Shown here: one piece after another, positions 1 through 64,000 of the stretch | Layout: each line of letters opens with the position of its first letter | How positions within the stretch are numbered: the stretch's first letter is position 1 | Assembly (NCBI GenBank): GCA_049325535.1 | Contig: JBMOKY010000001.1 | Location: 157,002-221,001, forward strand | Source: Patescibacteria group bacterium | GTDB taxonomy: Bacteria; Patescibacteriota; Patescibacteriia; UBA10025; JAHIVO01 | DNA: 64,000 bases | Direction: 5' to 3' | Notes under the pieces: generated by a model | What the model was told of the DNA's origin: nothing | Database searches by the model: none | The model's input: the letters and a program-made list of their open reading frames with translations, nothing else | Position numbers and translations under genes: made by a program

Positions 1-1
1 C

Positions 2-3000
2 TGGGAGGGGTCAAATGAATTTGGATTCCAGCTCCGGCAGTACGACCTGAAACGGTCCAATCAGAATAGCGGCCCGTGTACCAATATCGGCGCGGAAAAC
101 GATCCGGTGATTCAGGCGCAGCTCGGCTCGAATTGGCCGACCTGTCTGGACGGCGGATCAGTCGACCGTGACGGCGACGGTGCGGATGATGAATTCTACA
201 CTCCGGCTACCTGTGATCCGGCCGACGTCGGCGTCAATCCCGACTGTACTGAATTTTATGACGTGAGCGGCAATACCTACTATCTGCTGCGTTCGCGGGT
301 GATCTACGCCGACAGCAACTGTAAATCATACCGCAATACCGTCGATGGCGCGGACATGGTGTATCATATGGTACCGGGTGCCGGAATCAGCTGCCAGGCG
401 CAGTACGCCGGATGCCGCGCGTATAAAGGCAATGCCGGAGACAATGTCCGGCAGATCTACGTGGAGAATTTCGAAACTGGATCAATCGGCGCATGGACCG
501 GCAGCGGCAGCATCAGTACCGAGGCGACGAGCGCCGGCGGGCACTCCATGGCGGTGGCAAACAGCGTACAGATCACGGACGCCGGTTCGCGGCTCGGCTT
601 CCGTTCCGGTAATCAGTATTCCATTTCCTTCTGGGCGAAATCAGCCGTGTCATCGAGCACCACCGTGGCAGTCAGCCTAAATACCGCTCCCGCCATCACC
701 TTTACCGGGTCGGCGGTGGCCGCGGCGGGTCAGTGGAACCGATACACGCTTGGGCCGGTCTTTATCCCGACGGGAGTGGATCCATCGAGTGCTGCGTTGC
801 TTCTCTATAGCAATAACGCTTTTTATGTAGATAATATTGAAATCTCCGAAGTCGCGGAAAATATTTACCGCGTCAAAGATTCATATACCGAGTGCTCCGG
901 GTATGAGGGCTGCGATCTGTACACCGACCGTGACGGCAATCAGAATTATCTCAAATCATTCTCCCGTCTGTGCAGCGAGGATAAGGTCGGTTGTGAAGCT
1001 ATGTTCCATACACACAATTCCACATCACCGGAGGTCAGCTACTTCAATCGAGAGCGCTACCTACTCGGGGACGTGGATAATGACGGCCGCCTGACCAGCC
1101 GTGATGTCAGCCTGCTCAATGCCCGAATAAGTGGCACCGGAACATATGAAACTTTTACCGCCTACACCGTCGGTGACATGAATCGCGATAACGCCGTCAA
1201 TGCGACTGACGTCAGTCTGCTGCAGAACTACGTGAATACCGGCACGGCACCGGCTGAGCCGTACATATTTTATCAGGGTGATGGTATTCCGCGGGATGGC
1301 CTGGTGTTTGTGGTCAACGATCCGGCAAAATCATGCAGCGCGGCCGACAAAGGATGCTCCCGATTCGGGGCGCCGACCGTGAACGCGGACGGCAATGTCA
1401 CCGCGTACAGCGACATTTATCTGATCAACGATCCCGACCGTTACGCCGACAATCTGTGCGTCTTCAGCGAAAACATGTGTGAAGCCTACACGGCTGGTAA
1501 TGGGTCACAGTATTATTTCAAGGATCCGGGACAGAAGCTGTGCCAATTCAAGCGCGTCACCGGCCAGGACGTATCCGGCTGGTACAAACAGGGTACTGAC
1601 CAGGGCGCGCCGGACTGTCCGGTATCTATCGGCATCTGTACCGGCGGTGGAGACAATGACGGCGCGCTGTGCAACGAATCCAGCGACTGTGACAGCGATT
1701 TTTGCAATGCCAATCCGAACGTAGTATCGCAGCCGGCAGACGGCTGGGTAGGCAGCTGCCCAGCGGGCGCATCCGGATGTACTGAATACCGCGATCCAGA
1801 GCAGGTGCAATCCGGTAGTGAAATCGTGTCTCGCAATTACGCTCAGAACAATGGATTTGAAATATTTACCGACGGTTCCGGACCAGAAACCGACGGTCTG
1901 ATCAATACTCCCCTGCCGGATCTTTTTGACCGCTGGTCAAATGACTGGACGACGGCCGGTGTCTGTACCGGCAATGCCAATATCACCTGCAATACCGACC
2001 GCAACTGTTCAGTGGCCGGCGCCGGCACGTGCAATACTACCAGTCGCGCGGCCTGCGGTTTGCGCCTCTTGGCCACTGATGATTCGCACACCGGCGCGGC
2101 TGCCGCGGTGGGCGGGGTATTTGACGCCTGCGGCAAAAGCGTGGATACCACGTATCCGTACTACTCATGTATCGATGGCACTGGTGCTACGGTAGACGGG
2201 CTAGGAGCGGAGATTCCGAATTCCGGTGGCCGTCATGGCTGCATGAACGACAGCGAGTGTCCGGCTACGGCCTACTGTCAGGGTGATCCGGCGTACTACA
2301 GCTGGTATCGGGTGGATACGGATACCATCACGGACAATCGGGCGTTTTCCGTGTCATTTTACGCTAAACTGGATCCAAATGACCCGACATGCAATCCGAC
2401 GGGAGGCAATGATGACGTGTATTTTGGTCTGGTTCGTACGATAGATAATCGTCCGTGGCCCGACCAGCAGGTGGAGTATCGACCTGGTTTCACGTTCAAC
2501 GCGACCAGCGACTGGCAGCGGTTTGAAGGGGTGACGACGTTTGGTTCGACCGACCCTGATGACTGGTACAATACCACCGGTCCGGCGCAGGAACTACAAA
2601 ACCGATTTCAGCTGGTATTCCGGCAGGGTGCTATCGGCTCTGGGCCGGGCACTGAACAGTGCAATATTATATTTGATAGCTTCACCATCGCCGAGACCCT
2701 GGATACGCTGAACTATGTACCCTATTACTATATCAAGGATACGGTGGATACGAAGAGCTGCAATGGCCTGGTGGATCGCAATGAAGGCTGTCGGCTTTTC
2801 AATGACACGTCCCAGTCCAGCCTGACGTATGCCTCCACGCTTTCGGCTGATGGCGAGGCGCCGGTCGGGTGCAGCACGCCCGTCGAGTGCGATTCAAATA
2901 CCGTGGTGAAAGTGACCAAAGACCGCGAGTGCAAACGGTGGCTGGCCTGCGAGACGTCGGTGCAGCAGGAGGATGCCGAGGGTAATATCGAGGAGCTGTG

Positions 3001-6000
3001 TCTGTCGCGGTACGTCTGCGAAGAATTGGACCCCAATACCGGCCAGTGCACGAAAGTCGGCGAATACGAGAGCGTCAATCAGACGTATAACACGCCGACA
3101 TTTGCCAATGTCATAAAAAATTATACCGGTCTTTCGTTGGTTGGTTTGAACTGGGATCGTCGCTGCCAAAATGATCCAAATATCAGCTGTCGCAGTAATG
3201 CCGATTGTGATGGTGGTCTGTGCAGCGACGCGCAAATATATGAAGGCCGCTTGCCTGTGGCCGCCATGCAGGAACTGGGCGCCATCAGCATCCAGGGGGA
3301 ACTGGTAAAAAATGGCGATATGGGCGATAGCGACTATGCTCTGAATCAAAAATTATCATGTCCGCTGTCAGCCGCATCCGGGAGTGGTACCTGTCCGGAT
3401 ACGGGAAATGAAGGCGCCCGGGAAATCCCGCTCGGGTATCTGAATCCAAACTGGATGGCGCGGAACTGGGACGGCGGCATCACCAATATCACCTGGGCCG
3501 AAGAAGACGTCAGTAATGACGGTGCTGTTCCGTCGGCAAATGCTAATCTGGACGAAAATAACGTGGCGCGGGTACGGACCGGTGGTGACGTCGGCGGCGG
3601 CAGCGCTAACTGGAATGGTGTGTCCTACAATCTCGGGCTCGGCGCCCAGCGATCGGAGAGCTACTACGCGTCATTCCGGCTGCGCTGGTCCACGCCACCG
3701 TCGGAATATGACACGGTCCGGGTGCAATTCGCCTATCTGAATACCGGAGGTAGCGAAGTGGAATGGCTGACGCTGGGAGAGATGGCCCCGACGGAAACCT
3801 GGAAGGAATACGTACTCGGTCCGGCCGTCGTCGGCGAGACCAATAGCGGCGCTGGCGTCGATTTTGCCTCAATCCGGCTGCAGTTTGTTCATCACTACAA
3901 TGGTCCGAGCACCGTTCCGGCCGCGGAATTTTACCTGGATGACGTGTCGCTGAAGCCGGTGCTGGAAACCAAGGAGCAGGAGCAGGAACTGCTGGCTCGC
4001 GATTGCCGGCTGTACCCGAATTCCGATTCGCCGTACTGCACCTATATCGACGAAAATAACACGACGTTCAAAGGTTGGGAGGGGTATTGTATCCAGCGTG
4101 ATCCCCGGTACCAGAAATACTGCCTGCAGTGGTGGCCGGTCGATTTGCTCAAAGGCGAGTCAAATGTCTTTAGCTCGCTGAAAGTGACCGGGTACTCTGG
4201 TCGCCGGCCGCTCTACATGTGTCTGCAGTCGGATGGTCAATACAATCGGCCAAAAGATGTCCGCGGGGTCATCGCCACTACGTTTATCGATCGGGCGGTT
4301 AATCATTATTCGAATGAATCGAGTCACGATTGTGTGTCGGGCGACATGCGCGTATCGCCAATACGTAATCTCGATTTCCGCTATCGTGCGCCGATGTCCA
4401 CTGCTATCGCCTCCCAGGAGGGTGGCACCAGCGAGTGCGATGAGGCTGGAGCGATGGCCGGCACCGTGGCCAATTCGAGTATCCATACCAAGACGGGCAT
4501 TGCCGGTACCTGTGATGCCGGAGATGGTGATTCATGTGGGATTTACAATGGCACATTCGATGCAGCTGTCGGCGATCAATACTATAAATGGCAGGTGCAG
4601 GAGATAAATTTCGTGGTCCAGCGGTATTCCCATGATGACTGGGGGTATAATTGCACGACTCTGACTGATGACGGGTATTCGATGATGATACTCAACGAGA
4701 GCAACGGCTGGCATGCCACCTGGTCATGCTCTGGGAATGTGCTGGAAGTCAGGGTTAATTGGAGCGCCGCCAATCAACTACAATCGTATTATGTGCGCGC
4801 CAGCGACGGTAATAATGGTGGTGGTGTCTGGGCGCAGGGTATATTTCATCTGAATGAAATCTGCACACAGCTCGCCTCGGTAGTGTCATTTGATGAGGAT
4901 CACGTCTGGTTCGAGCGCACTGATTCCAGTTCACCCTATCTGCTGCCTGACCTCCTCTATACCTATCATCAGCACACTACGCCTTTTGGCGGCATCGTCC
5001 AGCCCACGCCGGCATACTCCACGCCGGAGAGCTGGCGCTGGGACAGTGGTCTGGGGACCGGACCGCTCCTGGTGCAGAATCAGGCGGATGATACGCTGGC
5101 CCACGGCGGATCGCCGTATAGCTGCGCTGGGGGACTCTGTCGCGGTCGAATGTGCAATTGGAATATCGATAATCCCTGCGCCACACGCGTGCAGCAGCAG
5201 GAGTGCCTACTGGGAGCGAATCCAGATCCAAACAATGGCGATGAGGGGTATTGCATCGGTTTGGGGCAGGGTTTCTGTACGGCCAATGCTGAGATATATT
5301 GCTCCGCGGATGCTGACTGCTTGGTCGGGGCAAATGATTTTGGCCCATGTCAGCTCGGCGGCGGTGGCGCGGCTGGATTGACGACGACTGACCAGGCCAT
5401 CGACCATGTACAACGGCTCTTTGCCCGACCGGTATCAAACGGCGGGAATGTCGCCTGGACATGGGACAATGCCACCGGCCGGTATGGTGCTACCAATGCG
5501 CTTTTGAGCGGATGGATCACTGAATATAATGCTATGCCCGCCTGCCCGTACAATGCGGTCAAAGGATCGGCCGACCGGGCACTCGCTTCATTTCCGGCTG
5601 ATTACTGTGGCGTGCCGCCTACGGTCAGTAATGTATTGTGCGGCGCTGGCGGCAATCCGAGTCAGGGTGGCTGCAGCAATGTCAGCGCCGGACAGGTGAT
5701 TCAGTTGACATTCAATGTCAATGCCGATCCGAACCAAAAACCGGTCAAACTCATTGAGGTTGATTTTGACGGCGACGGGGTGCCGGATTATTCCACGGTG
5801 GGCAGCTATGATTCTGGAAATGTGTATGTGACGCACGAGTACACCACCGGCGGTAATTATTCACCGCGCATCCGCATCGTCGATAACTGGGGCTGGTGTG
5901 GAGTGATTAAGGACGCGGGGTCGAGCTGTCCCACCGGCGACTGCCGCGATACGAGCATCGACGGGTCAGCGTGCGCGTGGATCGGTACCGGTTTGTCCAT

Positions 6001-6016
6001 CAATGTATCTCCTTAA
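2..6016 (+). CDS. Giant secreted Cys-rich multidomain protein, 5'-partial (>2000 aa). It carries CBM4/9-like beta-sandwich modules and a dockerin type-I-like double Ca-binding repeat
   Basis: Frame 2 is open from nt 2; there is no stop upstream of the GTG at 107 that the ORF track uses. Stop is TAA at 6014-6016. Dockerin-like motif DVDNDGRLTSRDVSLL...DMNRDNAVNATDVSLL lies at nt ~1070-1246. Two CBM_4_9-like segments end in FYVDNIEISEV and FYLDDVSLKPV. Cys is abundant. Confidence 0.8.
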   Translation, partial: WEGSNEFGFQLRQYDLKRSNQNSGPCTNIGAENDPVIQAQLGSNWPTCLDGGSVDRDGDGADDEFYTPATCDPADVGVNPDCTEFYDVSGNTYYLLRSRVIYADSNCKSYRNTVDGADMVYHMVPGAGISCQAQYAGCRAYKGNAGDNVRQIYVENFETGSIGAWTGSGSISTEATSAGGHSMAVANSVQITDAGSRLGFRSGNQYSISFWAKSAVSSSTTVAVSLNTAPAITFTGSAVAAAGQWNRYTLGPVFIPTGVDPSSAALLLYSNNAFYVDNIEISEVAENIYRVKDSYTECSGYEGCDLYTDRDGNQNYLKSFSRLCSEDKVGCEAMFHTHNSTSPEVSYFNRERYLLGDVDNDGRLTSRDVSLLNARISGTGTYETFTAYTVGDMNRDNAVNATDVSLLQNYVNTGTAPAEPYIFYQGDGIPRDGLVFVVNDPAKSCSAADKGCSRFGAPTVNADGNVTAYSDIYLINDPDRYADNLCVFSENMCEAYTAGNGSQYYFKDPGQKLCQFKRVTGQDVSGWYKQGTDQGAPDCPVSIGICTGGGDNDGALCNESSDCDSDFCNANPNVVSQPADGWVGSCPAGASGCTEYRDPEQVQSGSEIVSRNYAQNNGFEIFTDGSGPETDGLINTPLPDLFDRWSNDWTTAGVCTGNANITCNTDRNCSVAGAGTCNTTSRAACGLRLLATDDSHTGAAAAVGGVFDACGKSVDTTYPYYSCIDGTGATVDGLGAEIPNSGGRHGCMNDSECPATAYCQGDPAYYSWYRVDTDTITDNRAFSVSFYAKLDPNDPTCNPTGGNDDVYFGLVRTIDNRPWPDQQVEYRPGFTFNATSDWQRFEGVTTFGSTDPDDWYNTTGPAQELQNRFQLVFRQGAIGSGPGTEQCNIIFDSFTIAETLDTLNYVPYYYIKDTVDTKSCNGLVDRNEGCRLFNDTSQSSLTYASTLSADGEAPVGCSTPVECDSNTVVKVTKDRECKRWLACETSVQQEDAEGNIEELCLSRYVCEELDPNTGQCTKVGEYESVNQTYNTPTFANVIKNYTGLSLVGLNWDRRCQNDPNISCRSNADCDGGLCSDAQIYEGRLPVAAMQELGAISIQGELVKNGDMGDSDYALNQKLSCPLSAASGSGTCPDTGNEGAREIPLGYLNPNWMARNWDGGITNITWAEEDVSNDGAVPSANANLDENNVARVRTGGDVGGGSANWNGVSYNLGLGAQRSESYYASFRLRWSTPPSEYDTVRVQFAYLNTGGSEVEWLTLGEMAPTETWKEYVLGPAVVGETNSGAGVDFASIRLQFVHHYNGPSTVPAAEFYLDDVSLKPVLETKEQEQELLARDCRLYPNSDSPYCTYIDENNTTFKGWEGYCIQRDPRYQKYCLQWWPVDLLKGESNVFSSLKVTGYSGRRPLYMCLQSDGQYNRPKDVRGVIATTFIDRAVNHYSNESSHDCVSGDMRVSPIRNLDFRYRAPMSTAIASQEGGTSECDEAGAMAGTVANSSIHTKTGIAGTCDAGDGDSCGIYNGTFDAAVGDQYYKWQVQEINFVVQRYSHDDWGYNCTTLTDDGYSMMILNESNGWHATWSCSGNVLEVRVNWSAANQLQSYYVRASDGNNGGGVWAQGIFHLNEICTQLASVVSFDEDHVWFERTDSSSPYLLPDLLYTYHQHTTPFGGIVQPTPAYSTPESWRWDSGLGTGPLLVQNQADDTLAHGGSPYSCAGGLCRGRMCNWNIDNPCATRVQQQECLLGANPDPNNGDEGYCIGLGQGFCTANAEIYCSADADCLVGANDFGPCQLGGGGAAGLTTTDQAIDHVQRLFARPVSNGGNVAWTWDNATGRYGATNALLSGWITEYNAMPACPYNAVKGSADRALASFPADYCGVPPTVSNVLCGAGGNPSQGGCSNVSAGQVIQLTFNVNADPNQKPVKLIEVDFDGDGVPDYSTVGSYDSGNVYVTHEYTTGGNYSPRIRIVDNWGWCGVIKDAGSSCPTGDCRDTSIDGSACAWIGTGLSINVSP

Positions 6017-9000
6017 TCAGGTGAAGACGTCTTCCATGTTTTACGGGTTGCGACAACGTGTATACTCATTATTTTCTACCAGACCGCGCCGGCGCGTCTG
6101 GCTGGGTATTGGCGTGGTGGTGATGTGCGTGGTGGTGGGCACTCTTGGCATCACTACGCTGGTGGAGGCACAGACAAATACAAATACAAATAGTACCGGA
6201 ACCAGCATCACGGATATCGCGGTGGGTGCCCTGGCCCGTGGTATTTCCAATATACTCATCTGGGTGGCTTCCCTACTGGGGAAACTGCTGGTGGTCATCA
6301 TCGACATATTTATCGATATCGCCCAGTACAATGAATTTTCCACATCGCCGGTGATCGAGCGCGGCTGGACCGTGGTTCGGGATGTGGCCAATATGTTTTT
6401 TGTGCTGGTGCTCTTAGTCATCGCATTTGGCACCATCCTGAAAATAGAATCCTATCGCTACCAGCGTCTGCTGCCAAAACTGGTGATCATGGCGGTGCTG
6501 ATCAATTTTTCTAAACTAATTGCCGGTTTTTTCATAGATTTTTCGCAGGTGGTGATGCTTACATTCGTCAATGCGTTTGCCGATACGGCTGCTCAGAATT
6601 TCACTTCGGTGCTGAAGCTCAGGGAGATGCTGGAATTTTTTAAGACGAACAATGGCCAGCCGCTCCAAACGGTGTCCAATGCTGAGCTGATCGGCGCGCC
6701 GCTTTTAGCGGTTTTTCTCTTGATCATAGCCATCATGGTGATGGTGGTGATGTTGGTGATGATTACCATCCGCCTGATCGCGCTGTGGATACTGGTCGTA
6801 CTGTCGCCATTGGCCTATCTGGCAGCCACCATGCCCATGACCTCGAAATACAGCAGCCAGTGGTGGAGCACGTTTGGCAAATGGGTCACTACCGGTCCGA
6901 TTCTCGGCTTTTTCCTGTGGCTGTCACTGGCGGTGATGACCTCAAATCCCGACTTGATTGGCTCGACCGTTCAAACCGATACGACCATCATTCAGGATTC
7001 ACAGATCAGCGCGTCCATCACCGAGGTGTCCAATTCAAAAAATATGCTCGGGTTCATGCTGGGGATTTCCATGCTGGCCATATCACTGGCCGTGGCGTCC
7101 AGCCTGGGGGGGACGGCTGGCCGCATCGCCGGGCAGTTTTCCGACCGGGTGAAAAAGATGGGGTCACGCACCTTGCGCATCGCCGGAGCGCCGGCCATCG
7201 GCGTGGGCAAAGCCGCCCAATACGGCATCCAGTCCGGCCAGCGTTTCCTCGGCCGGAAGATGCGTGAGAGTGACAGCCGACTGCTCAACATGATGACCCC
7301 GGAATACTGGAAAGGCTGGCAAAAACGCGGTGAACGACTGGGCGAAGAGGCGAAAACTAAAGTGGCCGGACGGGGCGAATATTTCGCCGAACGGTTTTTC
7401 AAAGGCAAGGACGCGGCCATGGATCGCGAGGAAATGGCCGACCGGCAGGTGATCGTATCGCTGCAGGCTGATTTCAATAAAGAAATGGGTGCGGCTGGTG
7501 ATTCGCGGCAGGCCATGATGGACGTTGCCCGTCGCGTGTTCAATACCGGCGGCCATGAGGGTGAAAATCTGCAGCAGGCCTTTCTGGAACTAGCCGCCCG
7601 CAAAGGAAATCTCGATGACGTGTATGAGGGTTTTGCCAGCATGTACAAATCGGACAATACCATGCGCCAGCGGATCAATGACCGGTTTGTCAAAAACGGG
7701 TACAAAACCAGCGAAGTGGAGCAGATGTTTGAAACCCAGGATTCAAACGCATACCGCATGTTTGCTTCGACATTCCTCGGCGTTGATCGTAAATTCGTGG
7801 AGGGTGAAAGGGATGACAAGGGCAATATCATAAAAACGTCCCGCGAGGTGGCCATGGAAAACAAAGGTGACCGGGCTTCTCAGCGAAAATTGCGCGCGCT
7901 GGCTGGACTGTCCGAGACGGTCAAAGGCGTGGGGCACTGGGAGCAGTATATGGCGACCAAAGATACGTCCGATGGTTTTTATTATTTGATGGATGAGCGG
8001 GAACGACGGGATGAAATCAAAGGTGAGGCAAAAAAAATGGGCGCTCGGGATTTCCTACGCACGGTGGCGCCGCACGTCATCCTGCCCCGGGCGTGGGTGG
8101 CTCAGCGCGATGAAAATGGGAAATTGATTGAAGATGAGAAACATGGTGATTATCTCGAGGAAGATAAGAAAAAATTCCTGACCAATGCCGATGGCAGCTA
8201 CCGGCGCGATGCCAATGGCGAATATATGGTACAGGACGAGGCCACTGGTCGGGAGGTAGCCGTTTCAGAGGCCGTGGACGAGAATGGAGAGCGCCGATTC
8301 AAGAAATACCAGCACGCCTTCCAGGCCAGCCCGATGGGTCCCGCAGAAGACAGTGCTGAATTTGAAATGTTCCGTGACCTTTTCGGCGGCCAGCATATCG
8401 CTGAAATGCGGCAGATGCAGTCGCGTATCGCCGATCAGATTATCGGTAAATATTTTGACAGCCTCGGGAACTATATCGCTACCGAAGAAGAAGCCGTCCG
8501 CCGCGGATTTAAGGAGACATTTAAGACAGACCCGAATACAGGCGAAGTGATCACGGACGAGAAAACTGGCAAACCAGTGGTGGAGGTATCAGCCCGGCGT
8601 AACGCGATCAATGATTTCAAGCGATTGTACGAAACCAATCCGGCCATTGTCCGCGGTTTGTATAATCTGAAATACGGAAATAAAGCTGACTCCAAACCAG
8701 CCGGCGGATATCCGTGGGAGGCGGGATATGTGGACCGGATCCAGCCTGAGGAGATTGATCGGCACCGAAAAGTGCTGGCCCAACATATCAATTATTCCGG
8801 GATTCTGGAAGTCGCCCGCGGATCAGATGTCAATCTGGGCGATCCTGCGAATATAAAAAACGTAGCCGACATCCGCAATACTCTGCAAAATACCGATTAT
8901 GCCGGACAAAAGGGCCTGATTTCCCGGGAGCGGGTTTTCCAGATGATGCGAGATATGGATCGGGCGACCAAATGGGATCCAGACCGGGCGAAACCGGGCA

Positions 9001-10787
9001 AGGAGTCCCTGGTCGAAGATCTGCGGGACCAGCTGAAAGAGAAAGAGGCGGAATTAGCTACGGCGAAGAATTCTGAAGAGCGGGCGGAGATCAAAAGTAA
9101 AATTTCCGGATTGCACCGGCAGATCAAGCAGAATACCGGTTACTATTGGGAGGATGTTACCTTGCCAAATGGCGATCCTGATCCAGATCGGCAATATACT
9201 ACCTATGCGCTGGAAGCTGAAGCGATCATCCAGAAAGACGTGGAAGCCAGCTTGTCAAAAGTATTGGCGGAAAAGGTGGGCAAATTGAAGCTGGGAAATG
9301 GCAAAACCATCCTGGATACTGAACTGGCGGCGGGTGAGGCCGCGGCTGAGGAGCGGATACGGGCGGAGAATATTACTGATTCTGGTCGGCGCAAAGAGGT
9401 CAAGGAAGAAGAACAAAAGAAAGCTACCGAGCGGGCAAACAGTAAGATAAAGGATATGGTCAAAGGGATGATGCAGGTAGGCGCTGAGGATGTCGTGCGG
9501 TCACGGTATTTGACTGACGAAGAGCTGGATCAGCAGGCTGAGCGGGAAAAGGTGATGAAAAAGCGAGCGACTGCCGCCCGGACCGAGAAAGTCGAGCCGG
9601 CGCAGGGCCCGATCATCACGCCGAGCAAACCCGTGCCAGTGCCCGAGCAGGCGGTACAGATCCTACAGAGAGGACTGGATACATTCCGCAAGATGGCCAC
9701 GGACGAGTCGGGTCAGATGTCTGATTCTGATACGGAAATGGCTCGGGATATGGAACAGCAGATTGAGGCACTGCGAAACGGCAGCCAAAAAGAAATTGCC
9801 GGGGTACTCGAAAGCCTAGATGATTATATTGAGCATTTACAATGGAGTATCAACGCCTACCCCGACCTTTACTCTGACCCCAATTCTGAGGATGGAATGC
9901 AGATAAGATCAACCTTGCGTGATTTTGAAAAAGCGCGGGACAGCGTTGCGGTTTCATTGGCTTCGGCACGTTCAACTGGTCTGGATGATGAGGCCATCAG
10001 GAAATTGAGCGATGAATTGGTTGATCTGTTGCGGACGCAGCATCAGCAGCAGGATCAAGAGCGACAGTCGGGTCGGGGCGCAGTGCCAGCGGCGGAAAAG
10101 GAGGAAGTGGCACGTAATATCAATCAGATTATGGCGGAGCTCGGTGAACACGTCACCTCCCAGCGCGACAGCATGATCCAGCGGCTGCAATCAGCGGGTA
10201 CCGAAGCTGAGAAGGAGGCCATCCGCCAGCAGATAGATGAATTGAATGCGATGCTGGTCAATCCGCAGATGCAGGCCCAAGCGCAGATACCGACCGCCGA
10301 AGGGCTGAACAATCCTTCGTTTGATTTCGGACTGAAAAATATGGAGAAATTTACCGGTGAACTGAAGAAAACACTGGAGGAAACTACGGATTCACTGAAA
10401 GAATTCCCCAAACTTGCCGCTGACGTGAGCAAGACGCTAAATGAATTTTCCCAGTCGCTCGGGCGTGCCAGTAAAGATCTGACCGGCAATAGCAAGACCA
10501 CCATGGAAAACCTGAATAAGTCAGTGGAAGGCATGCGTAACCAATCATCGCAGTGGGCCGTCGGGTCGCGTACCGCCAGTCCGGCTGAGCAGCAGCAGTT
10601 CCTCTGGAGCATCGTTCAGCTGACTAAGGCTCTGAAAGACCAACAGCGTACTGCCACGACTACTGCCGCCAAAGCCGAAGCGGAAAAGTCAAACCGTCGG
10701 GAACCGGAGCAACCCGGGACAGCATCCGCGACAGACCGGAGGAATCCTCGTCAGCCAAAATCAGACGGCAACCCTGACATTTCCTAA
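6003..10787 (+). CDS. VirB6/TrbL-like polytopic membrane protein with a ~1200-aa charged coiled-coil C-terminal extension (T4SS inner-membrane channel candidate)
   Basis: Cleavable-looking N-terminus followed by 6-7 hydrophobic helices (IWVASLLGKLLVVIIDIFIDI, FFVLVLLVIAFGTI, LVIMAVLINFSKLIAGFFIDF, LLAVFLLIIAIMVMVVMLVMITIRLIALWILVVL, ILGFFLWLSLAVM, MLGFMLGISMLAISLAVA). Then a long Lys/Glu/Arg-rich heptad-like region. The alternative start ATG at 6036 (MFYGL) avoids overlap with the upstream gene. Confidence 0.6.
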   Translation: MYLLNQVKTSSMFYGLRQRVYSLFSTRPRRRVWLGIGVVVMCVVVGTLGITTLVEAQTNTNTNSTGTSITDIAVGALARGISNILIWVASLLGKLLVVIIDIFIDIAQYNEFSTSPVIERGWTVVRDVANMFFVLVLLVIAFGTILKIESYRYQRLLPKLVIMAVLINFSKLIAGFFIDFSQVVMLTFVNAFADTAAQNFTSVLKLREMLEFFKTNNGQPLQTVSNAELIGAPLLAVFLLIIAIMVMVVMLVMITIRLIALWILVVLSPLAYLAATMPMTSKYSSQWWSTFGKWVTTGPILGFFLWLSLAVMTSNPDLIGSTVQTDTTIIQDSQISASITEVSNSKNMLGFMLGISMLAISLAVASSLGGTAGRIAGQFSDRVKKMGSRTLRIAGAPAIGVGKAAQYGIQSGQRFLGRKMRESDSRLLNMMTPEYWKGWQKRGERLGEEAKTKVAGRGEYFAERFFKGKDAAMDREEMADRQVIVSLQADFNKEMGAAGDSRQAMMDVARRVFNTGGHEGENLQQAFLELAARKGNLDDVYEGFASMYKSDNTMRQRINDRFVKNGYKTSEVEQMFETQDSNAYRMFASTFLGVDRKFVEGERDDKGNIIKTSREVAMENKGDRASQRKLRALAGLSETVKGVGHWEQYMATKDTSDGFYYLMDERERRDEIKGEAKKMGARDFLRTVAPHVILPRAWVAQRDENGKLIEDEKHGDYLEEDKKKFLTNADGSYRRDANGEYMVQDEATGREVAVSEAVDENGERRFKKYQHAFQASPMGPAEDSAEFEMFRDLFGGQHIAEMRQMQSRIADQIIGKYFDSLGNYIATEEEAVRRGFKETFKTDPNTGEVITDEKTGKPVVEVSARRNAINDFKRLYETNPAIVRGLYNLKYGNKADSKPAGGYPWEAGYVDRIQPEEIDRHRKVLAQHINYSGILEVARGSDVNLGDPANIKNVADIRNTLQNTDYAGQKGLISRERVFQMMRDMDRATKWDPDRAKPGKESLVEDLRDQLKEKEAELATAKNSEERAEIKSKISGLHRQIKQNTGYYWEDVTLPNGDPDPDRQYTTYALEAEAIIQKDVEASLSKVLAEKVGKLKLGNGKTILDTELAAGEAAAEERIRAENITDSGRRKEVKEEEQKKATERANSKIKDMVKGMMQVGAEDVVRSRYLTDEELDQQAEREKVMKKRATAARTEKVEPAQGPIITPSKPVPVPEQAVQILQRGLDTFRKMATDESGQMSDSDTEMARDMEQQIEALRNGSQKEIAGVLESLDDYIEHLQWSINAYPDLYSDPNSEDGMQIRSTLRDFEKARDSVAVSLASARSTGLDDEAIRKLSDELVDLLRTQHQQQDQERQSGRGAVPAAEKEEVARNINQIMAELGEHVTSQRDSMIQRLQSAGTEAEKEAIRQQIDELNAMLVNPQMQAQAQIPTAEGLNNPSFDFGLKNMEKFTGELKKTLEETTDSLKEFPKLAADVSKTLNEFSQSLGRASKDLTGNSKTTMENLNKSVEGMRNQSSQWAVGSRTASPAEQQQFLWSIVQLTKALKDQQRTATTTAAKAEAEKSNRREPEQPGTASATDRRNPRQPKSDGNPDIS

Positions 10788-10799
10788 TCATACTGATGC

Positions 10800-12125
10800 A
10801 TGGAAACCTTACTCGAAAAAAATATACGTGATATCGTAGCACTGACCCCGGCCGACCTCGTTCGACAGGACATCGCTGATCAGATGGTGGAGGTGGTCTA
10901 TGAATATGAGCGGACAGCTCGTTTTGGTGATCTGAGTAAGCTGGTCAATTTTTTCTCGTCGCGTCTGACGCATGATTTCGAGCGGGCGTATCCGGAGCGG
11001 GCGCAGCTGTACTGGTCACTGCTCATCTGGACGAAATTCGTGGTACTGCATCTCTTGCCGGATGATGACGTGGAGCAATTGATGGCCAAACACCTACTCG
11101 AGGGATTTGATCTGGAGATCGACATCCGCCAGCGGATCAAGCTGCTTTTTCAGCAGAGCTGGGACCCGTATCTGCGGGGGGAAAAGCGCGATCGCCTGCT
11201 GAAGGCTTTTTCGGAAAATGAGCAGCAGCTCTGGCCGGGCAAACTGGAGCTAGGTAACGGGCGGATGGCACCGGCTACTGTATCGAATATACTGCTTGAC
11301 TACAATCGTTTTGCCAAATCTGATGAACCGCGTGGGAGCCTGGAGCAGGCGAGCTATCTGGATCGTAGCCCCAATACCAAAGGTTTGACCGAATCGAATC
11401 GAGCCCGGGTGCTGCAAATCATTCAGCTGTATGATTTTGTCCGCTATCCGCCGATTGAGGAGATGGCACGCGAACAGGTGGTTTCCCCACTGATTCAGAG
11501 CGGTCCGAAAGCCCCAGGCGCCAAACGGGCGCTGCCGGATGAACCGTTGCAAATTCCCGGCCAGGGGGTACCCCTCTCGGCCACGATAGTGGACCCTATG
11601 GAGCGTCTAAAAATTCAGTATCAGACATATCGGGCAAAGCGTCGGCCGGTTCTCGATGCCGAAGATGCGCTGATGGTCGGTACCGGGGGCGATGTCCAGG
11701 CGTTGAAACGCGAACTCGCGGCAGCATCGCGCAACCGGGAAAAATACCGGCTGATCGCCTGTCTGAAGATCTTGGCCCGGGAGCAGGCGCTGGTGACTGC
11801 TGTTCAGTCCAGTCCGGCTTGGCAGCAGGCGACCGCTGATTTCGTAGTCAGGAAATATCGGGATGAAATCAGCGATCGGGAATTGCCCCTGGTGCAGCAG
11901 CAGGCAAAGTCGCGCGCGGACCTGCCGCAGGTACTGGCTGAATTTCTCCAGTATTTGTTACGTGAAAAATTGGAAATGAGCCAGAATGATTCCGCCCTGG
12001 TCGGTGTGGAGATTGGACAATTATTGGGCGGTAGTTTCGAGGGCATGGCCTATGGCAATCAGCAAACCGGTGAATTTGAGTGGGCGCGGTATGCTGTGCG
12101 TGACGGGCAACTCGTTCCCCGGTAG
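10800..12125 (+). CDS. hypothetical protein (441 aa)
   Basis: Long ORF with coding-like composition and no recognisable motif. Confidence 0.6.
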   Translation: METLLEKNIRDIVALTPADLVRQDIADQMVEVVYEYERTARFGDLSKLVNFFSSRLTHDFERAYPERAQLYWSLLIWTKFVVLHLLPDDDVEQLMAKHLLEGFDLEIDIRQRIKLLFQQSWDPYLRGEKRDRLLKAFSENEQQLWPGKLELGNGRMAPATVSNILLDYNRFAKSDEPRGSLEQASYLDRSPNTKGLTESNRARVLQIIQLYDFVRYPPIEEMAREQVVSPLIQSGPKAPGAKRALPDEPLQIPGQGVPLSATIVDPMERLKIQYQTYRAKRRPVLDAEDALMVGTGGDVQALKRELAAASRNREKYRLIACLKILAREQALVTAVQSSPAWQQATADFVVRKYRDEISDRELPLVQQQAKSRADLPQVLAEFLQYLLREKLEMSQNDSALVGVEIGQLLGGSFEGMAYGNQQTGEFEWARYAVRDGQLVPR

Positions 12126-12223
12126 TTGACGTCAATCAATTTTTTCTTGGGTGTCCCGCATGCTCTAGCAGGCATGGAGGTTGATTTTTTGCGTACAATT
12201 TGGCACAATAAGACAAACGCACT

Positions 12224-13846
12224 ATGGGTACGCGACGAGAATCCTATAAGGTAATTGCCCGCGACCATGCCACCATGTTTTTTCATTTGGCGGCATATAT
12301 TGAGGCGACTGCCACCACCTCGCGGCGTATTATCGGTATGCCCGACACCTCGCTGGCGGGCATCACGGAAAATGGTTTTTGGAAATATTCCGCGCAGATG
12401 CGGAAAGCGCTGGCGGCGACTCGGCATACGCTGAAGAAATTGGAGGGCGCGTCGTTTTTCCGCCGGGTCTATGACCAGCAGAAAAAAAGTTGTGCCGCAG
12501 TAGTGCGGCAGACGCGGCAGATTCGGGATGCCCGCATCAGCCAGTGGTCAGATCGACAGCTCGTGGCTGCTTATCGGAGGATCTATAGGCTCTGGGTCGA
12601 GATGAATGCTTGGGGTCAGGTGCCAAATCTGGCTGATTTTGAGCATTTTCTGCTGACGGAAAAAATCATGGGATTTCTGCGCGAACGCTCAAGCGGCAAA
12701 TCGATTTCTCCGGCGGAAGCGTTTGGCGTATTAGTAGCGCCGGTGGAGCGGTCGCCTTTGGCCCGGTATGAAGGAGATTTGTATACTGTGCTTGGCCGTA
12801 TTCAGGCGGATACCGCCGCCCGCAATATGTTCCGTCGGCATGCGACAGCGGATATCGATATCCGACTGCGGTCATTTCCCGTGCTGCAACGCACGGTGAA
12901 TCAGCTGGTGCGGCGGTATGACTGGATGCAGTACCATTATAATGGTCCAACCATACTCAGTCGATCGTATTTCATCGAGCTGCTCGCAAGTGAGATCAGG
13001 CAGGGAGTGGATGCTCGAGCAAAAGCTGCTGCTCAGGCCGCCCATATTCCCCAAACAAAAGCCGAGCAGCGACGAATCGCGGCACTGCTTGGCTTGACTG
13101 ACCATGAGCGGTACTGGGTGTGTGTAGCCCGGACATTTGCTTATCTGAAAGCATTGCGCAAGGATACGGTCTTCATCGGCAGCCGCAATTCCGAGCAGCT
13201 ATTTTCCGAGCTCGGCCGTCGGCTCCACATCAGTCGTACTCAGGCGCGCTACCTGTCGCCGGACGAGGCAGAGCGGTGGCTGCGGCGCGGTCGGGCAGAC
13301 GTCGATCTGGTCAATGACCGGTATCGGCTCAGCGTGATCTATGCTGATGAAAAAAAATTACATATCATCACCGGCGCACCGGCAAAAAAAATGAGCAAGC
13401 TTTTTTATGAAGAACAAGCGCCAAAACATGTGAAAGAACTGACCGGCACATCAGCCTATCCCGGTCGGGTGCGCGGTCGGGTGAAGATCATCATCCATGC
13501 TGATGACATGCAGCGGATGAACCGAGGGGATATCCTGATTTCTCCCGCCACAAATCCAAATGTCGTCCCAGCTATGAAGATTGCCGGCGCGATCGTGACG
13601 GATGAGGGCGGAGTGACCTGTCATGCGGCGATTGTGTCTCGGGAATTGAGAAAACCTTGCGTCATCGGCACGCGGGTGGCCACCAAAGTATTCACAGACG
13701 GCGACCGAGTGGAGGTGGATGCGCAGCGCGGCATCGTTCGTAAACTTCCCGATCAGTCTGTTACTGTATCCCAGCGCCATGTGAAGTTCTCTACCCATCC
13801 CAAGCGTGGCGCGCGGGCGACGAAAGGCGGGGTAAGGAAAATATGA
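12224..13846 (+). CDS. PEP-utilizing-enzyme mobile (swivel phospho-His) domain protein, paralog 1. It resembles the substrate-binding plus His domains of rifampin phosphotransferase/PEP synthase and lacks an ATP-grasp domain
   Basis: C-terminal motif GDILISPATNPNVVPAMKIAGAIVTDEGGVTCHAAIVSRELRKPCVIG, with the catalytic His in a GGxTxHAAIxxREL context. ~400-aa N-terminal domain of unknown fold. ATGA overlap with the next gene. Confidence 0.8.
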   Translation: MGTRRESYKVIARDHATMFFHLAAYIEATATTSRRIIGMPDTSLAGITENGFWKYSAQMRKALAATRHTLKKLEGASFFRRVYDQQKKSCAAVVRQTRQIRDARISQWSDRQLVAAYRRIYRLWVEMNAWGQVPNLADFEHFLLTEKIMGFLRERSSGKSISPAEAFGVLVAPVERSPLARYEGDLYTVLGRIQADTAARNMFRRHATADIDIRLRSFPVLQRTVNQLVRRYDWMQYHYNGPTILSRSYFIELLASEIRQGVDARAKAAAQAAHIPQTKAEQRRIAALLGLTDHERYWVCVARTFAYLKALRKDTVFIGSRNSEQLFSELGRRLHISRTQARYLSPDEAERWLRRGRADVDLVNDRYRLSVIYADEKKLHIITGAPAKKMSKLFYEEQAPKHVKELTGTSAYPGRVRGRVKIIIHADDMQRMNRGDILISPATNPNVVPAMKIAGAIVTDEGGVTCHAAIVSRELRKPCVIGTRVATKVFTDGDRVEVDAQRGIVRKLPDQSVTVSQRHVKFSTHPKRGARATKGGVRKI

Positions 13847-15456
13847 AACACCCGCGATTTTTATATGATGCCGATCCATGGATGCTCGGCGAGGATATCC
13901 CTGATGCCGATGTTTTTTTTGCCCAGATCTGGCAGTCGGCATTTGTGAATGAATTTTCCCGTCCGAGTGGCCGGGCATATCGGAAATTGCTCAATGTCCA
14001 GCGGGGTCAGCACCTCTGGTTTTATTTTGGAGAGCGGGATTCATATGATGCCGGTGAACATATAGCCCGGCGAATCATTGGCGATCCTCAATGGGCGACC
14101 ACTATCAATAAGAATATCGTGCTCTGGGCCGATCGACTGCGCGGATTTGCCGAAACAATCCCCGATGATTCTTTAGCAGCGTTGTCCAATGCGGCGCTGT
14201 GGCGGTGGTATCGAAAACACGACGCGGTACATACGCAATATTATCAATGGTGCTGGATCCCCGTCGGTGCTGACATGTTCCATGACAATCTGACCAATCG
14301 GGTGAAGCGGTATCTCCGACAGCGTACGCCCGAAGATAACATCAATGAATACCTGGTCATATTGACGCAGCCGCGCAAGAAGTCGCTGATCCAAATAGAA
14401 CATGAGGATTTCCTGAAAATCGCCGGGGTGATTTACCGTCATACGAAACAGCGGGACATTTTCAGGAAACTGTATCGGACATTCCAGGAGCAGCAGACCG
14501 CGCCCATGGGTCTCAAAACGCACACTCCCGAGTATGAACGCGTGCTCGAAGAGCGAGTGAAGGGCATGAAAGCTCAAATCCCCTCCTCGATACTCAGACG
14601 TATTGAGCGCCATTACCGGGCGTATTATTATGTGAAATTCATGTGGATCGGCAAAGACGGAGTGTATTCGTTTGACCACTACCTGAAAGAGCTGGTGAAG
14701 CTGATTGGCAGCGGGGTAAACCCGCTTATGGAATTAGCCAGGCTCGGTCGTGAGTTCAGGCGGCAACAGCAGGTGCGACAGCGGCTGATGAAAAAATTGC
14801 GGATCGGACCGAAATGGCGGAAGGTGTTTGATGAGTGGGGCGATTTCATGGTGACCAAGATCTACCGCCGCTATGCCCAGATATATGCCATCTACCGGAT
14901 GCAGCCGATACTGAGGGAGATCGCTCGGCGTATCCGGTTGTCCGATGGGGACGTCCGGTTCATGCTGAAAGATGAAGTGCGCCAGGCGCTGCTGCAGAAA
15001 AAAGTGAACCGCGCTGCCATCCGTTCGCGCAGGAAACTGGCGGTGTATTATTATGAAAAGGGCTTAGAAATGGTATTTACCGGAGCCAGAGCCCGAGCGT
15101 TGGTGAAGCGGGTAGAAAAAATACACACGCATGATGTTCGTGAGGTGACAGGCCAGGTGGGCTGCGTCGGTATGGCTGCCGGCATCGTGAAGTTGGTTTT
15201 TCGTCCATCAGACATGCCCAAGATGAATACCGGGGATATTTTAGTGTCGATCGCCACGGATCCTGATATCGTACCCGCCATGAAAAAAGCAGCAGCCATC
15301 GTGACTGAGCAGGGCGGCATGACGTCGCACGCGGCCATCGTCGCTCGCGAGCTTGGTATCCCCTGCGTCATCGGCACGAAAATCGCCACTAAAGTATTCA
15401 CAGACGGCGACCGGGTGGAAGTGGATGCGACGAAAGGAATTGTGCGGAAGATATGA
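13843..15456 (+). CDS. PEP-utilizing-enzyme mobile (swivel phospho-His) domain protein, paralog 2
   Basis: C-terminal GDILVSIATDPDIVPAMKKAAAIVTEQGGMTSHAAIVARELGIPCVIG. Start overlaps the stop of paralog 1, and the stop overlaps the start of paralog 3. Confidence 0.8.
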   Translation: MKHPRFLYDADPWMLGEDIPDADVFFAQIWQSAFVNEFSRPSGRAYRKLLNVQRGQHLWFYFGERDSYDAGEHIARRIIGDPQWATTINKNIVLWADRLRGFAETIPDDSLAALSNAALWRWYRKHDAVHTQYYQWCWIPVGADMFHDNLTNRVKRYLRQRTPEDNINEYLVILTQPRKKSLIQIEHEDFLKIAGVIYRHTKQRDIFRKLYRTFQEQQTAPMGLKTHTPEYERVLEERVKGMKAQIPSSILRRIERHYRAYYYVKFMWIGKDGVYSFDHYLKELVKLIGSGVNPLMELARLGREFRRQQQVRQRLMKKLRIGPKWRKVFDEWGDFMVTKIYRRYAQIYAIYRMQPILREIARRIRLSDGDVRFMLKDEVRQALLQKKVNRAAIRSRRKLAVYYYEKGLEMVFTGARARALVKRVEKIHTHDVREVTGQVGCVGMAAGIVKLVFRPSDMPKMNTGDILVSIATDPDIVPAMKKAAAIVTEQGGMTSHAAIVARELGIPCVIGTKIATKVFTDGDRVEVDATKGIVRKI

Positions 15457-16802
15457 ACACTATCAAATGGGTCAAACAACTGACTCGAGAAAATACACTA
15501 CTGGATCGCTCGCTCCGGACCGCTGCGTATTATGACAGTGTGCGAAAAATTGGTGCGGCCCGCTTTGCGGAAGCGCTTGTTGTCGGGTTTGGATCGGTTT
15601 CGTCATTTTATTATTCCGCGGCTGACTATAGAAAACAACGCGCCATCATAGCCCGTGAATTCCATGGGCCAAACATGTATCAGATGAGCGAGCAGATGGT
15701 GCATGCATTGGAACAGGCATACCGTTGGAGTCGAGCTGCTCGACGCCAGCACGTATCCGCGCGGCAGTATGCCGATTTTTTCCGGGAGTTTCAGCTTCAT
15801 CACGCTCATGCCCGAGGAGCCATCGTATATGGGTACTGGGGTGAGCCGTCGGCGCGCGCCAGCCTGCGCGCAGCATTACGTCGCCGTTTGTCGGCACGTC
15901 GGAGTGATGCTGTACTTTCCTTGTTGTCTTCCCCGCGCTATGTCCCCGGAGTACTCCAGCGGTTGCGGCGTCTCCCATCCCAGTCAGAGCGCCAGCGTTT
16001 GCAGCTGATGCGATCGATCGGTCTGAGTAAATCGGCCCAGCAAAAGGTGGAGCACATGAGTTGGCTGACATTTTTTTATGAATATGGGGAATTTGTCGCT
16101 GGGCATGTATACCAGACGCTGGTAATGCACCTCCGGCACTTAGCACGAAGCGATAGACAATTCCACGATCTCGAATGGTATGATCCGATTTCACTCAAGC
16201 GCTATTTCCAGGGCAAACGATTATCCCCAGATGAATTAGACAGGCGCCGTGAGTGTTATATCATAGAAATGAAGCACGGTCGATGGAAAATACTGTCAGG
16301 GAAGGCAGCGCGGCAATATTATCACCGATTGTTCGGAAATGACTCTCGCCGTACCGTAGCCGCACCGATAGTGAAAGGTATGACCGCTCAACCGGGCAGG
16401 GTAGTCGGGACAGTGCGAATTGTCATCAGGCGAGCTGACCAGGCTTCAGTTTGCGAGGGTGATATAATCGTTTCGCCCATGACCACCCCTCATCTGATGA
16501 CCGCCGTACGAAAGGCGGCGGCGATAGTAACGGACGAGGGTGGCATGACGGCGCACGCTGCCATCGTCGCTCGTGAGCTGAAGGTTCCGTGCGTTGTCGG
16601 AACAAAAAACGCCACCACGGTATTTAAAGACGGCGATATGGTAGAAGTGGATGCGCAGCGCGGCATCGTCCGCAAACTGCCCGATCAGTCTGAGGTAGTA
16701 AACCAGCGACGTGATGACAGAGCACCGCAGATCCGCGCGAAGTCCCGCACCCGCCGCAGGCGTGGTGTGCGAGCCACTCGTGGAATAGTCAAGAAAGTAT
16801 AA
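15453..16802 (+). CDS. PEP-utilizing-enzyme mobile (swivel phospho-His) domain protein, paralog 3
   Basis: C-terminal GDIIVSPMTTPHLMTAVRKAAAIVTDEGGMTAHAAIVARELKVPCVVG. Its Arg-rich C-terminal tail is shared with paralog 1. Confidence 0.8.
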   Translation: MNTIKWVKQLTRENTLLDRSLRTAAYYDSVRKIGAARFAEALVVGFGSVSSFYYSAADYRKQRAIIAREFHGPNMYQMSEQMVHALEQAYRWSRAARRQHVSARQYADFFREFQLHHAHARGAIVYGYWGEPSARASLRAALRRRLSARRSDAVLSLLSSPRYVPGVLQRLRRLPSQSERQRLQLMRSIGLSKSAQQKVEHMSWLTFFYEYGEFVAGHVYQTLVMHLRHLARSDRQFHDLEWYDPISLKRYFQGKRLSPDELDRRRECYIIEMKHGRWKILSGKAARQYYHRLFGNDSRRTVAAPIVKGMTAQPGRVVGTVRIVIRRADQASVCEGDIIVSPMTTPHLMTAVRKAAAIVTDEGGMTAHAAIVARELKVPCVVGTKNATTVFKDGDMVEVDAQRGIVRKLPDQSEVVNQRRDDRAPQIRAKSRTRRRRGVRATRGIVKKV

Positions 16803-16804
16803 AT

Positions 16805-17386
16805 ATGTTTACTGGTATTATTTCCGCACAATCAAAGGTAATGGGTCACGCAGGCGCCGACGGGAGCATAGTGTTTGCATTTCAGCGGCCGCCGAAGTGG
16901 CACATCAAGAAGGGCGACAGTATTGCCGTCAATGGTATTTGTTCTACGGTGTCGGGCTTGACCCGAACGTCATTTGCGGTTGAGTACATGCCCGAGACAG
17001 TGCACAAGACCACGGTGGCACAGTGGCAGCGCGGGATGGGAGTCAACCTGGAATCGAGTTTACGCTATGGTGATACGCTTGGCGGACACCTGGTGATGGG
17101 GCATATTGATTGCGTCGGTATCGTGCGGCAGGTTGGTCGCCAGGGGCGGTCACGCGCCGTACGCATCGCGATTCCACGGAAGTTTTCGCGATATATCGCC
17201 CCTAAGGGCTCGGTAGCCATCGACGGGGTAAGTCTGACGGTGGTGCGGGCAGGACGCGGCTTTTTTTCCGTCGCATTAGTTGACTACACCCGGCGCCACA
17301 CAACGCTTGGTTTCCTTCGCGAGGGGATGGCAGCCAATATCGAATGTGATATCGTGGGTAAATATTTAGAACAATTAGCAGCATAA
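16805..17386 (+). CDS. ribE: riboflavin synthase (alpha subunit)
   Basis: MFTGII start, NGxCSTV, ETxxKTT, GGHLVMGHID and GSVAIDGVSLTVV motifs, all typical of riboflavin synthase lumazine-binding repeats. Confidence 0.9.
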   Translation: MFTGIISAQSKVMGHAGADGSIVFAFQRPPKWHIKKGDSIAVNGICSTVSGLTRTSFAVEYMPETVHKTTVAQWQRGMGVNLESSLRYGDTLGGHLVMGHIDCVGIVRQVGRQGRSRAVRIAIPRKFSRYIAPKGSVAIDGVSLTVVRAGRGFFSVALVDYTRRHTTLGFLREGMAANIECDIVGKYLEQLAA

Positions 17387-17438
17387 TTCTATGCGGCGAC
17401 TCAAACTGCCTCATATTCAAAAACTATCGGGGAGTACA

Positions 17439-17849
17439 ATGCGCGTTGGGATTGTCGTTTCGGATTTCAATGGTGATATCACCAGCCGATTGCTGCATGG
17501 CGCCACGACCGCACTGCGGAAGTACGGTGTCGTGCCGCGCAATATCACGGTGGTACACGTGCCGGGCGGCTTTGAGATCCCCCTCGCCTGCCAGCGGCTT
17601 GCGCGTACAAAAAAATTCGACGCACTGGTAGCGCTCGGTTGTGTGATCAAGGGCGCCACTGACCATTATTATTACATCGCCGGCGAGGCGTCGCGGGGCA
17701 TCATGCGGGTCATGCTTGACCATGGCATTCCCATCGGATTCGGCGTATTGACTACCCACACGCTCGCGCAGGCGCGGGCACGATCCAGTCAGCGTGATAA
17801 TGCGGGTCGGCATGCGGTTGAAGCGGCGTTGGTGATGGCACTGAAATGA
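17439..17849 (+). CDS. ribH: 6,7-dimethyl-8-ribityllumazine synthase
   Basis: MRVGIVVSDFNGDITSRLLHGA...ITVVHVPGGFEIPLA...ALGCVIKGATDHYYYIAGEASRGI...GFGVLTT. GGGGAG RBS lies 6 nt upstream of the ATG at 17439. The ORF track's longer frame starts at 17391. Confidence 0.9.
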   Translation: MRVGIVVSDFNGDITSRLLHGATTALRKYGVVPRNITVVHVPGGFEIPLACQRLARTKKFDALVALGCVIKGATDHYYYIAGEASRGIMRVMLDHGIPIGFGVLTTHTLAQARARSSQRDNAGRHAVEAALVMALK

Positions 17850-18469
17850 AATCCTCTATCAAACTCATCCTCTGGGATTTTAATGGGGTGACGGTAGTTG
17901 GTGACCACACCTTAACATCAAAACACTTCGGCAAGAAACACCATGCGCCATGGCGGCGGGTATATGCAATTTTGTATACCAAATATTTTAATCAACTGGC
18001 GCTGAATACAATCAGCGAACAGAAAGCGTGGTCAGCGCCCCTGCGGGAATTAGGCTGGCATGAAGACTGGCGGGCGGTACGGCGGTGGCACCTCGGGCAG
18101 CAGCGTCTCCGCACAACCGTGATCGGGTATGTCCAGTCATTGCGGCGTCGCGGATACCAGTGTGTGCTGTTCAGTAAGAATTATGAACCGTGGGTCAAAT
18201 ACCAAGAACGGCGCTTACATTTCAGTCGGTATTTTGACGACGTGCTGAATACGCAGAAATATAACCTGCCGAAAGCCAGCCAGAAAACCATCCGGTTTGT
18301 CTGCCGGCGGTATGCGGTTAAACCCGAGGAGATTATCTATATCGACGATCAGCGGATCAATCTGATTGAAGCGCAAAAGCTCGGCGTACAGATACTGCAC
18401 TATCGTACTTTCAAACAGACTCGTCACCAATTGACGAAGTTACTCCTTCGCTCGGCTACACCCGAGTAG
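17846..18469 (+). CDS. HAD-superfamily-like hydrolase with a variant motif I (DFNGV)
   Basis: N-terminal LILWDFNGVTVVGDH (HAD motif-I-like, second Asp replaced by Asn). C-terminal IYIDDQRINLIEAQKLGV (motif-IV-like DD). ATGA overlap with ribH. Confidence 0.5.
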   Translation: MKSSIKLILWDFNGVTVVGDHTLTSKHFGKKHHAPWRRVYAILYTKYFNQLALNTISEQKAWSAPLRELGWHEDWRAVRRWHLGQQRLRTTVIGYVQSLRRRGYQCVLFSKNYEPWVKYQERRLHFSRYFDDVLNTQKYNLPKASQKTIRFVCRRYAVKPEEIIYIDDQRINLIEAQKLGVQILHYRTFKQTRHQLTKLLLRSATPE

Positions 18470-19172
18470 ATCCTTTCCGGTGTTTTCTCAGGTAGGCGCG
18501 GAAATATGTCCACTTGGCTGTATCCTGGTGCCAGTAGTTCGGGTAGCGCACATACCACCGCATCAGTTGCAGCCCCTCTGCTGAAATAAACCCATGCTGG
18601 TACTGGGCGGTCATGATCTCGTCCAGGCTGCACATGCTCCACAGGCGCACGCGCAAGCTTTTGGTCCAGCGGTCTGCTCCGGGACTTCCCCTATGGGCGA
18701 CCACCATCAGGTCGGTCACGGTAAATCCCGTAGCCCGTACGTTGCGCACGAATTTTTTCTTTGAGGTGCCATTTGCCGTGGCGTCATCGATGATCAGGGC
18801 GCGACTGCCTTTTTTTATACTCGGTACGTTTCCTTCTACCGCCTGTCCCAGGCCGCCTTTTTTCGGATCCTTCCGTACGTACAGGAATGGTTTGCGAAGC
18901 AGTAGAGCCAGCGCGGTAGCAATGGGTATGCCGGCAGTGGCGCAGCCGACGATGACATCGGATGTGATACGGTGCTGCCGGATGATGCGTGCCAATTCAC
19001 GGGCTACTATTTGGATGTTGCCCGGTTTCGTGTACATCTTCCGCATGTCGGGATAGAGCGGAATCCACCACCCGCCGGTGGTCTGGTAGGGGCCGACGGT
19101 AGTGAAATGCGGTGTAGCGCCAAACAGAGAAATGATTTTTTTGTTATGAAAATAGTGTGCGTAGTCAGTCAT
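18456..19172 (-). CDS. pyrE: type I phosphoribosyltransferase, orotate phosphoribosyltransferase-like
   Basis: SDVIVGCATAGIPIATALALLL, PFLYVRKDPKKGGLGQAVEG and the PRPP-binding RALIIDDATANGTS are collinear with OPRTase motifs. Confidence 0.5.
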   Translation of the reverse strand: MTDYAHYFHNKKIISLFGATPHFTTVGPYQTTGGWWIPLYPDMRKMYTKPGNIQIVARELARIIRQHRITSDVIVGCATAGIPIATALALLLRKPFLYVRKDPKKGGLGQAVEGNVPSIKKGSRALIIDDATANGTSKKKFVRNVRATGFTVTDLMVVAHRGSPGADRWTKSLRVRLWSMCSLDEIMTAQYQHGFISAEGLQLMRWYVRYPNYWHQDTAKWTYFRAYLRKHRKGSTRV

Positions 19173-19200
19173 GGGTACAGTATACCACCAGCGGGTAAAT

Positions 19201-19236
19201 AAAAAAGCGCGTCAACCCGAGGGCAGTTGACGCGCT
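19201..19236 (-). terminator. Rho-independent terminator downstream of the 19263..19946 gene
   Basis: Top strand reads AAAAAA-GCGCGTCAAC-CCGAGGGCA-GTTGACGCGC. On the minus strand this is a 10-bp GC-rich stem followed by a T6 run immediately 3' of the gene end. Confidence 0.65.
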
Positions 19237-19262
19237 GATAGGCATGGGGCCGACACGCGCCG

Positions 19263-19946
19263 TTAGCGGCGCGTAATCTTTGCCATTTTGACAAAGTCCA
19301 CGACGCCGTCGGTGTGCCGGTTGCGTTTGACCTCAACCGGTACGTTGTTTTCGTCGAACACGATGTCGTAGGCTTCGCATTCCCACAGGGCGCCGTCGAT
19401 CTCGTCAAGTCGGAAGCGCAGCGGAGCGGTATTACCTCCGCCTGCCCCAGCTTTCCGCTGAGCCAGAACCGCGACCGGTTCGATGCAGCCACCGTGGGAG
19501 AAAATAACCGCCACTTCTCCATCGGCGAGTTCATGTGCAATGCTGCAAATGCGCTCGTAGCCGGCCTCACCTCGCTCGATGAGGTACTCGGCTAGGTTAG
19601 CCTCCGGTTCGAATATCGCTTCCTCGATCGTCAGATTCTTCTGGCAGCCGATTTCCTTCAGCCGGGCAATGATGTCCGGTTTCGGAGTGCCGTTCCATTC
19701 GGGCGGCATCTGGTCGAACGTCGCATCGGTTTCGATGGCGCAGTCACTGATGCCAGCAGCCGGCAGGTAAATGACAGCGGTTTCCTGGGCGCGCGGTGCC
19801 GGAGAAGAGACAACCTTCTTCACCGTGGTCAGGGGGTTCATGCCACCGGCGATTGTTGCCAGGGCGGTACCGAATTTGCTGTCTTTGACAGCATTGGCGC
19901 CATCGATGGTGACCGAGTGACGAACCATACGCACGAGTTTCATCAT
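19263..19946 (-). CDS. histidine phosphatase superfamily (phosphoglycerate-mutase-like) protein
   Basis: N-terminal VRMVRHSVTIDG (RHG-type motif) and C-terminal VIFSHGGCIEP (SHG motif). Confidence 0.55.
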   Translation of the reverse strand: MMKLVRMVRHSVTIDGANAVKDSKFGTALATIAGGMNPLTTVKKVVSSPAPRAQETAVIYLPAAGISDCAIETDATFDQMPPEWNGTPKPDIIARLKEIGCQKNLTIEEAIFEPEANLAEYLIERGEAGYERICSIAHELADGEVAVIFSHGGCIEPVAVLAQRKAGAGGGNTAPLRFRLDEIDGALWECEAYDIVFDENNVPVEVKRNRHTDGVVDFVKMAKITRR

Positions 19947-20098
19947 TTCCTCCTGTCCCAGCCGGGACGGTTTTCAGTTACAGTATTTGTATCGTTTATT
20001 GCCTATTGTATAGATGCCAAGGTGCAAAAAATAACCAGCCATACTAACATGCATTAGCGGATTTGTCAATAGATATAGGCTGTATTACTGACAAATCA

Positions 20099-20140
20099 AA
20101 AAAAAGAACCCCCAGCGTATGCGTGTGCATACGACTGGGG
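20099..20140 (-). terminator. Rho-independent terminator downstream of the 20162..20797 gene
   Basis: Top strand AAAAAAAGAA-CCCCCAGCGTATGC-GTGT-GCATACGACTGGGG. On the minus strand this is a ~13-bp stem followed by a T-rich run. Confidence 0.6.
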
Positions 20141-20161
20141 ATTGTGCAGGGAAAGGGGGGC

Positions 20162-20797
20162 TTATTGGGCCTTGTGCGTGGCGAGGTATCGCTCCTCGAC
20201 CGTTTTGCCGCTTTCGTTGAGGATGAGCTCAACGATCTGGCCCGGCTCCATGAAATGAGCCGGCTGGAGCGGCCTGCCGCAGCTGTTCGGGTGCCGCAGA
20301 CTGTCGATGGTCACCTCCATCCGGGATCCGCTATGGGAGACGGCGAGGATGGTTTTGCCGGGTATGGTGTGGTTGCGCAGCACCGCGGCGCCTTCGTTGC
20401 CGCGCCGCAGCAGCATCGCCGCAACCTCGTGGTTGCGTTCGGCCATGGTGAAGAGGTAGGTCTCGATATTGGAGCCGGTTTCAGCCGCTCCAGACTTGAT
20501 CGACTGAACCAGCTCCGGGTCCTCCTGCGCGAGGTCCCCGAGATCGGGATCGGTGGTGGTGTATCCACCCGAGCCGAACCCGGCCTTGGTGAAGTAGGCG
20601 GTGGCTAGGCAGCGGTCAGCCGGTGAGCTGACACAACCGGCGATTTCGATGCCGGCTGCTTTCAGTTGCTTTGCCTGGGCGATCAGCAGATCAGACTGCC
20701 CATCCTTCAGGATGTTTCCCTCATGCGCGGCATGGCGCATGAACAACACCCGACACTCCGTCTCTTTCAGCTGACGGAATTCTAATGACTCTGACAC
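20162..20797 (-). CDS. histidine phosphatase superfamily protein, paralog of 19263..19946
   Basis: VLFMRHAAHEGN (RHG-type motif) and ILAVSHSGSRME (SHG motif). Confidence 0.6.
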   Translation of the reverse strand: MSESLEFRQLKETECRVLFMRHAAHEGNILKDGQSDLLIAQAKQLKAAGIEIAGCVSSPADRCLATAYFTKAGFGSGGYTTTDPDLGDLAQEDPELVQSIKSGAAETGSNIETYLFTMAERNHEVAAMLLRRGNEGAAVLRNHTIPGKTILAVSHSGSRMEVTIDSLRHPNSCGRPLQPAHFMEPGQIVELILNESGKTVEERYLATHKAQ

Positions 20798-20918
20798 GAT
20801 ACCTCCTACCCTTTGTGAAAGGGTTTTTCTATAGGTTTATGTTTGGTTTTCTATGTGCAAAATGACCTCGTATCGTAGCACGAGGGCGGGTATTTGTCAA
20901 TACCGTGTATGCGGCGTC

Positions 20919-22052
20919 CTATGATTCCTTTTCAGCAGGTTCGGCGGGAGTTTCTTCACGGGGTGACTCTGCTTCAGACTCGTCAGGCGAGCTTTTCAGC
21001 GCTTCATAGTCGGCATCATACTGTTCGGCCATCTCTTCCTGTTCCCGTAGGTGCCGGTCCGCCTGGCGCTTGATCAGCCAGACGCTGATCGTCCACCAGG
21101 GAAAGAAATTGACGATGGGGATGAATTCGGCGAGCGTGACTGCCATGAACCGTGCCCAGAATTTTCTGATCAGCCAGCGTTTCAGCCAGATGCCCTGATT
21201 TGCCACCACGACGAGTAGGATGCTGGTGATGACGATCTGAAGAATCGTCGATGAGAACCCCGCGTCGAATAATTCAGTGAGCAGGTCCCACAAGTCTTTG
21301 GTGATGGCCAGCGTCAGTACCAGCAGGTAAGCGGTGAAACTGCCGGTGGCGATCCGTTCCCGCAATCCTTCACCCACCCGTCCAGCGACCGCTACAGCCA
21401 GTTTTTGCTTGCCTTTGAGTTCTCCCGATTGGATGCGCTTAAGGGTTTGGGCATCAGGGTTATTGGCCAGATCGAGGTCGGGACTGTCCACCATTTTTGC
21501 CATCCGTTCCAGGGTTGAATTGTATGATTTTGATTGGCGAAGCTGGTTGATGCGCTGCTGGGCCATCTGATCGCTCCAGTTTTGTTCCCGGGCGTCAGGA
21601 CTCATCTCCGGTGATTCATCCGCCGACGCTTCTGATTGCTGCGCTGTGGTCGTCTCTGGAACGCGAACCGGGCTGCTCACTTGTGAGCGGGCAGCTTCGG
21701 CGTTTTTCTGTGTATCGTCCGTGTCGGCATCCGGCTGCTTGACGTTCTTTATGGAAAATGAAACCGAAGTACCCAGCTCGGGGATTTCCAGGGCGGGTGT
21801 AGGTTTTTTATTTTGCTCTTCCTGTTTTTTTTGCCGTTTGGCTGCATCGCCGCCTGGGTCAGGCGCGTTTTTTTCTGCCGGCTTCTCCTTGAGCTGGTCA
21901 ATCTGAATGGTGCGGCCTTTTTCCTCGCCAATTTCCGGCGGCTGTGCGGCTGGCTGTATTTTCTTTACTCGTTCGCTTTGCTCTTCTGACTGGTTGTATT
22001 TTTCGGTCTCTGTTTCAGCCATAATGTTTATATCATACCATTTTTTACGCAA
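20919..22052 (-). CDS. hypothetical membrane protein with a ~230-aa highly charged low-complexity N-terminal region and C-terminal TM helices
   Basis: N-terminal half is E/K/Q/P-rich. The C-terminus has 3-4 hydrophobic helices (YLLVLTLAI, ILQIVITSILLVVVA, FMAVTLAEFIPIVNFFPWWTISVWLI). Confidence 0.55.
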   Translation of the reverse strand: MRKKWYDINIMAETETEKYNQSEEQSERVKKIQPAAQPPEIGEEKGRTIQIDQLKEKPAEKNAPDPGGDAAKRQKKQEEQNKKPTPALEIPELGTSVSFSIKNVKQPDADTDDTQKNAEAARSQVSSPVRVPETTTAQQSEASADESPEMSPDAREQNWSDQMAQQRINQLRQSKSYNSTLERMAKMVDSPDLDLANNPDAQTLKRIQSGELKGKQKLAVAVAGRVGEGLRERIATGSFTAYLLVLTLAITKDLWDLLTELFDAGFSSTILQIVITSILLVVVANQGIWLKRWLIRKFWARFMAVTLAEFIPIVNFFPWWTISVWLIKRQADRHLREQEEMAEQYDADYEALKSSPDESEAESPREETPAEPAEKES

Positions 22053-22094
22053 ATATTCAAGTGTACGGTAATTTATAATCGAGTATGACGATGT

Positions 22095-22123
22095 TTGATT
22101 TTATCGTGAAATTATGCTATAAT
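22095..22123 (+). promoter_or_regulatory. sigma70-like promoter (TTGATT-17 nt-TATAAT) upstream of the ATP-grasp gene
   Basis: TTGATT at 22095-22100, a 17-nt spacer and TATAAT at 22118-22123, ~58 nt upstream of the start at 22181, in a divergent intergenic region. Confidence 0.45.
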
Positions 22124-22180
22124 GAAGCCACTTAGTTTTGCATTTTTAACAGTGTATAAGTAGAACTCGCGGATTATTTT

Positions 22181-23131
22181 TTGATGAAGGAATTTGTACT
22201 CCCATTTAATAAATTGGGAAGGCGGCATGTCAGCCAGGCGGGTGGAAAAGGGGCCAATCTCGGTGAATTGACTGGACAGGGTGTCCCGGTGCCCCCTGGG
22301 TTTGTGGTATTACGGAGCGCATTTGACCGATTTATCAGGGAAACCGACATCATTATCGAGATTGACAAATGGCTGCACCAAGTCAATCCGAAGGATATGA
22401 CATCGATTGATCGGGCATCGCATACGCTGCGAGATGTTTTCCGCCGCACGCCGTTTCCGAGCGATCTTGCTTCAGTCATAGAGACGGCTTATAGCCGGCT
22501 GCACGCGTCTTCCGTTGCCGTCCGGTCATCTGCTACCGCCGAGGATTCCAGTATCGCTTCATGGGCGGGCGAACTCGAGTCATTCATGTTCATCACCAAA
22601 AAAAACCTTCTGGACACCGTGAAAACGTGCTGGTCATCCCTTTTTACCCCGCGGGCGATATTTTACCGATTTGAAAAAAAACTGCACCGCACGCCCGTGT
22701 CCGTGGCGGTCGTGGTTCAAGCGATGGTCAATTCCGAAGTATCGGGCATCACCTTTACTGTTCATCCCGTGAGTAACGACCACGGGCAGATGGTCATCGA
22801 AGCAGGGTGGGGCCAGGGTGAATCGATCGTTTCTGGTGCCATCACCCCTGATACCTATATTTTTGACCGGGTGACCGGCACTATCCTGGATATCAATGTC
22901 TCGGAACAACGGCAGATGATCGTGCGTGGGCGCAGCGGAACAGGAACAAAAAAAGTCTCTGTGCCAAAAAAACAGAAGGTACGCCAAAAGCTTACTGGTG
23001 CTCAAATCACGCATCTGGCCGCACTGTGTCAGAAGATTGAAAAACACTACGGCGCCCCGCAGGATATCGAATGGGTGCTGATAAAAAATAAATTTTACAT
23101 CGTCCAAACGCGTCCGATAACGACGCTGTAG
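22181..23131 (+). CDS. PPDK_N / PEP-synthase-type ATP-grasp nucleotide-binding domain protein, stand-alone (316 aa)
   Basis: LGRRHVSQAGGKGANLGEL...GVPVPPGFVV matches the N-terminal PEP/pyruvate-binding ATP-grasp domain of PEP synthase, PPDK and rifampin phosphotransferase. No swivel-His or substrate domain lies in the same ORF. Confidence 0.8.
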   Translation: MMKEFVLPFNKLGRRHVSQAGGKGANLGELTGQGVPVPPGFVVLRSAFDRFIRETDIIIEIDKWLHQVNPKDMTSIDRASHTLRDVFRRTPFPSDLASVIETAYSRLHASSVAVRSSATAEDSSIASWAGELESFMFITKKNLLDTVKTCWSSLFTPRAIFYRFEKKLHRTPVSVAVVVQAMVNSEVSGITFTVHPVSNDHGQMVIEAGWGQGESIVSGAITPDTYIFDRVTGTILDINVSEQRQMIVRGRSGTGTKKVSVPKKQKVRQKLTGAQITHLAALCQKIEKHYGAPQDIEWVLIKNKFYIVQTRPITTL

Positions 23132-23139
23132 GAAACTCC

Positions 23140-24510
23140 ATGCCACACACGCAATCAAACGACGAATGGCAAGACGGCTTCTTGGTCAAGGATCCAAGCG
23201 GCAGTTTTCGCAAAGTTACTGGAATGGATTTTATTGATGCCGATGCACCAATCCCGACAGTTGCTCCCGCCGCACCCCGGCCTGCTACTCCGCCACCGCC
23301 CCCTCGACCTGCCGCACCGGTATCAGCCCCGCGAAAGACTCCGCCGCCACCACCAACTCGAATGACTCCGGTGGCGCCGATTATGCCTCCTGCCCCACTC
23401 CAACCCCAGAAGCCAATCGCTGAGATGGGCATGGCTCCTTCGCCATTTATGGATCACGAAGACGCTGAAGAGATTAAACAGCATACGGCTGAACTACAGC
23501 AGATGGTGGCTCAGCCCGGACTGGACGTTTCGGTTACTATCAATGCCATCATCGAGCGGATTTTACGTGAGTATCGCCTGACCTTCGATACTGATGTGAT
23601 GCTGAAACGGTTTATCAAAGTCGTTGAGTCGCGATTTCGCGAGATTCGAAATTCACTGGAGACGGCCGATGTACTGCAGCGTCCGGAAAAAATCGGCGGA
23701 CTTGGGCTGCCGAGGGAAACCGTGCAGCAGATCATGGCTACGGTTGACGCTGAGATTGACGGATTGCATATGAAGAAAAGGTTGCCCGCTGTCCCGGCGC
23801 CCAAACCCAAAGCGCCATCCGCACGGGCCGTATCTACGGCTCCGCAGTCGCTGTACGCCGCGCCACCTCCGGCTTTTGTCCCTCGTCCCGGCGGCGCCGC
23901 ACCGAAACCGTCACCGACGGCACCACAACCATCGGCGATACAGCAAACATCAGATTTGGCCAAAGAAATAAAAGAGGAATTAACCCGGATTCCGCAGAAG
24001 CCCGCGGTGATTCCACCGGCACCTCCGGTTCCGCCGCCGGCACCAGCACCGAGCATATCTCCGGCCGCAGCGCCTGCCGCGAGCGAACCGCATGAACTGT
24101 ATGGTCAATCCCAGGGGGATATGCCGCGCATCCGTCCGGTGCAGCCAAATAAACCATACATGATTGACATCAAACAGCCGAGCGCAGTGGTCGGTCCGGT
24201 GGATGAGATACGGCAGATTGACCTGAAAGAATTTCGTCGTATGGGTACCAATCCCGGGGATTCGGCAGATCGGGTGTATGAAAAAATCGAACTATTGGAA
24301 GAAGAGTCCTGGGATATGCGCATGCAGGGTGTCCGAGCTTGGCGTCAGTCGCCATTATTTACCCTCTATGTGACTATCGGCCGGGCCAGCATGGAATCCG
24401 GCAATCCAGTCGACAGCGTCATCAGCAAACGCCAGCAGGCTGGTGAGCCGACGCTGCTTCCGGAGGAGTTTATGGCCGTCAACGCCTTAAATGCGAAATT
24501 AACCGTTTAG
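23140..24510 (+). CDS. hypothetical proline-rich protein (456 aa)
   Basis: Several PAxP/PPPP tracts and no TM segment. It sits immediately upstream of the T4SS-like genes. Confidence 0.55.
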   Translation: MPHTQSNDEWQDGFLVKDPSGSFRKVTGMDFIDADAPIPTVAPAAPRPATPPPPPRPAAPVSAPRKTPPPPPTRMTPVAPIMPPAPLQPQKPIAEMGMAPSPFMDHEDAEEIKQHTAELQQMVAQPGLDVSVTINAIIERILREYRLTFDTDVMLKRFIKVVESRFREIRNSLETADVLQRPEKIGGLGLPRETVQQIMATVDAEIDGLHMKKRLPAVPAPKPKAPSARAVSTAPQSLYAAPPPAFVPRPGGAAPKPSPTAPQPSAIQQTSDLAKEIKEELTRIPQKPAVIPPAPPVPPPAPAPSISPAAAPAASEPHELYGQSQGDMPRIRPVQPNKPYMIDIKQPSAVVGPVDEIRQIDLKEFRRMGTNPGDSADRVYEKIELLEEESWDMRMQGVRAWRQSPLFTLYVTIGRASMESGNPVDSVISKRQQAGEPTLLPEEFMAVNALNAKLTV

Positions 24511-24511
24511 T

Positions 24512-24943
24512 ATGCAACAGTTTATCGTTCCGCAATTTCTCGATGTCGAAAGCAAGATTATCGGACCCCTCACTGTCCGGCAGTTCATCACTTTTTTGAT
24601 CGGCGCGGGGATGATTTTCCTCGTTTTCAAACTGGCAACTTTTTGGGCGGCGGCTATCGAGGGTGTGCTGATTTTCGCTTTGACCGGCGTCTTTGCCTTT
24701 GCCAAGATCAATGGCCGGCCCTTCCACCATTTCTTGCTGAATCTGCTGCAGACGGTGCGCCGACCAACCTTGACCGTCTGGCACAAAAACTATGAACTGA
24801 GCAAAGTAAAAGAGGAAAAAGAAAAACAACCACCCGCCCGTCCACACAAAAAACAGCGACTGACCGAATCCCGACTAACCGAACTGTCGCTGGTAGTCGA
24901 TACGGGCGGCGCGTATCAGGAAGGCCTCGACGAGCTCAAATAA
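24512..24943 (+). CDS. PrgI/VirB3-like small T4SS membrane protein (candidate)
   Basis: 143 aa. N-terminal VPQFLDVESKIIGPLTVRQFITFLIGAG is followed by two hydrophobic helices. It lies directly upstream of the VirB4 homolog, as in Gram-positive-type T4SS. Confidence 0.45.
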   Translation: MQQFIVPQFLDVESKIIGPLTVRQFITFLIGAGMIFLVFKLATFWAAAIEGVLIFALTGVFAFAKINGRPFHHFLLNLLQTVRRPTLTVWHKNYELSKVKEEKEKQPPARPHKKQRLTESRLTELSLVVDTGGAYQEGLDELK

Positions 24944-24953
24944 AATATTCTCT

Positions 24954-25631
24954 ATGGCTACGGAATCTACTACAAAAACAGCTACCACTCCTTCCACCCA
25001 GCAGTACATGAATATCCTGGAGGTGAAGGATAATACGGTTATCCTCAAGGATGGAACGCTCCGAGCGGTCATTTTGGTATCGTCTATCAATTTCGCCCTG
25101 AAGTCGGAAGATGAACAAAATGCCGTCATGCAGGGATACGTTCAATTCCTCAATTCCATAGAGTTCCCTTTACAGATATTGATTCAGTCGCGGAAGCTCA
25201 ATATTGACGATTATCTTGAGCGACTGAAAGCCGTCGAGAAGGAGCAGACCAATGAGCTGCTGAAAATCCAGACGCGTGAGTATCGTCAGTACATCCAGGA
25301 ATTGGTTTCCCTGGCTGACATCATGAGCAAACGGTTTTATATCGTAGTGCCTTTTTCCGGCGGCACTATCAAGTCAAAAGGTTTTTTTACCCGGTTCAAG
25401 GAAGTGCTGACCCCGACAAATATCATCACCATCAAACAAAAGAAATTTGAAAAAAACCGCATCGAGCTGGCCAAGCGGATGGAGTATATCATTGATGGGC
25501 TGAGTTCAATCGGATTGAAGGCGGTCCAGCTCGACACGCAGAGTTTGATCGAGCTGTATTACAATACCTATAATCCGGATACGTACGACCAGCAGCCGCT
25601 CGTCGACGTGAGTAAACTCAATGTCGAATAA
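24954..25631 (+). CDS. VirB4/TrbE-family ATPase, N-terminal domain fragment (225 aa)
   Basis: YMNILEVKDNTVILKDGTLRAVILVSSINFALKSEDEQ is typical of VirB4 N-termini. It ends 2 nt before the start of the ATPase ORF, in a different frame. Confidence 0.55.
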   Translation: MATESTTKTATTPSTQQYMNILEVKDNTVILKDGTLRAVILVSSINFALKSEDEQNAVMQGYVQFLNSIEFPLQILIQSRKLNIDDYLERLKAVEKEQTNELLKIQTREYRQYIQELVSLADIMSKRFYIVVPFSGGTIKSKGFFTRFKEVLTPTNIITIKQKKFEKNRIELAKRMEYIIDGLSSIGLKAVQLDTQSLIELYYNTYNPDTYDQQPLVDVSKLNVE

Positions 25632-25633
25632 CT

Positions 25634-27550
25634 ATGGTTGAACTGTACCGCGCCACCCAGTCGGTTCCGACTGAGACTCCGCCCGAGCTGAGTCAGCAGG
25701 AAAAGGAACAGCTGGCCCGCGAACAACTCGAGGAAAAAAAGGAACTGCTCCAATCGGAGAAGATATATCGCCGTGGCGTGATGACGGTCAGGGATCTGAT
25801 CGCGCCCGCGTCCATGAAGATCGAATCTCGTTACCTCGAGCTTGGATCGCAGTATGTACGGACGGTATTTGTCGTGGCCTACCCTCGGTATATCCGCGTG
25901 GGGTGGTTCGCGCCGGTGATCAATCTGAATGTACCACTGGACATTTCCATGTATTTTTATCCAGTCAATTCGGAAATCATTCTGAAGCAGCTCCGGAATA
26001 AAGTCGGTGCGCTGGAGGCGCAAATACTGGCTGATGCGGAAAAGGGCGCCCCGCGTGATCCGATCCGCGAAACGGCGCTGCGGGACATCGAAAAACTCCG
26101 CGACGACCTGACCCAGGGCATCGAGCGTTTTTTCCAATTCGCCCTGTATGTGACCATGTACGCCAATACGAAGGAAGACTTGGACAAAATGACGGAAAAA
26201 GTGGAATCGCTCTTCGGATCGAGATTAGTCTATACCAAACGCGTGCTCTATCAGGCGGAACAGGGATTTATGTCGACCCTGCCCCTCTCGACGGATGAGC
26301 TGAATATCACGTTTAATATGGCCAGTTCGCCGGTCGCGTCATCATTTCCGTTTATTTCATCGGAATTGACCTCGGATAATGGTATTCTCTATGGCATCAA
26401 CCGGCATAATAATAGCCTGGTGCTGTTTGACCGGTTTTCCTTGCAAAATGCGAATTCTGTGGTGTTCGCCACCTCGGGTGCCGGTAAAAGTTACGCCGTC
26501 AAACTGGAGATTTTGCGGAGTATGATGCTGGGCACTGACGTCATCGTCATCGACCCGGAAATGGAATACAAATATTTGTCCGATGCCGTGGGCGGTACCT
26601 ATATCAATATTTCCCTGAGCTCGGACAGCAAGATCAATCCTTTTGATTTGCCCCGACCCACCCGTCGTGATGAAAAAGTTTCGGATATCATCCGTTCGGC
26701 GGTCATCACTCTGAAGGGCCTGCTGCGGCTGATGCTGGGGCAGTTTACCCATGAAGAGGATTCTATCATTGACCGTGCCCTGATCGAGACGTATGCCAAA
26801 AAAGACATCACCGCCGACGCTGATCTGACGCGCGTCGAGCCACCGCTGTTTAAGGATTTTGAGGAAGTGCTGGAGGGCATGGTCGGTGCCGATGAACTGG
26901 TCACTCGACTGAAAAAATATACCGAGGGCACCTTTGCCGGACTGCTGAATAATCCTACGAATGTGGAGATGAAAAATCAGCTGGTGGTATTTTCCGTGCG
27001 CGATCTGGAGGATGAGCTGAAACCGATCGGTATCCAGGTGATCGTGTCATATATCTGGAACACGGTCCGCTCGCAACTGAAGAAGCGTCTGATGGTCATC
27101 GACGAAGCCTGGTGGCTGATGCAGCAGGAAGATTCAGCCAAATTCATATTTGCCCTGGTGAAGCGGTGCCGTAAATACTACCTGGGAGTGACGACGATTA
27201 CCCAGGACGTGAACGACTTCCTGCGCTCGCCCTACGGCCAGGCCATCGTCACAAATTCGGCTATCCAGCTGCTGATGAAGCAGTCGCCGGCGGCTATCGA
27301 TCTGATTGCCAAGACGTTTCTGCTGACCGAAGGCGAAAAATACCTGCTGCTGGAGTGTGGCGTCGGTGAGGGAATATTTTTCGCCGGGTCCAAACATGCC
27401 GCCATCAAAGTCGTCGCCTCATACACCGAGGATCAGATCATCACTTCCGATCCGCGCCAGCTGCTGGAAATCGAGCAGGCAAAAAAAGAGTTTATCGAAT
27501 CCCAGAAAGAAGCGGCAACCGAAGCTGCTGAAGCCGCCTTTACGGGTTAA
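25634..27550 (+). CDS. VirB4/TrbE/PrgJ-family T4SS ATPase (C-terminal ATPase portion, 638 aa)
   Basis: Walker A SVVFATSGAGKSYAVK and Walker B MVIDEAWWLMQQ. Combined with the upstream fragment it is 863 aa, which is full VirB4 length. Confidence 0.8.
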   Translation: MVELYRATQSVPTETPPELSQQEKEQLAREQLEEKKELLQSEKIYRRGVMTVRDLIAPASMKIESRYLELGSQYVRTVFVVAYPRYIRVGWFAPVINLNVPLDISMYFYPVNSEIILKQLRNKVGALEAQILADAEKGAPRDPIRETALRDIEKLRDDLTQGIERFFQFALYVTMYANTKEDLDKMTEKVESLFGSRLVYTKRVLYQAEQGFMSTLPLSTDELNITFNMASSPVASSFPFISSELTSDNGILYGINRHNNSLVLFDRFSLQNANSVVFATSGAGKSYAVKLEILRSMMLGTDVIVIDPEMEYKYLSDAVGGTYINISLSSDSKINPFDLPRPTRRDEKVSDIIRSAVITLKGLLRLMLGQFTHEEDSIIDRALIETYAKKDITADADLTRVEPPLFKDFEEVLEGMVGADELVTRLKKYTEGTFAGLLNNPTNVEMKNQLVVFSVRDLEDELKPIGIQVIVSYIWNTVRSQLKKRLMVIDEAWWLMQQEDSAKFIFALVKRCRKYYLGVTTITQDVNDFLRSPYGQAIVTNSAIQLLMKQSPAAIDLIAKTFLLTEGEKYLLLECGVGEGIFFAGSKHAAIKVVASYTEDQIITSDPRQLLEIEQAKKEFIESQKEAATEAAEAAFTG

Positions 27551-27561
27551 TCACCATACCT

Positions 27562-28236
27562 ATGGCTCAATTTAATCTCGACCGACGTCAGATGCTGTAT
27601 ATAGCCGGATTGCTCCTGCTCCTTGTGGCGGTGGGTTTCGGCATATGGTTTTTGTATTTCCGCTCGACTGACGAGCCGACAAATACCAATCAGACCCCGG
27701 CGACCAATGCGCCGGTGGAAACCGTCAATGCCACTATCCCCACCACAAACGTCAATACTGCGGCACCGGCGCCTGAGTCGGTGGAGCTGACCCGGGTGTC
27801 CAATCTTTTTGCCGAACGGTTTGGCAGCTACACGTCCGTATCCGGATTTGAAAATATGATCAATCTGAAGCCCTACATGACCCTCAAAATGCAGCAAACC
27901 GCCGATGATTTCATCAAACGCCAGCCGGCGGTAACGGCCGAAACCCCCTATACTGAGGTGGTCACCAAGGTGGTTTCCACATCCATCACCGATCAGAATT
28001 CCAGCCAGGCTACGGTGCGTCTGAGCACCCAGCGCGTGGAGTCAGGAGACGAAATGGAACAGAATACCGTGTACTATCAGGATATCATCCTCACGCTGCA
28101 GCGGGCCGATGATATCTGGCTGGTCGATACAGCTACGTGGCAGGATGTGGGCGTGACAGCTCCTGATGACACCCCGCTGGATTCAAATGTAAATACCGAC
28201 GATATCCTCGATGATATCGTCAATGGCGAACAATAG
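27562..28236 (+). CDS. bitopic membrane protein, VirB8/PrgL-like candidate
   Basis: 224 aa with a single N-terminal TM (YIAGLLLLLVAVGFGIWFLYF) and a periplasmic/extracellular domain. Position next to VirB4 is the main support. Confidence 0.3.
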   Translation: MAQFNLDRRQMLYIAGLLLLLVAVGFGIWFLYFRSTDEPTNTNQTPATNAPVETVNATIPTTNVNTAAPAPESVELTRVSNLFAERFGSYTSVSGFENMINLKPYMTLKMQQTADDFIKRQPAVTAETPYTEVVTKVVSTSITDQNSSQATVRLSTQRVESGDEMEQNTVYYQDIILTLQRADDIWLVDTATWQDVGVTAPDDTPLDSNVNTDDILDDIVNGEQ

Positions 28237-28264
28237 CCCTCAGATTTTTTTAGCGATACGATCC

Positions 28265-29365
28265 ATGCGTAGCACGAAAAAATTCTTTGCCATCGGTGTC
28301 CTGGCAGCGCTCCTGCTGCCGCTGGTGGTTTTTGCGCAGACGTCGCCCAATGTCACCAATGACCCGTGCAAGATAGATGATTTTACTAAAGCCATCCGGC
28401 TGCAGATAGAGATCCCGGGCGTGACACAGACACCGGGAGTGCCGTTTGTGGACGGGCACTATGTGAAAAATTTAGGGTGCTACATCGTCGGTATCTACCG
28501 GTATTTCGTCGGGGTGGCCGGGATCCTGGCGACGGTATTTATCATGTATGGCGGTGTCCGCTATATCATTTCATTTGGCAATCCCGGATCGCTCCAGAGT
28601 GCCAAGGAAACCATCGAGAGTGCGCTGGTCGGACTGCTCATCGCCATCAGTTCCTATATGATTTTGTATTTTATCAATCCCAATCTGACGCGGTTTGATC
28701 TGGTCAATGTGACCGGTATCGCCAAATACGAAGATACCTGGTGTGAAGACCGCGAGCGGCCGGTGACGCCAGTCCAGGAGGGCGCGGTTAATTGCGGTAA
28801 TGTCGGCACTGAACAGGTGGAGGAGGGCACCGTGGCCAGCGCTGAATCAATAAAGTGCTTCTATCATGGTACTGATTGCTCCGATGTCGGGGAAACGTGC
28901 GTGCCTATTTCGGGCAGTGGGGCAGATCAAACATTTGAATGTCGGCTCATCTACGGCGATCAAACCTTATGCAAGGAAAAAGATCGTATCACTACCTGCG
29001 GTTTCCTGTGGCATGCGGGTGAAGCGGATCAGTGTGTCGGGCTTTCCTGTGGCGAAAATCGAGTCTGTGTTGGTGTTTTAGAAAATTCCAAGGCGACTCT
29101 CGAATGCGTTCAGTCCTGGCCAATCCTGTACCCCGTAGATAATAAGATGTACAATGCCGTGGTCGATGACTCGCTGGGCTGTGGTTATATCCGGTATGAT
29201 GACAGTTTTGGTTCGGTTACCAATCTAAAGATTGGCAGTGAATGTGAAGATAGGAAATCATGCGTAATTATGCCTCAAACTAGATATAATTTTTATGGCC
29301 CCACTGATTTGCGACCTCCTGATGCGACAATCGTTGGGGCATTTGTTAGTTTTGATTGCCAGTAA
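28265..29365 (+). CDS. secreted Cys-rich protein with a twin-helix hydrophobic module (VirB2/TrbC pilin-like or membrane hairpin)
   Basis: Signal peptide MRSTKKFFAIGVLAALLLPLVVFAQ. Module GVAGILATVFIMYGGVRYIISFGNPGSLQSAKETIESALVGLLIAISSYMILYFINPNL, then a ~220-aa Cys-rich C-terminal domain. The ORF track's longer frame starts at 28211. Confidence 0.65.
   Translation: MRSTKKFFAIGVLAALLLPLVVFAQTSPNVTNDPCKIDDFTKAIRLQIEIPGVTQTPGVPFVDGHYVKNLGCYIVGIYRYFVGVAGILATVFIMYGGVRYIISFGNPGSLQSAKETIESALVGLLIAISSYMILYFINPNLTRFDLVNVTGIAKYEDTWCEDRERPVTPVQEGAVNCGNVGTEQVEEGTVASAESIKCFYHGTDCSDVGETCVPISGSGADQTFECRLIYGDQTLCKEKDRITTCGFLWHAGEADQCVGLSCGENRVCVGVLENSKATLECVQSWPILYPVDNKMYNAVVDDSLGCGYIRYDDSFGSVTNLKIGSECEDRKSCVIMPQTRYNFYGPTDLRPPDATIVGAFVSFDCQ
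28517..28690 (+). repeat. copy A of a duplicated twin-helix module (nucleotide level)
   Basis: Identical to 31272-31336 at ~63 of 65 nt (atcctggcgacggtatttatcatgta[t/c]ggcggtgtccgctatatcat[t/c]tcatttggcaatc), plus the downstream shared ggactgctcatcgcc. Confidence 0.7.
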
Positions 29366-29436
29366 TTGACAGGCAAATACGGGGCTATCTGAATTTTTGT
29401 CTCATTAATCCATGTTCTGAATTCTTATAAAACAAT

Positions 29437-30702
29437 ATGAACCGTCGAGTATTACTCATCATCGCTTTTATCCTGATCGTCATCGTGTTTGGCGCGCTGA
29501 TTTATTTCGTATTTTTGCGCGATCTCTTTGGCCCGGATACAAATGCAAATAATGCCAATACCCCGACCAATCAGGTGACCAATGGCGTACTGCCGAATAC
29601 CAACAGTGCGACCAATGGCGTGCCGGTCAATGGCCTGACCAATGTAAACCGGCTGGTGAACATCGAACCGACAACCAATATCAATGCCGGTCCGGATCAA
29701 ATCGCCCAAGGCGGGGAGACGCTGGCCGGGTATGTGGCCTCGGCTGATGCCGAGGGAGTGTCGACTACTCCGGATGGAAATGGCATCCGATTTTATGACC
29801 GGGATCAGGGACTCTTTTTCATGCTGGATTCGCTGGGTACGAAAGTAAAACTATCCGAGCAGCTTTTTCCCCAGGCGGAGAGCATCGTCTGGGCGCCCAA
29901 GAGCAACAAAGCCATCGTCACCTATCCTGACCAGAGCAAGATCGTCTATGATTTCGACCGACAGAGTCAGGTGACCCTGCCGCGGGAATGGACCGACGTC
30001 GCCTTCAATCCAAACGGCGACAAACTCGCTTTCAAAAATGAATCAACAAATACCGATGACCGGTGGCTGGCCATATCCAATGCCGACGGTTCCCAAGTAC
30101 AGGGCATCGAACCGCTGGGGGACAACGGTAATAATGTCGACGTGAATTGGTCGCCGACCGGGCAGGTGGTGGCCACCTATCGCGAGGCGCAAAATGCCAG
30201 CCAGCAAGAGGTTTATTTGGTCGGTACTCAGGGGGAAAATTTCAAATCAATCCCCACCGATGGCCGGGGGTTTGAGGGTACCTGGTCTCCCGATGCCAGC
30301 CAGCTGCTCTACAGCGTGTACAATGCCGATTCCCGCTATAATCCCGTGCTCTATCTGGTGGACGCGTCTGGGGACAGTACCGGCGGTAATACGGTGAATT
30401 TGGGTTTGCAGACGTGGTCATTCAAATGCGCTTTTGCCCACGGCAGCCCGGCCGCTTACTGCGCGGTCCCGCGTTTTCTGCCTGATGGTTCCGGTATCGT
30501 CCCGGAAGTCGCGACCAATACCAATGATCTCATTTACCGGATCAATACTGATACTGGCATCCGCACGTTGGTGGCTATGCCATCGCTTGCCTCGGGAAAC
30601 GAAAATTACACGGTGGTCAATGTCGTCATGTCAAATGACGATCGCCGACTGTACTTCACCGACGCCAATACCGGTAATATTTATTCGATCCAACTTCAAT
30701 AA
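29437..30702 (+). CDS. membrane-anchored TolB-like PD40 beta-propeller protein
   Basis: N-terminal TM LLIIAFILIVIVFGALIYFVFL. PD40-like blades DVAFNPNGDKLAF, VDVNWSPTGQVVATY, FEGTWSPDASQLLYSV. Confidence 0.6.
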   Translation: MNRRVLLIIAFILIVIVFGALIYFVFLRDLFGPDTNANNANTPTNQVTNGVLPNTNSATNGVPVNGLTNVNRLVNIEPTTNINAGPDQIAQGGETLAGYVASADAEGVSTTPDGNGIRFYDRDQGLFFMLDSLGTKVKLSEQLFPQAESIVWAPKSNKAIVTYPDQSKIVYDFDRQSQVTLPREWTDVAFNPNGDKLAFKNESTNTDDRWLAISNADGSQVQGIEPLGDNGNNVDVNWSPTGQVVATYREAQNASQQEVYLVGTQGENFKSIPTDGRGFEGTWSPDASQLLYSVYNADSRYNPVLYLVDASGDSTGGNTVNLGLQTWSFKCAFAHGSPAAYCAVPRFLPDGSGIVPEVATNTNDLIYRINTDTGIRTLVAMPSLASGNENYTVVNVVMSNDDRRLYFTDANTGNIYSIQLQ

Positions 30703-32168
30703 TGGTTCCCATGTCACACCGATTCCTCATCCTGTTCATCGGATTACTCGGCGTATGGTCAGTCGTGGGGGGAGTACTGCCAGCCGATGCCCAACAGGAG
30801 GCGTGCTGTGTCCGCGGACCGGGTGACTGCTATCAAAAGCTCGATTATGAAGACATCGCCGCTTGTGCCGGCGGGTATTCACTGCAATTGCAGGCCTGTT
30901 CGACGATAAAAACTTGCCAAGCGGCATCGACGACCCAAGTACTGTGCTGTGTGTGTCGGGCCGGTGTGGGGGATTACTCCAATGGAACGTGTTTTGGTCC
31001 CCAGACTCAGACGCAACCCTGCGGACCGTCTACCGCACCGTGCGAGCAGAGTACGGAGGCCTGTACAGAAATAGATTTATGCAAGGAGTGGGCGGCAAAA
31101 ACAGAGACCCTCGACATCCCGGAGGACAATCCCCGGCTGGTTTGGTTCACCCCGCAGGTGACTATTCCTGGTTCGCAGTTGTTTAATCAGGGAACTCCCA
31201 TCTCCATCACCGGAGCGACGCTCGGGGAATATATCGTAGCGGTGTATTTCTTCCTGGTGAGCTCGGCTGGCATCCTGGCGACGGTATTTATCATGTACGG
31301 CGGTGTCCGCTATATCATCTCATTTGGCAATCAGTCAAAAATCGCCGCGGCCCAGGAAACGATCACCTCAGCGCTGATGGGACTGCTCATCGCCGTGGCA
31401 TCATATATGATACTACTGACCATCAATCCGAATCTGGTGAAATTTGACGGTATCAATGCCGAGCGTCAATTTCCGGTGGTGCAGCAGGAACGGGCGCAGA
31501 TCACGGAAAAAGCCGCCGGGTATTCGGTCACGGCCAATGTCTCGCGTTTTGACGGGTGCCTGACCGAAGCGGCTACGCTCAATGGCGTCAATCGCGACTG
31601 GCTGAAAGCACTGATGCTGGTGGAATCCGCGGGCAACCCGTCGGCAAAATCGCCTGCCGGCGCCTACGGGCTGCTACAGTTGCTGCCGACCACTGCCCAG
31701 CAGTATTCACCGAGCGTGACGGCGCAGCAACTACTCAATCCCGCTATCAATATCAGGATTGCCGCCCAGTATTATAAAGATTTACTGTATCATACCTGTC
31801 CGACCAAAGCGAAATACAAGAGCGGCAAATCAGTCCCGTGCTATCCGGACCAGACCCAGTGCAAACGGGGAGACGTGAAATACGCCAATGCCGCCTATAA
31901 TGGCGGTGTGGGTGCCAACTGTTCCAGTGTCACCTGTCCGGGCCAGACCTGGTGGGAGTGCGTGGAAAATGCCGGTTATGCTGAGACGCGGAACTATGTA
32001 GTGAAGGTACAGGCAGCATATGATAAAATCCAGCAATCGAAGCAAAACCCAGGGCAGTTCCCGCTCTACGTCTGGCAGGATGCGGGCGCGCCAACATGTA
32101 ATGAGCTGCAGGCACAGCCCACGTCCATGGTGCCGATGCTCAGTTTTCCCCTGGTCTATACCATGTAA
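30702..32168 (+). CDS. secreted Cys-rich protein fused to the twin-helix hydrophobic module and a C-terminal SLT lytic transglycosylase domain (VirB1/PrgK-like)
   Basis: Signal peptide, a ~150-aa Cys-rich region, module AGILATVFIMYGGVRYIISFGNQSKIAAAQETITSALMGLLIAVASYMILLTINPNL, then SLT motifs LMLVESAGNPSAKSPAGAYGLLQLLPTTAQQY and AAYNGGVG. Confidence 0.75.
   Translation: MVPMSHRFLILFIGLLGVWSVVGGVLPADAQQEACCVRGPGDCYQKLDYEDIAACAGGYSLQLQACSTIKTCQAASTTQVLCCVCRAGVGDYSNGTCFGPQTQTQPCGPSTAPCEQSTEACTEIDLCKEWAAKTETLDIPEDNPRLVWFTPQVTIPGSQLFNQGTPISITGATLGEYIVAVYFFLVSSAGILATVFIMYGGVRYIISFGNQSKIAAAQETITSALMGLLIAVASYMILLTINPNLVKFDGINAERQFPVVQQERAQITEKAAGYSVTANVSRFDGCLTEAATLNGVNRDWLKALMLVESAGNPSAKSPAGAYGLLQLLPTTAQQYSPSVTAQQLLNPAINIRIAAQYYKDLLYHTCPTKAKYKSGKSVPCYPDQTQCKRGDVKYANAAYNGGVGANCSSVTCPGQTWWECVENAGYAETRNYVVKVQAAYDKIQQSKQNPGQFPLYVWQDAGAPTCNELQAQPTSMVPMLSFPLVYTM
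31265..31440 (+). repeat. copy B of the duplicated twin-helix module
   Basis: See 28517..28690. Near-identical 65-nt core, ~80% identity over ~175 nt. Confidence 0.7.
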
Positions 32169-32239
32169 GCGTCAATCCTATTCCGAAAATAACTACAATA
32201 TATTCTTGTTCAAACTGTGACGCCCAATTCCCCAAGTGG

Positions 32240-33529
32240 ATGGGGCGTTGTTCAGAATGTGGGCAGTGGGGTACCCTGGCTAAACATGAGGTGGTGCGCC
32301 AAGCGAAGCGCGGTGCAACCGCGCATGCCCCGGCCGGCACGGTACAGTCGCTCGCTGATATATCGAGTGAGACGGCGCGGCGCATCGTCACCGGCGTCAG
32401 GGAATTTGACCGGGTGCTCGGCGGCGGAATCGTGCCGGGGGGATTATTACTGGTGGGCGGCGACCCCGGCATCGGCAAATCGACATTGATCCTGCAGATC
32501 GGCGGTCGATTGGCGGAGGGTGGACAGGAGGTACTGTATATTTCCGGTGAGGAGTCAGCTGTCCAAGTAAAAGATCGGTTTCAGCGCCTCGGATTGAAAA
32601 CACCGAATCTCAAATTTCTCGGAGAGACAGATATCGACGTGGTGTGCAGTACGGTCCAGCAACAGCGACCGGCGTTGGTGGTATTGGATTCTATTCAGAC
32701 GGCTCATACGGCCGACGTGGATGCGGAGCCGGGGAGTATCGGCCAGCTCAGAGCCTCAACCGGTAAGCTCGTCGGCCTGTCGAAAGAGTGGAGCGTTCCC
32801 ATCATTGTCATCGGCCATGTGACTAAACAGGGTGCGGTAGCCGGGCCGCGTACCCTGGAGCATATGGTTGACGTGGTCTTGTACCTGGAGGGCGACCAGC
32901 ATCATAATTTTCGGGTACTGCGCGCGGTCAAAAATCGTTTCGGTTCGACGGCGGAGGTAGGGGTGTTTGATATGCATCAGGACGGCTTGCATGAGGTGAA
33001 AAATCCCTCGCAGCTATTTCTGGCGGATCGGCAGCAGCAGGCAGGATCGGTGGTGACCGCGGTCATCGAGGGTTCACGGGCTTTTTTGGTCGAGGTGCAG
33101 GCGCTGGTATCCCGTTCAAATTTCGGCTACCCTCAGCGGCGATCGGTCGGATTCAGCCTGAATCGGCTGCAAGTATTGATAGCGGTATTGATGAAAAAAG
33201 CAGGATTGTTCCTGGGTAATCAGGATGTTCATGTCAGCATTGCCGGCGGATTTCACGTGGCTGAGCCGGCGGTGGATCTGGCGGTCTGTATGGCTATCGC
33301 TTCGGCGTTTAAAAATAAACCCTTAGCCGCAACCACGGTGGTGATCGGAGAGGTGGGTTTAGGCGGCGAGCTTCGTTCTGTCAGCGGATTGGACAAGCGA
33401 TTAGAAGAAGCGAAAGCGCTCGGATTTACCGAAGTCGTTATGCCGGCGATGCGCCAGATGCGTGCACCGGCTGGATTACAATTTCTCACCGAATCATCGG
33501 CGAGCGATGCAATTCGCAATTACCTGTAG
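32240..33529 (+). CDS. radA: DNA repair protein RadA/Sms
   Basis: CSECGQWGT zinc-finger half, RecA-like Walker A GDPGIGKSTL, KNRFG motif (AVKNRFGSTAEVGVFDM) and a Lon-like C-terminal domain. The in-frame upstream codons encode YSCSNCDAQFPKW, the first CxxC, with no ATG/GTG/TTG. The true start is therefore probably a non-canonical codon near 32180-32200. Confidence 0.85.
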   Translation: MGRCSECGQWGTLAKHEVVRQAKRGATAHAPAGTVQSLADISSETARRIVTGVREFDRVLGGGIVPGGLLLVGGDPGIGKSTLILQIGGRLAEGGQEVLYISGEESAVQVKDRFQRLGLKTPNLKFLGETDIDVVCSTVQQQRPALVVLDSIQTAHTADVDAEPGSIGQLRASTGKLVGLSKEWSVPIIVIGHVTKQGAVAGPRTLEHMVDVVLYLEGDQHHNFRVLRAVKNRFGSTAEVGVFDMHQDGLHEVKNPSQLFLADRQQQAGSVVTAVIEGSRAFLVEVQALVSRSNFGYPQRRSVGFSLNRLQVLIAVLMKKAGLFLGNQDVHVSIAGGFHVAEPAVDLAVCMAIASAFKNKPLAATTVVIGEVGLGGELRSVSGLDKRLEEAKALGFTEVVMPAMRQMRAPAGLQFLTESSASDAIRNYL

Positions 33530-33532
33530 TAA

Positions 33533-35596
33533 TCACTCCAGATGGATGGTCTGATAGAAATCCCGGAGCCGTTTTTGAATATCGGGAAATTGTTTGAGTT
33601 CTGGGTCGACAGCAATCAATTGGGTAGCACATTCCTTTGCCTGCGCGATGATTGGGTAATCGGCGAGCGTGGCGATTTTTAATTCGGGAAAACCAGATTG
33701 CCTGAGGCCATATAATTCGCCCGGGCCGCGTAATTCCAGATCTTTTTCCGCGAGCTCGAAACCATTAGCACTGGTGACTAGGGCCTGGAGTCGTTCTGTC
33801 GTTTTTTCGCTGGTAGTTTCGGTAAAGACCAGACAATATGATTGGTGTGCGGCGCGGCCCACCCGGCCGCGGAATTGGTGAAGCTGGGCCAGGCCAAAGC
33901 GTTCCGCGCCTTCGATCATCATGATGGAGGCGTTTGGCACGTCGATGCCGACCTCCACCACGGCGGTAGCGACCAGTATATCAGTCCGATGCTGGGAAAA
34001 ATCATCCATTGCCTGCGTTTTGTCCGTCGCTTTCAGTTTGCCATGCACCAGCCCCAGGTGAAGGTCGGGAAACACCTCTTTCCGTAGGTGGTCGTATTCA
34101 GCGGTGGCGGCACGGACACCGAGTTTGTCCGATTCCTCGATCAGTGGACAGATGACAAATGCTTGTCGGCCCGCCGCTATTTCCTTACGGATAAATCCGT
34201 AAGCGGCGTCGCGTTTTTCCGGCGGAACGATATGGGTCATGATTTTTTTTCGGCCCGGGGGTAGTCGGAGGATGGTGCTGATATCGAGATCGCCATAGAC
34301 GGTGAGCGCCAGCGATCGCGGGATGGGCGTGGCGGTCATAGAGAGCAGGTGCGGCGTGGCGGCAGCGGATTTGAGCTTGAGCTGTTTGCGTTGGTCGACG
34401 CCGAATCGGTGTTGTTCGTCGATAACCACCAGGCCGAGTGAGGCAAATTCGACCGTGTCCTGAATCAGGGCGTGAGTGCCGATGACCATATGTACCGACC
34501 CCGCCTGTATGGCAGCGGCGATTGTTTGTTTGGATACTTGTTTGCCGTCCAGCCATCGCTGGCTGTGGGTCAGCAGAGCGACCGAGTTGCCTACATCTTT
34601 GGTAATACGTGAAATCGTTTGGTGGTGCTGGAGCGCCAGAATTTCGGTTGGTGCCATCAGTGCCGTCTGATATCCCGCGGCGATGACATTGAGCATGGCG
34701 ATAGTCGCCACCACTGTTTTGCCCGATCCGACATCACCCTGGAGCAGACGGTTCATCGGATATGCGTGTGTCAGATCCTTCAGGATAGTCCAGGTTGCCT
34801 GGCGCTGGTCCTCAGTCAGCCGGAAGGGCAGTCGTGCCACGAATTCTTTGGTTAGACTTTCATTAAATGCTATGGCCGGCGCGATTTCCTGGCGCACGCG
34901 GTGCCGCAATGACTGGGCCTGTAATTGTACCAGCAGAAGTTCATTGAATTTCAGACGGGTGCGTGCCTGCGCCAGTGTTTTTTTATTGGTAGGAAAGTGT
35001 ACCTCACGGAGTGCTTGCCCCAGAGATATCAGACCGTATTTCTTGAGTACCTCATCTGGCAGCCATTCGGGGATATGCTGAGCCAACGGCAGAATCATTT
35101 TTATGAGGTAGCGGAGCTGTTTTTCAGTCAGCCGCTCGGTGAGTGAATATATCGGGACAATCCGCGCCGTATGGGTCTGTTCTTTTTTCGCTTTTTCATA
35201 TGATGGGCCGGCCAGTTGCAATCCATATTGAGTCATTTCGGCCTTGCCAGAAAAATACGCGGTATCGCCCTGGGCGAGCAGTTTGGTGATAAATGGCTGA
35301 TTGAACCAGACTGCTTTGATACTGCCAGTATCATCAGATATGATCGCCTCAGTCACGTACATGCGCCGGCGGTATGCTCGTTTGTTCGCGATCAAGGTTA
35401 CCTGACCGCGGATGGTCATGACTACGCCCTGCCGTATGTCGCGAATGGGCACAATGCTGCTGTAATCGTCGTAGCGGAATGGGAAGTGCCAAAGTAAATC
35501 CTGCACGGTGTGCAGACCGAGCTTACTGAAGCGTTTGGCCAGCACCTCGCCGATGCGCGGGAGCTGGTGGATAGGGGTTTCAAGTGTGATCGTCAT
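33533..35596 (-). CDS. recG: ATP-dependent DNA helicase RecG
   Basis: N-terminal LPRIGEVLAKRFSKLGLHTVQDLLWHFPFRYDDYS, helicase motifs GDVGSGKTVVA and DEQHRFG, and C-terminal QLHQFRGRVGR. Confidence 0.9.
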   Translation of the reverse strand: MTITLETPIHQLPRIGEVLAKRFSKLGLHTVQDLLWHFPFRYDDYSSIVPIRDIRQGVVMTIRGQVTLIANKRAYRRRMYVTEAIISDDTGSIKAVWFNQPFITKLLAQGDTAYFSGKAEMTQYGLQLAGPSYEKAKKEQTHTARIVPIYSLTERLTEKQLRYLIKMILPLAQHIPEWLPDEVLKKYGLISLGQALREVHFPTNKKTLAQARTRLKFNELLLVQLQAQSLRHRVRQEIAPAIAFNESLTKEFVARLPFRLTEDQRQATWTILKDLTHAYPMNRLLQGDVGSGKTVVATIAMLNVIAAGYQTALMAPTEILALQHHQTISRITKDVGNSVALLTHSQRWLDGKQVSKQTIAAAIQAGSVHMVIGTHALIQDTVEFASLGLVVIDEQHRFGVDQRKQLKLKSAAATPHLLSMTATPIPRSLALTVYGDLDISTILRLPPGRKKIMTHIVPPEKRDAAYGFIRKEIAAGRQAFVICPLIEESDKLGVRAATAEYDHLRKEVFPDLHLGLVHGKLKATDKTQAMDDFSQHRTDILVATAVVEVGIDVPNASIMMIEGAERFGLAQLHQFRGRVGRAAHQSYCLVFTETTSEKTTERLQALVTSANGFELAEKDLELRGPGELYGLRQSGFPELKIATLADYPIIAQAKECATQLIAVDPELKQFPDIQKRLRDFYQTIHLE

Positions 35597-35693
35597 ATAG
35601 GTATTGTAACATAAACTAGTCTGGCGGAATAAAAAAACAAGGCAGTGCGGTGAGCGCTGCCTTGAATTTAGGTTTGTGCATATCCGGTCGATA

Positions 35694-36347
35694 TCAGGTC
35701 GCCGGGGTGAGCTGAACGGTCGAATCGACGACGGTCAGTCGGTGTACAGCCGTGATGGGCTTCCTTCCTTCCGTCAGTCGGCGATGGCCGCGTTCGTTGC
35801 GGTCGTAGGCCATGATCAGGTGTCCGTGGGCATCGCGGAAGGGTGTCCGTCCGCTGAAATTGATGCTCAGGGTGTATCGTCCGTCGACAGGCTCGTTGTT
35901 TTCGAAGAACGGGTTGCGATAGGCTCGTACATCCCAGATAGCCTCGCTGACCAGCCGGTCGTAGAGTTTGCTGCACCGGTTCAGGTAGTCGAGTGCCCCG
36001 TCCTCAATTTCGACCCGGTCTGCCGGTCCCCAGAAAAATCTGATCACCCAGAATTTTCCGCCGAATTCCATTTTCCGTTCTTGCAGGTAGGCGTCGTAGA
36101 GACGGTATCCTGCCCGTGTCAGATCATGGGGGAGTCCCTTACCGGACACCAGTCTGGTCGGTCCGATGAACTGAGTTCCGGGGATCCGTTTGCCGGTGAG
36201 TGGTACGGCTGCTTCTTCGGCGAGTTTTCGACAGGCCTCCGGCAACTTGCTGATTTCGGTAGTGTGGAACTGTACCATCACATGCTCGACAGTTTCATCG
36301 AGTAGGCCGTATACCTGCGTCGCCATGCTTGTAACCTCCTGTGACAT
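35694..36347 (-). CDS. hypothetical protein (217 aa)
   Basis: ORF with coding-like composition and no recognisable motif. Confidence 0.5.
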   Translation of the reverse strand: MSQEVTSMATQVYGLLDETVEHVMVQFHTTEISKLPEACRKLAEEAAVPLTGKRIPGTQFIGPTRLVSGKGLPHDLTRAGYRLYDAYLQERKMEFGGKFWVIRFFWGPADRVEIEDGALDYLNRCSKLYDRLVSEAIWDVRAYRNPFFENNEPVDGRYTLSINFSGRTPFRDAHGHLIMAYDRNERGHRRLTEGRKPITAVHRLTVVDSTVQLTPAT

Positions 36348-36465
36348 GCTATACCTCCGTGACTGTGTGACTGTATGGATAGTTGTTTTTGGGTACGATA
36401 GTAAGAACGAAACGAACAGAATACGATATCAGAAAATATCCCTGATGTCAAGGGGAGGGGTGGGT

Positions 36466-36542
36466 TGGTGCGCCCGGCAGGAGTCGAACCTACGGCCTCA
36501 AGCTCCGCAAGCTTGCGCTCTATCCAGCTGAGCTACGGGCGC
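36466..36542 (-). tRNA. tRNA-Arg (anticodon reads as GCG)
   Basis: Reverse complement folds as GCGCCCG-TA-GCTC-AGCTGGATA-GAGC-G-CAAGC-TTGCGGA-GCTTG-AGGCC-GTAGG-TTCGACT-CCTGC-CGGGCGC-A-CCA. Arg-type D-arm and encoded CCA. Confidence 0.8.
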
Positions 36543-36727
36543 ACGATGAGATGATATTGCGGGTTTCATTCCGTTACGCGACGGATCCACAACTCATTAT
36601 TTTTTTTCTCTCATTCTGATACGGCTGATGTTCTAGCCATATGAAATTCTCGATCTTTGCACTACTGTCTCATATCTGACATACCACGTCAAGCATGCTG
36701 TATCCATTTACTGACGATCGGTTGCTG

Positions 36728-37246
36728 CTATATTTTAAACATGCGGCCGAAACCGTCAGAAAATGATTCATTTTCTTTTTCCACGTCTTCGACGAGATGC
36801 TTGCCTAATATTTTTCGAACCTCAAGCGGGTTTTGATTCTGCAGGAACACCGAGAGCGACGGTCGGAATCCCTTAAATTCCAGATACAGCATCTTTACTT
36901 CTGGCGGTTCGTAAATAATCCAAAAACTTTTTATGTCTGACCATCGATAGTATGATCGGCTACCGAGCTGGATGCCGCGTTCACGAATCGCAATCTCCAG
37001 CTGGGCTGGTTTTCGGCGCCCACGGAGGTAGATGATCAGGCCAAATAGGAGAATCAGTACAAGGAAAAGATAGTTGTGCGTAATCAATCCAAAAATAACC
37101 AAGCCAATCGTTATACTGATGGCAATGACATACCACCAAAAACCGCGACGGTACGGAACAAACTCCGGAAATTCCCAGTGCAGTAAATCTGCGCCCAGGT
37201 CCGGTGGTTGTACCGTATTATTTTCTTCTTTTTGAACGTCGGCCAT
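36728..37246 (-). CDS. hypothetical membrane protein (172 aa, 2 TM)
   Basis: WWYVIAISITIGLVIFGLI and LFLVLILLFGLIIYL hydrophobic helices. Confidence 0.55.
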   Translation of the reverse strand: MADVQKEENNTVQPPDLGADLLHWEFPEFVPYRRGFWWYVIAISITIGLVIFGLITHNYLFLVLILLFGLIIYLRGRRKPAQLEIAIRERGIQLGSRSYYRWSDIKSFWIIYEPPEVKMLYLEFKGFRPSLSVFLQNQNPLEVRKILGKHLVEDVEKENESFSDGFGRMFKI

Positions 37247-37419
37247 AGTGATGGCAGATAAATGATTATGTATGCATTTCTGGCTGAGGCCGGGAGAATG
37301 TTGGCAACCCGTCGATTAGCTGCCGGCCTGCCTATTAAGGAGACCTCGCTCCAGATCTTCTCATCCCTACGCCCTGCTGGGGAGTTGCAGGATACTGCTC
37401 CTCATTCACTTTGTTCAAT

Positions 37420-37506
37420 CGGAGGCGGAGGGATTCGAACCCCCGAGACCGTTGCCGGCCTAACGGTTTTCAAGACCGTCCCATTCAACCACTCTGGCAC
37501 GCCTCC
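37420..37506 (-). tRNA. tRNA-Ser (anticodon TGA), type II with long variable arm
   Basis: Reverse complement GGAGGCGTGCCAGAGTGGTTGAATGGGACGGTCTTGAAAACCGTTAGGCCGGCAACGGTCTCGGGGGTTCGAATCCCTCCGCCTCCG. Anticodon loop CTTGAAA. Confidence 0.85.
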
Positions 37507-37512
37507 ATTGGC

Positions 37513-37650
37513 GGAGAGTGCGGGACTCGGTCACCCGTCAGTTGCCTGACGGCAATTGCGGTCGACCCCGCCTCGCGGTCTGCCCATAAGCAGACATTGC
37601 TCCGGCTTTCTCGTCCCGTCACCCCACACGTAGGTGTGGGGTTCACTCTC
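37513..37650 (-). other. tRNA-Ser-derived / tRNA-like structured element (~138 nt) with acceptor-like termini and non-canonical internal hairpins
   Basis: Reverse complement starts GAGAGTGAACCCCACACCTACGTGTGGGG and ends GGGTGACCGAGTCCCGCACTCTC. Its 3' end is nearly identical to that of tRNA-Ser(GCT). Internal hairpins include CCGTCAG-GCAA-CTGACGG (GNRA-type loop). Confidence 0.3.
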
Positions 37651-37661
37651 AAAAATAGATA

Positions 37662-37750
37662 CGGAGAGTGCGGGACTCGAACCCACAAGCGGCTTTTTAC
37701 ACCGCTACGGTTTAGCAAACCGCTGCCTTACCAATTCGGCACAACTCTCC
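37662..37750 (-). tRNA. tRNA-Ser (anticodon GCT), type II
   Basis: Reverse complement GGAGAGTTGTGCCGAATTGGTAAGGCAGCGGTTTGCTAAACCGTAGCGGTGTAAAAAGCCGCTTGTGGGTTCGAGTCCCGCACTCTCCG. Anticodon loop TTGCTAA. Confidence 0.85.
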
Positions 37751-37776
37751 ATGACGCTATGTAATCTGACGGCGTT

Positions 37777-38451
37777 TTATGAATTGCCGTGGGCAAGTAC
37801 CAGGCCCCAGACGCGGTGCACGCCATGCCGCTTGAGAACCGTTGCGCAGGCCGCCAGGGTAGCGGTTGTGGTAGCAACGTCGTCTATGAGTATAACATTT
37901 TTCAGTGTTTTTTTAAAGTCCACGCCGATGGTAAATGCTTCTTCCATATTTTTCCAACGTTCCGCCCGATTCATTTGCGCCTGCTGGCCGGTATATCGCG
38001 CACGTTTGAGTGCCTGAGACATCAGGGGCATGGCAAAGGCGGTTGCCACCAGCCGGGCAATGCGTTCCGATTGGTTGAAGCCCCGTTCGCAGAAACGCCG
38101 TCGGTGGAGCGGCACCGGAACGATTGATGTTTCTGGAACGTGCAGTATACGACTTGCAGCGCTCTTGTCAATCCGTAAGAGCGCCTCAGTCATGATGGAG
38201 CCGAGTGTGTCGGCAATAGCGCCGATGCCATTATATTTTGCCGTATGAATCAGCGCGTGTATAATCGGCTGGTCATACGTGGTAAGCGCAAAAACACCAT
38301 CGAGTGGCACATCCACAGGAATCGGTCGTGGAGTGAGCTGGATGGCGTGATGACATTGCCGGCAAAGCCAGGCGCCGGTTTGGCCGCAGCCGAGACAGTG
38401 GATGGGGAAGAGACAATCGGCAAGCCAAGTATAGAGCGTGTGTACAAACAT
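37777..38451 (-). CDS. comF: ComF-family phosphoribosyltransferase (competence protein ComFC-like)
   Basis: N-terminal Cys4 CLGCGQTGAWLCRQC and C-terminal PRTase motif VILIDDVATTTATL. Confidence 0.8.
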   Translation of the reverse strand: MFVHTLYTWLADCLFPIHCLGCGQTGAWLCRQCHHAIQLTPRPIPVDVPLDGVFALTTYDQPIIHALIHTAKYNGIGAIADTLGSIMTEALLRIDKSAASRILHVPETSIVPVPLHRRRFCERGFNQSERIARLVATAFAMPLMSQALKRARYTGQQAQMNRAERWKNMEEAFTIGVDFKKTLKNVILIDDVATTTATLAACATVLKRHGVHRVWGLVLAHGNS

Positions 38452-38503
38452 ACAAACCTTCCGGTTAACACAACGGGGAAGGTTTTCTTGATGGAGGGCT
38501 GAA

Positions 38504-41014
38504 TTATTTTATGACGATGTCGTTTCCTTTGGCGGTCACCTGCACAGTGGTTCCTGCTTGCAGCGTGCCGGCTAGCATCCGTTCGGCGATGGTATTTTCG
38601 ATATGTTCCTGCACGTGACGCCGGATGGCCCGGGCACCCTGGTTCGGTTGGAAGCTCTGTTCGGCGATAGCGTGTGCTGCGGCAGCACTGACTGATATTT
38701 TTATATTCTGTTTGGACAGTTTTTCCTGCAGCGCGGCAATCTGCAGCGCAACGATTTTTGTGAGCGTCCGTTTGTCCAGCGGTCGGTACACGATTATTTT
38801 ATCTATCCGGTTCAATAGTTCCGGGCGAAAGGTTTTTTCCAGATCCTGGAGTACTCGTTCCTTGATTTGCGCGTACTGCTTTTCTGCGTTTTCTTTGTCC
38901 ACTTTATTGTCAGCAGCAAATCCTATTTCCGCCCCTTTATTCAGATTGTGGATGCCGATATTGGACGTCATGATGATGATCGTATTTTTGAAATTGACGG
39001 TCCGCCCGGTCGCATCGGTGACATGCCCGTCTTCGAGGATTTGCAGCAGGATATTAAATACCTCTGGGTGGGCTTTTTCGATTTCATCGAAGAGTACTAC
39101 GGAGTAGGGTTTTCGCCGTACCGGTTCGGTCAATTTATTGCCCTCCTTATAGCCGACGTACCCAGCCGGCGCGCCGAGCAATTTCGACATATTGAACCCT
39201 TCGGCGAATTCTGACATATCGATGCGGATCAGCGCGTGCTCGTCTTCAAAAACCGTCCGTGCCAGCACCTTGGCCGTTTCCGTCTTACCGACGCCTGATG
39301 GTCCGAGAAACATGAACGAGGCAATCGGCCGGTTTGGGTCGGCTAATCCAACACGGGATCGGCGAATGCAGTCGGCGATGGCCTTCAGGGATTCATCTTG
39401 CCCGAGAACTGCGTCGCTCAATTCTTTTTCCAAATTGAGCAACCGTTGTTTTTCCTCGACAACCAGCTCGTGCAGCGGAATTTTGGTGATGCGCGAAATA
39501 ACCTCAGCTATGTCAGTGCGGGTTATCTTTCCGATGAATCGCTGGGCGGTTTGATCCTGTTTTTGGCGAAGCAGCGCCAGGCGTTCAATCAGTTTATTCT
39601 CTTGCGCTTTGGTCTGAAGTGCACGTTCGAAATTTTCTTTGTTGACCAGTGAATTTTTTTCATCCCGGATGCGCTCAATTTCTTTTTCCGTCTGATGGAT
39701 TTCCTTGAGCAGACCGTCGCTCTTGTGGGCAATCTTTATTTTCGAGGCGGCCTCATCGATCAGATCGATAGCTTTATCCGGTAAAAATTTATCCTGGATA
39801 TAGCGGGCGCTCATTTCCACCGCGGCTTGTATGGCGTCATCGCCGATGTGCACCAGATGGTATCGTTCATAATTTTCTTTTATGCCACGCAGCACCTCCG
39901 TGGTTTCTTCGGGCGTCGCCTCCTCGATGATGATAGGCTGGAAACGCCGCTCCAGTGCAGGATCTGATTCGATATGTTTGCGGTATTCATCGAGAGTGGT
40001 GGCGCCGATGGTGCGGATCTCACCCTTCGCCAGCGCTGGTTTCAGAATATTGGCCGCATCCATGGATCCGGCGGCTGACCCGGTACCGATGATCGTGTGA
40101 AGTTCGTCAATAAAAATGATGATGTGTGGATCTTTTTTTATCTCATCGATTATTTGTTTGAATCGGCCTTCAAATTCACCGCGATAAATAGTGCCCGCTA
40201 CCACCAGACTGAGATCAAGTTTGAGCACTCGTTTGTTGAGCAGTATGTCGGGCACATCACCCTGGATGATCTTTTTTGCCAATCCTTCGACGATGGCGGT
40301 TTTGCCGACGCCCGGTTCGCCGATGAGCACGGGATTATTTTTAGTCCGGCGAGAGAGGATATGGATCAAGCGTTCAATTTCCGCCGTGCGTCCAATGACC
40401 GGATCGATGCCTTTTTGCAGTTTGGCGTCAGTCAGGTCAGTGGCAAAAAAATCCAACGCCGGGGTTTTAGAATCATCCTTTTGCTTGTCTTCTTTCTCCA
40501 GTTCCTTGGCCTGCTCAAACATTTGCGTCAAATCAGGGAACCGGGATGTGCTACGCATGACCGAATCGAGATGTGAACTAATGGTGTTCAAATTTATATT
40601 ATTTTGTTCCCAGAGATCAACCATGGCCGGTGTATTCATCTGGATCAAACTCTCCAGAAGGTGTTCGGTACCGATGTATTTATGGTTATTTTGGTGGGCG
40701 ACCAAGGCGGCTTTTTCGATGGCTTTTTTTGTGTGAACGGAAAAAGTCACCGATTGGGGCTTGATCATGGCTGACGGCTGCTGGTCGCGAAGCGGTGATT
40801 GGTTATTTTTCAGGATGACAGTTCTCACCCGTTCGGTGGTCAGCCCTGATTTGACCAAGATTTCGGCGGCGATACTTCCTTTCTGCATGATCAGGCCATA
40901 GATGAGGTGTTCAGGATTGATGAAGGCCGTACCCAGGGAGACACACAGTTCGCGCGCTTTTTTTAGTGCGTTTTTCAGGTGGGTAGTGAATTTTTCTGTG
41001 ATCTTATTGTCCAT
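38504..41014 (-). CDS. clpC: Clp-family AAA+ chaperone ATPase, ClpC-type (two NBDs, double Clp_N, short M-domain)
   Basis: Walker [16 protein letters not shown] (aa ~232) and [15 protein letters not shown] (aa ~571). The ~339-aa spacing fits ClpC better than ClpB. Clp_N repeats at the N-terminus, 836 aa. Confidence 0.8.
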
Positions 41015-41279
41015 CGGTGTGTCTAGTATACGAATTTGTCGGGTGTATCGTCAAGGTAAACCACAAACGTGCATTGCACCCGAAAACAGCCGCGGATAGC
41101 ACCGCTGGCGCGTCGATGGTGCGCAGCCCGCATTTCAGGAAATCAGCAATCCGGTGATGATGGCGATGACTGCGGCGATGGCAGTCGTAATGAGTATCCC
41201 GAGTGAGATTTTCGTGGCGGTTGAGGTTTTTGTTTCAGTAATGGTTTCGATGGAGGGTGGCATATTTAAAGATGCGCTA

Positions 41280-42152
41280 TTACATGGCACGGAGTGCTTC
41301 GATGCGTTTGGCAATCGGCGGGTGGGTGGAAAAAAGATTGAAGGCGCCGCTTTTCAGGGGATTGGCGATAAATAGATGCGCAGTTGATTTAGTAGCTCGC
41401 TCTATGACACTGCCTTGGTCTCGGATTTTTTCTAGTGCCCGCGCCAGGCCCTCAGGGTAGCGGGTCAGCAGAACGCCCGAAGCATCCGCCAGATACTCTC
41501 TCCGGCGGGATACGGCAAATTTAATCAGTGGCGCCAAAACCGACGCTACAATCAGCAGCACCAGCCCGATTGCCAGCAGCGGCGTCCCCTCCCGTTTGCT
41601 TCTGCCCCCGGCAAATCCGAGACGCCAGAATAAGTCAGATAGCATGATGATGGTGCCGATGATGATGATGACGAGGGTCATGTAGCGGATGTCATAATTA
41701 CCGATGTGCGACAGCTCATGGGCGATGACCCCTTCCAGCTCTTCATTTTCCAGTTTTTGGATCGCGCCTTCAGTGATGGCTATGGATGCGTGTTTGGGGT
41801 CGCGACCAGTGGCGAAGGCATTGATATCCGGATCAGGAATGATATAGACTTTTGGCGCTGGCAAGCCAGCGGTGAGGGCTAGATTTTCCACCATGCGCAC
41901 CACGTATGGGTTTGCCTCTTTGGTAATAGGAACAGCGCCGGACAAACTGAGGGCTATTTTATCGCCGGTATAGTACCCGAAGAGGGCGGTGATGGTTGCG
42001 TATACCCCGGCGATGATCAGAAAAAACGATCCGCCGTCAGCATAATATCGGTCCAGAAAATATCCGATGGCGCCGAGTATTATGAGGCTCAGGATGACGA
42101 GGAGCCAGGAACGCCTCTTGTTCGCTGCAATGTGGGTGTATATAGTGGCCAT
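41280..42152 (-). CDS. htpX: zinc metalloprotease HtpX (M48)
   Basis: N-terminal TM helices, HELSHIGNYD (HExxH) and downstream REYLADASG. Confidence 0.85.
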   Translation of the reverse strand: MATIYTHIAANKRRSWLLVILSLIILGAIGYFLDRYYADGGSFFLIIAGVYATITALFGYYTGDKIALSLSGAVPITKEANPYVVRMVENLALTAGLPAPKVYIIPDPDINAFATGRDPKHASIAITEGAIQKLENEELEGVIAHELSHIGNYDIRYMTLVIIIIGTIIMLSDLFWRLGFAGGRSKREGTPLLAIGLVLLIVASVLAPLIKFAVSRRREYLADASGVLLTRYPEGLARALEKIRDQGSVIERATKSTAHLFIANPLKSGAFNLFSTHPPIAKRIEALRAM

Positions 42153-42209
42153 AGTTGAAATCGCGCGACTTGTGGTGAAGACGCGCGATGCGAAGGGTAA
42201 ATTGGGTGG

Positions 42210-42767
42210 TTAAAATTTGACCGCGACCGGCTCTCGCTCGCCTGCTTCTTCGATTTCGAAAAATTCGAATTTCTGGAATCCGAGCATGCCAGCAACCATG
42301 TTGTTGGGGAATACTTCAATTTTCGTATTGAAGTCACGCACGTTGCCATTGTAAAAGCGTCGCGCAGCCTGAATTTTGTTTTCAGTATCGGCGAGCTCGT
42401 CCTGTAGTTTGAGAAAGTTCTCGTTTGCTTTTAGTTGCGGATAATTTTCCGAGACAGCGAACAAGCTTTTCAGTGTATCCGAGAGCATGTTTTCTGCCTG
42501 GCCCTTTTCTGCGATACCCTGTGCACTCATGGCCTGTGAACGGGCTTGGGTGACCTTTTCAAATAACTCACGCTCGTGAGTAGCATACCCTTTGACTGTT
42601 TCGACCAAATTTGGAATCAGGTCATAGCGGCGTTTGAGTTGGACGTCGATATCCGCCCAGGCTTCCTTCGTCTGGTTACGAAATCGAATGAGGCCATTGT
42701 ACACGCCGATCAGCCACAGAATGGCGACCGCGAGTATCCCTATCACTATCCAGGCAATTGGTGACAT
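42210..42767 (-). CDS. lemA: LemA family protein
   Basis: N-terminal TM followed by the conserved GVYNGLIRFRNQTKEAWADIDVQLKRRYDLIPNLVETVKGYATHE. Confidence 0.85.
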   Translation of the reverse strand: MSPIAWIVIGILAVAILWLIGVYNGLIRFRNQTKEAWADIDVQLKRRYDLIPNLVETVKGYATHERELFEKVTQARSQAMSAQGIAEKGQAENMLSDTLKSLFAVSENYPQLKANENFLKLQDELADTENKIQAARRFYNGNVRDFNTKIEVFPNNMVAGMLGFQKFEFFEIEEAGEREPVAVKF

Positions 42768-42794
42768 ATGGTTGTTTAAAAAAATATTAGATCT

Positions 42795-43307
42795 TTAATT
42801 AGATACCGGGGAAATGAGAAGTGTAAAACTAAGGGCGGAAATTACGTTTTGATCAGAGATGTCAGTGTCGGATTGGAATGTCACCCGCTGGCCGGTGAGC
42901 AGGTCGCCTATGGAAATTTCCTGGCGATTTGCCCCCTCACTATCGGCTGATGAAGAGGTAACGTCCCAGCGGATCACGGGTATGTCATCACCGATACGAA
43001 CCGTTACTGTTTTTTGAATTGTGTCATTACCCTCGCGGATAGGAATTTGTATAGTGACCTGGCGATCCGAGGTGTGTACCTCCTGGATGACGCCGGACCA
43101 GCTGAATGTACGTGCTCCGAGAACTACCGGGTGTGCCGAGGGGACGCTGACTACCGGTATTGGTGAGGTTTCTTTATCAGAACGATTGCTGGCTACAAAA
43201 TAACTGATCGATGCCGCGGCCACAATCAACACCATGATAGCGATTGAACCGTACACCGCTGGTTTTGACCAGCCATAGATATTGTCTTTTGAGGTTCTCA
43301 GAGGCAT
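42795..43307 (-). CDS. hypothetical membrane-anchored protein (170 aa)
   Basis: Single TM SIAIMVLIVAAASISYFVA and no recognisable motif. Confidence 0.5.
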   Translation of the reverse strand: MPLRTSKDNIYGWSKPAVYGSIAIMVLIVAAASISYFVASNRSDKETSPIPVVSVPSAHPVVLGARTFSWSGVIQEVHTSDRQVTIQIPIREGNDTIQKTVTVRIGDDIPVIRWDVTSSSADSEGANRQEISIGDLLTGQRVTFQSDTDISDQNVISALSFTLLISPVSN

Positions 43308-43319
43308 CGAAGTATCAGT

Positions 43320-43354
43320 TGACTTTATGGCTAAATTATGTTACTATTAAGTGG
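43320..43354 (+). promoter_or_regulatory. candidate sigma70 promoter (TTGACT-17 nt-TACTAT) in the AT-rich region upstream of the giant-protein array
   Basis: TTGACT at 43320-43325 and TACTAT 17 nt downstream. The region also carries inverted repeats (GTTGA-N4-TCAAC, TTGCAA). Confidence 0.3.
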
Positions 43355-43473
43355 AATTTGAGCTCCGCAATGTATTGTAATTATTGCAATTAAATGTTGA
43401 TTTGTCAACAATTGTCTGAGAAAAGCATTTGCGGGAATATATAGAAAAAAGCCGGTAATTAGGGGGTATTATT

Positions 43474-46400
43474 GTGCAAAACTCAATAAAAAATAAGACC
43501 TCATTCATTAATAGGGCTAATATTGGCCTATTTTTTATTTTTTTCTTTTTATTAGCCTTTTTTTTGGCAGATAGTGTATTTGCACAGCTTGACCCCAGCG
43601 CTCCTCCACCCGAGAATAATACCCCGGAGCTCATCCGTATAGATGAAACAAGCCAGGCAAAGAGCGGAGCGCTGCGTTTTGGTACTGACGATGCTACCTC
43701 ACCATTCACTTACCAGCTGGAGGTATTGGGATCCGGCGCCCAATTGAGTAATGCCATGGTGGATAATGAACTGTCGGTCAACCAATCAAACCGTACGCTT
43801 TTTGTGGATCCGGTTACTCATCGGGTGTGTGTCGGGGAATGCATCGATGATGCTGATTCGGTGCTGCAGGTCGGTGATGGTCGAGTGCATGTATCAGGGG
43901 TGGATGATACGGGCATCCAGGGGATGAGCCAGGCTGATATCGGACTGTACGGCTCTGGCGCGACCTATGGAGTCCAGGGGGTTTCCTCAAATCCTTTGGG
44001 CTATGGCATGTGGGCTGTCAGCACATTGAGTTCGGCGCTGATCGGGTCGCATACCGGGGTCGTGCCCGCATACAGTTCAGTGGCAGGGTTTAGTGATACT
44101 GGAGTTGCCATCTATGGTGCAAATACAAACCTAAACAATTTATGGTCATCATATTTTTCAGGGATAGTCGAGTCGAGTGAAATAATTTCAGCGGCAAAAG
44201 TACTTGCGACTGAACCTGGTCAGTCGTTCATCCCCTACACAGCGGGACAGTTGGCTGGGCAGTATTTTACTCAGTATTATCCAGGTCGTCTCGCCACCGA
44301 TGGCCGTTTTCTCTGGATAGCCCAGATGGGCAACTATCATGACTATTTACTGCAGGTGGATAAGGGAACCGGAACCATCATTGCTCGATTTGCACTGGGG
44401 CCAGCTCAGGATTTGATATACGACCCTGTTCACCAGTACATTTGGCAGGCCTCGGAGACGTATTCGGGCAGCATTGGGTATGTGGACGTGACTACGGGTA
44501 CTGGTGCGCGCCGCACTGTCCGCGATACTGATGGTCATGGCACATGCCCATTTGGCTTTATCGTGCGCGATCCAAATGATGCGGATATTCTCTGGGCATT
44601 GCAGTCTGGAGGAAACTGTTTTGGTCGTGATTATTATGATCGACTGCTCAAATTAAGCATTGCGGATTTAGCTGATAATCCGACGACCTGGGAACCGCTT
44701 GCCCGCTATGACATCGTGCACGATGAAGCTCCGACCGCACCCTTTACCGAAGGTCCTCGTGCCCTCACATTTGATACTGACACCAATACGGTGTGGGCAG
44801 CTTTTTTAAATAATGATGCCGTCTATAGAATAGATGCCGCCGATCCGGGAAACGGCGACACGCTGGTTACCTCAGCCGATTATACACGATATGACGTACC
44901 GGGCCCGACTGACCTCGCGGTTGATCCAGACCATCAGTATGTATGGGTATCAGCTGACGACAGTGGCACCGATAATGATGGGGCGTACTATATTGATATC
45001 TCTGCCGGGACAGTATCAGGCCGGATCATTACCGCCACCGGCGCAGTCGGACCTCAGGCGATCACCTATGACGGGACGAATGTGTGGGTGGCAACATATG
45101 ACGGGAGCACTGGCGTGGCTGACCGGTTCTCTGCCGGAAGCCCCGGGGCCGTCACCCATTTCTCCATTTCGGGAAACCGGTCGTATCGCGATATCCTGTA
45201 TGATCCGGTAGTGGAGGAGGTGTGGGTCCCGAGTTGGTATGGCAATTCGGTCAGCGGACTGAGCGTCAGCGACGGCAGCGTCCAACAGTTCTATGATTAT
45301 AGTGCTCGGGGATTTTCCGTACGGCATCATGACGGTACGTACGTCTGGCTGACGCGTAACGCTGAGGTATATAAGGTGCGGGCTGCAGACGGATTCATCG
45401 TATTTCGGGTGTCACTCGCCGGTACGCCGAGCGACGTGCTTTTTGATGCCAATGCCGTTTGGGTCACCGACAGCGACTCGGATATGGTATATAAACTTGA
45501 TCCCTATGACGGGTCGACAGTCTGCTCTCTGAGTTTGCAGGCTGGTGATGCACCGGTGAGTATCGTATTTGATGGGCGGACGTACTGGCTTACTGCCACG
45601 GGTTCGGGAGATGTAGTACAGGTAAGCAATACCTGCGGTGAATTGCAGCGGATACACGTGACCGCCACACCGCAGTCGCTGGGGCGCATAGTATACAATG
45701 GTAGCTATCTGTGGGTGGTTGCCAGCGCCGATAATGGCCTGATCAATATCAATCCCGCGACGGGCAATGCCGTGCTGTGGGATAACCTGGTTGGCGTAGA
45801 GCCGAGCGACATTTTTTATGATAATTATAATTATTGGGTGGCAAATCGGGGCACTAATTCCGTCACCGCATTTTATCTGACCGATGCCAAGCATTGTTCA
45901 CTTGATCAGTCGATGACGTGCAGCACGGACGCTGATTGCGGATCAAACGGCGGTTGTTTTGCCGATCCGCAATCGCGAGGCAGTTTCTCAGTGGGAAACG
46001 AGCCGGTGGCTGTCACTTTTGACGGTACGTACGTGTGGACGGCAAATGCATCAGGCAGCAGTCTGACTCGGCTGCTGGCGGCCGATCCGACAGTCCGTGA
46101 AGATGTTCCGCTTACTTTCTCACCTTTGGGATTATTGTTTGATAAGACGTACCTGTGGAGTACCGGTACCGGGAGTGCCGGGGATGTCGGTTTGGTAAAA
46201 TTATTCAGCGGGGTCGGGTATGGTACTGATTCGACAACCGATGGGTTAGCGCTCCAATCCGCGAGTCCCCTCACCTGGCAGCGCGGAAGCTACAGCATAT
46301 CCGGCGACGCCCGGGTGGGACAGTCAGTGAATATCGCGGGCGATCTGGATGGTGATAATAATTGGGGCGAGGCAGCAAGTGGTGATGCGATATTTAATAC

Positions 46401-47463
46401 GAATCTGGTGGTCTGGGACGGCATCAATGCATTACCTGATGGCGGGCATGACGTGCAGGCACTCATTCGAGCGTCTGACGGGTCGCTCTATGCTGGTGCG
46501 GTGACCGTGGCCGGCGCTCGCGTATTTAAATCGACGGACAATGGGGCTAGCTGGGTCAATACCGGTGGGCCAGCCAGCGGTACCCAGATTGATGCGCTGT
46601 ATGAGGCGAGCAATGGTGACCTATATGCCGGTACTGGTGGCGGCAACATCGGGTATATTTTCCGCAGCACTGACCAGGGAGCGACGTGGCCATTACTCCG
46701 CATGCTCAATGGCCAGGGTCCGGTCACGGCATTTCTCGAAGATGATGCTGATAATTTATATGCCGCGGCAGGTTTTGGCGCGACCGCGTATGTCTATAAA
46801 TCAACGGATGGGGGCGGCACGTGGAACAATACCGGGGCCATCGCCAATGCCACAAATATTTATGATTTGATACAGATCGATGACGGATCAATTTTAGCAG
46901 CCACCGGAAATGTCAACGGTAATGTGATGAGGACGACTGATCGGGGAGCCACCTGGATCGATACGGGTAATCTAGCCGGCGTGGATATCGTCCATGATAT
47001 CATCCAAGCAGCGGATGGATCGCTCTATGCCGGCGTGCATACCGGAGTCAGTGGTAATGTCGTATTTCGGTCCACGAATCGCGGCACCTCATGGGGATTG
47101 GTCGGCGCGGCTCCCGGCGCGGTTCAGGGATACTCTCTGACGCAGACCAGCGACGGTGCGCTGTACCTGGGTGCCGCTGTCGGGGTTGGGTCGAGTCAGC
47201 TGTATCGGTCGGCAAACAATGGCACTTCCTGGACAGAGGTATCAGGCCTGCCGGGCGGCGCCACCGCGTACGTCATCGTCAGTTCAGACGGGGCGCCGCG
47301 CTATAATCTGTATGTTGGTTTGTCGAGTACGAGCGGCGTCGCATCCGGTGAATTCGGTCCGCTACCTGCTGGTACGTACAATTGTCCCGAGGGGCATTTT
47401 GTGACCAATATCGAAACCAATGATTCGGACCAAGTCGTATTAATAGAGTGTCGACCACTTTAA
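43474..47463 (+). CDS. giant secreted surface protein, family A member 1 (1329 aa). It has YVTN/NHL-like beta-propeller repeats, a C-terminal BNR/Asp-box (sialidase-like) repeat array and a conserved C-terminal Cys-loop tag
   Basis: GTG start with an AGGGGG RBS. Signal peptide, then N-terminal QAKSGALRF and NRTLFVDP motifs. Repeats FDGTYVWTANASG and FDGRTYWLTATGSGD. BNR repeats STDNGASW, STDQGATW, STDGGGTW, TTDRGATW, STNRGTSW, SANNGTSW. Ends NCPEGHFVTNIE...ECRPL. Confidence 0.8.
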   Translation: MQNSIKNKTSFINRANIGLFFIFFFLLAFFLADSVFAQLDPSAPPPENNTPELIRIDETSQAKSGALRFGTDDATSPFTYQLEVLGSGAQLSNAMVDNELSVNQSNRTLFVDPVTHRVCVGECIDDADSVLQVGDGRVHVSGVDDTGIQGMSQADIGLYGSGATYGVQGVSSNPLGYGMWAVSTLSSALIGSHTGVVPAYSSVAGFSDTGVAIYGANTNLNNLWSSYFSGIVESSEIISAAKVLATEPGQSFIPYTAGQLAGQYFTQYYPGRLATDGRFLWIAQMGNYHDYLLQVDKGTGTIIARFALGPAQDLIYDPVHQYIWQASETYSGSIGYVDVTTGTGARRTVRDTDGHGTCPFGFIVRDPNDADILWALQSGGNCFGRDYYDRLLKLSIADLADNPTTWEPLARYDIVHDEAPTAPFTEGPRALTFDTDTNTVWAAFLNNDAVYRIDAADPGNGDTLVTSADYTRYDVPGPTDLAVDPDHQYVWVSADDSGTDNDGAYYIDISAGTVSGRIITATGAVGPQAITYDGTNVWVATYDGSTGVADRFSAGSPGAVTHFSISGNRSYRDILYDPVVEEVWVPSWYGNSVSGLSVSDGSVQQFYDYSARGFSVRHHDGTYVWLTRNAEVYKVRAADGFIVFRVSLAGTPSDVLFDANAVWVTDSDSDMVYKLDPYDGSTVCSLSLQAGDAPVSIVFDGRTYWLTATGSGDVVQVSNTCGELQRIHVTATPQSLGRIVYNGSYLWVVASADNGLININPATGNAVLWDNLVGVEPSDIFYDNYNYWVANRGTNSVTAFYLTDAKHCSLDQSMTCSTDADCGSNGGCFADPQSRGSFSVGNEPVAVTFDGTYVWTANASGSSLTRLLAADPTVREDVPLTFSPLGLLFDKTYLWSTGTGSAGDVGLVKLFSGVGYGTDSTTDGLALQSASPLTWQRGSYSISGDARVGQSVNIAGDLDGDNNWGEAASGDAIFNTNLVVWDGINALPDGGHDVQALIRASDGSLYAGAVTVAGARVFKSTDNGASWVNTGGPASGTQIDALYEASNGDLYAGTGGGNIGYIFRSTDQGATWPLLRMLNGQGPVTAFLEDDADNLYAAAGFGATAYVYKSTDGGGTWNNTGAIANATNIYDLIQIDDGSILAATGNVNGNVMRTTDRGATWIDTGNLAGVDIVHDIIQAADGSLYAGVHTGVSGNVVFRSTNRGTSWGLVGAAPGAVQGYSLTQTSDGALYLGAAVGVGSSQLYRSANNGTSWTEVSGLPGGATAYVIVSSDGAPRYNLYVGLSSTSGVASGEFGPLPAGTYNCPEGHFVTNIETNDSDQVVLIECRPL

Positions 47464-50400
47464 TTCGGCGTATGCGCATATTGCGAATCACAATTCAACC
47501 AGTGGTCAGCATAGGTATATGTGTGCTCATCGCTGCCGGCATCATCGTGCTCGCGGCACCGGTAGTGAGCGCTGCTTGGTTTCCTCCGTCGGCCCAACCC
47601 CCAGCGGGCAATGTTTATGCGCCGCTGAATACTAGCGCCGATAGCCAGGCAAAAGCCGGTAATCTGCTGCTGGACCCATACTATAATCCGTATGGGGAAC
47701 TTCCCGAAATCAATTACCCGCTGGAAGTGCGCGGTTCGCGCAATGCGTATATCAATGATTTGACCGTCACCTCTGACGGTATACTGGCGGTGGATACGGA
47801 TACGTTGTATGTCGATGGCGGCTCCCATGGCGTGGGTATAGGACTGACTGAACCTGAGACATTACTCGATATCGCCGGTGGTCTGCTGATCGGCAGCGCT
47901 TCCAGCGGCATTACCGGTTCGGCACTGGTCACCAGCAGCTCACTCAGTTATGGAGCGCTTGGCGTTTCGCTGACCGATGGTTTGACCTCGGTGCTCGGGA
48001 CAGGCACTGGCGTGGGTGTGTATGGCCTCCATACTGCTGGCGGGACAGGAATCCGCGCGGAGAGCGTGTCAGCCTCAGGTGCAGTCGGGAGCAGTGCAGC
48101 GCCGCTTGACCGGGCAGCTCCGGTGAAAGTAGCTGGGGTATACGGGCGCGCGCTCGGACTCGGTTCGTGGGCCGGGTATTTCGCTGAACAGACCGTGACA
48201 TCTGCCGAAGCGTATGCGCACGGATTCGTACCAAATCGCCAGGGGTATTCCCAGTATCCCTATACTATCGGTTGGGAAACCAGGGAGATAACGTCGAGTG
48301 CGCGCATCCAGCCAGAGACGATATTGTATGACGGTCGGTGGGTGTGGTTGCACAATTCCGTGACCTGGGCCAATGATCCGAATATTTTATTGATTGACCC
48401 GAGTAATGGCGCCATCAGCGAAGATTTTCGCCTGGTCAATGGCAGCGGAGTGGCGGCGCATGGCATGTCCCAGATGATTTTGGCTGGCGGGTATATCTGG
48501 ACAGCGAACTGGTGGGACGATGCGTATGGAGTATCCCGCGTAGACCCGAATGACCCGACGCATACTGCTACTCATTTTGCGGTGGGAAACCATTTCGGCG
48601 GCGGAGATGATGGTGCGCTCCGATTGGCCTATGACGATTTTACCACTGGTGGGCCCTATATCTGGACGGTGAATGGACCGGATAGCGCTACTTGGGACTA
48701 CACCCTCACTCGACTACGTCCGGCTGATGGTACCTATATCAATTTCCAGCTGAATCCAGTGGGTGGCCAGTCGTGTCTGTCTTATGATTGGAATCGCTGT
48801 ATCGATGGTATCGATAATGATGGAGATGGCAACATCGACCGTGGCATCTGCAGTAATCCGTCGTACACCACACAGGCAACCTGTGAGACCAACGGCGGTA
48901 CGTGGACACCGGGTGATACAGAGTGTATCAATAATGCCGGAACTGATACGGGCAATAGTCCGACCGGGGCGTATCCGGCGGGCGACGAGCGACTGGGTAT
49001 GTATGAGCCAAACGGACCATCCGGTATTACGGTCCAGCCAAATCTCATCGATCCGACCAATCCTACGATTTGGGTATCGTTTAGCGGGGTCGTGCCCAGC
49101 AATCCGACGAGGTATGAAGGAGAAGCGATCGCGAAATTCAGCGGATTAAACCCGACTGACACCGCGCTGCAGGAGGTGTATTGTCCTGGTCCGGCGACTG
49201 AACCAGATGCCATCACCAATGGCGACGGGTACATCTGGATTGGGTCGAGCGCGCATTACTCCAAATACCAGGGGAATGATGGACTCGACCGGTTCGATCC
49301 GGTGGCAGAAACCTTTACCCATTTTCCCGCTTCAGCGGGTATAGAGCGGATCGCGTATGATGACCAGTCCGCTGGTGGGCCGTATATTTGGGGGCAGAAT
49401 TTTTGGGAGATTATGCAGTTTAATCCGGACGGTTCCATGGCGCATTTGCATAATTTGCCGGACGGAATTGCTGATTTTACATTTGATTATTCATCCGGCA
49501 ATGAGCCGTATTTTTGGGCATCCCAGTCGATCACAGGAGGTCTGAGTCGGACAGCTATAGCCGCTCCATATGACTCCATTACCTATACTCCAAAAGGGTC
49601 ATACTCTGACGACATCGTGTTTGATGGCACCTATATCTGGTCGACGAATTCGACTGCAAATACCGTGAGTCGGTACCGGGCTTCGGATGGGCAGAAGGTG
49701 GGGGATTATTTTGCCGGGTGGTATCCGCGATATATCACATTTGACGGCAGCTCGCTGTGGGTGACGCATCTGAATGAGGGCGGACCGACTGAACTCGCTC
49801 AGCTGGATGCTTCGACTGGTGAACTCATCGGTGATTATGATTATGGTGCGGTGAGTAATCCTACGGGAAATGATATTCTTTTCGATGGTACATACGTCTG
49901 GATAGCCGATTTCAACAATAATCGACTGCGGCGAATCGATCCGGCTACGTGCAGTGCCGGTGTCTGCGCCAAAACTGACATTGCGGTACCGTTTGGACCC
50001 CGCGCCATCGCTTTTGACGGTAATTCTATTTGGGCGATACAGCACTACGCTACAGGACTCGGGCGTAATAGTTTTTCTCGTATTCACCGGGATACCGGCG
50101 CCGTGCTCAATACCTATACCATCCCAAACGCGTATAACGCCGATGGGAATCTCCGTTCGTTATTGTTTGATGGCACATACCTATGGATGGGCGCGCAGTA
50201 TCGGGATGCCCAAGGAATGAGTCTCTATAAAGTACGGCCGAATGATGGATCGGTCGCCGCACGGGTCACGCTCTATAATGAGCCGGGCGTGTGTTCGGGC
50301 GGTGATCGGAATCGTCTGTACTGCACGACCAATGCCCAGTGTACCGGTGGTGGCGCCTGTTCAGCTACGGCTACAAACGTCAGTGCCCTGACATTCGACG

Positions 50401-51152
50401 GTACTCATGTGTGGGCGGTACAGGAACGCGCCAGCTATGTCCGCGAGTGCACTGACGGCAGAGATAATGACGGTGATGGATTGACTGACTACGCGGCGGT
50501 CGGTGGAGACCCGAGTTGCGCTGATAGTGACGATGTTCATGAAACTGACAGCAGTGATTTTTTCGGCACGACGACTGACATCGAGTGTGCCGACAGAATA
50601 GATAATGACGGGAACGGTTTATGTGATTGGGATGGCGCTGCTGGTTCCCCGGGCTGCAGCGGCAAACCAGATCCAGGATGTTCCGGCCCCACTGATATCA
50701 GCGAGCAGACCCGGCAGAGCGCTGGGTATCTCAGCCGAGTCAATGCGGGTACGGATCAGCGTATCGAAAGTATTTACTATGCTGCGTATTGTAATCCGAA
50801 CAGCCTGGCGTTTGACGGATCGAGCATTTGGATCAATCAGACGACAAATAACTGTGATAATTTTATCCTCCACCAGTATTTCGCGGGGACCGGCTCTGGT
50901 CAGGCGGATCTGGAGGGATTGGCGAACCTGCAGACCACGGTGCCGGGACGGTCGCAGAGCGGCAGCGCCGCCAGCTATGGAGAGGCAACGGTTGGGCGAT
51001 CACTGATGGTGACCGGTGACTTGCGTGTGGTGGAAAATGTGTGGGGTGGTAGTGCCGATGCCGTGCCTGATTTTGGGCAGTCCTGCACCGATGGAGAATT
51101 TGTCAAAGGTATTGACACGCAGAATAAACAATTACATTGTCGGCCGCTCTAA
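47448..51152 (+). CDS. giant secreted surface protein, family A member 2 (1234 aa), with propeller repeats, DNDGDG Ca-binding-type Cys motifs and the same C-terminal tag
   Basis: N-terminal SQAKAGNLLLDP and DTLYVDGGSHGVGIG, GxYG repeats, FDGTYIWSTNSTANT, CIDGIDNDGDGNID, CTDGRDNDGDGLTDY. Ends SCTDGEFVKGIDTQNKQLHCRPL. An alternative start at 47471 avoids overlap. Confidence 0.8.
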   Translation: MSTTLIRRMRILRITIQPVVSIGICVLIAAGIIVLAAPVVSAAWFPPSAQPPAGNVYAPLNTSADSQAKAGNLLLDPYYNPYGELPEINYPLEVRGSRNAYINDLTVTSDGILAVDTDTLYVDGGSHGVGIGLTEPETLLDIAGGLLIGSASSGITGSALVTSSSLSYGALGVSLTDGLTSVLGTGTGVGVYGLHTAGGTGIRAESVSASGAVGSSAAPLDRAAPVKVAGVYGRALGLGSWAGYFAEQTVTSAEAYAHGFVPNRQGYSQYPYTIGWETREITSSARIQPETILYDGRWVWLHNSVTWANDPNILLIDPSNGAISEDFRLVNGSGVAAHGMSQMILAGGYIWTANWWDDAYGVSRVDPNDPTHTATHFAVGNHFGGGDDGALRLAYDDFTTGGPYIWTVNGPDSATWDYTLTRLRPADGTYINFQLNPVGGQSCLSYDWNRCIDGIDNDGDGNIDRGICSNPSYTTQATCETNGGTWTPGDTECINNAGTDTGNSPTGAYPAGDERLGMYEPNGPSGITVQPNLIDPTNPTIWVSFSGVVPSNPTRYEGEAIAKFSGLNPTDTALQEVYCPGPATEPDAITNGDGYIWIGSSAHYSKYQGNDGLDRFDPVAETFTHFPASAGIERIAYDDQSAGGPYIWGQNFWEIMQFNPDGSMAHLHNLPDGIADFTFDYSSGNEPYFWASQSITGGLSRTAIAAPYDSITYTPKGSYSDDIVFDGTYIWSTNSTANTVSRYRASDGQKVGDYFAGWYPRYITFDGSSLWVTHLNEGGPTELAQLDASTGELIGDYDYGAVSNPTGNDILFDGTYVWIADFNNNRLRRIDPATCSAGVCAKTDIAVPFGPRAIAFDGNSIWAIQHYATGLGRNSFSRIHRDTGAVLNTYTIPNAYNADGNLRSLLFDGTYLWMGAQYRDAQGMSLYKVRPNDGSVAARVTLYNEPGVCSGGDRNRLYCTTNAQCTGGGACSATATNVSALTFDGTHVWAVQERASYVRECTDGRDNDGDGLTDYAAVGGDPSCADSDDVHETDSSDFFGTTTDIECADRIDNDGNGLCDWDGAAGSPGCSGKPDPGCSGPTDISEQTRQSAGYLSRVNAGTDQRIESIYYAAYCNPNSLAFDGSSIWINQTTNNCDNFILHQYFAGTGSGQADLEGLANLQTTVPGRSQSGSAASYGEATVGRSLMVTGDLRVVENVWGGSADAVPDFGQSCTDGEFVKGIDTQNKQLHCRPL

Positions 51153-51161
51153 TACAGAGAT

Positions 51162-53546
51162 ATGCTATACCGAATGTTAATACAATCAAGATTAGCCACT
51201 CGTATTTTTGGTGTACTGCTTGTCGTCGTCTGCGGAATGATGCTGGGCATTCCTCTAGCGCGGGCTGAGTGGCGCGAGCCGACGTTGCCCCCACCGCAGC
51301 AGGTATTTCCTGCACCACTGACCACGGGCGCTGAAAATCAGGCAAAAGCCGGATATGTATTGATCGACCCGGTGTACAATCCGAACGAACAGACGTCGCT
51401 CAATTTTGATCCGCAACGGCCACTCGATGTACGGGGTGAAGGAGGTAAATTTTCCACGCCGGCAGTCTACAGCGATGTACTCCGCGTCGATACCAGCACC
51501 TTATTCGTCGACGCGCTGGCTGATTGGGTGGGCGTCGGTACCGATATCCCGCTTGCCGGATTCAAATTGGTGGTAGATGAGGGGACGGTACAAGTAGGCA
51601 CCCCCACGCGCCCGATAGCCGGTCCGGCTGTCCGTGCGTATAGTGCTGACAGCGTGGGCCTGTATGGTGATGCCGGCGCCACTGGATCTGCTGGGGTGTA
51701 TGGATTGTCAGAAATCGCCAATGGTGCGGCCATCCGCGGGGAAAGCGCTACCGATGTCGGCGTGCGCGGGGAAAGCGCCAGCGGTATCGGGATTTATGCA
51801 GTCAGTCAGTCCCTGAATAATGCCGCTGTCTACGGTGAAAACACCAGTGGTGGCTGGGCAGGCTATTTTGAGGGGCGACTCGGCAGCGTGGCTGATGTGA
51901 TCGCTCGTCGATTCCTCGCTACCTATCCTCAGACGTCACTCGTCCCATTTAGCCATCCGCGCCGTTCAGCCGAGTATTGGGTTTCGACCGGGGAGATTGC
52001 TGGTTCATTTGAACCGAGTATGGTATTTGATGGGTCGTACGTGTGGATCGGCAATAAGACTGAAGATGCCGCCGGCAATAATGTATATAAAGTCCGTCCG
52101 GTTGATGGAGTCATCGTGGCGCGGTACCATATTGAGGGCACGCTGCCGACCATCCGATCATTGGCGTTTGACGGGCGGTATATCTGGGCTACCAGCACCG
52201 GTTCGGGTGACAATTCGGTGGTAAAATTTGATCCATCGAGCGGCCAGTCGCTGGCGATTTGCTCGACGATCAGTCCTGACCGGCCGATCGGTTCGGACTG
52301 GGGGGCAAAACCAGAATTTGGCGTTATTCATACTATCGCTGGATCGTCCTATCTCTGGACGGCGAACTGGGACGGAGGCGACGTGACAAAAATTGACTCA
52401 AATTGTCAGGTTGTCGGTGAGTATCCGCTGGGGACGCAGGGTACCGGTGTGCATCTGAATCGTCTGAATGACGCTGGGTATTTTCTGCGGCCGATAGATA
52501 TCACCGCGTCGAAAGACACTATCTGGGTACTGACCCCCTCACTGTGCGGCACGACGCCACCGGATACCACCGAGGCCTGCCGGGCGGACGCTGCCTGTGC
52601 GCCGGGTGCCTGTCAGCTCAATCCAAATAATCTCGTCGGGATCGACCCAGACACGGGCGTCGTGGAAGTTCGCTATGCCACCGGTATTTCTGATCCATGG
52701 AAGATGCTTTTTGATGGCATCTATATGTGGGTGATCTCATGGAGCGATACCGGCGGTCAAGATATTTCAAAAATACGGGTATCTGACGGCACAATCATGC
52801 CTGGCTATCCCAAGCAGCTCACCTTTACGCCCATTGCCATGGCATTTGACGGTACACACCTCTTGGTCAGCACGGCTGGCACCACGACCCATGGGGCCGG
52901 ACTGTATCGCATTTCTGTGGCCACCGACGTCATCGAAGAATTTGACTCAACCTTGTCATCAAACAGCAATGATGGAGAATCACTCTATGACGGCAAGCAT
53001 CTGTGGGCCGTGTCCGGGTGTACCAGCGGTGGAGACTGCGGCAATGGCGCCAACCGCCCGCTATTACTGACAAAAGTTTTCATCGGCGCGCGAACTGATC
53101 ACCCGGATTTGGGAACTGTGGTCCAGCTGGTCGATGCGGCCGGGACATGCTCGGTGACGACCGCTCGCCAGTGCATCTATGATTGGCACTGTCCGGGAGG
53201 TGAAACCTGCACTTCGGACGCGGCGATCCAGGACGGCAATATCCGCATTTCCGGTTCGCTGACCGTGAATCATGGGTACTGTCAGGCCGGGGCGGCCACC
53301 TATTTCAGCCGGCCGTGCACCTCCGATGCCGCGTGCAGTGATTTGGCCGGCGGACATTGCACGGGCGGTAACATGCGCATCGGTTCCGATGTTGATGCGG
53401 CCGGGAATACCTGGGCGGGGAGCGATGAAGCAGTTCCGATTGGTGATCCGGGTGCCGGGGACTGCCCGACAGACGGGACATTTGTCAAAGGCATCACCCT
53501 CGACGGCAACAGCAGGATATCGTCATTTACCTGTCGCGGGTTATAA
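51162..53546 (+). CDS. giant secreted surface protein, family A member 3 (794 aa)
   Basis: N-terminal NQAKAGYVLIDP and STLFVDALADWVGVGT. Repeats FDGSYVWIGNK and FDGRYIWATSTGSGDN. Ends DCPTDGTFVKGITLDGNSRISSFTCRGL. Confidence 0.8.
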   Translation: MLYRMLIQSRLATRIFGVLLVVVCGMMLGIPLARAEWREPTLPPPQQVFPAPLTTGAENQAKAGYVLIDPVYNPNEQTSLNFDPQRPLDVRGEGGKFSTPAVYSDVLRVDTSTLFVDALADWVGVGTDIPLAGFKLVVDEGTVQVGTPTRPIAGPAVRAYSADSVGLYGDAGATGSAGVYGLSEIANGAAIRGESATDVGVRGESASGIGIYAVSQSLNNAAVYGENTSGGWAGYFEGRLGSVADVIARRFLATYPQTSLVPFSHPRRSAEYWVSTGEIAGSFEPSMVFDGSYVWIGNKTEDAAGNNVYKVRPVDGVIVARYHIEGTLPTIRSLAFDGRYIWATSTGSGDNSVVKFDPSSGQSLAICSTISPDRPIGSDWGAKPEFGVIHTIAGSSYLWTANWDGGDVTKIDSNCQVVGEYPLGTQGTGVHLNRLNDAGYFLRPIDITASKDTIWVLTPSLCGTTPPDTTEACRADAACAPGACQLNPNNLVGIDPDTGVVEVRYATGISDPWKMLFDGIYMWVISWSDTGGQDISKIRVSDGTIMPGYPKQLTFTPIAMAFDGTHLLVSTAGTTTHGAGLYRISVATDVIEEFDSTLSSNSNDGESLYDGKHLWAVSGCTSGGDCGNGANRPLLLTKVFIGARTDHPDLGTVVQLVDAAGTCSVTTARQCIYDWHCPGGETCTSDAAIQDGNIRISGSLTVNHGYCQAGAATYFSRPCTSDAACSDLAGGHCTGGNMRIGSDVDAAGNTWAGSDEAVPIGDPGAGDCPTDGTFVKGITLDGNSRISSFTCRGL

Positions 53547-53553
53547 TTATCAT

Positions 53554-55011
53554 ATGATGAAATTTACACTCACTCATACGTATCGCCTCGGTCTGTTTAT
53601 CGCCTGCTTGTGCTTGGTAATTGCTGGGGTGGTGGCTATCGTCCTGGTATCTGATACGCAGGTCGAACCCCGGGCGGGTCTCCGCATTGACCCATCGGTA
53701 CTGTCGCACATACGAACGTACACCGACAGCACGGCTGACGATGGCGTACACACACGGATAGTGTACCCGTTGCCTCAGCAGTACCTCGATGTGACCGGCT
53801 CATATGTGCCGATAGATACCGCCATCGTGACTGACGGTGAAGCCGGATTTCAAAATGTTACTAATGGTTACCAGACACGCTTCACCATAGACGGCGGTAT
53901 GCCACGGACCACGATTGATATCCCTGGCGGGCGAAGGATTACCCTTTCTCCGGAAGTGGGAGTGTCATCCGATGCCGTTGTCACCTCTGATGTTATTTCA
54001 TATACAGGGACGACCGATGGACTGAAACTGGAACAGGAGGTCGGATTGGCATCACTGACACAGCGGCTGATGATCACATCGGGGGTAAATCCATTTCCGC
54101 TGCGCGTGGGATATGATATGACGCGGGTCTCCCTGCAGGATGCTCGATACGGCGGATGGTATGCGCGCGCCGCAGATACCGGTGATGTGGTTTTGGTCAT
54201 ACCGGAACCGATTATGTTTGAGTATATCTCTGATGAAGACCTGGATACGCAACCATCATATCTGTGGTCCGAGTTCATTGTCACTCACGACAGCGCGGGC
54301 ATGACGATCGACGTAGACGAGTCCGGTCGCGGCTGGCTCGACAGTGTCGAGGGTGAGGCAATATTGGAAATCCGCTATCAGCATCCTCTGTATGCCATGC
54401 AGCCCGGGCAGCTCTACCGTCCGGGCACGACTACTGATGATCAGATATCGAGCGATCCGCTTGCCAGCAAATATAAGGTGGGACATTTTTGGAATGTCGG
54501 CGCGGCAGGCTGTCCTTCGTGTGAAATCGAATATCAATTTAGCGGAGCGGCGAATCTATATATTGACGATGATACACGTACCATCCTGCGCCAGGCGGAT
54601 GCAGCCCATCTCGCGCTCTCCCTGCACCGGTCTGGTTCAGCAGTCGAATCAATACTTCCTGAGCAGACTGAGCTGCAGATACGATTTGGATTTGCCGGAT
54701 GGTCGCTGCTGGCGTCACCCGCTGCCGTCTGGCGGGTAGGACATGAGCTACCGATGGGTGCAGTTGTGTCAGCCGCCGCTTTGCCTACTGATCCGCCCAA
54801 AACGTTTCCGAATTGCGCCGCTGATCCGGATTCGTGCCGGGTGGTGCTGAAATTTCCCTCACCCGAGACGATTGCTCGCTCCGGCCATCTACAGTTGTAC
54901 CTCGACCCAGGTGAATTGTTTGCTCAGGAACCGGGGAAGTTTTATGGTCTCTATCTATTCGGTCCGGAATCGACCCAAGCGCCACATCTGGTGATTAGCT
55001 ACACTCCATAA
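53554..55011 (+). CDS. TM-anchored surface protein, family B (486 aa), paralogous to the N-terminus of the next giant ORF
   Basis: Start MMKFTLTHTYRLGLFIACLCLVIAGVVAIVLV. The ORF track's longer frame begins inside the upstream gene. DPSVLSHIRTYTD...PQQYLDVTGSYVPIDTAIV aligns with DPLVLAHTSNV...AQQYLTNDPGVFAPIDSSII of the 55013 protein. Confidence 0.7.
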   Translation: MMKFTLTHTYRLGLFIACLCLVIAGVVAIVLVSDTQVEPRAGLRIDPSVLSHIRTYTDSTADDGVHTRIVYPLPQQYLDVTGSYVPIDTAIVTDGEAGFQNVTNGYQTRFTIDGGMPRTTIDIPGGRRITLSPEVGVSSDAVVTSDVISYTGTTDGLKLEQEVGLASLTQRLMITSGVNPFPLRVGYDMTRVSLQDARYGGWYARAADTGDVVLVIPEPIMFEYISDEDLDTQPSYLWSEFIVTHDSAGMTIDVDESGRGWLDSVEGEAILEIRYQHPLYAMQPGQLYRPGTTTDDQISSDPLASKYKVGHFWNVGAAGCPSCEIEYQFSGAANLYIDDDTRTILRQADAAHLALSLHRSGSAVESILPEQTELQIRFGFAGWSLLASPAAVWRVGHELPMGAVVSAAALPTDPPKTFPNCAADPDSCRVVLKFPSPETIARSGHLQLYLDPGELFAQEPGKFYGLYLFGPESTQAPHLVISYTP

Positions 55012-55012
55012 T

Positions 55013-58000
55013 ATGTCACGTCGCACCATCATCATCATACGCATCTGCGGCGCTCTCGCCATTCTCGGCGTGCTGGCGCTCGGCGTGCTGCTGGCTATAT
55101 TCAGTCAGCAGGATCATACGGTGCGGAAAGCCGATCCGGAGCAGGTGGCGGATCCTCTGGTGCTGGCCCATACGTCAAATGTCGCCGCCGAACGGCGCAA
55201 TGAAGACGGTACGGTGTCAGTGGAATATTCTCTCTTTGCTCAGCAGTATCTGACGAACGATCCGGGTGTTTTCGCGCCGATTGATTCATCGATTATCCCT
55301 TCGTACCGGCCGGAATACGACTATGAGAATACGACCAACGTGATGCATACGTATTTCAGCGACGACAGCAGCCGGGAGGACTTTATCGTGCATACGGTAC
55401 CCGGCGGACGCCGGGTGTCATTCCGGTACGTCGGAGCGCAGCCGGGGAAGTGGGACGTTGATGGCAGCATGGCCACGTTTGCGGATCTGTTTCCGGGCGT
55501 GGACGCGGTGTACACTATCCGGAATGACGCGCTGATTGAGGAGCTGGTCGTCCGGGATGAAGCCACCGCTCTGGCGCTGGGATCAGTCACGCAGGAAATC
55601 AAGCTCGATGGGCTGTACTATAAAGAGCAGGCAGACGGATCGATCACTCTCCATGATGCGGAGACGCGCCATGGCGTATTTGTCATTCCGGCGCCACTGA
55701 TGTACGAATTGGATTCATCCGAGCCGCTGATGTCCGATAAATTGCACTATGACATCGAGGAGGTCGATGACGCCACTATTATCCTGCATAAAGTCATCGA
55801 TCCAAAGGGAAAACTATGGATGCAGGCGGCGAAGTATCCGATCGTCGTCGATAATTCGTACCTGGGCTGGTTTGACAATAACATGTTTGGTGAAGCGCGG
55901 CGCAGCCGGCCAAACGGATCGAGTGCGTATTCATATACGTTCACGTCTCCTGGTTCAGATTTCAATCGGACTGGCACCTGGCGGACTGATCCGCCTCAGA
56001 GCTGTTCGTCATGCTATTCGTTTTGGGATTACCGTTATTATTATAGCTTTATTACGGGCGTGAATGAGATGCCCGGTAACTATAGTTTTGATACCAGCCA
56101 GGTCATCGGCGGCAAACTGTGGCTGTACGGCTACCGCTCGGGCGGCGTGGTCAATCAGGTGGAGCTGCCGACCAATTATGTGGTCAATGTGTACGCCGGG
56201 CCAAACATATGGGCAAATATTTCTGACCCGGCGGCGCTGTGGGGGTATACCAGCGTAATGAATTTGACGTACCAGTTTCCGGTAACCACCCTGCCCAATG
56301 CCGCTACCCAGAACTGCTATGGCAATCCCTCATCATGTGAAATCGCCATCCCCTTGGATATCAGCGATTTGTCGCTGTCGCAGACCCCGACTGGCCGTAC
56401 CCAGTTCATATTGGAAGATACCTGGAATACGTATTATCAAAATGGATTCCTCGGCATGTGGACGCTTCGTCAATTTTTCAGTACTACGCCTCCCTATCCC
56501 CGGCTGGAGATCATCTATCTGCCCCGGCCGGTGATCCGCGTGGATCCGCAGGCGGGAACGAGCACCACATCACTGGAAGTGCAGATAGATGATGATTTTA
56601 CTGATGAGACCGAATACCGGCTCGAGCGCTCCCTGGCCGGCTCCAGTGGGCCCTGGACCCAAATCTGCGCCAGCATGTCTACCGGCGGTTCAGGATCGTG
56701 CGGTACAGGCATCACCTATGATTGTACCGGCGTCACCGTCGCGGGAACTACCGGATACTGCAGTATCATCGACAATCTGAGCCAGAGCAGCGGATTGACT
56801 CAGTATTCTGACCGGCATGTCTGGTACCGCGCCCGCGTCCAGCGGACTGATCCAGTACCCGGTGAATCATATGTTTCGAGCTATAGCAATGTCGAACATG
56901 ACTATACATTGGCGGCGCTGGCCACGAGCGCTCCGTCAGTGACCGTGGAGTCGTGGTCATCGATCAAGATATGGCCAGCGTCTGGCATGGGGGATGAATA
57001 CACCAATCAGCGGTCGTATTTTGCCTCCGATGCCGAGCCGACCAAATATTGTATCGGGTTATGGACGTATCCCGCATATCCGAACTGGAATTATTCCCCA
57101 ACTAGTGATATTCGCTATGTTGACGATCCGCCATCGGCAAATAGCACCGTCTATACCAATGTTCCGAGCGGGACGAGCAGCGGACGAGATTTGATCAATA
57201 ATGGCACTTTCCCGGGTGATCCGCGCTGTCTTACATTTTACCAGTGGGTGTGGTTCCCCTTGATCAATCCTTTCTATGCGTCTGGTGAGTGGACCGACTA
57301 CGCCTACCTCAAACCGAATGCACTATATGCGGTCGGCACCTTCTCCCAAAACACCCGGGACAATACGGTCAATAATCCTGGCGTACAGAATTTTGTGGAA
57401 ATCTACACGCGGGCGCGCACTCCGTCTGCTCCAAATAATCCCATAGGCGCCAATAATACCAGTACCACGCTACAGATCGCGCTCAATAGCACGCCTCAGT
57501 CCAGCCCGACGACGGCGCCCTGGACCAATCCAGCGTCAACCCAGTACAACATACAAATACAGCAGGGGGGATCGTGGTATTATCTATCCACTGCCGGCGG
57601 CAGTTCACGATTAGGCTCGCCCCAATGGGGTGACAGCACCGCTTGGAACGGTACTACCGGACGCACCATCACCGGACTCAGTCCGGCTACCTGCTATAAT
57701 TTCCGGTCTCAGTCCAGAAATGCCGATGGGGTAATCGGTGAAACCGCGGCGGCGCAGTGGTCAAATACTGCCCAGTACTGCACTCCGCTCAGTCCGCCGT
57801 CGGCACCTGACGTGCAGTGCGGCTACAGCACTGATATCGGTGTGGGCTACTACTGTGACGTGACTCTCCACGATACCGCTAATCCGTCGCCGCCATACTT
57901 TTACAAAGTACAGCGGTCGTACAATAATTCTGTTTGGACGAATATCAACGGCGGCACCCTGACCAACGGTACGCCCCTGACATACATCAATACCTATTGG

Positions 58001-61000
58001 TCGCAGACAGTACAGAACAATGGCACTATTCGTTTTAGGAATTTATCATGCAGTGCCGGGGTGAACCGGCTGTATTTCCGGGTGTTTGCCTCCATCAGCG
58101 GAAGCGACAGTGATACGTCCATTTCTACGGCATCACCGGTCCGGGTGGACGTGTTGCCCCCGTGCCAGCCTGGCCAGCCTACCTATGCCGGTCCAAAAGG
58201 ATATGATTTCATCAATTGGAACTGGACGGCGCCCGCTACCATCCAGGCCATCACCGATCGAGATTTCTATGATTTTAGTCTCGGTCTGTATGCCAATGCC
58301 GGACTAGCTAATCCCTGGACGCAAACCGGCCTGCTGCCGAATACTGCTCATCGAGTTATGGTGCGCGCGTGTGACGCGGGCAATGCCAATAATGGTTTTG
58401 TCGAACGGTGTGGCCAGTGGTCTGTTTACTCTATATATAATTACACGTATGCAGCGCCGCCAAATGTCGATGTGTCGTGTGATTATGGCAGCGCGCTGGA
58501 TGATTATTTCTGCCGGGTCACCCTGACAGAAGCGTCGCCCCCGAATCCAAGCAGTCCCATTACTTCATATAAAGTAGATCATTGCAATGGCACCACTGCT
58601 TTTGATTGTGAAGGATTTGGAGCAACCTGGGCTTCCGTCGTGCCGCCGGGGTACTTTGCTCCTACTGGGTGGTTCAGTAAAAATTGGAATACGGAAGTCA
58701 CATTTACGTTTTCGGAAAGTAATCTGAGTTTCCAATCGTTCATGTCGTGCCAGCCGGATCATACATACCAATTTTTCCGGGTGTCGGTCAGGAATAGTAA
58801 TGGTGAAATAGAGCCGCTCTTCATCATAGGCGGGCCGTATGATACGCTGCCGCCGTGCCAACCGCAGAATCTCAACCATACGAATCAGAATCTGACCAGT
58901 TTGCGCTGGACGTGGACGGCGCCGTCGGGCGGGGAAACGGTATCCCAGTACACCGGCAGCACTTCCGGTTGCGGCACCAGTACCACGCCCTATACCACGC
59001 CAAACGCGTACCGTGACCAGAGTGGCACGCAGATCAATGCGCTGTGCACCGTGGAAGTCGGAGCACAGGATGCCCGGTCCCGTGTCGGCAGGAAAGTGAG
59101 CACCTCGGCGTATACATCGATCCAGGCGGTGACGGACATTTTATTTAATGATGTCCGAACAAATGAAATATCTATCCAGGCGAATTCTTCCACGGGAATA
59201 TTTTCAAATCTCGGAGCCGGATCAGCCGCCACGGGCGGCCCGGCCGGCATTCGATTCCGCAATAACCCGGTCGGCCCGGGCGGTGGTGGCGGCACATCAT
59301 TTACCTCTTGGGCAAATTCTGTGGCCGCAACTGACAGCGGTTTGTCGGCAAACCGTAACTATTGTTATCAAGCCAGCTCGCGCAATGGCAATGGAGATTA
59401 TAATCCATTATCACCCAATAATTACCAGCCAGTACCCGCTCAGTGCCGCTATACCCTGGCGGCTGTCCCGACTGCGCCGTTGCTGATCCGTGCCGAGGAT
59501 GGCACCTCGGCAAATATCACCGTGCGGACCAATGACGGCAATCCGCAGAGCAGCCCGGCCACGCAGTACGCGCTCTGCGTGACTAAATACGCGGCAGATG
59601 GGACGAAAGAGTTCGAGCGCTATGCCCGGCAGAATGGCAGCATCGATTTCTCCGGCCCGAGTTTCCAGTGCGCTTCTGGCGACGACTCGGGGCATTGGGG
59701 CACTTTTGACCAGTGGGGGGACAATAACGGCGTGGACATCGCGCTTGACCCGTCGAGTAAATATGATTTTGCCCTGAAAGCGCGCAATGGCGACGGGCCT
59801 ATCATCGAAAGTTCTGGTTGTGAAGAGGGTAATACCTGTATCGAGACGACGTTTGGTCCGAAGGCGACGTTGTTCCTGGTGCGGAATAACATTGTCGGTT
59901 GGGCTTGGTCATCGAATCTCGGCTGGATATCTACCAATTGTCTGAATCTCTATAATGTGACGGGATTTGGATTCAGCTGCAGCTCGGCCGAGGACTGGGG
60001 CGTGAATACGTATTTTGAAGCGTCGCGTAATATCAATCCGGTGGGTGGCTATGCCTGGGCGTCTTCCGGGCGGACCATCCCGGCTCAGCGCTGGACTGAC
60101 ATTGCTCAGGTGAATACGGTCCAGCCGGCCCAGACGAATTCGCATACGTCGGCGGACACAAATGTATTTGTCGATTCGTTCGGCCGACCACACCGTATCT
60201 GGGCGCAAGCCTGGCCTGGGTCAGGCGACAATCAGGATATTTTCTATCAGCGGTGGAATGGCCGCGAGTGGGTGACAGCGGGCGGGGCACTCGGCGCGGA
60301 AAATATCTCACAAACAGTAGCGGCATCCAGCCAGCCGACCATCGCATTTGATAACGATGAAAACCCGCATATCGCCTGGGTTGAGGGGACAAATGTCTGG
60401 GTGCTGCACTGGAATCCGACGGCCAATAATGGATTTGGCGGATGGGTATCGCCAACGGGTACGCTGTATCAGCCTGGATTTACTGATGTAAACACGACGC
60501 GGATCAATGTCTCGTCCATTACCGGAGTTGGGCCGGTCGATGGGCATCCCGCGCTCGTGGTTGACGCGGCCAATCATGATCATGTGGCTTTAGCCCACCT
60601 GACTGGTGGTGTGTACTCGGTGTACTATACGGAGTGGAGTGGCAGTGACTGGACGCGACCGGGCGGCGCGGCTGGATATGATGATATCAGCGGGGCATTG
60701 ACGTCGGTCGATCCGCAGCCGTCACTCGACGTGGAGCAGGGTTCGGGATATCCTTTTATCGTCTGGAGTGATGCCGTCAATCAGATTTTATACCGGCGTT
60801 GGGATGGTGCCGCATGGACAGCGGCGACGACCGTCAACGGCAGCACGACCAATGTGCAGAGCCCGAAGATTGTCGTCGATCATACCAATATCCCCCATAT
60901 CGCCTGGGGCAGCGCCACCGGCGTCCGCTATATTCGCTGGAATGCAACGGCTGGGGCCTGGGAATCGATTGATGGCGCCATGCCCGCGGATACCAGCCTG

Positions 61001-64000
61001 AATTATGATGTAGAACTCGGTACAGCTCGTACCTCAATCGGTTTGCGGGTGGATGCCCAGCGCCAGCCGCACCTCATCGGGTATGCCAGCGGAAATCCAC
61101 AGAAGATTTATTATCGCACCTGGGACCCCGCGGCAAAAGCCGCCGCCGGTGGATGGGTGACGGTTTCGGGCGCCACGGGGGCGGGACTGAACGACGAGAA
61201 TGTTGAGGTCGCCAGCCGGAGCGCTGCCGACATCCGCGGGGTTACATTTGATATTAACGGAGAAGGCGATCCATTTGTCATGTGGAGCGAAAATAGCGGC
61301 AGCTCGTGGGACGTATTTTATCGGTCATGGGATTCCGGGTACGGCGAGAGCGGCGCCGGGTGGATCAGTTTCAATACCAATGTCTGCGCCAATAACACGC
61401 AGAAGGGGTGCGCTGATAATTTTGACTGTAGTGGCGCGGCATGTATCGAGAGCGCTGGTACCCCGCCCCAGACGACCGACTGGACCGTGGCATGGGCGGA
61501 TATCGGCACGGCTCTCGGGTCAAATGAGGTCCAGGATTTCGTGTACGATGACGTGACTCCGGGTGGGCCGTATTTCTGGGTGACTTTTGACACGACTGCG
61601 GACAGCATCCAGCAGGTGCGAGCCAGTGACCTGACGGTGGTCGATACCATCGATCTCAATCCGTACGGAGCAGATGACGTAGCCGGTATCGAACTCGATA
61701 CCGTCACCGCCGGCGGGCCGTATCTGTGGGCTACTGCCTGGGAATCGAATCAAGTATTGCGCATACGTATAGCCGATCAGGCGGTGCTCAGTCGGACTCT
61801 GTCATCGTGTTTCAATGGTGGCCTCGGGGAGTATGATACCGATTGCAATCCGAATGGAATCGTCTTTGACCCGGTGACGGCGGATATCTGGGTGACCAAT
61901 CAGGAAGGGGGCAATCTCCACGGCAGTATCAGCCGGATCGAACCGACGACTAATACTGAATTAAACTGCGACGGCACTGTCCCCGGCGGCTCACCAAATC
62001 ACTGCGGCATCTGCTCTGATCCGGCTCATACCACCGAGAGTGCCTGTATCGCCGCCAATCCGGCAAATAACTGGTGGGGAGTGGGGAATAATCCGGTGAG
62101 TCTGCAGCTCGATCTCACCACCCAGTCGCTCTGGACAGGGGATCTGAATGGCCGCCGGTTTGCCAAACTCGACGTGACCACCGGTCAGGTGACGGAATTG
62201 AGCTTGCCTGCTGGGTATGCATATGCGATTTTCGGCCATGCCCGTGTCGGAGCAAATCTCTATGTGCCCCTGACTTCGTATTCCACTCATCCGCTGGGTG
62301 AGTTTGGCACCGGCGCTATCATGATCATCGATCCGGTGACGGCCACTATCATTGATGTGGTGGACATTGGGTTTCCTCGGTATCCGCAGGGGATCGCCTA
62401 TGACGGCAGATATCTCTGGCTTTCCAGCTGGTTTACCACGGGTACGTGTACCAATGACGCTACACTATATTGTAGCGATGGTGGCGATAGTAACGACGGC
62501 GTATGTTCCGGCGGGACCAATAACGGCGCCAGTTGTTATTTCGATTATGGATGTCCGGGCGGGGCGTGTATCCGGCCGGACTGCAGCAGTGTCGGCGGAG
62601 GGTGCAGCAATTCGCAAACCCGCATCTTCCAGTATGAGGCTTCGAGTCTGAAGCTCGTGGATTCGTACGAGGTGTCTCCGACGGATTGGCACCGGTCATA
62701 TAAAGTACTTTTTGCCGATGACGCCATTTGGGTAAATAGTTTGGTCGGATATTTGGCAAAAATTTCACTGGGTACCAGCGAGGGAATGGGATATGGGTAT
62801 TGCTATGATCAGGCAGGCGTGAACGGCAAACGCTACGGCCAGTGTTCCGACGGGGTGGGCGATTGTGTCGCCGATATTGATTGTGCCGCAGGTGAAAATT
62901 GTATCTATTATACATGTGCCAATCATGCCGATTGCCCAAATTATGTACCGACGGGAGCCGATGAGCAGTGCAAAGCCATCGCTACCGCCAGCTTTAGCGG
63001 TATCACCCGGGAAGTGTCCGGCTGGGGTCGCATCCTGTCACTGAAAGCAGCTGGCGAGGCGCAGGGATTTGATGACTGGGGCTGGATCCGATTGGGCGGG
63101 CCATATGACGACCATCAATCCCAATCAGGACAGTACACGCTGTCCGGTACGGAGATTGATTCGCAGCAATTCCTGGGTGACCCGGATGTCAATCCGACCG
63201 ATGTGCAGCTATACACGCTGTTTGGTTGGGGATGGCAGGGTATGCTTATTCCTTCGTCACGAAATAATTCGGTGTGGCTGCCGCATATGAATATCACTGA
63301 AACTGGCAGGGCCGCAGACGACACGCAACGTAATTATGGTTCCCCATCTATTGTTATTGACTCCATCGGTGATCCGCACATGGCCTGGTCAGAATACGAT
63401 GCGGCTAACGCGTCATATGACATATATTATGCCCGGCAGAAACGGGGCAGATGGGAGACCGTAGCCGGTACGGCGTATGTGCCCGGCACCACGGATCCTC
63501 TCGCGTCTGGATTGAACGTGAGTAATGCCAATGGGACGGACGTCTTCTGGCCGAGCCTCAAACTAAATGCAGCTGATGAACCGTATCTGGTCTGGCAGCA
63601 GGGAGGTACCTATGCTGATGGAGGTGAGGTGTATTTCATGCGTTGGGACAGCGCCAGCAGCGGCTGGACCACCCCGGAAAAAATCGATGATGGTGGGACG
63701 CCTGATTTGGCGCTGGATCAAGCAGCCAATCCCCATGTGGCCTACCGCCATGGTACCGGAGCGAATCTGCATGTGTTTTATCGAGTCAGATTGGCCGGCG
63801 CGTGGGTAGATCCTGATGGTGGAACAGATGATCAGCAGGTCGACGTCGGAGCAGTCGGTGGTGCGGCTGGTTTTCCGAAAATTGCCGTGACTACCGGAAC
63901 TCCCGGTATTCCTAGTGTGGTTTGGGTACATGGTACCGGAATCTACTACCGTCAGTGGAGCGCAGCTTCGTCCACATGGCTTACCGCCAGCGGCGATGCA
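55013..64000 (+). CDS. giant TM-anchored surface protein, family B, 3'-partial (>=2996 aa). It has FN3-like modules, YVTN-like propeller repeats and a repeated ~50-aa PHIAW...YYRW module
   Basis: ATG at 55013 lies 1 nt after the stop of the upstream gene. I translated frame 2 by hand from 55013 to 64000 and found no stop. The supplied ORF track lists no frame-1 or frame-2 ORFs at all in this span, presumably because no stop occurs inside the window. N-terminal TM MSRRTIIIIRICGALAILGVLALGVLLAIF. Motifs INWNWTAPATIQAITDRDF, LRWTWTAPSGG, AYDGRYLWLSSW, DENPHIAWVEG and HTNIPHIAWGS. Confidence 0.75.
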   Translation, partial: MSRRTIIIIRICGALAILGVLALGVLLAIFSQQDHTVRKADPEQVADPLVLAHTSNVAAERRNEDGTVSVEYSLFAQQYLTNDPGVFAPIDSSIIPSYRPEYDYENTTNVMHTYFSDDSSREDFIVHTVPGGRRVSFRYVGAQPGKWDVDGSMATFADLFPGVDAVYTIRNDALIEELVVRDEATALALGSVTQEIKLDGLYYKEQADGSITLHDAETRHGVFVIPAPLMYELDSSEPLMSDKLHYDIEEVDDATIILHKVIDPKGKLWMQAAKYPIVVDNSYLGWFDNNMFGEARRSRPNGSSAYSYTFTSPGSDFNRTGTWRTDPPQSCSSCYSFWDYRYYYSFITGVNEMPGNYSFDTSQVIGGKLWLYGYRSGGVVNQVELPTNYVVNVYAGPNIWANISDPAALWGYTSVMNLTYQFPVTTLPNAATQNCYGNPSSCEIAIPLDISDLSLSQTPTGRTQFILEDTWNTYYQNGFLGMWTLRQFFSTTPPYPRLEIIYLPRPVIRVDPQAGTSTTSLEVQIDDDFTDETEYRLERSLAGSSGPWTQICASMSTGGSGSCGTGITYDCTGVTVAGTTGYCSIIDNLSQSSGLTQYSDRHVWYRARVQRTDPVPGESYVSSYSNVEHDYTLAALATSAPSVTVESWSSIKIWPASGMGDEYTNQRSYFASDAEPTKYCIGLWTYPAYPNWNYSPTSDIRYVDDPPSANSTVYTNVPSGTSSGRDLINNGTFPGDPRCLTFYQWVWFPLINPFYASGEWTDYAYLKPNALYAVGTFSQNTRDNTVNNPGVQNFVEIYTRARTPSAPNNPIGANNTSTTLQIALNSTPQSSPTTAPWTNPASTQYNIQIQQGGSWYYLSTAGGSSRLGSPQWGDSTAWNGTTGRTITGLSPATCYNFRSQSRNADGVIGETAAAQWSNTAQYCTPLSPPSAPDVQCGYSTDIGVGYYCDVTLHDTANPSPPYFYKVQRSYNNSVWTNINGGTLTNGTPLTYINTYWSQTVQNNGTIRFRNLSCSAGVNRLYFRVFASISGSDSDTSISTASPVRVDVLPPCQPGQPTYAGPKGYDFINWNWTAPATIQAITDRDFYDFSLGLYANAGLANPWTQTGLLPNTAHRVMVRACDAGNANNGFVERCGQWSVYSIYNYTYAAPPNVDVSCDYGSALDDYFCRVTLTEASPPNPSSPITSYKVDHCNGTTAFDCEGFGATWASVVPPGYFAPTGWFSKNWNTEVTFTFSESNLSFQSFMSCQPDHTYQFFRVSVRNSNGEIEPLFIIGGPYDTLPPCQPQNLNHTNQNLTSLRWTWTAPSGGETVSQYTGSTSGCGTSTTPYTTPNAYRDQSGTQINALCTVEVGAQDARSRVGRKVSTSAYTSIQAVTDILFNDVRTNEISIQANSSTGIFSNLGAGSAATGGPAGIRFRNNPVGPGGGGGTSFTSWANSVAATDSGLSANRNYCYQASSRNGNGDYNPLSPNNYQPVPAQCRYTLAAVPTAPLLIRAEDGTSANITVRTNDGNPQSSPATQYALCVTKYAADGTKEFERYARQNGSIDFSGPSFQCASGDDSGHWGTFDQWGDNNGVDIALDPSSKYDFALKARNGDGPIIESSGCEEGNTCIETTFGPKATLFLVRNNIVGWAWSSNLGWISTNCLNLYNVTGFGFSCSSAEDWGVNTYFEASRNINPVGGYAWASSGRTIPAQRWTDIAQVNTVQPAQTNSHTSADTNVFVDSFGRPHRIWAQAWPGSGDNQDIFYQRWNGREWVTAGGALGAENISQTVAASSQPTIAFDNDENPHIAWVEGTNVWVLHWNPTANNGFGGWVSPTGTLYQPGFTDVNTTRINVSSITGVGPVDGHPALVVDAANHDHVALAHLTGGVYSVYYTEWSGSDWTRPGGAAGYDDISGALTSVDPQPSLDVEQGSGYPFIVWSDAVNQILYRRWDGAAWTAATTVNGSTTNVQSPKIVVDHTNIPHIAWGSATGVRYIRWNATAGAWESIDGAMPADTSLNYDVELGTARTSIGLRVDAQRQPHLIGYASGNPQKIYYRTWDPAAKAAAGGWVTVSGATGAGLNDENVEVASRSAADIRGVTFDINGEGDPFVMWSENSGSSWDVFYRSWDSGYGESGAGWISFNTNVCANNTQKGCADNFDCSGAACIESAGTPPQTTDWTVAWADIGTALGSNEVQDFVYDDVTPGGPYFWVTFDTTADSIQQVRASDLTVVDTIDLNPYGADDVAGIELDTVTAGGPYLWATAWESNQVLRIRIADQAVLSRTLSSCFNGGLGEYDTDCNPNGIVFDPVTADIWVTNQEGGNLHGSISRIEPTTNTELNCDGTVPGGSPNHCGICSDPAHTTESACIAANPANNWWGVGNNPVSLQLDLTTQSLWTGDLNGRRFAKLDVTTGQVTELSLPAGYAYAIFGHARVGANLYVPLTSYSTHPLGEFGTGAIMIIDPVTATIIDVVDIGFPRYPQGIAYDGRYLWLSSWFTTGTCTNDATLYCSDGGDSNDGVCSGGTNNGASCYFDYGCPGGACIRPDCSSVGGGCSNSQTRIFQYEASSLKLVDSYEVSPTDWHRSYKVLFADDAIWVNSLVGYLAKISLGTSEGMGYGYCYDQAGVNGKRYGQCSDGVGDCVADIDCAAGENCIYYTCANHADCPNYVPTGADEQCKAIATASFSGITREVSGWGRILSLKAAGEAQGFDDWGWIRLGGPYDDHQSQSGQYTLSGTEIDSQQFLGDPDVNPTDVQLYTLFGWGWQGMLIPSSRNNSVWLPHMNITETGRAADDTQRNYGSPSIVIDSIGDPHMAWSEYDAANASYDIYYARQKRGRWETVAGTAYVPGTTDPLASGLNVSNANGTDVFWPSLKLNAADEPYLVWQQGGTYADGGEVYFMRWDSASSGWTTPEKIDDGGTPDLALDQAANPHVAYRHGTGANLHVFYRVRLAGAWVDPDGGTDDQQVDVGAVGGAAGFPKIAVTTGTPGIPSVVWVHGTGIYYRQWSAASSTWLTASGDA

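Follow-up and report, generated by a model that had tools for sequence, protein, structure and literature searches.

Peptidase_S74 is the intramolecular chaperone of trimeric triple-beta-helix fibres, and S74 proteins are also common as bacterial 'tail fiber domain-containing' proteins. Such tail-fibre and tailspike-like proteins repeat a TLYVD..VGIGT..P...L.V.G unit 3-16 times. They are modular: the proximal part is conserved, and the distal binding domains vary. PilY1 (Pseudomonas, Myxococcus) and PilX2 are secreted, bear a seven-bladed propeller and are encoded with type IV pilus genes; in TM7x (Saccharibacteria), PilX2 is required for efficient host binding (PMC11623550). A short conserved element at the extreme C-terminus, recurring on several secreted surface proteins in one genome, is typical of the LPXTG/sortase, PEP-CTERM/exosortase, GlyGly-CTERM/rhombosortase, PGF-CTERM/archaeosortase and T9SS CTD systems. 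The lectins OAA, BOA and MBHA have an N.WGG motif with a G-x-hydrophobic strand about 15 residues further on.

The locus described here resembles each of these in part. It lies in a window of 64,000 nucleotides from a member of the Patescibacteria, an ultrasmall bacterium, and is a lineage-specific operon with a gene order that is conserved across the genomes examined. It contains the following features:

41280-42152, minus strand: HtpX, M48 zinc protease, 289 aa (Pfam PF01435)
42210-42767, minus strand: LemA (Pfam PF04011)
42795-43307, minus strand: small bitopic membrane protein, 170 aa, with an N-terminal TM helix and a beta-rich ectodomain
43319-43347, plus strand: promoter-like site 5' of A1, TTGACT-17-TACTAT with extended TG (consensus match only)
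43474-47463, plus strand: A1, 1329 aa; signal peptide, N-module (43579-44247), propeller repeats, C-module (47221-47460)
47383-47463, plus strand: A1 C-terminal Cys-loop tag, CPEGHFVTNIETNDSDQVVLIECRPL-stop (six-frame motif scan)
47448-51152, plus strand: A2, 1234 aa from GTG 47448 (gene callers: ATG 47472, 1226 aa); N-module 47568-48272, C-module 50910-51149
51084-51152, plus strand: A2 C-terminal Cys-loop tag, CTDGEFVKGIDTQNKQLHCRPL-stop (six-frame motif scan)
51162-53546, plus strand: A3, 794 aa (called from ATG 51174 as 790 aa), starting with a signal peptide; N-module 51264-51959, C-module 53304-53543
53463-53546, plus strand: A3 C-terminal Cys-loop tag, CPTDGTFVKGITLDGNSRISSFTCRGL-stop (six-frame motif scan)
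53554-55011, plus strand: B1, 485 aa; N-terminal TM anchor and one domain paralogous to the B2 N-terminal domain
55013-64000, plus strand: B2, first 2995 of 3893 aa, running past the window end

The five plus-strand ORFs A1, A2, A3, B1 and B2, correctly located by an earlier sequence-only reading, are tightly spaced. Overlaps or gaps of 2-10 nt give an operon-like arrangement, and no convincing terminator was found between A1 and B2. The divergent intergenic region upstream of A1 is 166 nt. The ORFs had been described as five giant paralogues; paralogy holds within each family, but families A (three members) and B (two members) are unrelated to each other and B1 has only 485 aa. The order HtpX-LemA-small TM protein (minus strand), A1-A2-A3-(B1)-B (plus strand) is fixed in nine Patescibacteria genomes, with HtpX-LemA (41280-42767, minus strand) as a conserved flank. 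This synteny, including the pil adjacency described below, carries limited weight because the related genomes are fairly close (LemA identity 76-81%).

A1, A2 and A3 are three ancient paralogous secreted propeller proteins whose shared end modules are undescribed. About 300 N-terminal residues are common to all three at 25-29% identity (blastp E 5e-8 to 4e-30), including the motifs PP..P, QAK.G.L, TL[FY]VD and W.GYF; the shared signal peptide and N-terminal motifs noted earlier are real. The signal peptide is of Sec type; its A-x-A site immediately precedes the mature N-terminus, which is conserved (W-x-E-P..PP..N...P......Q-x-K-x-G-x-L). The N-module itself is Gly-rich, spans about 230 aa and contains a TLYVD-x5-VGIGT-x7-L-x-V-x-G unit. 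The HMM of the whole N-module gives E 3.6e-96 over aa 36-258 of A1, and 5.6e-103 for A2. Spacing between its anchor motifs is type-specific, at about 163, 174 and 172 aa, which is no evidence for or against a common heterotrimeric stalk. Among 1.84 billion representatives, the N-module profile found 67 proteins at E<1e-30 (HMMER). In about 75 proteins a signal peptide precedes the full module (residues ~37-270); 71 of them end in C-x-x-[L/I]. Weaker matches are multi-repeat proteins aligned at profile positions ~50-130; six of the nine scanned contain Peptidase_S74.

The propeller cores had been considered entirely different and hypervariable, but are neither. They cross-match through common FDG.Y.W propeller repeats (blastp), and full-length orthologues exist. 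In A1, these repeats are followed by a C-terminal BNR/Sortilin-type propeller (aa 1016-1258, weak Pfam matches to BNR, Sortilin-Vps10 and Reg_prop). In A2, the signal peptide and N-module precede propeller repeats and Cys-rich acidic DNDGDG repeats; an NCBIfam acidic double-disulfide repeat model matches at E 3e-7, below its cutoff. The A3 core is a seven-bladed Vgb/YncE-like propeller (about 51939-53021) followed by a Cys-rich linker. An AF2 monomer model of A3 gives pLDDT ~90 for the propeller and <50 for the N-module, and Foldseek ranks virginiamycin B lyase, YncE and YVTN propellers as its best matches. Each of the three proteins belongs to an orthologue group of its own, and full-length homologues are 30-58% identical: P0018 is a full-length orthologue of A1 (58%), P0004 of A2 (58%), and P0002 is an orthologue of A3 (57%). 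Orthologue identity is 32-48% in the cores, compared to 37-55% in N-modules and 35-57% in C-modules.

The C-module comprises about 80 aa (Q.GSFNISG...L.V.GDL.V..N.WGG...C..G.FVKGI...I.C-R-x-L-COOH). All three A proteins end in C..G.FV..I...C-R-[PG]-L-stop, and a six-frame scan found this tag in no other ORF of the window, which bears out its earlier description as a Cys-loop at the extreme C-terminus. The terminal motifs recur in dozens of proteins from many metagenomes and are far beyond chance. The similarity extends well beyond the signal peptide. The tag always lies exactly at the protein end. Among family members with an intact C-terminus, Cys is found at -4 in 74/74, Leu at -1 in 72/74 and Arg at -3 in 61/74. 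In an AF2 model of the 80-aa C-module, the last 35 residues form a beta-hairpin (pLDDT ~90). Neither a TM segment nor a basic tail is present in the module or tag; the C-module matches no known family, and the tag matches no TIGRFAM, NCBIfam or Pfam sorting-domain model. Four members (P0038, P0059, P0062 and P0076) keep C-x-x-L without a partner Cys within the usual 16-25 residues, and P0062 and P0076 have a single Cys in the last 150 residues. A simple structural disulfide is therefore not the whole explanation.

B1 and B2 are TM-anchored proteins with a common N-terminal domain, as had been suggested. The domain comprises about 400 aa behind an N-terminal hydrophobic segment (22% identity, blastp E 5e-11). 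B1 is also called as 485 aa in public contigs and has no match in Pfam, NCBIfam or PDB. Only the window lineage and L019, its closest relative, have it; the other six genomes examined do not. The full length of B2 (3893 aa) was taken from Logan contigs. Behind its TM anchor and B-domain, B2 has fn3-like repeats and BNR-like and FDG.Y.W propeller repeats.

Sequence and structure prediction suggest to us, on an even balance, that the locus encodes a lineage-specific set of fibre-like adhesins working beside type IV pili, with the C-terminal hairpin as a cap or docking element. After export, A1-A3 would form adhesins on the cell surface that are fibre-like and probably oligomeric. In these, the N-module would serve as a stalk or attachment part and the propellers as ligand-binding heads. 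Instead of being cleaved off as a sorting peptide, the Cys-stapled hairpin would act as a structural cap or docking element; it may nucleate assembly or have either B or the pilus as its binding partner. The A proteins, B and the type IV pilus would jointly mediate attachment to a host cell or substrate, a role which matches expectation for an epibiotic ultrasmall bacterium.

Recurrence of the N-module unit in S74 proteins (6/9 scanned) supports the fibre-type reading. Like S74 tail fibres, A1-A3 combine a conserved proximal part with variable distal domains. However, they carry about one copy of the repeat unit, and the similarity is confined to this short unit. They are chromosomal cell proteins with Sec signal peptides, and the Cys hairpin replaces the chaperone at the end. 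They contain no S74 domain and have no tail-fibre match in Pfam or PHROG; the sole PHROG match, for A2, is to a PHROG of no assigned function. Intertwined oligomeric fibres typically give low-confidence monomer models. The low pLDDT of the A3 N-module fits such a fibre, but could also be caused by a shallow alignment. For the first half of the C-module, matches to the trimeric stems of TP901-1/p2 BPP and T4 gp34 have a non-significant E of 0.4-1.

PilY1 and TM7x PilX2 are precedents for propeller adhesins tied to type IV pili. The A/B set lies directly upstream of type IV pilus assembly genes: in L017, pilM starts 6 nt after B2 and is followed by a pilN-like gene, pilO, pilB and pilC, and in a second species (L010) pilM starts about 190 nt after B. 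This adjacency was checked and seen in two related lineages only. The array had been placed next to a minimal T4SS, but the T4SS-like genes (23140-32168) are 11-20 kb away behind RadA, RecG, three tRNAs, ComF, ClpB, HtpX and LemA; the neighbour that matters functionally is the type IV pilus operon. It is possible, although unlikely, that A1-A3 are themselves pilus parts, acting as PilY1- or PilX2-like tip or priming adhesins whose conserved termini dock onto minor pilins. Three PilY1 paralogues occur in M. xanthus, and A1-A3 combine a Sec signal peptide with propellers, as PilY1 does. An A1-type homologue (L007) bears RCC1 repeats like PilX2, itself a pilus adhesin that has a propeller and a non-canonical signal peptide (PMC11623550). 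However, no sequence relationship of A1-A3 to PilY1 or PilX2 was detected and Pfam gives no PilY1/PilC match. The domain order differs, and the N- and C-modules have no counterpart in either protein. There is no pilin-like N-terminus and no G/F-T-L-x-E motif; after the hydrophobic segment comes an A-x-A site for signal peptidase I. The neighbouring genes encode the assembly platform, not minor pilins.

Use of the tag as a true sorting or anchoring signal, which the sequence-only reading had suggested, or as a covalent-attachment signal is in our view distinctly unlikely. Under this proposal, C-R-x-L-COOH would be read by an unnamed enzyme, and cleavage, lipidation or cross-linking via the terminal Cys would fix the proteins to the envelope. 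Proteins cleaved at a signal peptide need some hold on the cell; no part of the family is more conserved than the free C-terminus, and C-x-x-L is kept in the four members without a nearby partner Cys. Unlike known sorting signals, the tag has two Cys and lies inside a conserved 80-aa module with a confidently predicted hairpin, without the hydrophobic segment and basic tail of LPXTG, PEP-CTERM, GlyGly-CTERM or PGF-CTERM. The expected sortase-like enzyme did not appear: neither the window nor the conserved neighbourhood contains a sortase, exosortase, rhombosortase or CPBP gene. The neighbouring M48 protease best matches the HtpX models of NCBIfam (E 2.3e-89, 299.5 bits vs a 355-bit cutoff), and its size fits HtpX, not the CaaX protease Ste24. 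A CaaX box has aliphatic middle residues, whereas those of the tag are R-[P/G/E]. Known substrates number only three per genome; the giant B proteins do not have the tag, which is absent from the C-termini of B2 and of its complete L010 homologue.

It is improbable that the C-module represents one lectin-like repeat of the OAA family (OAAH), forming a glycan-binding tip with a sugar-binding N.WGG loop. Searched against all PDB sequences, the C-module profile matches Burkholderia oklahomensis agglutinin (BOA) at E 7.8e-4, aligning N.WGG to NQWGG and C..GQFV to CRSGQNVV in all four BOA repeats. The N and W are at least 90% conserved, and hhalign gives the same register, but with a probability of only 12.5%. 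The GEGPIGF motif and a structural match are lacking, and no OAA-family Pfam match occurs in the 43 members scanned. Each A protein has one repeat; the OAA barrel needs two. The weak match is only a lead.

The suggestion of a contingency or antigenic-variation locus, with hypervariable cores that recombine or switch, is exceedingly improbable: tandem paralogues with conserved ends, their surface-protein character, faster evolution than housekeeping genes (identity 32-57% for A proteins against 76-81% for LemA) and a modestly higher SNP density (6.5 per kb in A1 vs 1.2 in ClpB) speak for it, but it is refuted at the testable level by paralogues only 25-29% identical with their own full-length orthologues, by gene order and number fixed in nine genomes, by public contigs 100% and 99.6% identical to the window (the latter strain showing scattered SNPs only), and by an A/B region without SSRs, inverted repeats, long DNA repeats, silent cassettes or switches in an operon without a reverse transcriptase or recombinase gene.

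It is uncertain if the 170-aa small TM protein, which is transcribed divergently from A1, is a member of the A/B system. It has no match in Pfam or NCBIfam. It occupies the same position in 8/8 other genomes covering the site (phmmer E 1e-13 to 1e-24), and its gene has the highest between-strain SNP density, 11.7 per kb.

The genes at 43474 onward belong to a conserved operon which encodes three paralogous signal-peptide proteins (A1, A2 and A3) with two undescribed terminal modules, followed by one or two TM-anchored B proteins; the operon is directly adjacent to type IV pilus assembly genes. In the window, the five consecutive ORFs overlap or are separated by gaps of 2-10 nt.

Open reading frames of the array
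43474-47463, + strand: A1, 1329 aa ORF
47448-51152, + strand: A2, 1234 aa ORF; the start in public gene calls is ATG 47472
51162-53546, + strand: A3, 794 aa ORF; the start in public gene calls is ATG 51174 (exact match from there, none from 51162)
53554-55011, + strand: B1, 485 aa ORF
55013 onward, + strand: B2, >2995 aa; continues past the window edge

The A proteins have their N-terminal ~300 residues in common (25-29% identity, E 5e-8 to 4e-30 in blastp), and B1 aligns to the N-terminal ~450 residues of B2 (blastp E 5e-11). Pfam and NCBIfam are near-empty for both groups; the matches are to BNR/Sortilin (A1, weak), an acidic double-disulfide repeat (A2), DUF6923 (A3) and fn3 (B2). B1 has 0 matches among PDB sequences. 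Every terminal motif listed in the sequence-only reading is located in A1, A2 and A3, and a six-frame scan of the window finds the C-terminal tag, C..G.FV..I...C-R-[PG]-L-stop, at the ends of these three proteins only; it is absent from the B proteins. The central cores had been described as entirely different. They in fact cross-match (blastp) through common FDG.Y.W propeller repeats, which are found in B2 too.

The terminal modules recur well beyond the window. A word-indexed homologue search with the N-module or C-module profile returns almost no matches; full HMMER with the N-module profile against 1.84 billion representative proteins returns 676 matches at E<=1e-3, of which 126 reach E<=1e-10 and 67 reach E<=1e-30. 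The whole N-module (~230 aa) lies at residues ~37-270 in about 75 representatives, which are 600-2100 aa long; it is preceded by a basic/hydrophobic leader ending A-x-A, with W-x-E-P following at once. Seventy-one of these representatives end in C-x-x-[L/I]. Counted back from the C-terminus, position -4 is Cys in 74/74 members, position -1 is Leu in 72/74 and Ile in 2/74, position -3 is Arg in 61/74, and position -6 is I/L/V/F in 72/74; 69/74 have a further Cys 16-25 residues before the tag Cys. Four members (P0038, P0059, P0062 and P0076) retain C-x-x-L without a nearby partner Cys, and the last 150 residues of P0062 and P0076 contain no other Cys at all. The consensus of the C-module (~80 aa) is Q.GSFNISG...L.V.GDL.V..N.WGG...C..G.FVKGI...I.C-R-x-L, in which two Cys and one Gly never vary, while conservation of N, W and the final L is 90% or higher. 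The terminal motifs thus form a real family, and not a likeness confined to this stretch or to signal peptides.

No relationship between the C-module and the N-module is detected by hhalign. A Pfam scan of 43 C-modules gives only scattered single-member noise, no family in Pfam, NCBIfam, PHROG or PDB matches these terminal modules, and a literature search found no description of the protein family. It is restricted to a single Patescibacteria lineage of fairly narrow extent; for each paralogue type, a crude best-BLAST assignment counts roughly 20-30 clusters at 50% identity. The MAGs that contain the related loci are titled "Patescibacteria group bacterium". The N-module and the C-module, with its invariant C-R-x-L free C-terminus, are defined here as two undescribed modules, and both could be converted into profile models for annotation.

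The locus had been interpreted as a contingency array with hypervariable cores. A1, A2 and A3 each have their own full-length homologues (the best 57-58% identical, many 30-40% over ~100% coverage), and by these alignments they are three ancient orthologue groups. In nine genomes (the window, L007, L010, L012-L016 and L019) there is one gene per A type and the order is unchanged. HtpX, LemA and a small TM protein are encoded on the - strand; next, on the + strand, come the A1-type, A2-type and A3-type genes and that of a TM-anchored B giant (3200-3900 aa). B1 is restricted to the window lineage and the relative closest to it. These genomes are related (LemA ~80% identical), so the conserved synteny is only moderate evidence of functional coupling. 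Identity to orthologues is 76-81% for LemA, 37-55% for N-modules, 32-48% for cores and 35-57% for C-modules; the cores are too close to the terminal modules to be called hypervariable. The A proteins evolve fast over their whole length, and the cores outpace the terminal modules only slightly. Domain content differs between genomes, with A1-types of 670-1504 aa and A2-types of 659-1958 aa.

A 114-kb Logan contig (SRR32167788_10479) matches the window at 100% identity, and strain SRR28264341 is 99.6% identical to the window with point differences only (6.5 SNPs per kb in A1, 2.7 in A2, 1.2 in A3 and 1.2 in ClpB). There are no tandem, inverted or long direct DNA repeats within 42700-64000, and the short direct repeats there are conserved protein motifs only. 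Contingency loci are marked by simple sequence repeats, invertible elements or silent cassettes and by high allelic turnover between strains; these marks are missing here and the orthologue groups are conserved, and the contingency interpretation is abandoned.

The small TM protein at 42795-43307, divergent from A1, has the highest SNP density between the strains (11.7 per kb); its identity across genomes is only 27-33%, against ~80% for LemA in these genomes. In SRR28264341 (L001 15349-20558), identity to the window breaks at ~37420, inside or beside a tRNA-Ser gene (37419-37507); past the break, an island encodes a large serine recombinase, an HTH protein and a SNF2-type helicase, and is probably a mobile element that inserted at this tRNA gene. 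In L007 920-5994 (GCA_018813575.1), the A1-type is split into a 283-aa ORF with the N-module and a 1389-aa ORF with the tag and with RCC1 and BNR repeats; a frameshift, a misassembly or a genuine split could each account for this. L018 2338-17175 (JGI 3300033153) encodes a 4945-aa B-family homologue with a Peptidase_S8 (subtilisin) domain, and a 23S_rRNA_IVP-family gene sits between its tagged A3-type gene and B.

The immediate functional neighbour of the array lies past the window edge. The full 3893-aa B2 (98% identical) is found in contig L017, where a 6-nt gap separates it from PilM (PF11104, E 2e-47). Next come a 581-aa PilN-like protein, PilO and a 307-aa TM protein, then PilB (T2SSE + MshEN, E 6e-130), a response regulator and PilC (T2SSF). 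The ORF that follows B in L010, which represents another species, likewise starts as PilM. No pilin genes are seen adjoining the operon. The sequence-only reading had placed a minimal T4SS next door. A T4SS-like cluster is present at 23140-32168, but RadA, RecG, three tRNAs, ComF, ClpB, HtpX and LemA intervene.

Genes of the CPR-type T4SS-like / conjugation-like cluster at 23140-32168
24512-24943: PrgI/TcpE
25634-27550: VirB4/TraG-like ATPase
28211-29365: PF18895 'T4SS_pilin' protein
29437-30702: TolB-like propeller protein
30702-32168: PF18895 'T4SS_pilin' fused to SLT lytic transglycosylase

The two PF18895 proteins have an 80-aa stretch in common with 67% identity (blastp). The extreme C-termini of the B giants (B2 in L017 at ~12900-13505, and B in L010) are conserved between species, as ...RGY.FDRKYTK.L...EQI.YDGRVVANTPPGL.DFT.ALP.Y.RV.P. 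The B N-domain closes with ...LEIIYLP / ...LVISYTP, and this ending recurs close to the B C-terminus (...IEYAP, ...LEVDYLTP), which suggests a repeated domain to which no function is assigned.

Residues 260-620 of A3 are modelled by AF2 as a propeller with pLDDT ~90 (34 sequences); the best Foldseek matches include virginiamycin B lyase (E 4e-12, TM 0.76), YncE (TM 0.74-0.75) and YVTN propellers. The predicted A3 core is thus a 7-bladed propeller of the YVTN/Vgb/YncE type. The N-module has pLDDT <50 in the monomer model, which is compatible with a trimer and no proof of one, and its profile has 0 matches among PDB sequences.

Weaker N-module-profile matches are proteins which repeat profile positions ~50-130 (TLYVD..VGIGT..P...L.V.G) 3-16 times, and 6/9 such multi-repeat proteins scanned carry Peptidase_S74, the intramolecular chaperone that trimeric tail fibres and tailspikes typically have. 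The link of the N-module to fibre-type proteins is at the motif level only. S74 tail-fibre proteins are obligate trimers with repeated fibre units (triple-beta-helix type) and a C-terminal Peptidase_S74; A1-A3 have one unit that matches these repeats, about one copy per protein, and no PF13884 match. The C-module profile matches BOA, an OAA-family lectin, at E 7.8e-4 via N.WGG / NQWGG and C..GQFV / CRSGQNVV. OAA-family (OAAH) lectins are 10-stranded barrels of tandem ~66-aa repeats with NQWGG and GEGPIGF motifs. The C-module has a single repeat without GEGPIGF, and its profile-profile probability against the OAA type is only 12.5%; the resemblance is therefore treated as a lead only. Matches to the TP901-1/p2 BPP and T4 gp34 stems are non-significant (E 0.4-1).

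By analogy, the closest functional precedents of the A proteins would be PilY1 and PilX2 of Saccharibacteria TM7x, although by sequence they belong to neither. PilY1/PilC proteins have a C-terminal PilY1-type propeller (PF05567), to which A proteins have no match at E<=0.01, and are encoded with type IV pilus genes, typically minor pilins; the A operon abuts pilM, a pilN-like gene, pilO, pilB and pilC. The RCC1-type propeller of the L007 A1-type recalls PilX2. The latter is a propeller-bearing protein required for efficient host binding (PMC11623550).

The tag had been proposed as a sorting or anchoring signal. It consists of 22-27 polar residues ending C-R-x-L, without a hydrophobic stretch or a basic tail; sortase/exosortase-type signals, in contrast, combine a motif with a hydrophobic TM segment and a basic C-terminal cluster. 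The cognate processing enzyme of C-terminal sorting signals is often encoded nearby, and Pfam/NCBIfam reveal no sortase-type candidate among the window ORFs or conserved neighbours. T9SS C-terminal domains are 80-100 aa long, belong to Por_Secre_tail / TIGR04183 and occur in Bacteroidota; the A proteins have no such match and their context is Patescibacteria. The tag resembles the CaaX box (C-aliphatic-aliphatic-X, processed by a prenyltransferase and a Ste24/Rce1 protease) only in outline as C-x-x-L: its middle residues are R then P/G/E rather than aliphatic, the neighbouring M48 protease matches HtpX models best and has the size of HtpX, not of Ste24, and A proteins bear Sec signal peptides. 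The CaaX / Ste24 reading is rejected. The structural likeness to known sorting signals thus falls away. The C-R-x-L terminus is nonetheless invariant even where the partner Cys is missing, and it may have a covalent or partner-recognition role. If the tag is an assembly or attachment signal, the mechanism would be new; if not, the A proteins are simply lineage-specific adhesins.

Patescibacteria live attached to other microbes, and to our knowledge their host-recognition proteins are almost unknown apart from the pili of Saccharibacteria. The operon is a concrete candidate set for host recognition in one lineage, whose genomes share its gene order. The set comprises three fibre-like propeller proteins and one giant anchored protein, and its genes are probably co-transcribed with those for pilus assembly. 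The A proteins may be exported fibre-like adhesins in which the N-module would serve as stalk or attachment part, the propellers as binding heads and the C-module as a Cys-stapled cap or docking element; A proteins, B and pilus would then cooperate in attachment. A bolder and rather improbable version is that A1, A2 and A3 assemble 1:1:1 into an undescribed heterotrimeric, tail-fibre-like host-recognition organelle, in which the C-terminal hairpins act as a foldon-like registration/capping unit or the terminal Cys links covalently to B or the pilus. The tag would then be an assembly or attachment signal of a new kind. The distances between N-module anchor motifs, compared among the paralogues, do not tell homotrimers from heterotrimers.

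The gene content of the window points to Patescibacteria/CPR: PrgI/TcpE, a VirB4/TraG-like ATPase, two PF18895 "T4SS_pilin" proteins, split PPDK/PEP-utiliser genes, RadA, RecG, ComF, ClpB, HtpX and LemA. At 107-10787 (+ strand) there are two more giant ORFs, one of 1969 aa with CBM_4_9 and dockerin type I, the other of 1594 aa without a Pfam match; both are unrelated to families A and B. Three tandem paralogues at 12224-16802 (540, 537 and 449 aa) consist of the PEP-utiliser mobile domain only, and a separate PPDK_N (ATP-grasp) gene lies 5 kb away at 22181-23131; the arrangement resembles a split or expanded pyruvate-phosphate-dikinase-like system. The protein encoded at 37777-38451, adjoining ClpB and two tRNA-Ser genes, is of the ComF family (competence / DNA-utilisation); counting ComF with the type IV pilus and T4SS-like genes, the region abounds in machinery for DNA uptake and the cell surface. 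The otherwise reduced CPR-like genome has genes for riboflavin synthase (Lum_binding) and lumazine synthase (DMRL_synthase) at 16805-17849.

Follow-up and report, generated by a model that had tools for sequence, protein, structure and literature searches.

A giant open reading frame crosses the window edge

CPR (Patescibacteria) bacteria are presumed to live on other microbes as attached partners, and to our knowledge only a few cultivated Saccharibacteria have yielded the molecules with which a host is chosen and held. The DNA analysed here, a stretch of 64,000 nucleotides from a Patescibacteria contig (the window), ends in about 9 kb for which the program-made list of open reading frames (ORFs) has no entry in frame 2 after 55011. 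A first reading made from the letters alone (the sequence-only reading) had noted this blank and proposed that it conceals a gene of more than 9 kb, the largest in the window, left out of the list for want of an in-window stop. Is this stretch one gene, and what might its product do?

Machine translation of the window shows that frame 2 contains no stop from the ATG at 55013 to nt 64000 (plus strand, as for all features below), an open run of 2,996 codons. The nearest in-frame stop on the 5' side is a TGA at 54992; over the same stretch the last stops in frames 1 and 3 lie at 63913 and 63888. With stops expected at 4.24% of codons from the base composition of the window, the chance of such a run is approximately 10^-56.4. 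The ORF lister leaves out ORFs that run off the end of the source, which accounts for the missing entry in the way that had been supposed. ORF tracks of this kind conceal exactly the largest genes: the giant ORF has 8,988 nt in the window, compared to 5,910 nt for the next largest (107-6016).

A contig from another sample, L001, is collinear with the window at 97.0% nucleotide identity over 10.8 kb and carries a full-length homologue, P0001 (3,893 aa, L001 1824-13505), whose protein is 98% identical. The giant ORF (55013..64000) therefore corresponds to the first 2,996 of approximately 3,893 codons and is cut by the window end; about 897 codons lie beyond it, bearing out that the gene exceeds 9 kb and is still open at the edge. 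By comparison with L001, the 3' remainder is expected to end in YDGRVVANTPPGLADFTKALPIYQRVVP. The two copies differ by 236 synonymous and 79 non-synonymous changes, with no protein indels. Because the resulting dN/dS is 0.096, the giant ORF is protein-coding, and the earlier description of a coherent protein holds. We conclude that a real, intact Patescibacteria gene of approximately 11.7 kb is present, of which the window covers the 5' three quarters.

Differences between the two strains are concentrated in codons 601-1000, where dS rises to 0.22-0.36 with an omega of 0.13-0.15; the most diverged part is codons 601-800 (dS 0.355, dN 0.045). A diversity-generating retroelement was rejected as the cause, as dS is raised there too, and Pfam scans of 34 window ORFs found no reverse transcriptase. 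Recombination is the simpler reading. A phage or mobile-element origin of the gene was also rejected: it has no relatives in IMG/VR, and GC content shows no shift within the gene or between it and its flanks.

The N-terminus resembles a signal anchor followed by a shared domain

The protein begins with a single transmembrane helix (55028..55102, residues ~6-30 by hydropathy scan). Windows of 19 residues with Kyte-Doolittle values above 1.6 start at residues 3-16; elsewhere in the sequence there are only three, all borderline, near 2434-2436. This one strongly hydrophobic N-terminal segment agrees with the membrane anchor that had been read by eye. A lysine-rich n-region and a hydrophobic stretch of ~23-25 residues are conserved in more than 20 family members. 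No G-F/E5 prepilin motif occurs in the N-terminus, MSRRTIIIIRICGALAILGVLALGVLLAIFSQQ, and neither Pfam nor NCBIfam gives an N_methyl (PF07963) match. The giant protein lacks the combination of class III signal peptide (G-1, a hydrophobic N-methylated residue, E+5) and N_methyl that characterizes type IV pilins and pseudopilins. The helix is probably an uncleaved signal anchor; its length and the missing conserved cleavage motif suggest that it is retained.

Following the helix is an all-beta region, N-domain A (55106..55912, residues 32-300), with the motifs YENTTNV and YYKEQ.DGS, both present in the window protein (alignments A2 and A6). The AF2 model of the N-domain has a mean pLDDT of 49, with values of 65-89 for ~190 residues (~92-281), all of them strands. 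This and a second AF2 model, of the C-terminal part, are of low confidence because their alignments comprised only 3-4 sequences (the window protein, P0001, P0002 and P0003). N-domain B (55910..56587, residues 300-525, defined in alignment A2) is modelled with low confidence and is recognisably conserved only with the orthologue from Candidatus Kerfeldbacteria and with a small paralogue encoded immediately upstream.

This paralogue (53554..55011, 485 aa) consists of a transmembrane helix and N-domains A and B only. Its stop lies one base ahead of the ATG of the giant gene, and in the alignment it terminates exactly at the end of the giant's N-domain. The relationship, which the sequence-only reading had also proposed, is detected by blastp between residues 12-446 of the giant and residues 112-526 of ORF 53272-55011 (22% identity, E = 7e-11). 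An exhaustive search recovers a close relative of the small protein, P0004 (482 aa), and others of ~480-590 aa.

An exhaustive search with a profile of the N-domain gives 3,220 proteins at E<=1e-3, and on DUF7948 (PF25778; cut-off 27) the remoter ones among them reach 26-28.7 bits. P0002 stays below the cut-off at 20.4 bits; Pfam gives no DUF7948 match for window residues 32-300. N-domain A appears to be distantly related to DUF7948. Several proteins retrieved with the giant's own profile come near the DUF7948 threshold, with the match at the same N-proximal position. The C-terminal parts of the more distant relatives differ from that of the giant (PT-HINT, Gly_rich_2, Lcl_C).

A beta-sandwich stalk and two propellers make up the middle

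Residues 505-800 (56525..57412) form beta-rich modules with no Pfam match. They are followed by a stalk of seven beta-sandwich modules (57413..59848, residues 801-1612), delimited by internal blastp repeats and Pfam fn3. The whole stalk is reckoned at about nine such modules, four of them fn3-like (residues 801-924, 1047-1144, 1278-1369 and 1483-1612). Cysteine-containing modules at 925-1046 and 1145-1277 alternate with the fn3-like ones, and one further module occupies 1370-1482. The W-x-W-T-A-P signature by which fn3-like modules had first been noticed is present as WNWTAP (residues 1069-1074, nt 58217-58234) and WTWTAP (residues 1299-1304, nt 58907-58924). Searched as a whole, the protein passes the fn3 (PF00041) gathering threshold with 29.2 bits against 25, the best stretch being 833-908; other modules stay below it at 16.7-19.7 bits. 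The fn3 module HMM that we built is circular for its four seed modules.

A linker module (59849..60112, residues 1613-1700) with the pattern ATLFLVRNN.VGWAWSS..GW.S.NCLN...INP.EGYAWS.SG separates the stalk from the first propeller. Its identity is 49-63% across seven family members, compared to ~30% overall. The seven-bladed beta-propeller 1 (60152..61363, residues 1714-2117) was defined with an HMM of the blade motif P.(I/L).(V/L)D...PH(I/V)AW....(Y/F)Y..W.g..W. This HMM finds seven blades, including three that were not among its seeds (iE 2.6e-8, 2.8e-11 and 1.8e-7), and the propeller has a weak BNR_4 match of 19 bits. The next region (61364..62782, residues 2118-2590) contains cysteine-rich loops and propeller-like repeats of a second type. 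This lineage-variable insert is missing from P0002 (a gap in alignment A1) and present in the Kerfeldbacteria orthologue. Its residues 2173-2519 match ORF 47448-51152 (blastp, E = 8.5e-6), and it has weak Glu_cyclase_2 and DUF6454 matches.

Downstream of the insert lies a conserved segment (62783..63247, residues 2591-2745) in which a cysteine-rich module precedes the pattern DDWGWI.LGG.YDD ... SQ.FLGDPDVNP..V.LY..FGWGW; it has 45-53% identity and seven invariant cysteines (alignment A10). Both conserved internal modules (1613-1700 and 2591-2745) are shared with six other family members at 45-63% identity. Their common GW.W element does not make them homologous repeats; that idea was rejected at an hhalign probability of 1.1%. 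The window closes within propeller 2, of which it holds the first four blades (63338..64000, residues 2776-2996). Blades 5-7 lie beyond the edge, and the blade HMM finds all seven in full-length P0001 between 2776 and 3176. BNR_4 (PF15892) scores 16 bits on the whole protein; segment 2755-2996 gives a borderline 27.5 vs 27.3, covering profile positions 227-266 only.

The in-window part of the protein has 61 cysteines and a composition rich in G, S, T, A, D and N and poor in K and M. Across Pfam and NCBIfam its only matches are weak or borderline (fn3, BNR_4), none of its domains has a proven binding function, and neither the whole protein nor six conserved module profiles matched a solved structure among PDB sequences. 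No PT-HINT, RHS or toxin domain was found in the window protein or P0001, PT-HINT occurring only in the distant N-domain relatives. On P0001, NCBIfam and Pfam gave no C-terminal sorting domain (LPXTG, PEP-CTERM, T9SS), and the C-terminus has no hydrophobic segment.

Conserved ends define a family of giant proteins

Past the window edge, P0001 carries a C-terminal core (GIGW.EF.PAGAL...IDGDLE.NA) and a tail (YDGRV.ANTPPGL.DF..LP.Y.RV.P). Conservation peaks in the C-terminal 60 residues, and the tail is found once per locus, in the giant protein only. The AF2 model of the C-terminal 709 aa, from an alignment of 3-4 sequences, has a pLDDT of 41. P0002 has no tail, an absence that we discarded as evidence: its contig ends before any tail could appear, and an ORF overlapping its end carries on the same repeat series at 67% identity. 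The stalk and propellers have the lowest identity; the linker, C-terminal core and tail have the highest (43-64%). This pattern is compatible with conserved contacts to the cell's own structures and variable contacts to a target.

The closest named relative is a Candidatus Kerfeldbacteria genome. Orthologues at 28-46% identity comprise P0002, the Kerfeldbacteria protein (CP181398.1), proteins from four distinct metagenome loci and one from a Patescibacteria MAG. Word-indexed searches returned two matches for the whole protein, one for the C-terminal 709 aa and none for the N-domain alignment, missing even P0001. Such searches, capped at 8,000 candidates, lose true relatives, because an exhaustive HMMER profile search later gave ~22 giants of 2,404-5,073 aa bearing both the N-domain, at residues ~40-50, and the C-terminal tail. 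Judged by these alignments, the giant gene can be taken to define a recognisable conserved family with the same ends, the same linker modules and a middle that varies by lineage and diverges in a mosaic fashion even between two strains. The protein is of a known kind; the family itself is undescribed.

Giant genes of the family directly precede type IV pilus assembly genes

Upstream of the small paralogue, the window encodes two large secreted proteins of 1,234 and 794 aa (47448..53546). They are conserved neighbours: both have orthologues ahead of the giant gene in L003 (212-6691 and 6737-9079), L002 and L008. Gaps or overlaps among the upstream cluster genes are 7-16 nt. Terminator candidates in 42700-56000 number 12, compared to 8.8 +/- 3.3 by chance, which is no excess.

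On the downstream side, the next pilus gene after the giant is pilM in all seven distinct loci with readable downstream DNA (L001, L003, L005-L009). In each of the seven, the same strand continues with genes for PilM, a PilN-like protein, PilO, a ~310-aa protein and PilB; L003 and L009 also encode a response regulator together with PilC, and in L009 there is a pilin as well. The gap between giant and pilM is 6 nt in L001 and 6-37 nt across four loci, and in L001 a terminator-like hairpin lies 3' of pilM. The pilus genes are outside the window; their presence here is expected from the 97%-identical L001, where the pilus operon begins ~2.7 kb past the position of the window edge. In these seven loci the giant gene sits within a type IV pilus cluster, as is typical of PilY1/PilC genes, in the operon for the machine and not the one for minor pilins. 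Synteny of this kind is evidence of linkage, not of joint function.

Proposed role and alternatives

A role in host attachment is likely because the family always lies directly in front of type IV pilus assembly genes. Our favoured reading, which we consider probable without being firm, is that the giant is a membrane-anchored adhesin fibre that binds a host or surface and works with the type IV pilus. The product would be held in the cytoplasmic membrane by its one N-terminal helix, a topology suggested by the sequence. From there a fibre would extend outward, with the N-domain proximal to the membrane, then the Ig/fn3-type stalk of about nine modules, then the two propellers parted by cysteine-rich modules, and the conserved C-terminal core and tail at the far end. 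The giant gene would be co-transcribed with, and head, pilM, a long pilN, pilO, the gene for the ~310-aa fn3 protein, pilB, the response regulator gene, pilC and the pilin gene. Binding of the partner cell would fall to the variable propeller and insert region. The conserved ends would touch the envelope or pilus machine of the cell itself, at parts that are likewise conserved. If the protein acts with the pilus in attachment, it offers cryo-ET, proteomics and the prediction of host range a concrete target in a large group that is uncultivated.

A stronger version of this reading, which we put forward only tentatively, is that the giant belongs integrally to the type IV pilus apparatus of one CPR clade (Kerfeldbacteria and relatives) and has gone unrecognised as such. 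In this version a protein of ~4,000 residues would dock with its ends on the machine or fibre, and its variable propeller/insert region would set which host is recognised. If true, this would provide a host-specificity determinant readable from sequence for uncultivated CPR bacteria.

The alternative that survives best, though we regard it as unlikely, is a pilus-tip or pilus-priming adhesin analogous to PilY1 and the PilX2 protein of TM7x. The helix would be removed or sit at the pilus base, and docking on the minor-pilin tip complex, through the C-terminal core and tail, would let the pilus carry the protein outward, away from the cell body. The position in the pilus locus in 7/7 loci suits this idea, as do the non-PilD N-terminal signal and seven-bladed propellers, also found in PilX2 and PilY1, and the strongly conserved C-terminal 60 residues, present once per locus as expected of a docking element. 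However, Pfam searches at E up to 1 found no PilY1/Neisseria_PilC-type propeller in the window protein, P0001 or segments of them, and PilY1 genes usually lie among minor pilin genes instead of ahead of pilM. The long hydrophobic stretch of ~23-25 residues, the conserved juxtamembrane motif and the lack of a conserved cleavage site look like a permanent anchor, and a pilus-tip cargo of 3,900 residues is without precedent.

It is less probable that the giant is a substrate or envelope-spanning partner of the filament machine, either threaded through the wall and S-layer by a T2SS-like piston or serving as a conduit in place of the missing secretin. No secretin is among the genes seen in these CPR loci, the PilN-like proteins there are unusually long, the membrane-proximal N-domain is conserved, and giant genes of Omnitrophota are generally preceded by T2SS/T4-filament-like loci. 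Nevertheless, the giant comes with a Sec-type N-terminal helix of its own, a T2SS would find no outer membrane to cross in monoderm CPR cells, and the protein shows no sign of oligomerisation or of a ring-forming domain.

We give little credence to the view that the protein is mainly an enzyme platform acting on the host wall or glycans, with propellers resembling sialidase/BNR-type glycosidases and catalytic lineage-specific inserts. The borderline BNR_4 matches, a Peptidase_S8 domain in P0002 (125 bits), a LamG/ConA-like stretch read by eye in the Kerfeldbacteria orthologue and the cell-wall digestion proposed for Omnitrophota giant proteins are in its favour. Yet no catalytic domain can be recognised in the window protein, the BNR_4 match spans only ~40 residues of one blade, and the enzymatic inserts are lineage-specific additions outside the conserved core. 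Least probable is a surface or S-layer-associated structural protein whose gene stands near the pilus genes through inherited order, without functional coupling: the loci are all from a single part of the CPR tree, which leaves room for some phylogenetic inertia in the synteny, and the same cluster holds three other large secreted proteins, but the order is kept down to 28% protein identity despite changing insertions (IS200, 23S_rRNA_IVP) and neighbours, with giant-pilM junctions that remain short in four loci.

Comparison with known systems

PilY1/PilC, the type IVa pilus-associated adhesin of Pseudomonas, Neisseria and Myxococcus, resembles the giant in being a large non-pilin encoded with pilus genes, having a Sec-type and not a prepilin signal, and combining a seven-bladed propeller and a variable adhesive part with a conserved part. 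In contrast to PilY1/PilC, the giant is about four times longer, has two propellers and a long beta-sandwich stalk, shares no sequence match, is encoded ahead of pilM instead of in the minor-pilin operon, and probably stays anchored by its N-terminal helix.

Two of the comparable systems are from CPR. In Nanosynbacter lyticus TM7x (Saccharibacteria), efficient host binding requires PilX2, a protein of the pilus locus that has a non-PilD signal and a heptabladed propeller (PMC11623550). Compared by description, PilX2 is of minor-pilin size with a single C-terminal propeller, whereas the giant runs to ~3,900 residues with a far larger number of modules. In Vampirococcus lugosii, giant membrane proteins of 1,392-4,163 aa have been proposed to act in host recognition and attachment (PMC8080830). 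Like the window giant they belong to CPR, are located in the membrane and have many domains (fibronectin, propeller/WD40-type, PKD). They come from another CPR lineage, and in this comparison, also by description, no fixed position in a pilus operon is reported for them (PMC8080830).

A further parallel is in Omnitrophota, where giant genes adjoin T2SS/T4-filament-like loci (bioRxiv 10.1101/2023.11.21.568195). There as here, very long and mostly unannotated genes of ultra-small, probably predatory or episymbiotic bacteria are conserved neighbours of machinery of the type IV filament superfamily. Unlike the bacteria studied here, Omnitrophota are another phylum, diderm with a gspD secretin, and their giant genes are at least 25 kb long; the secretion locus precedes the giant gene, whereas in the CPR loci the giant gene precedes pilM. 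The association of giant genes with type IV filament machinery, reported earlier for Omnitrophota, is hereby widened to CPR.

The giant open reading frame is a gene under purifying selection

The sequence-only reading described a forward-strand frame that opens with the ATG at 55013 and stays open to the window edge. Machine translation of frame 2 bears this out: positions 55013-64000 comprise 2,996 sense codons and 0 stops, and the in-frame stop that would contradict the reading is absent from the interval. The nearest in-frame stop upstream is the TGA at 54992, and the last stops of the two other forward frames lie at 63913 and 63888. At the base composition of the window, 4.24% of codons should be stops, and the probability of a 2,996-codon open run is ~10^-56. 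The ORF listing omits ORFs that run off the source, as had been suspected, which explains why the track holds no entry for this frame. At 8,988 nt in the window, against 5,910 nt for the ORF at 107-6016, it is the largest gene present, also as proposed.

Using a word-indexed protein search, we found a homologue of 3,893 aa, P0001, in an independent assembly (Logan SRR14787580), with 98% identity across the whole query. The earlier estimate of a gene longer than 9 kb and still open at the edge thus holds, the gene being ~11.7 kb. The contig that encodes P0001, L001, is 97.0% identical in nucleotides to window positions 53190-63998. Across the 2,996 codons common to both copies we counted 236 synonymous and 79 non-synonymous differences and zero protein indels, and dN/dS is 0.096 (Nei-Gojobori), showing that the gene is under strong purifying selection. 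Together with the open run, this value excludes a non-coding or artefactual ORF. Combined with the collinearity of P0001, it indicates that the window contains the first three quarters of the ~11.7-kb gene; judging from the length of the 97%-identical L001 copy, ~897 codons would lie beyond nt 64000. Between the two strains, synonymous sites have diverged in a mosaic fashion, with dS ranging from 0.014 to 0.355 per 200 codons: it is 0.014-0.06 in codons 1-600 and 1001-2000 and 0.17-0.36 in codons 601-1000 and 2001-2996. This pattern suggests recombination tracts inside the gene.

Domain architecture

The protein has a modular architecture of extracellular type with a single N-terminal hydrophobic helix. 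In a hydropathy scan residues ~6-30 form the sole strongly hydrophobic segment, the one earlier read as a TM anchor, and anchoring is its predicted role. Neither a prepilin motif nor an N_methyl match was found at the N-terminus. The N-domain follows (residues 32-300 and 300-525) and is shared with a 485-aa paralogue; AlphaFold gives an all-beta fold with moderate confidence for residues ~92-281 only, from an alignment of 3-4 sequences. Approximately nine beta-sandwich modules occupy residues 505-1612, where four fn3-like modules (801-924, 1047-1144, 1278-1369 and 1483-1612) alternate with a second, Cys-containing type. The W-x-W-T-A-P motif noted previously is present in two of the four. A highly conserved linker, 'ATLFLVRNN.VGWAWSS' (1613-1700), leads to the first propeller, whose seven blades span residues 1714-2117. 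A blade HMM made from eight blades and run on the full-length protein finds fourteen blades, seven at 1714-2117 and seven at 2776-3176, which indicates two predicted seven-bladed propellers. Between them lie a lineage-variable insert with cysteine-rich loops and a further propeller-like repeat (2118-2590) and a conserved Cys-rich module ending 'FLGDPDVNP...FGWGW' (2591-2745).

The window edge falls after blade 4 of the second propeller, and we assign the C-terminal quarter to the window gene by inference from L001. There, residues 3228-3893 of P0001 contain a conserved core (GIGW.EF.PAGAL..., IDGDLE.NA and MPS.A.IV.GN.Y), two repeated modules and a near-invariant tail, PL.VSGLF.A.GY.FDRKYTK.L...E.I.YDGRVVANTPPGL.DF..LP.Y.RV.P.

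Pfam matches to the giant protein are limited to fn3, which scores 29.2 bits (cut-off 25) and is assigned to one module only, and a borderline BNR_4. Neither BNR_4 nor DUF7948 gives a clear assignment: the former is borderline on the propellers, and near-threshold scores on the latter come from distant relatives of the N-domain. An NCBIfam scan gave no meaningful match, phmmer with the whole protein against all PDB chain sequences found nothing significant, and profile searches with six conserved modules against PDB sequences gave no match. Foldseek with the N-domain model (built from 3-4 sequences) gave no PDB match at E<=0.001, and the C-terminal AlphaFold model, from an alignment equally shallow, is of poor quality. 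The protein does not qualify as a type IV pilin, a PilY1/PilC adhesin, a surface protein with a sorting signal or a polymorphic toxin: the defining sequence features of each were looked for and not found.

Neighbouring genes in the window

The paralogy proposed for the gene at 53554-55011 is confirmed: its 485-aa product consists of a TM helix and the N-domain alone, terminating exactly at the N-domain boundary of the giant. Its TAA stop is separated by one base from the giant's ATG, and the two genes appear to be translationally coupled. Proteins of ~480-590 aa like this one recur in the exhaustive search (P0004, P0009, P0018 and P0032), and the paralogue is a possible membrane partner for the N-domain of the giant.

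From 43474 to 64000, five genes follow one another closely, their gaps or overlaps measuring 1-16 nt. The first three, on the same strand, encode large secreted proteins of 1,329, 1,234 and 794 aa (43474-47463, 47448-51152 and 51162-53546; gaps or overlaps 9-16 nt). All three share a mature N-terminal motif after the signal peptide, W.(E)P..PP..N...P(L/I)(N/T)....Q.K.G, and a C-terminal end, 'C..G.FV.GI.......CR(P/G)L*'. Other loci, too, have orthologues of the 1,234-aa and 794-aa proteins upstream of the giant gene.

Elsewhere in the window, the gene content resembles that of a Patescibacteria (CPR) genome. It includes RadA, RecG, a Clp ATPase, riboflavin genes and several other very large secreted proteins. 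A CPR-type T4SS-like cluster (23140-32168) includes a TraG/VirB4-like P-loop ATPase (25634-27550), unannotated ORFs and two PF18895 T4SS_pilin-domain proteins, one at 28211-29365 and one at 30702-32168 that has an SLT lytic transglycosylase domain as well. The ORF at 107-6016 (1,969 aa) has CBM_4_9 and type I dockerin domains; that at 6003-10787 (1,594 aa) has no Pfam match, and its N-terminal part looks hydrophobic by eye. Together with the giant and its three secreted neighbours, these two bring the coding sequence for proteins of >750 aa to ~31 kb of the 64-kb window. Three tandem genes at 12224-16802 (540, 537 and 449 aa) have the C-terminal PEP-utilizers mobile domain as their only recognisable domain, and a PPDK_N (ATP-grasp) gene of 316 aa stands apart from them, at a distance of 5 kb (22181-23131); by their domains, these look like an unusual split or expanded PEP-synthase/PPDK-like arrangement.

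A family with fixed ends and a variable middle

An exhaustive HMMER search with the N-domain profile returned 3,220 proteins at E<=1e-3, of which 45 reach E<=1e-30. The best-ranked matches are of two kinds, the small proteins of ~480-590 aa and giants of 2,404-5,073 aa that carry the N-domain at residues ~40-50. Among the matches listed, 22 of the 25 proteins of at least 2,400 aa have the conserved C-terminal tail. As judged from the shared N-domain and tail, the giants are a definable family whose ends are fixed and whose middle varies. Lineage-specific additions include a Peptidase_S8 domain in the orthologue P0002, beta-propeller repeat inserts and, in the Kerfeldbacteria orthologue, a stretch read by eye as LamG-like. 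An ORF overlapping the end of the P0002 gene (L002 17159-18739) carries on the repeat series of P0002 (67% identity to P0002 4754-4942), so a frameshift or assembly error has probably cut the 4,945-aa call short, the real protein being longer. Distant N-domain relatives carry PT-HINT, Gly_rich_2 or Lcl_C domains, and their near-threshold DUF7948 scores suggest that the N-domain is a divergent branch of a widespread domain of unknown function.

The only relative among GTDB species genomes is a 4,400-aa ORF of Candidatus Kerfeldbacteria MKparc4 (CP181398.1; Patescibacteria group; Parcubacteria group), 28% identical to the giant end to end. Another is an NCBI 'hypothetical protein' of 'Patescibacteria group bacterium', and a search of IMG/VR found none. 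The family is unnamed: Pfam, NCBIfam and NCBI records offer no name beyond 'hypothetical protein', and a literature search found no publication describing it.

The giant gene is strictly linked to pilus genes

Same-strand pilus genes follow the giant gene in all seven distinct loci with downstream DNA (L001, L003, which equals L004, and L005 to L009); for the window gene they are inferred from the 97%-identical L001. They encode, in order, PilM (PF11104, E ~1e-40), a long PilN-like protein, PilO, a ~310-aa protein with a weak fn3 match and the PilB ATPase, followed, where the contig extends past PilB, by a response regulator, PilC and a pilin. Each locus has the tail motif just once, in the giant protein only. 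The PilN-like proteins (L001 14935-16680, L003 25001-27076, L005 13982-16096, L007 14906-17140) are 581-744 aa long, PilN usually being ~200 aa. In L001 the protein begins with a typical N-terminus, 'MAINLLP', and continues with a ~380-aa proline-rich low-complexity linker and then a TM helix.

Giant and pilM abut directly in L007 (0 nt) and are 6 nt apart in L001, 16 nt in L005 and 36 nt in L008; in L003 they are separated by a 23S_rRNA_IVP gene. Such a gene, encoding a four-helix bundle, adjoins the giant in two distant loci (L002 1868-2296 and L003 23230-23604), upstream at one and downstream at the other, and an IS200-like transposase lies directly upstream in L003 (9204-9731). The pilM to pilN-like gap is 100-300 nt in all loci. 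In L001 it contains a strong terminator-like hairpin right after pilM (14687-14708; 9 bp, 8 of them G-C, then a T-run) and a promoter-like site beyond it (14746-14774), which suggests that giant and pilM may share one transcript and that pilN onward may form another.

Proposed function

We propose that the helix is a permanent membrane anchor, given its ~23-25 hydrophobic residues, the conserved motif next to the membrane and the lack of a conserved cleavage site; from it the protein would project as a fibre. Binding of a partner cell would fall to the variable propeller and insert region, and the conserved ends would touch the cell's own envelope or the pilus machine. The linker, C-core and tail are 43-64% identical, versus ~28-31% overall, which fits this picture of conserved ends and a variable middle.

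Alternatively, the unique and highly conserved tail might mark a true pilus-tip adhesin in the manner of PilY1 or PilX2; however, the N-terminus is anchor-like, the gene precedes pilM rather than being placed with minor pilins, and there is no PilY1 sequence match at all. The protein could also serve the filament machine as a substrate or as an envelope-spanning partner. A surface protein merely co-inherited with the pilus genes is possible, but the gene order persists even where identity falls to 28%, with insertions and neighbours changing around it. A platform for wall-degrading enzymes is possible too, but the conserved core has no catalytic domain.

The proposed anchored adhesin offers a solid and useful annotation and a testable hypothesis on host attachment in CPR bacteria, and is unlikely to surprise a specialist. 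It is of a known kind, the giant surface adhesin of an ultra-small episymbiont encoded beside type IV filament genes, and published parallels support such an adhesion role by analogy. In the CPR predator Vampirococcus, a role in host recognition has been proposed for giant membrane proteins (PMC8080830), and giant genes of Omnitrophota are conserved neighbours of T2SS/T4-filament-like loci (bioRxiv 10.1101/2023.11.21.568195). In the Saccharibacteria strain TM7x, efficient binding to the host requires PilX2, which is encoded in a pilus locus, bears a non-PilD signal and has a heptabladed propeller (PMC11623550).
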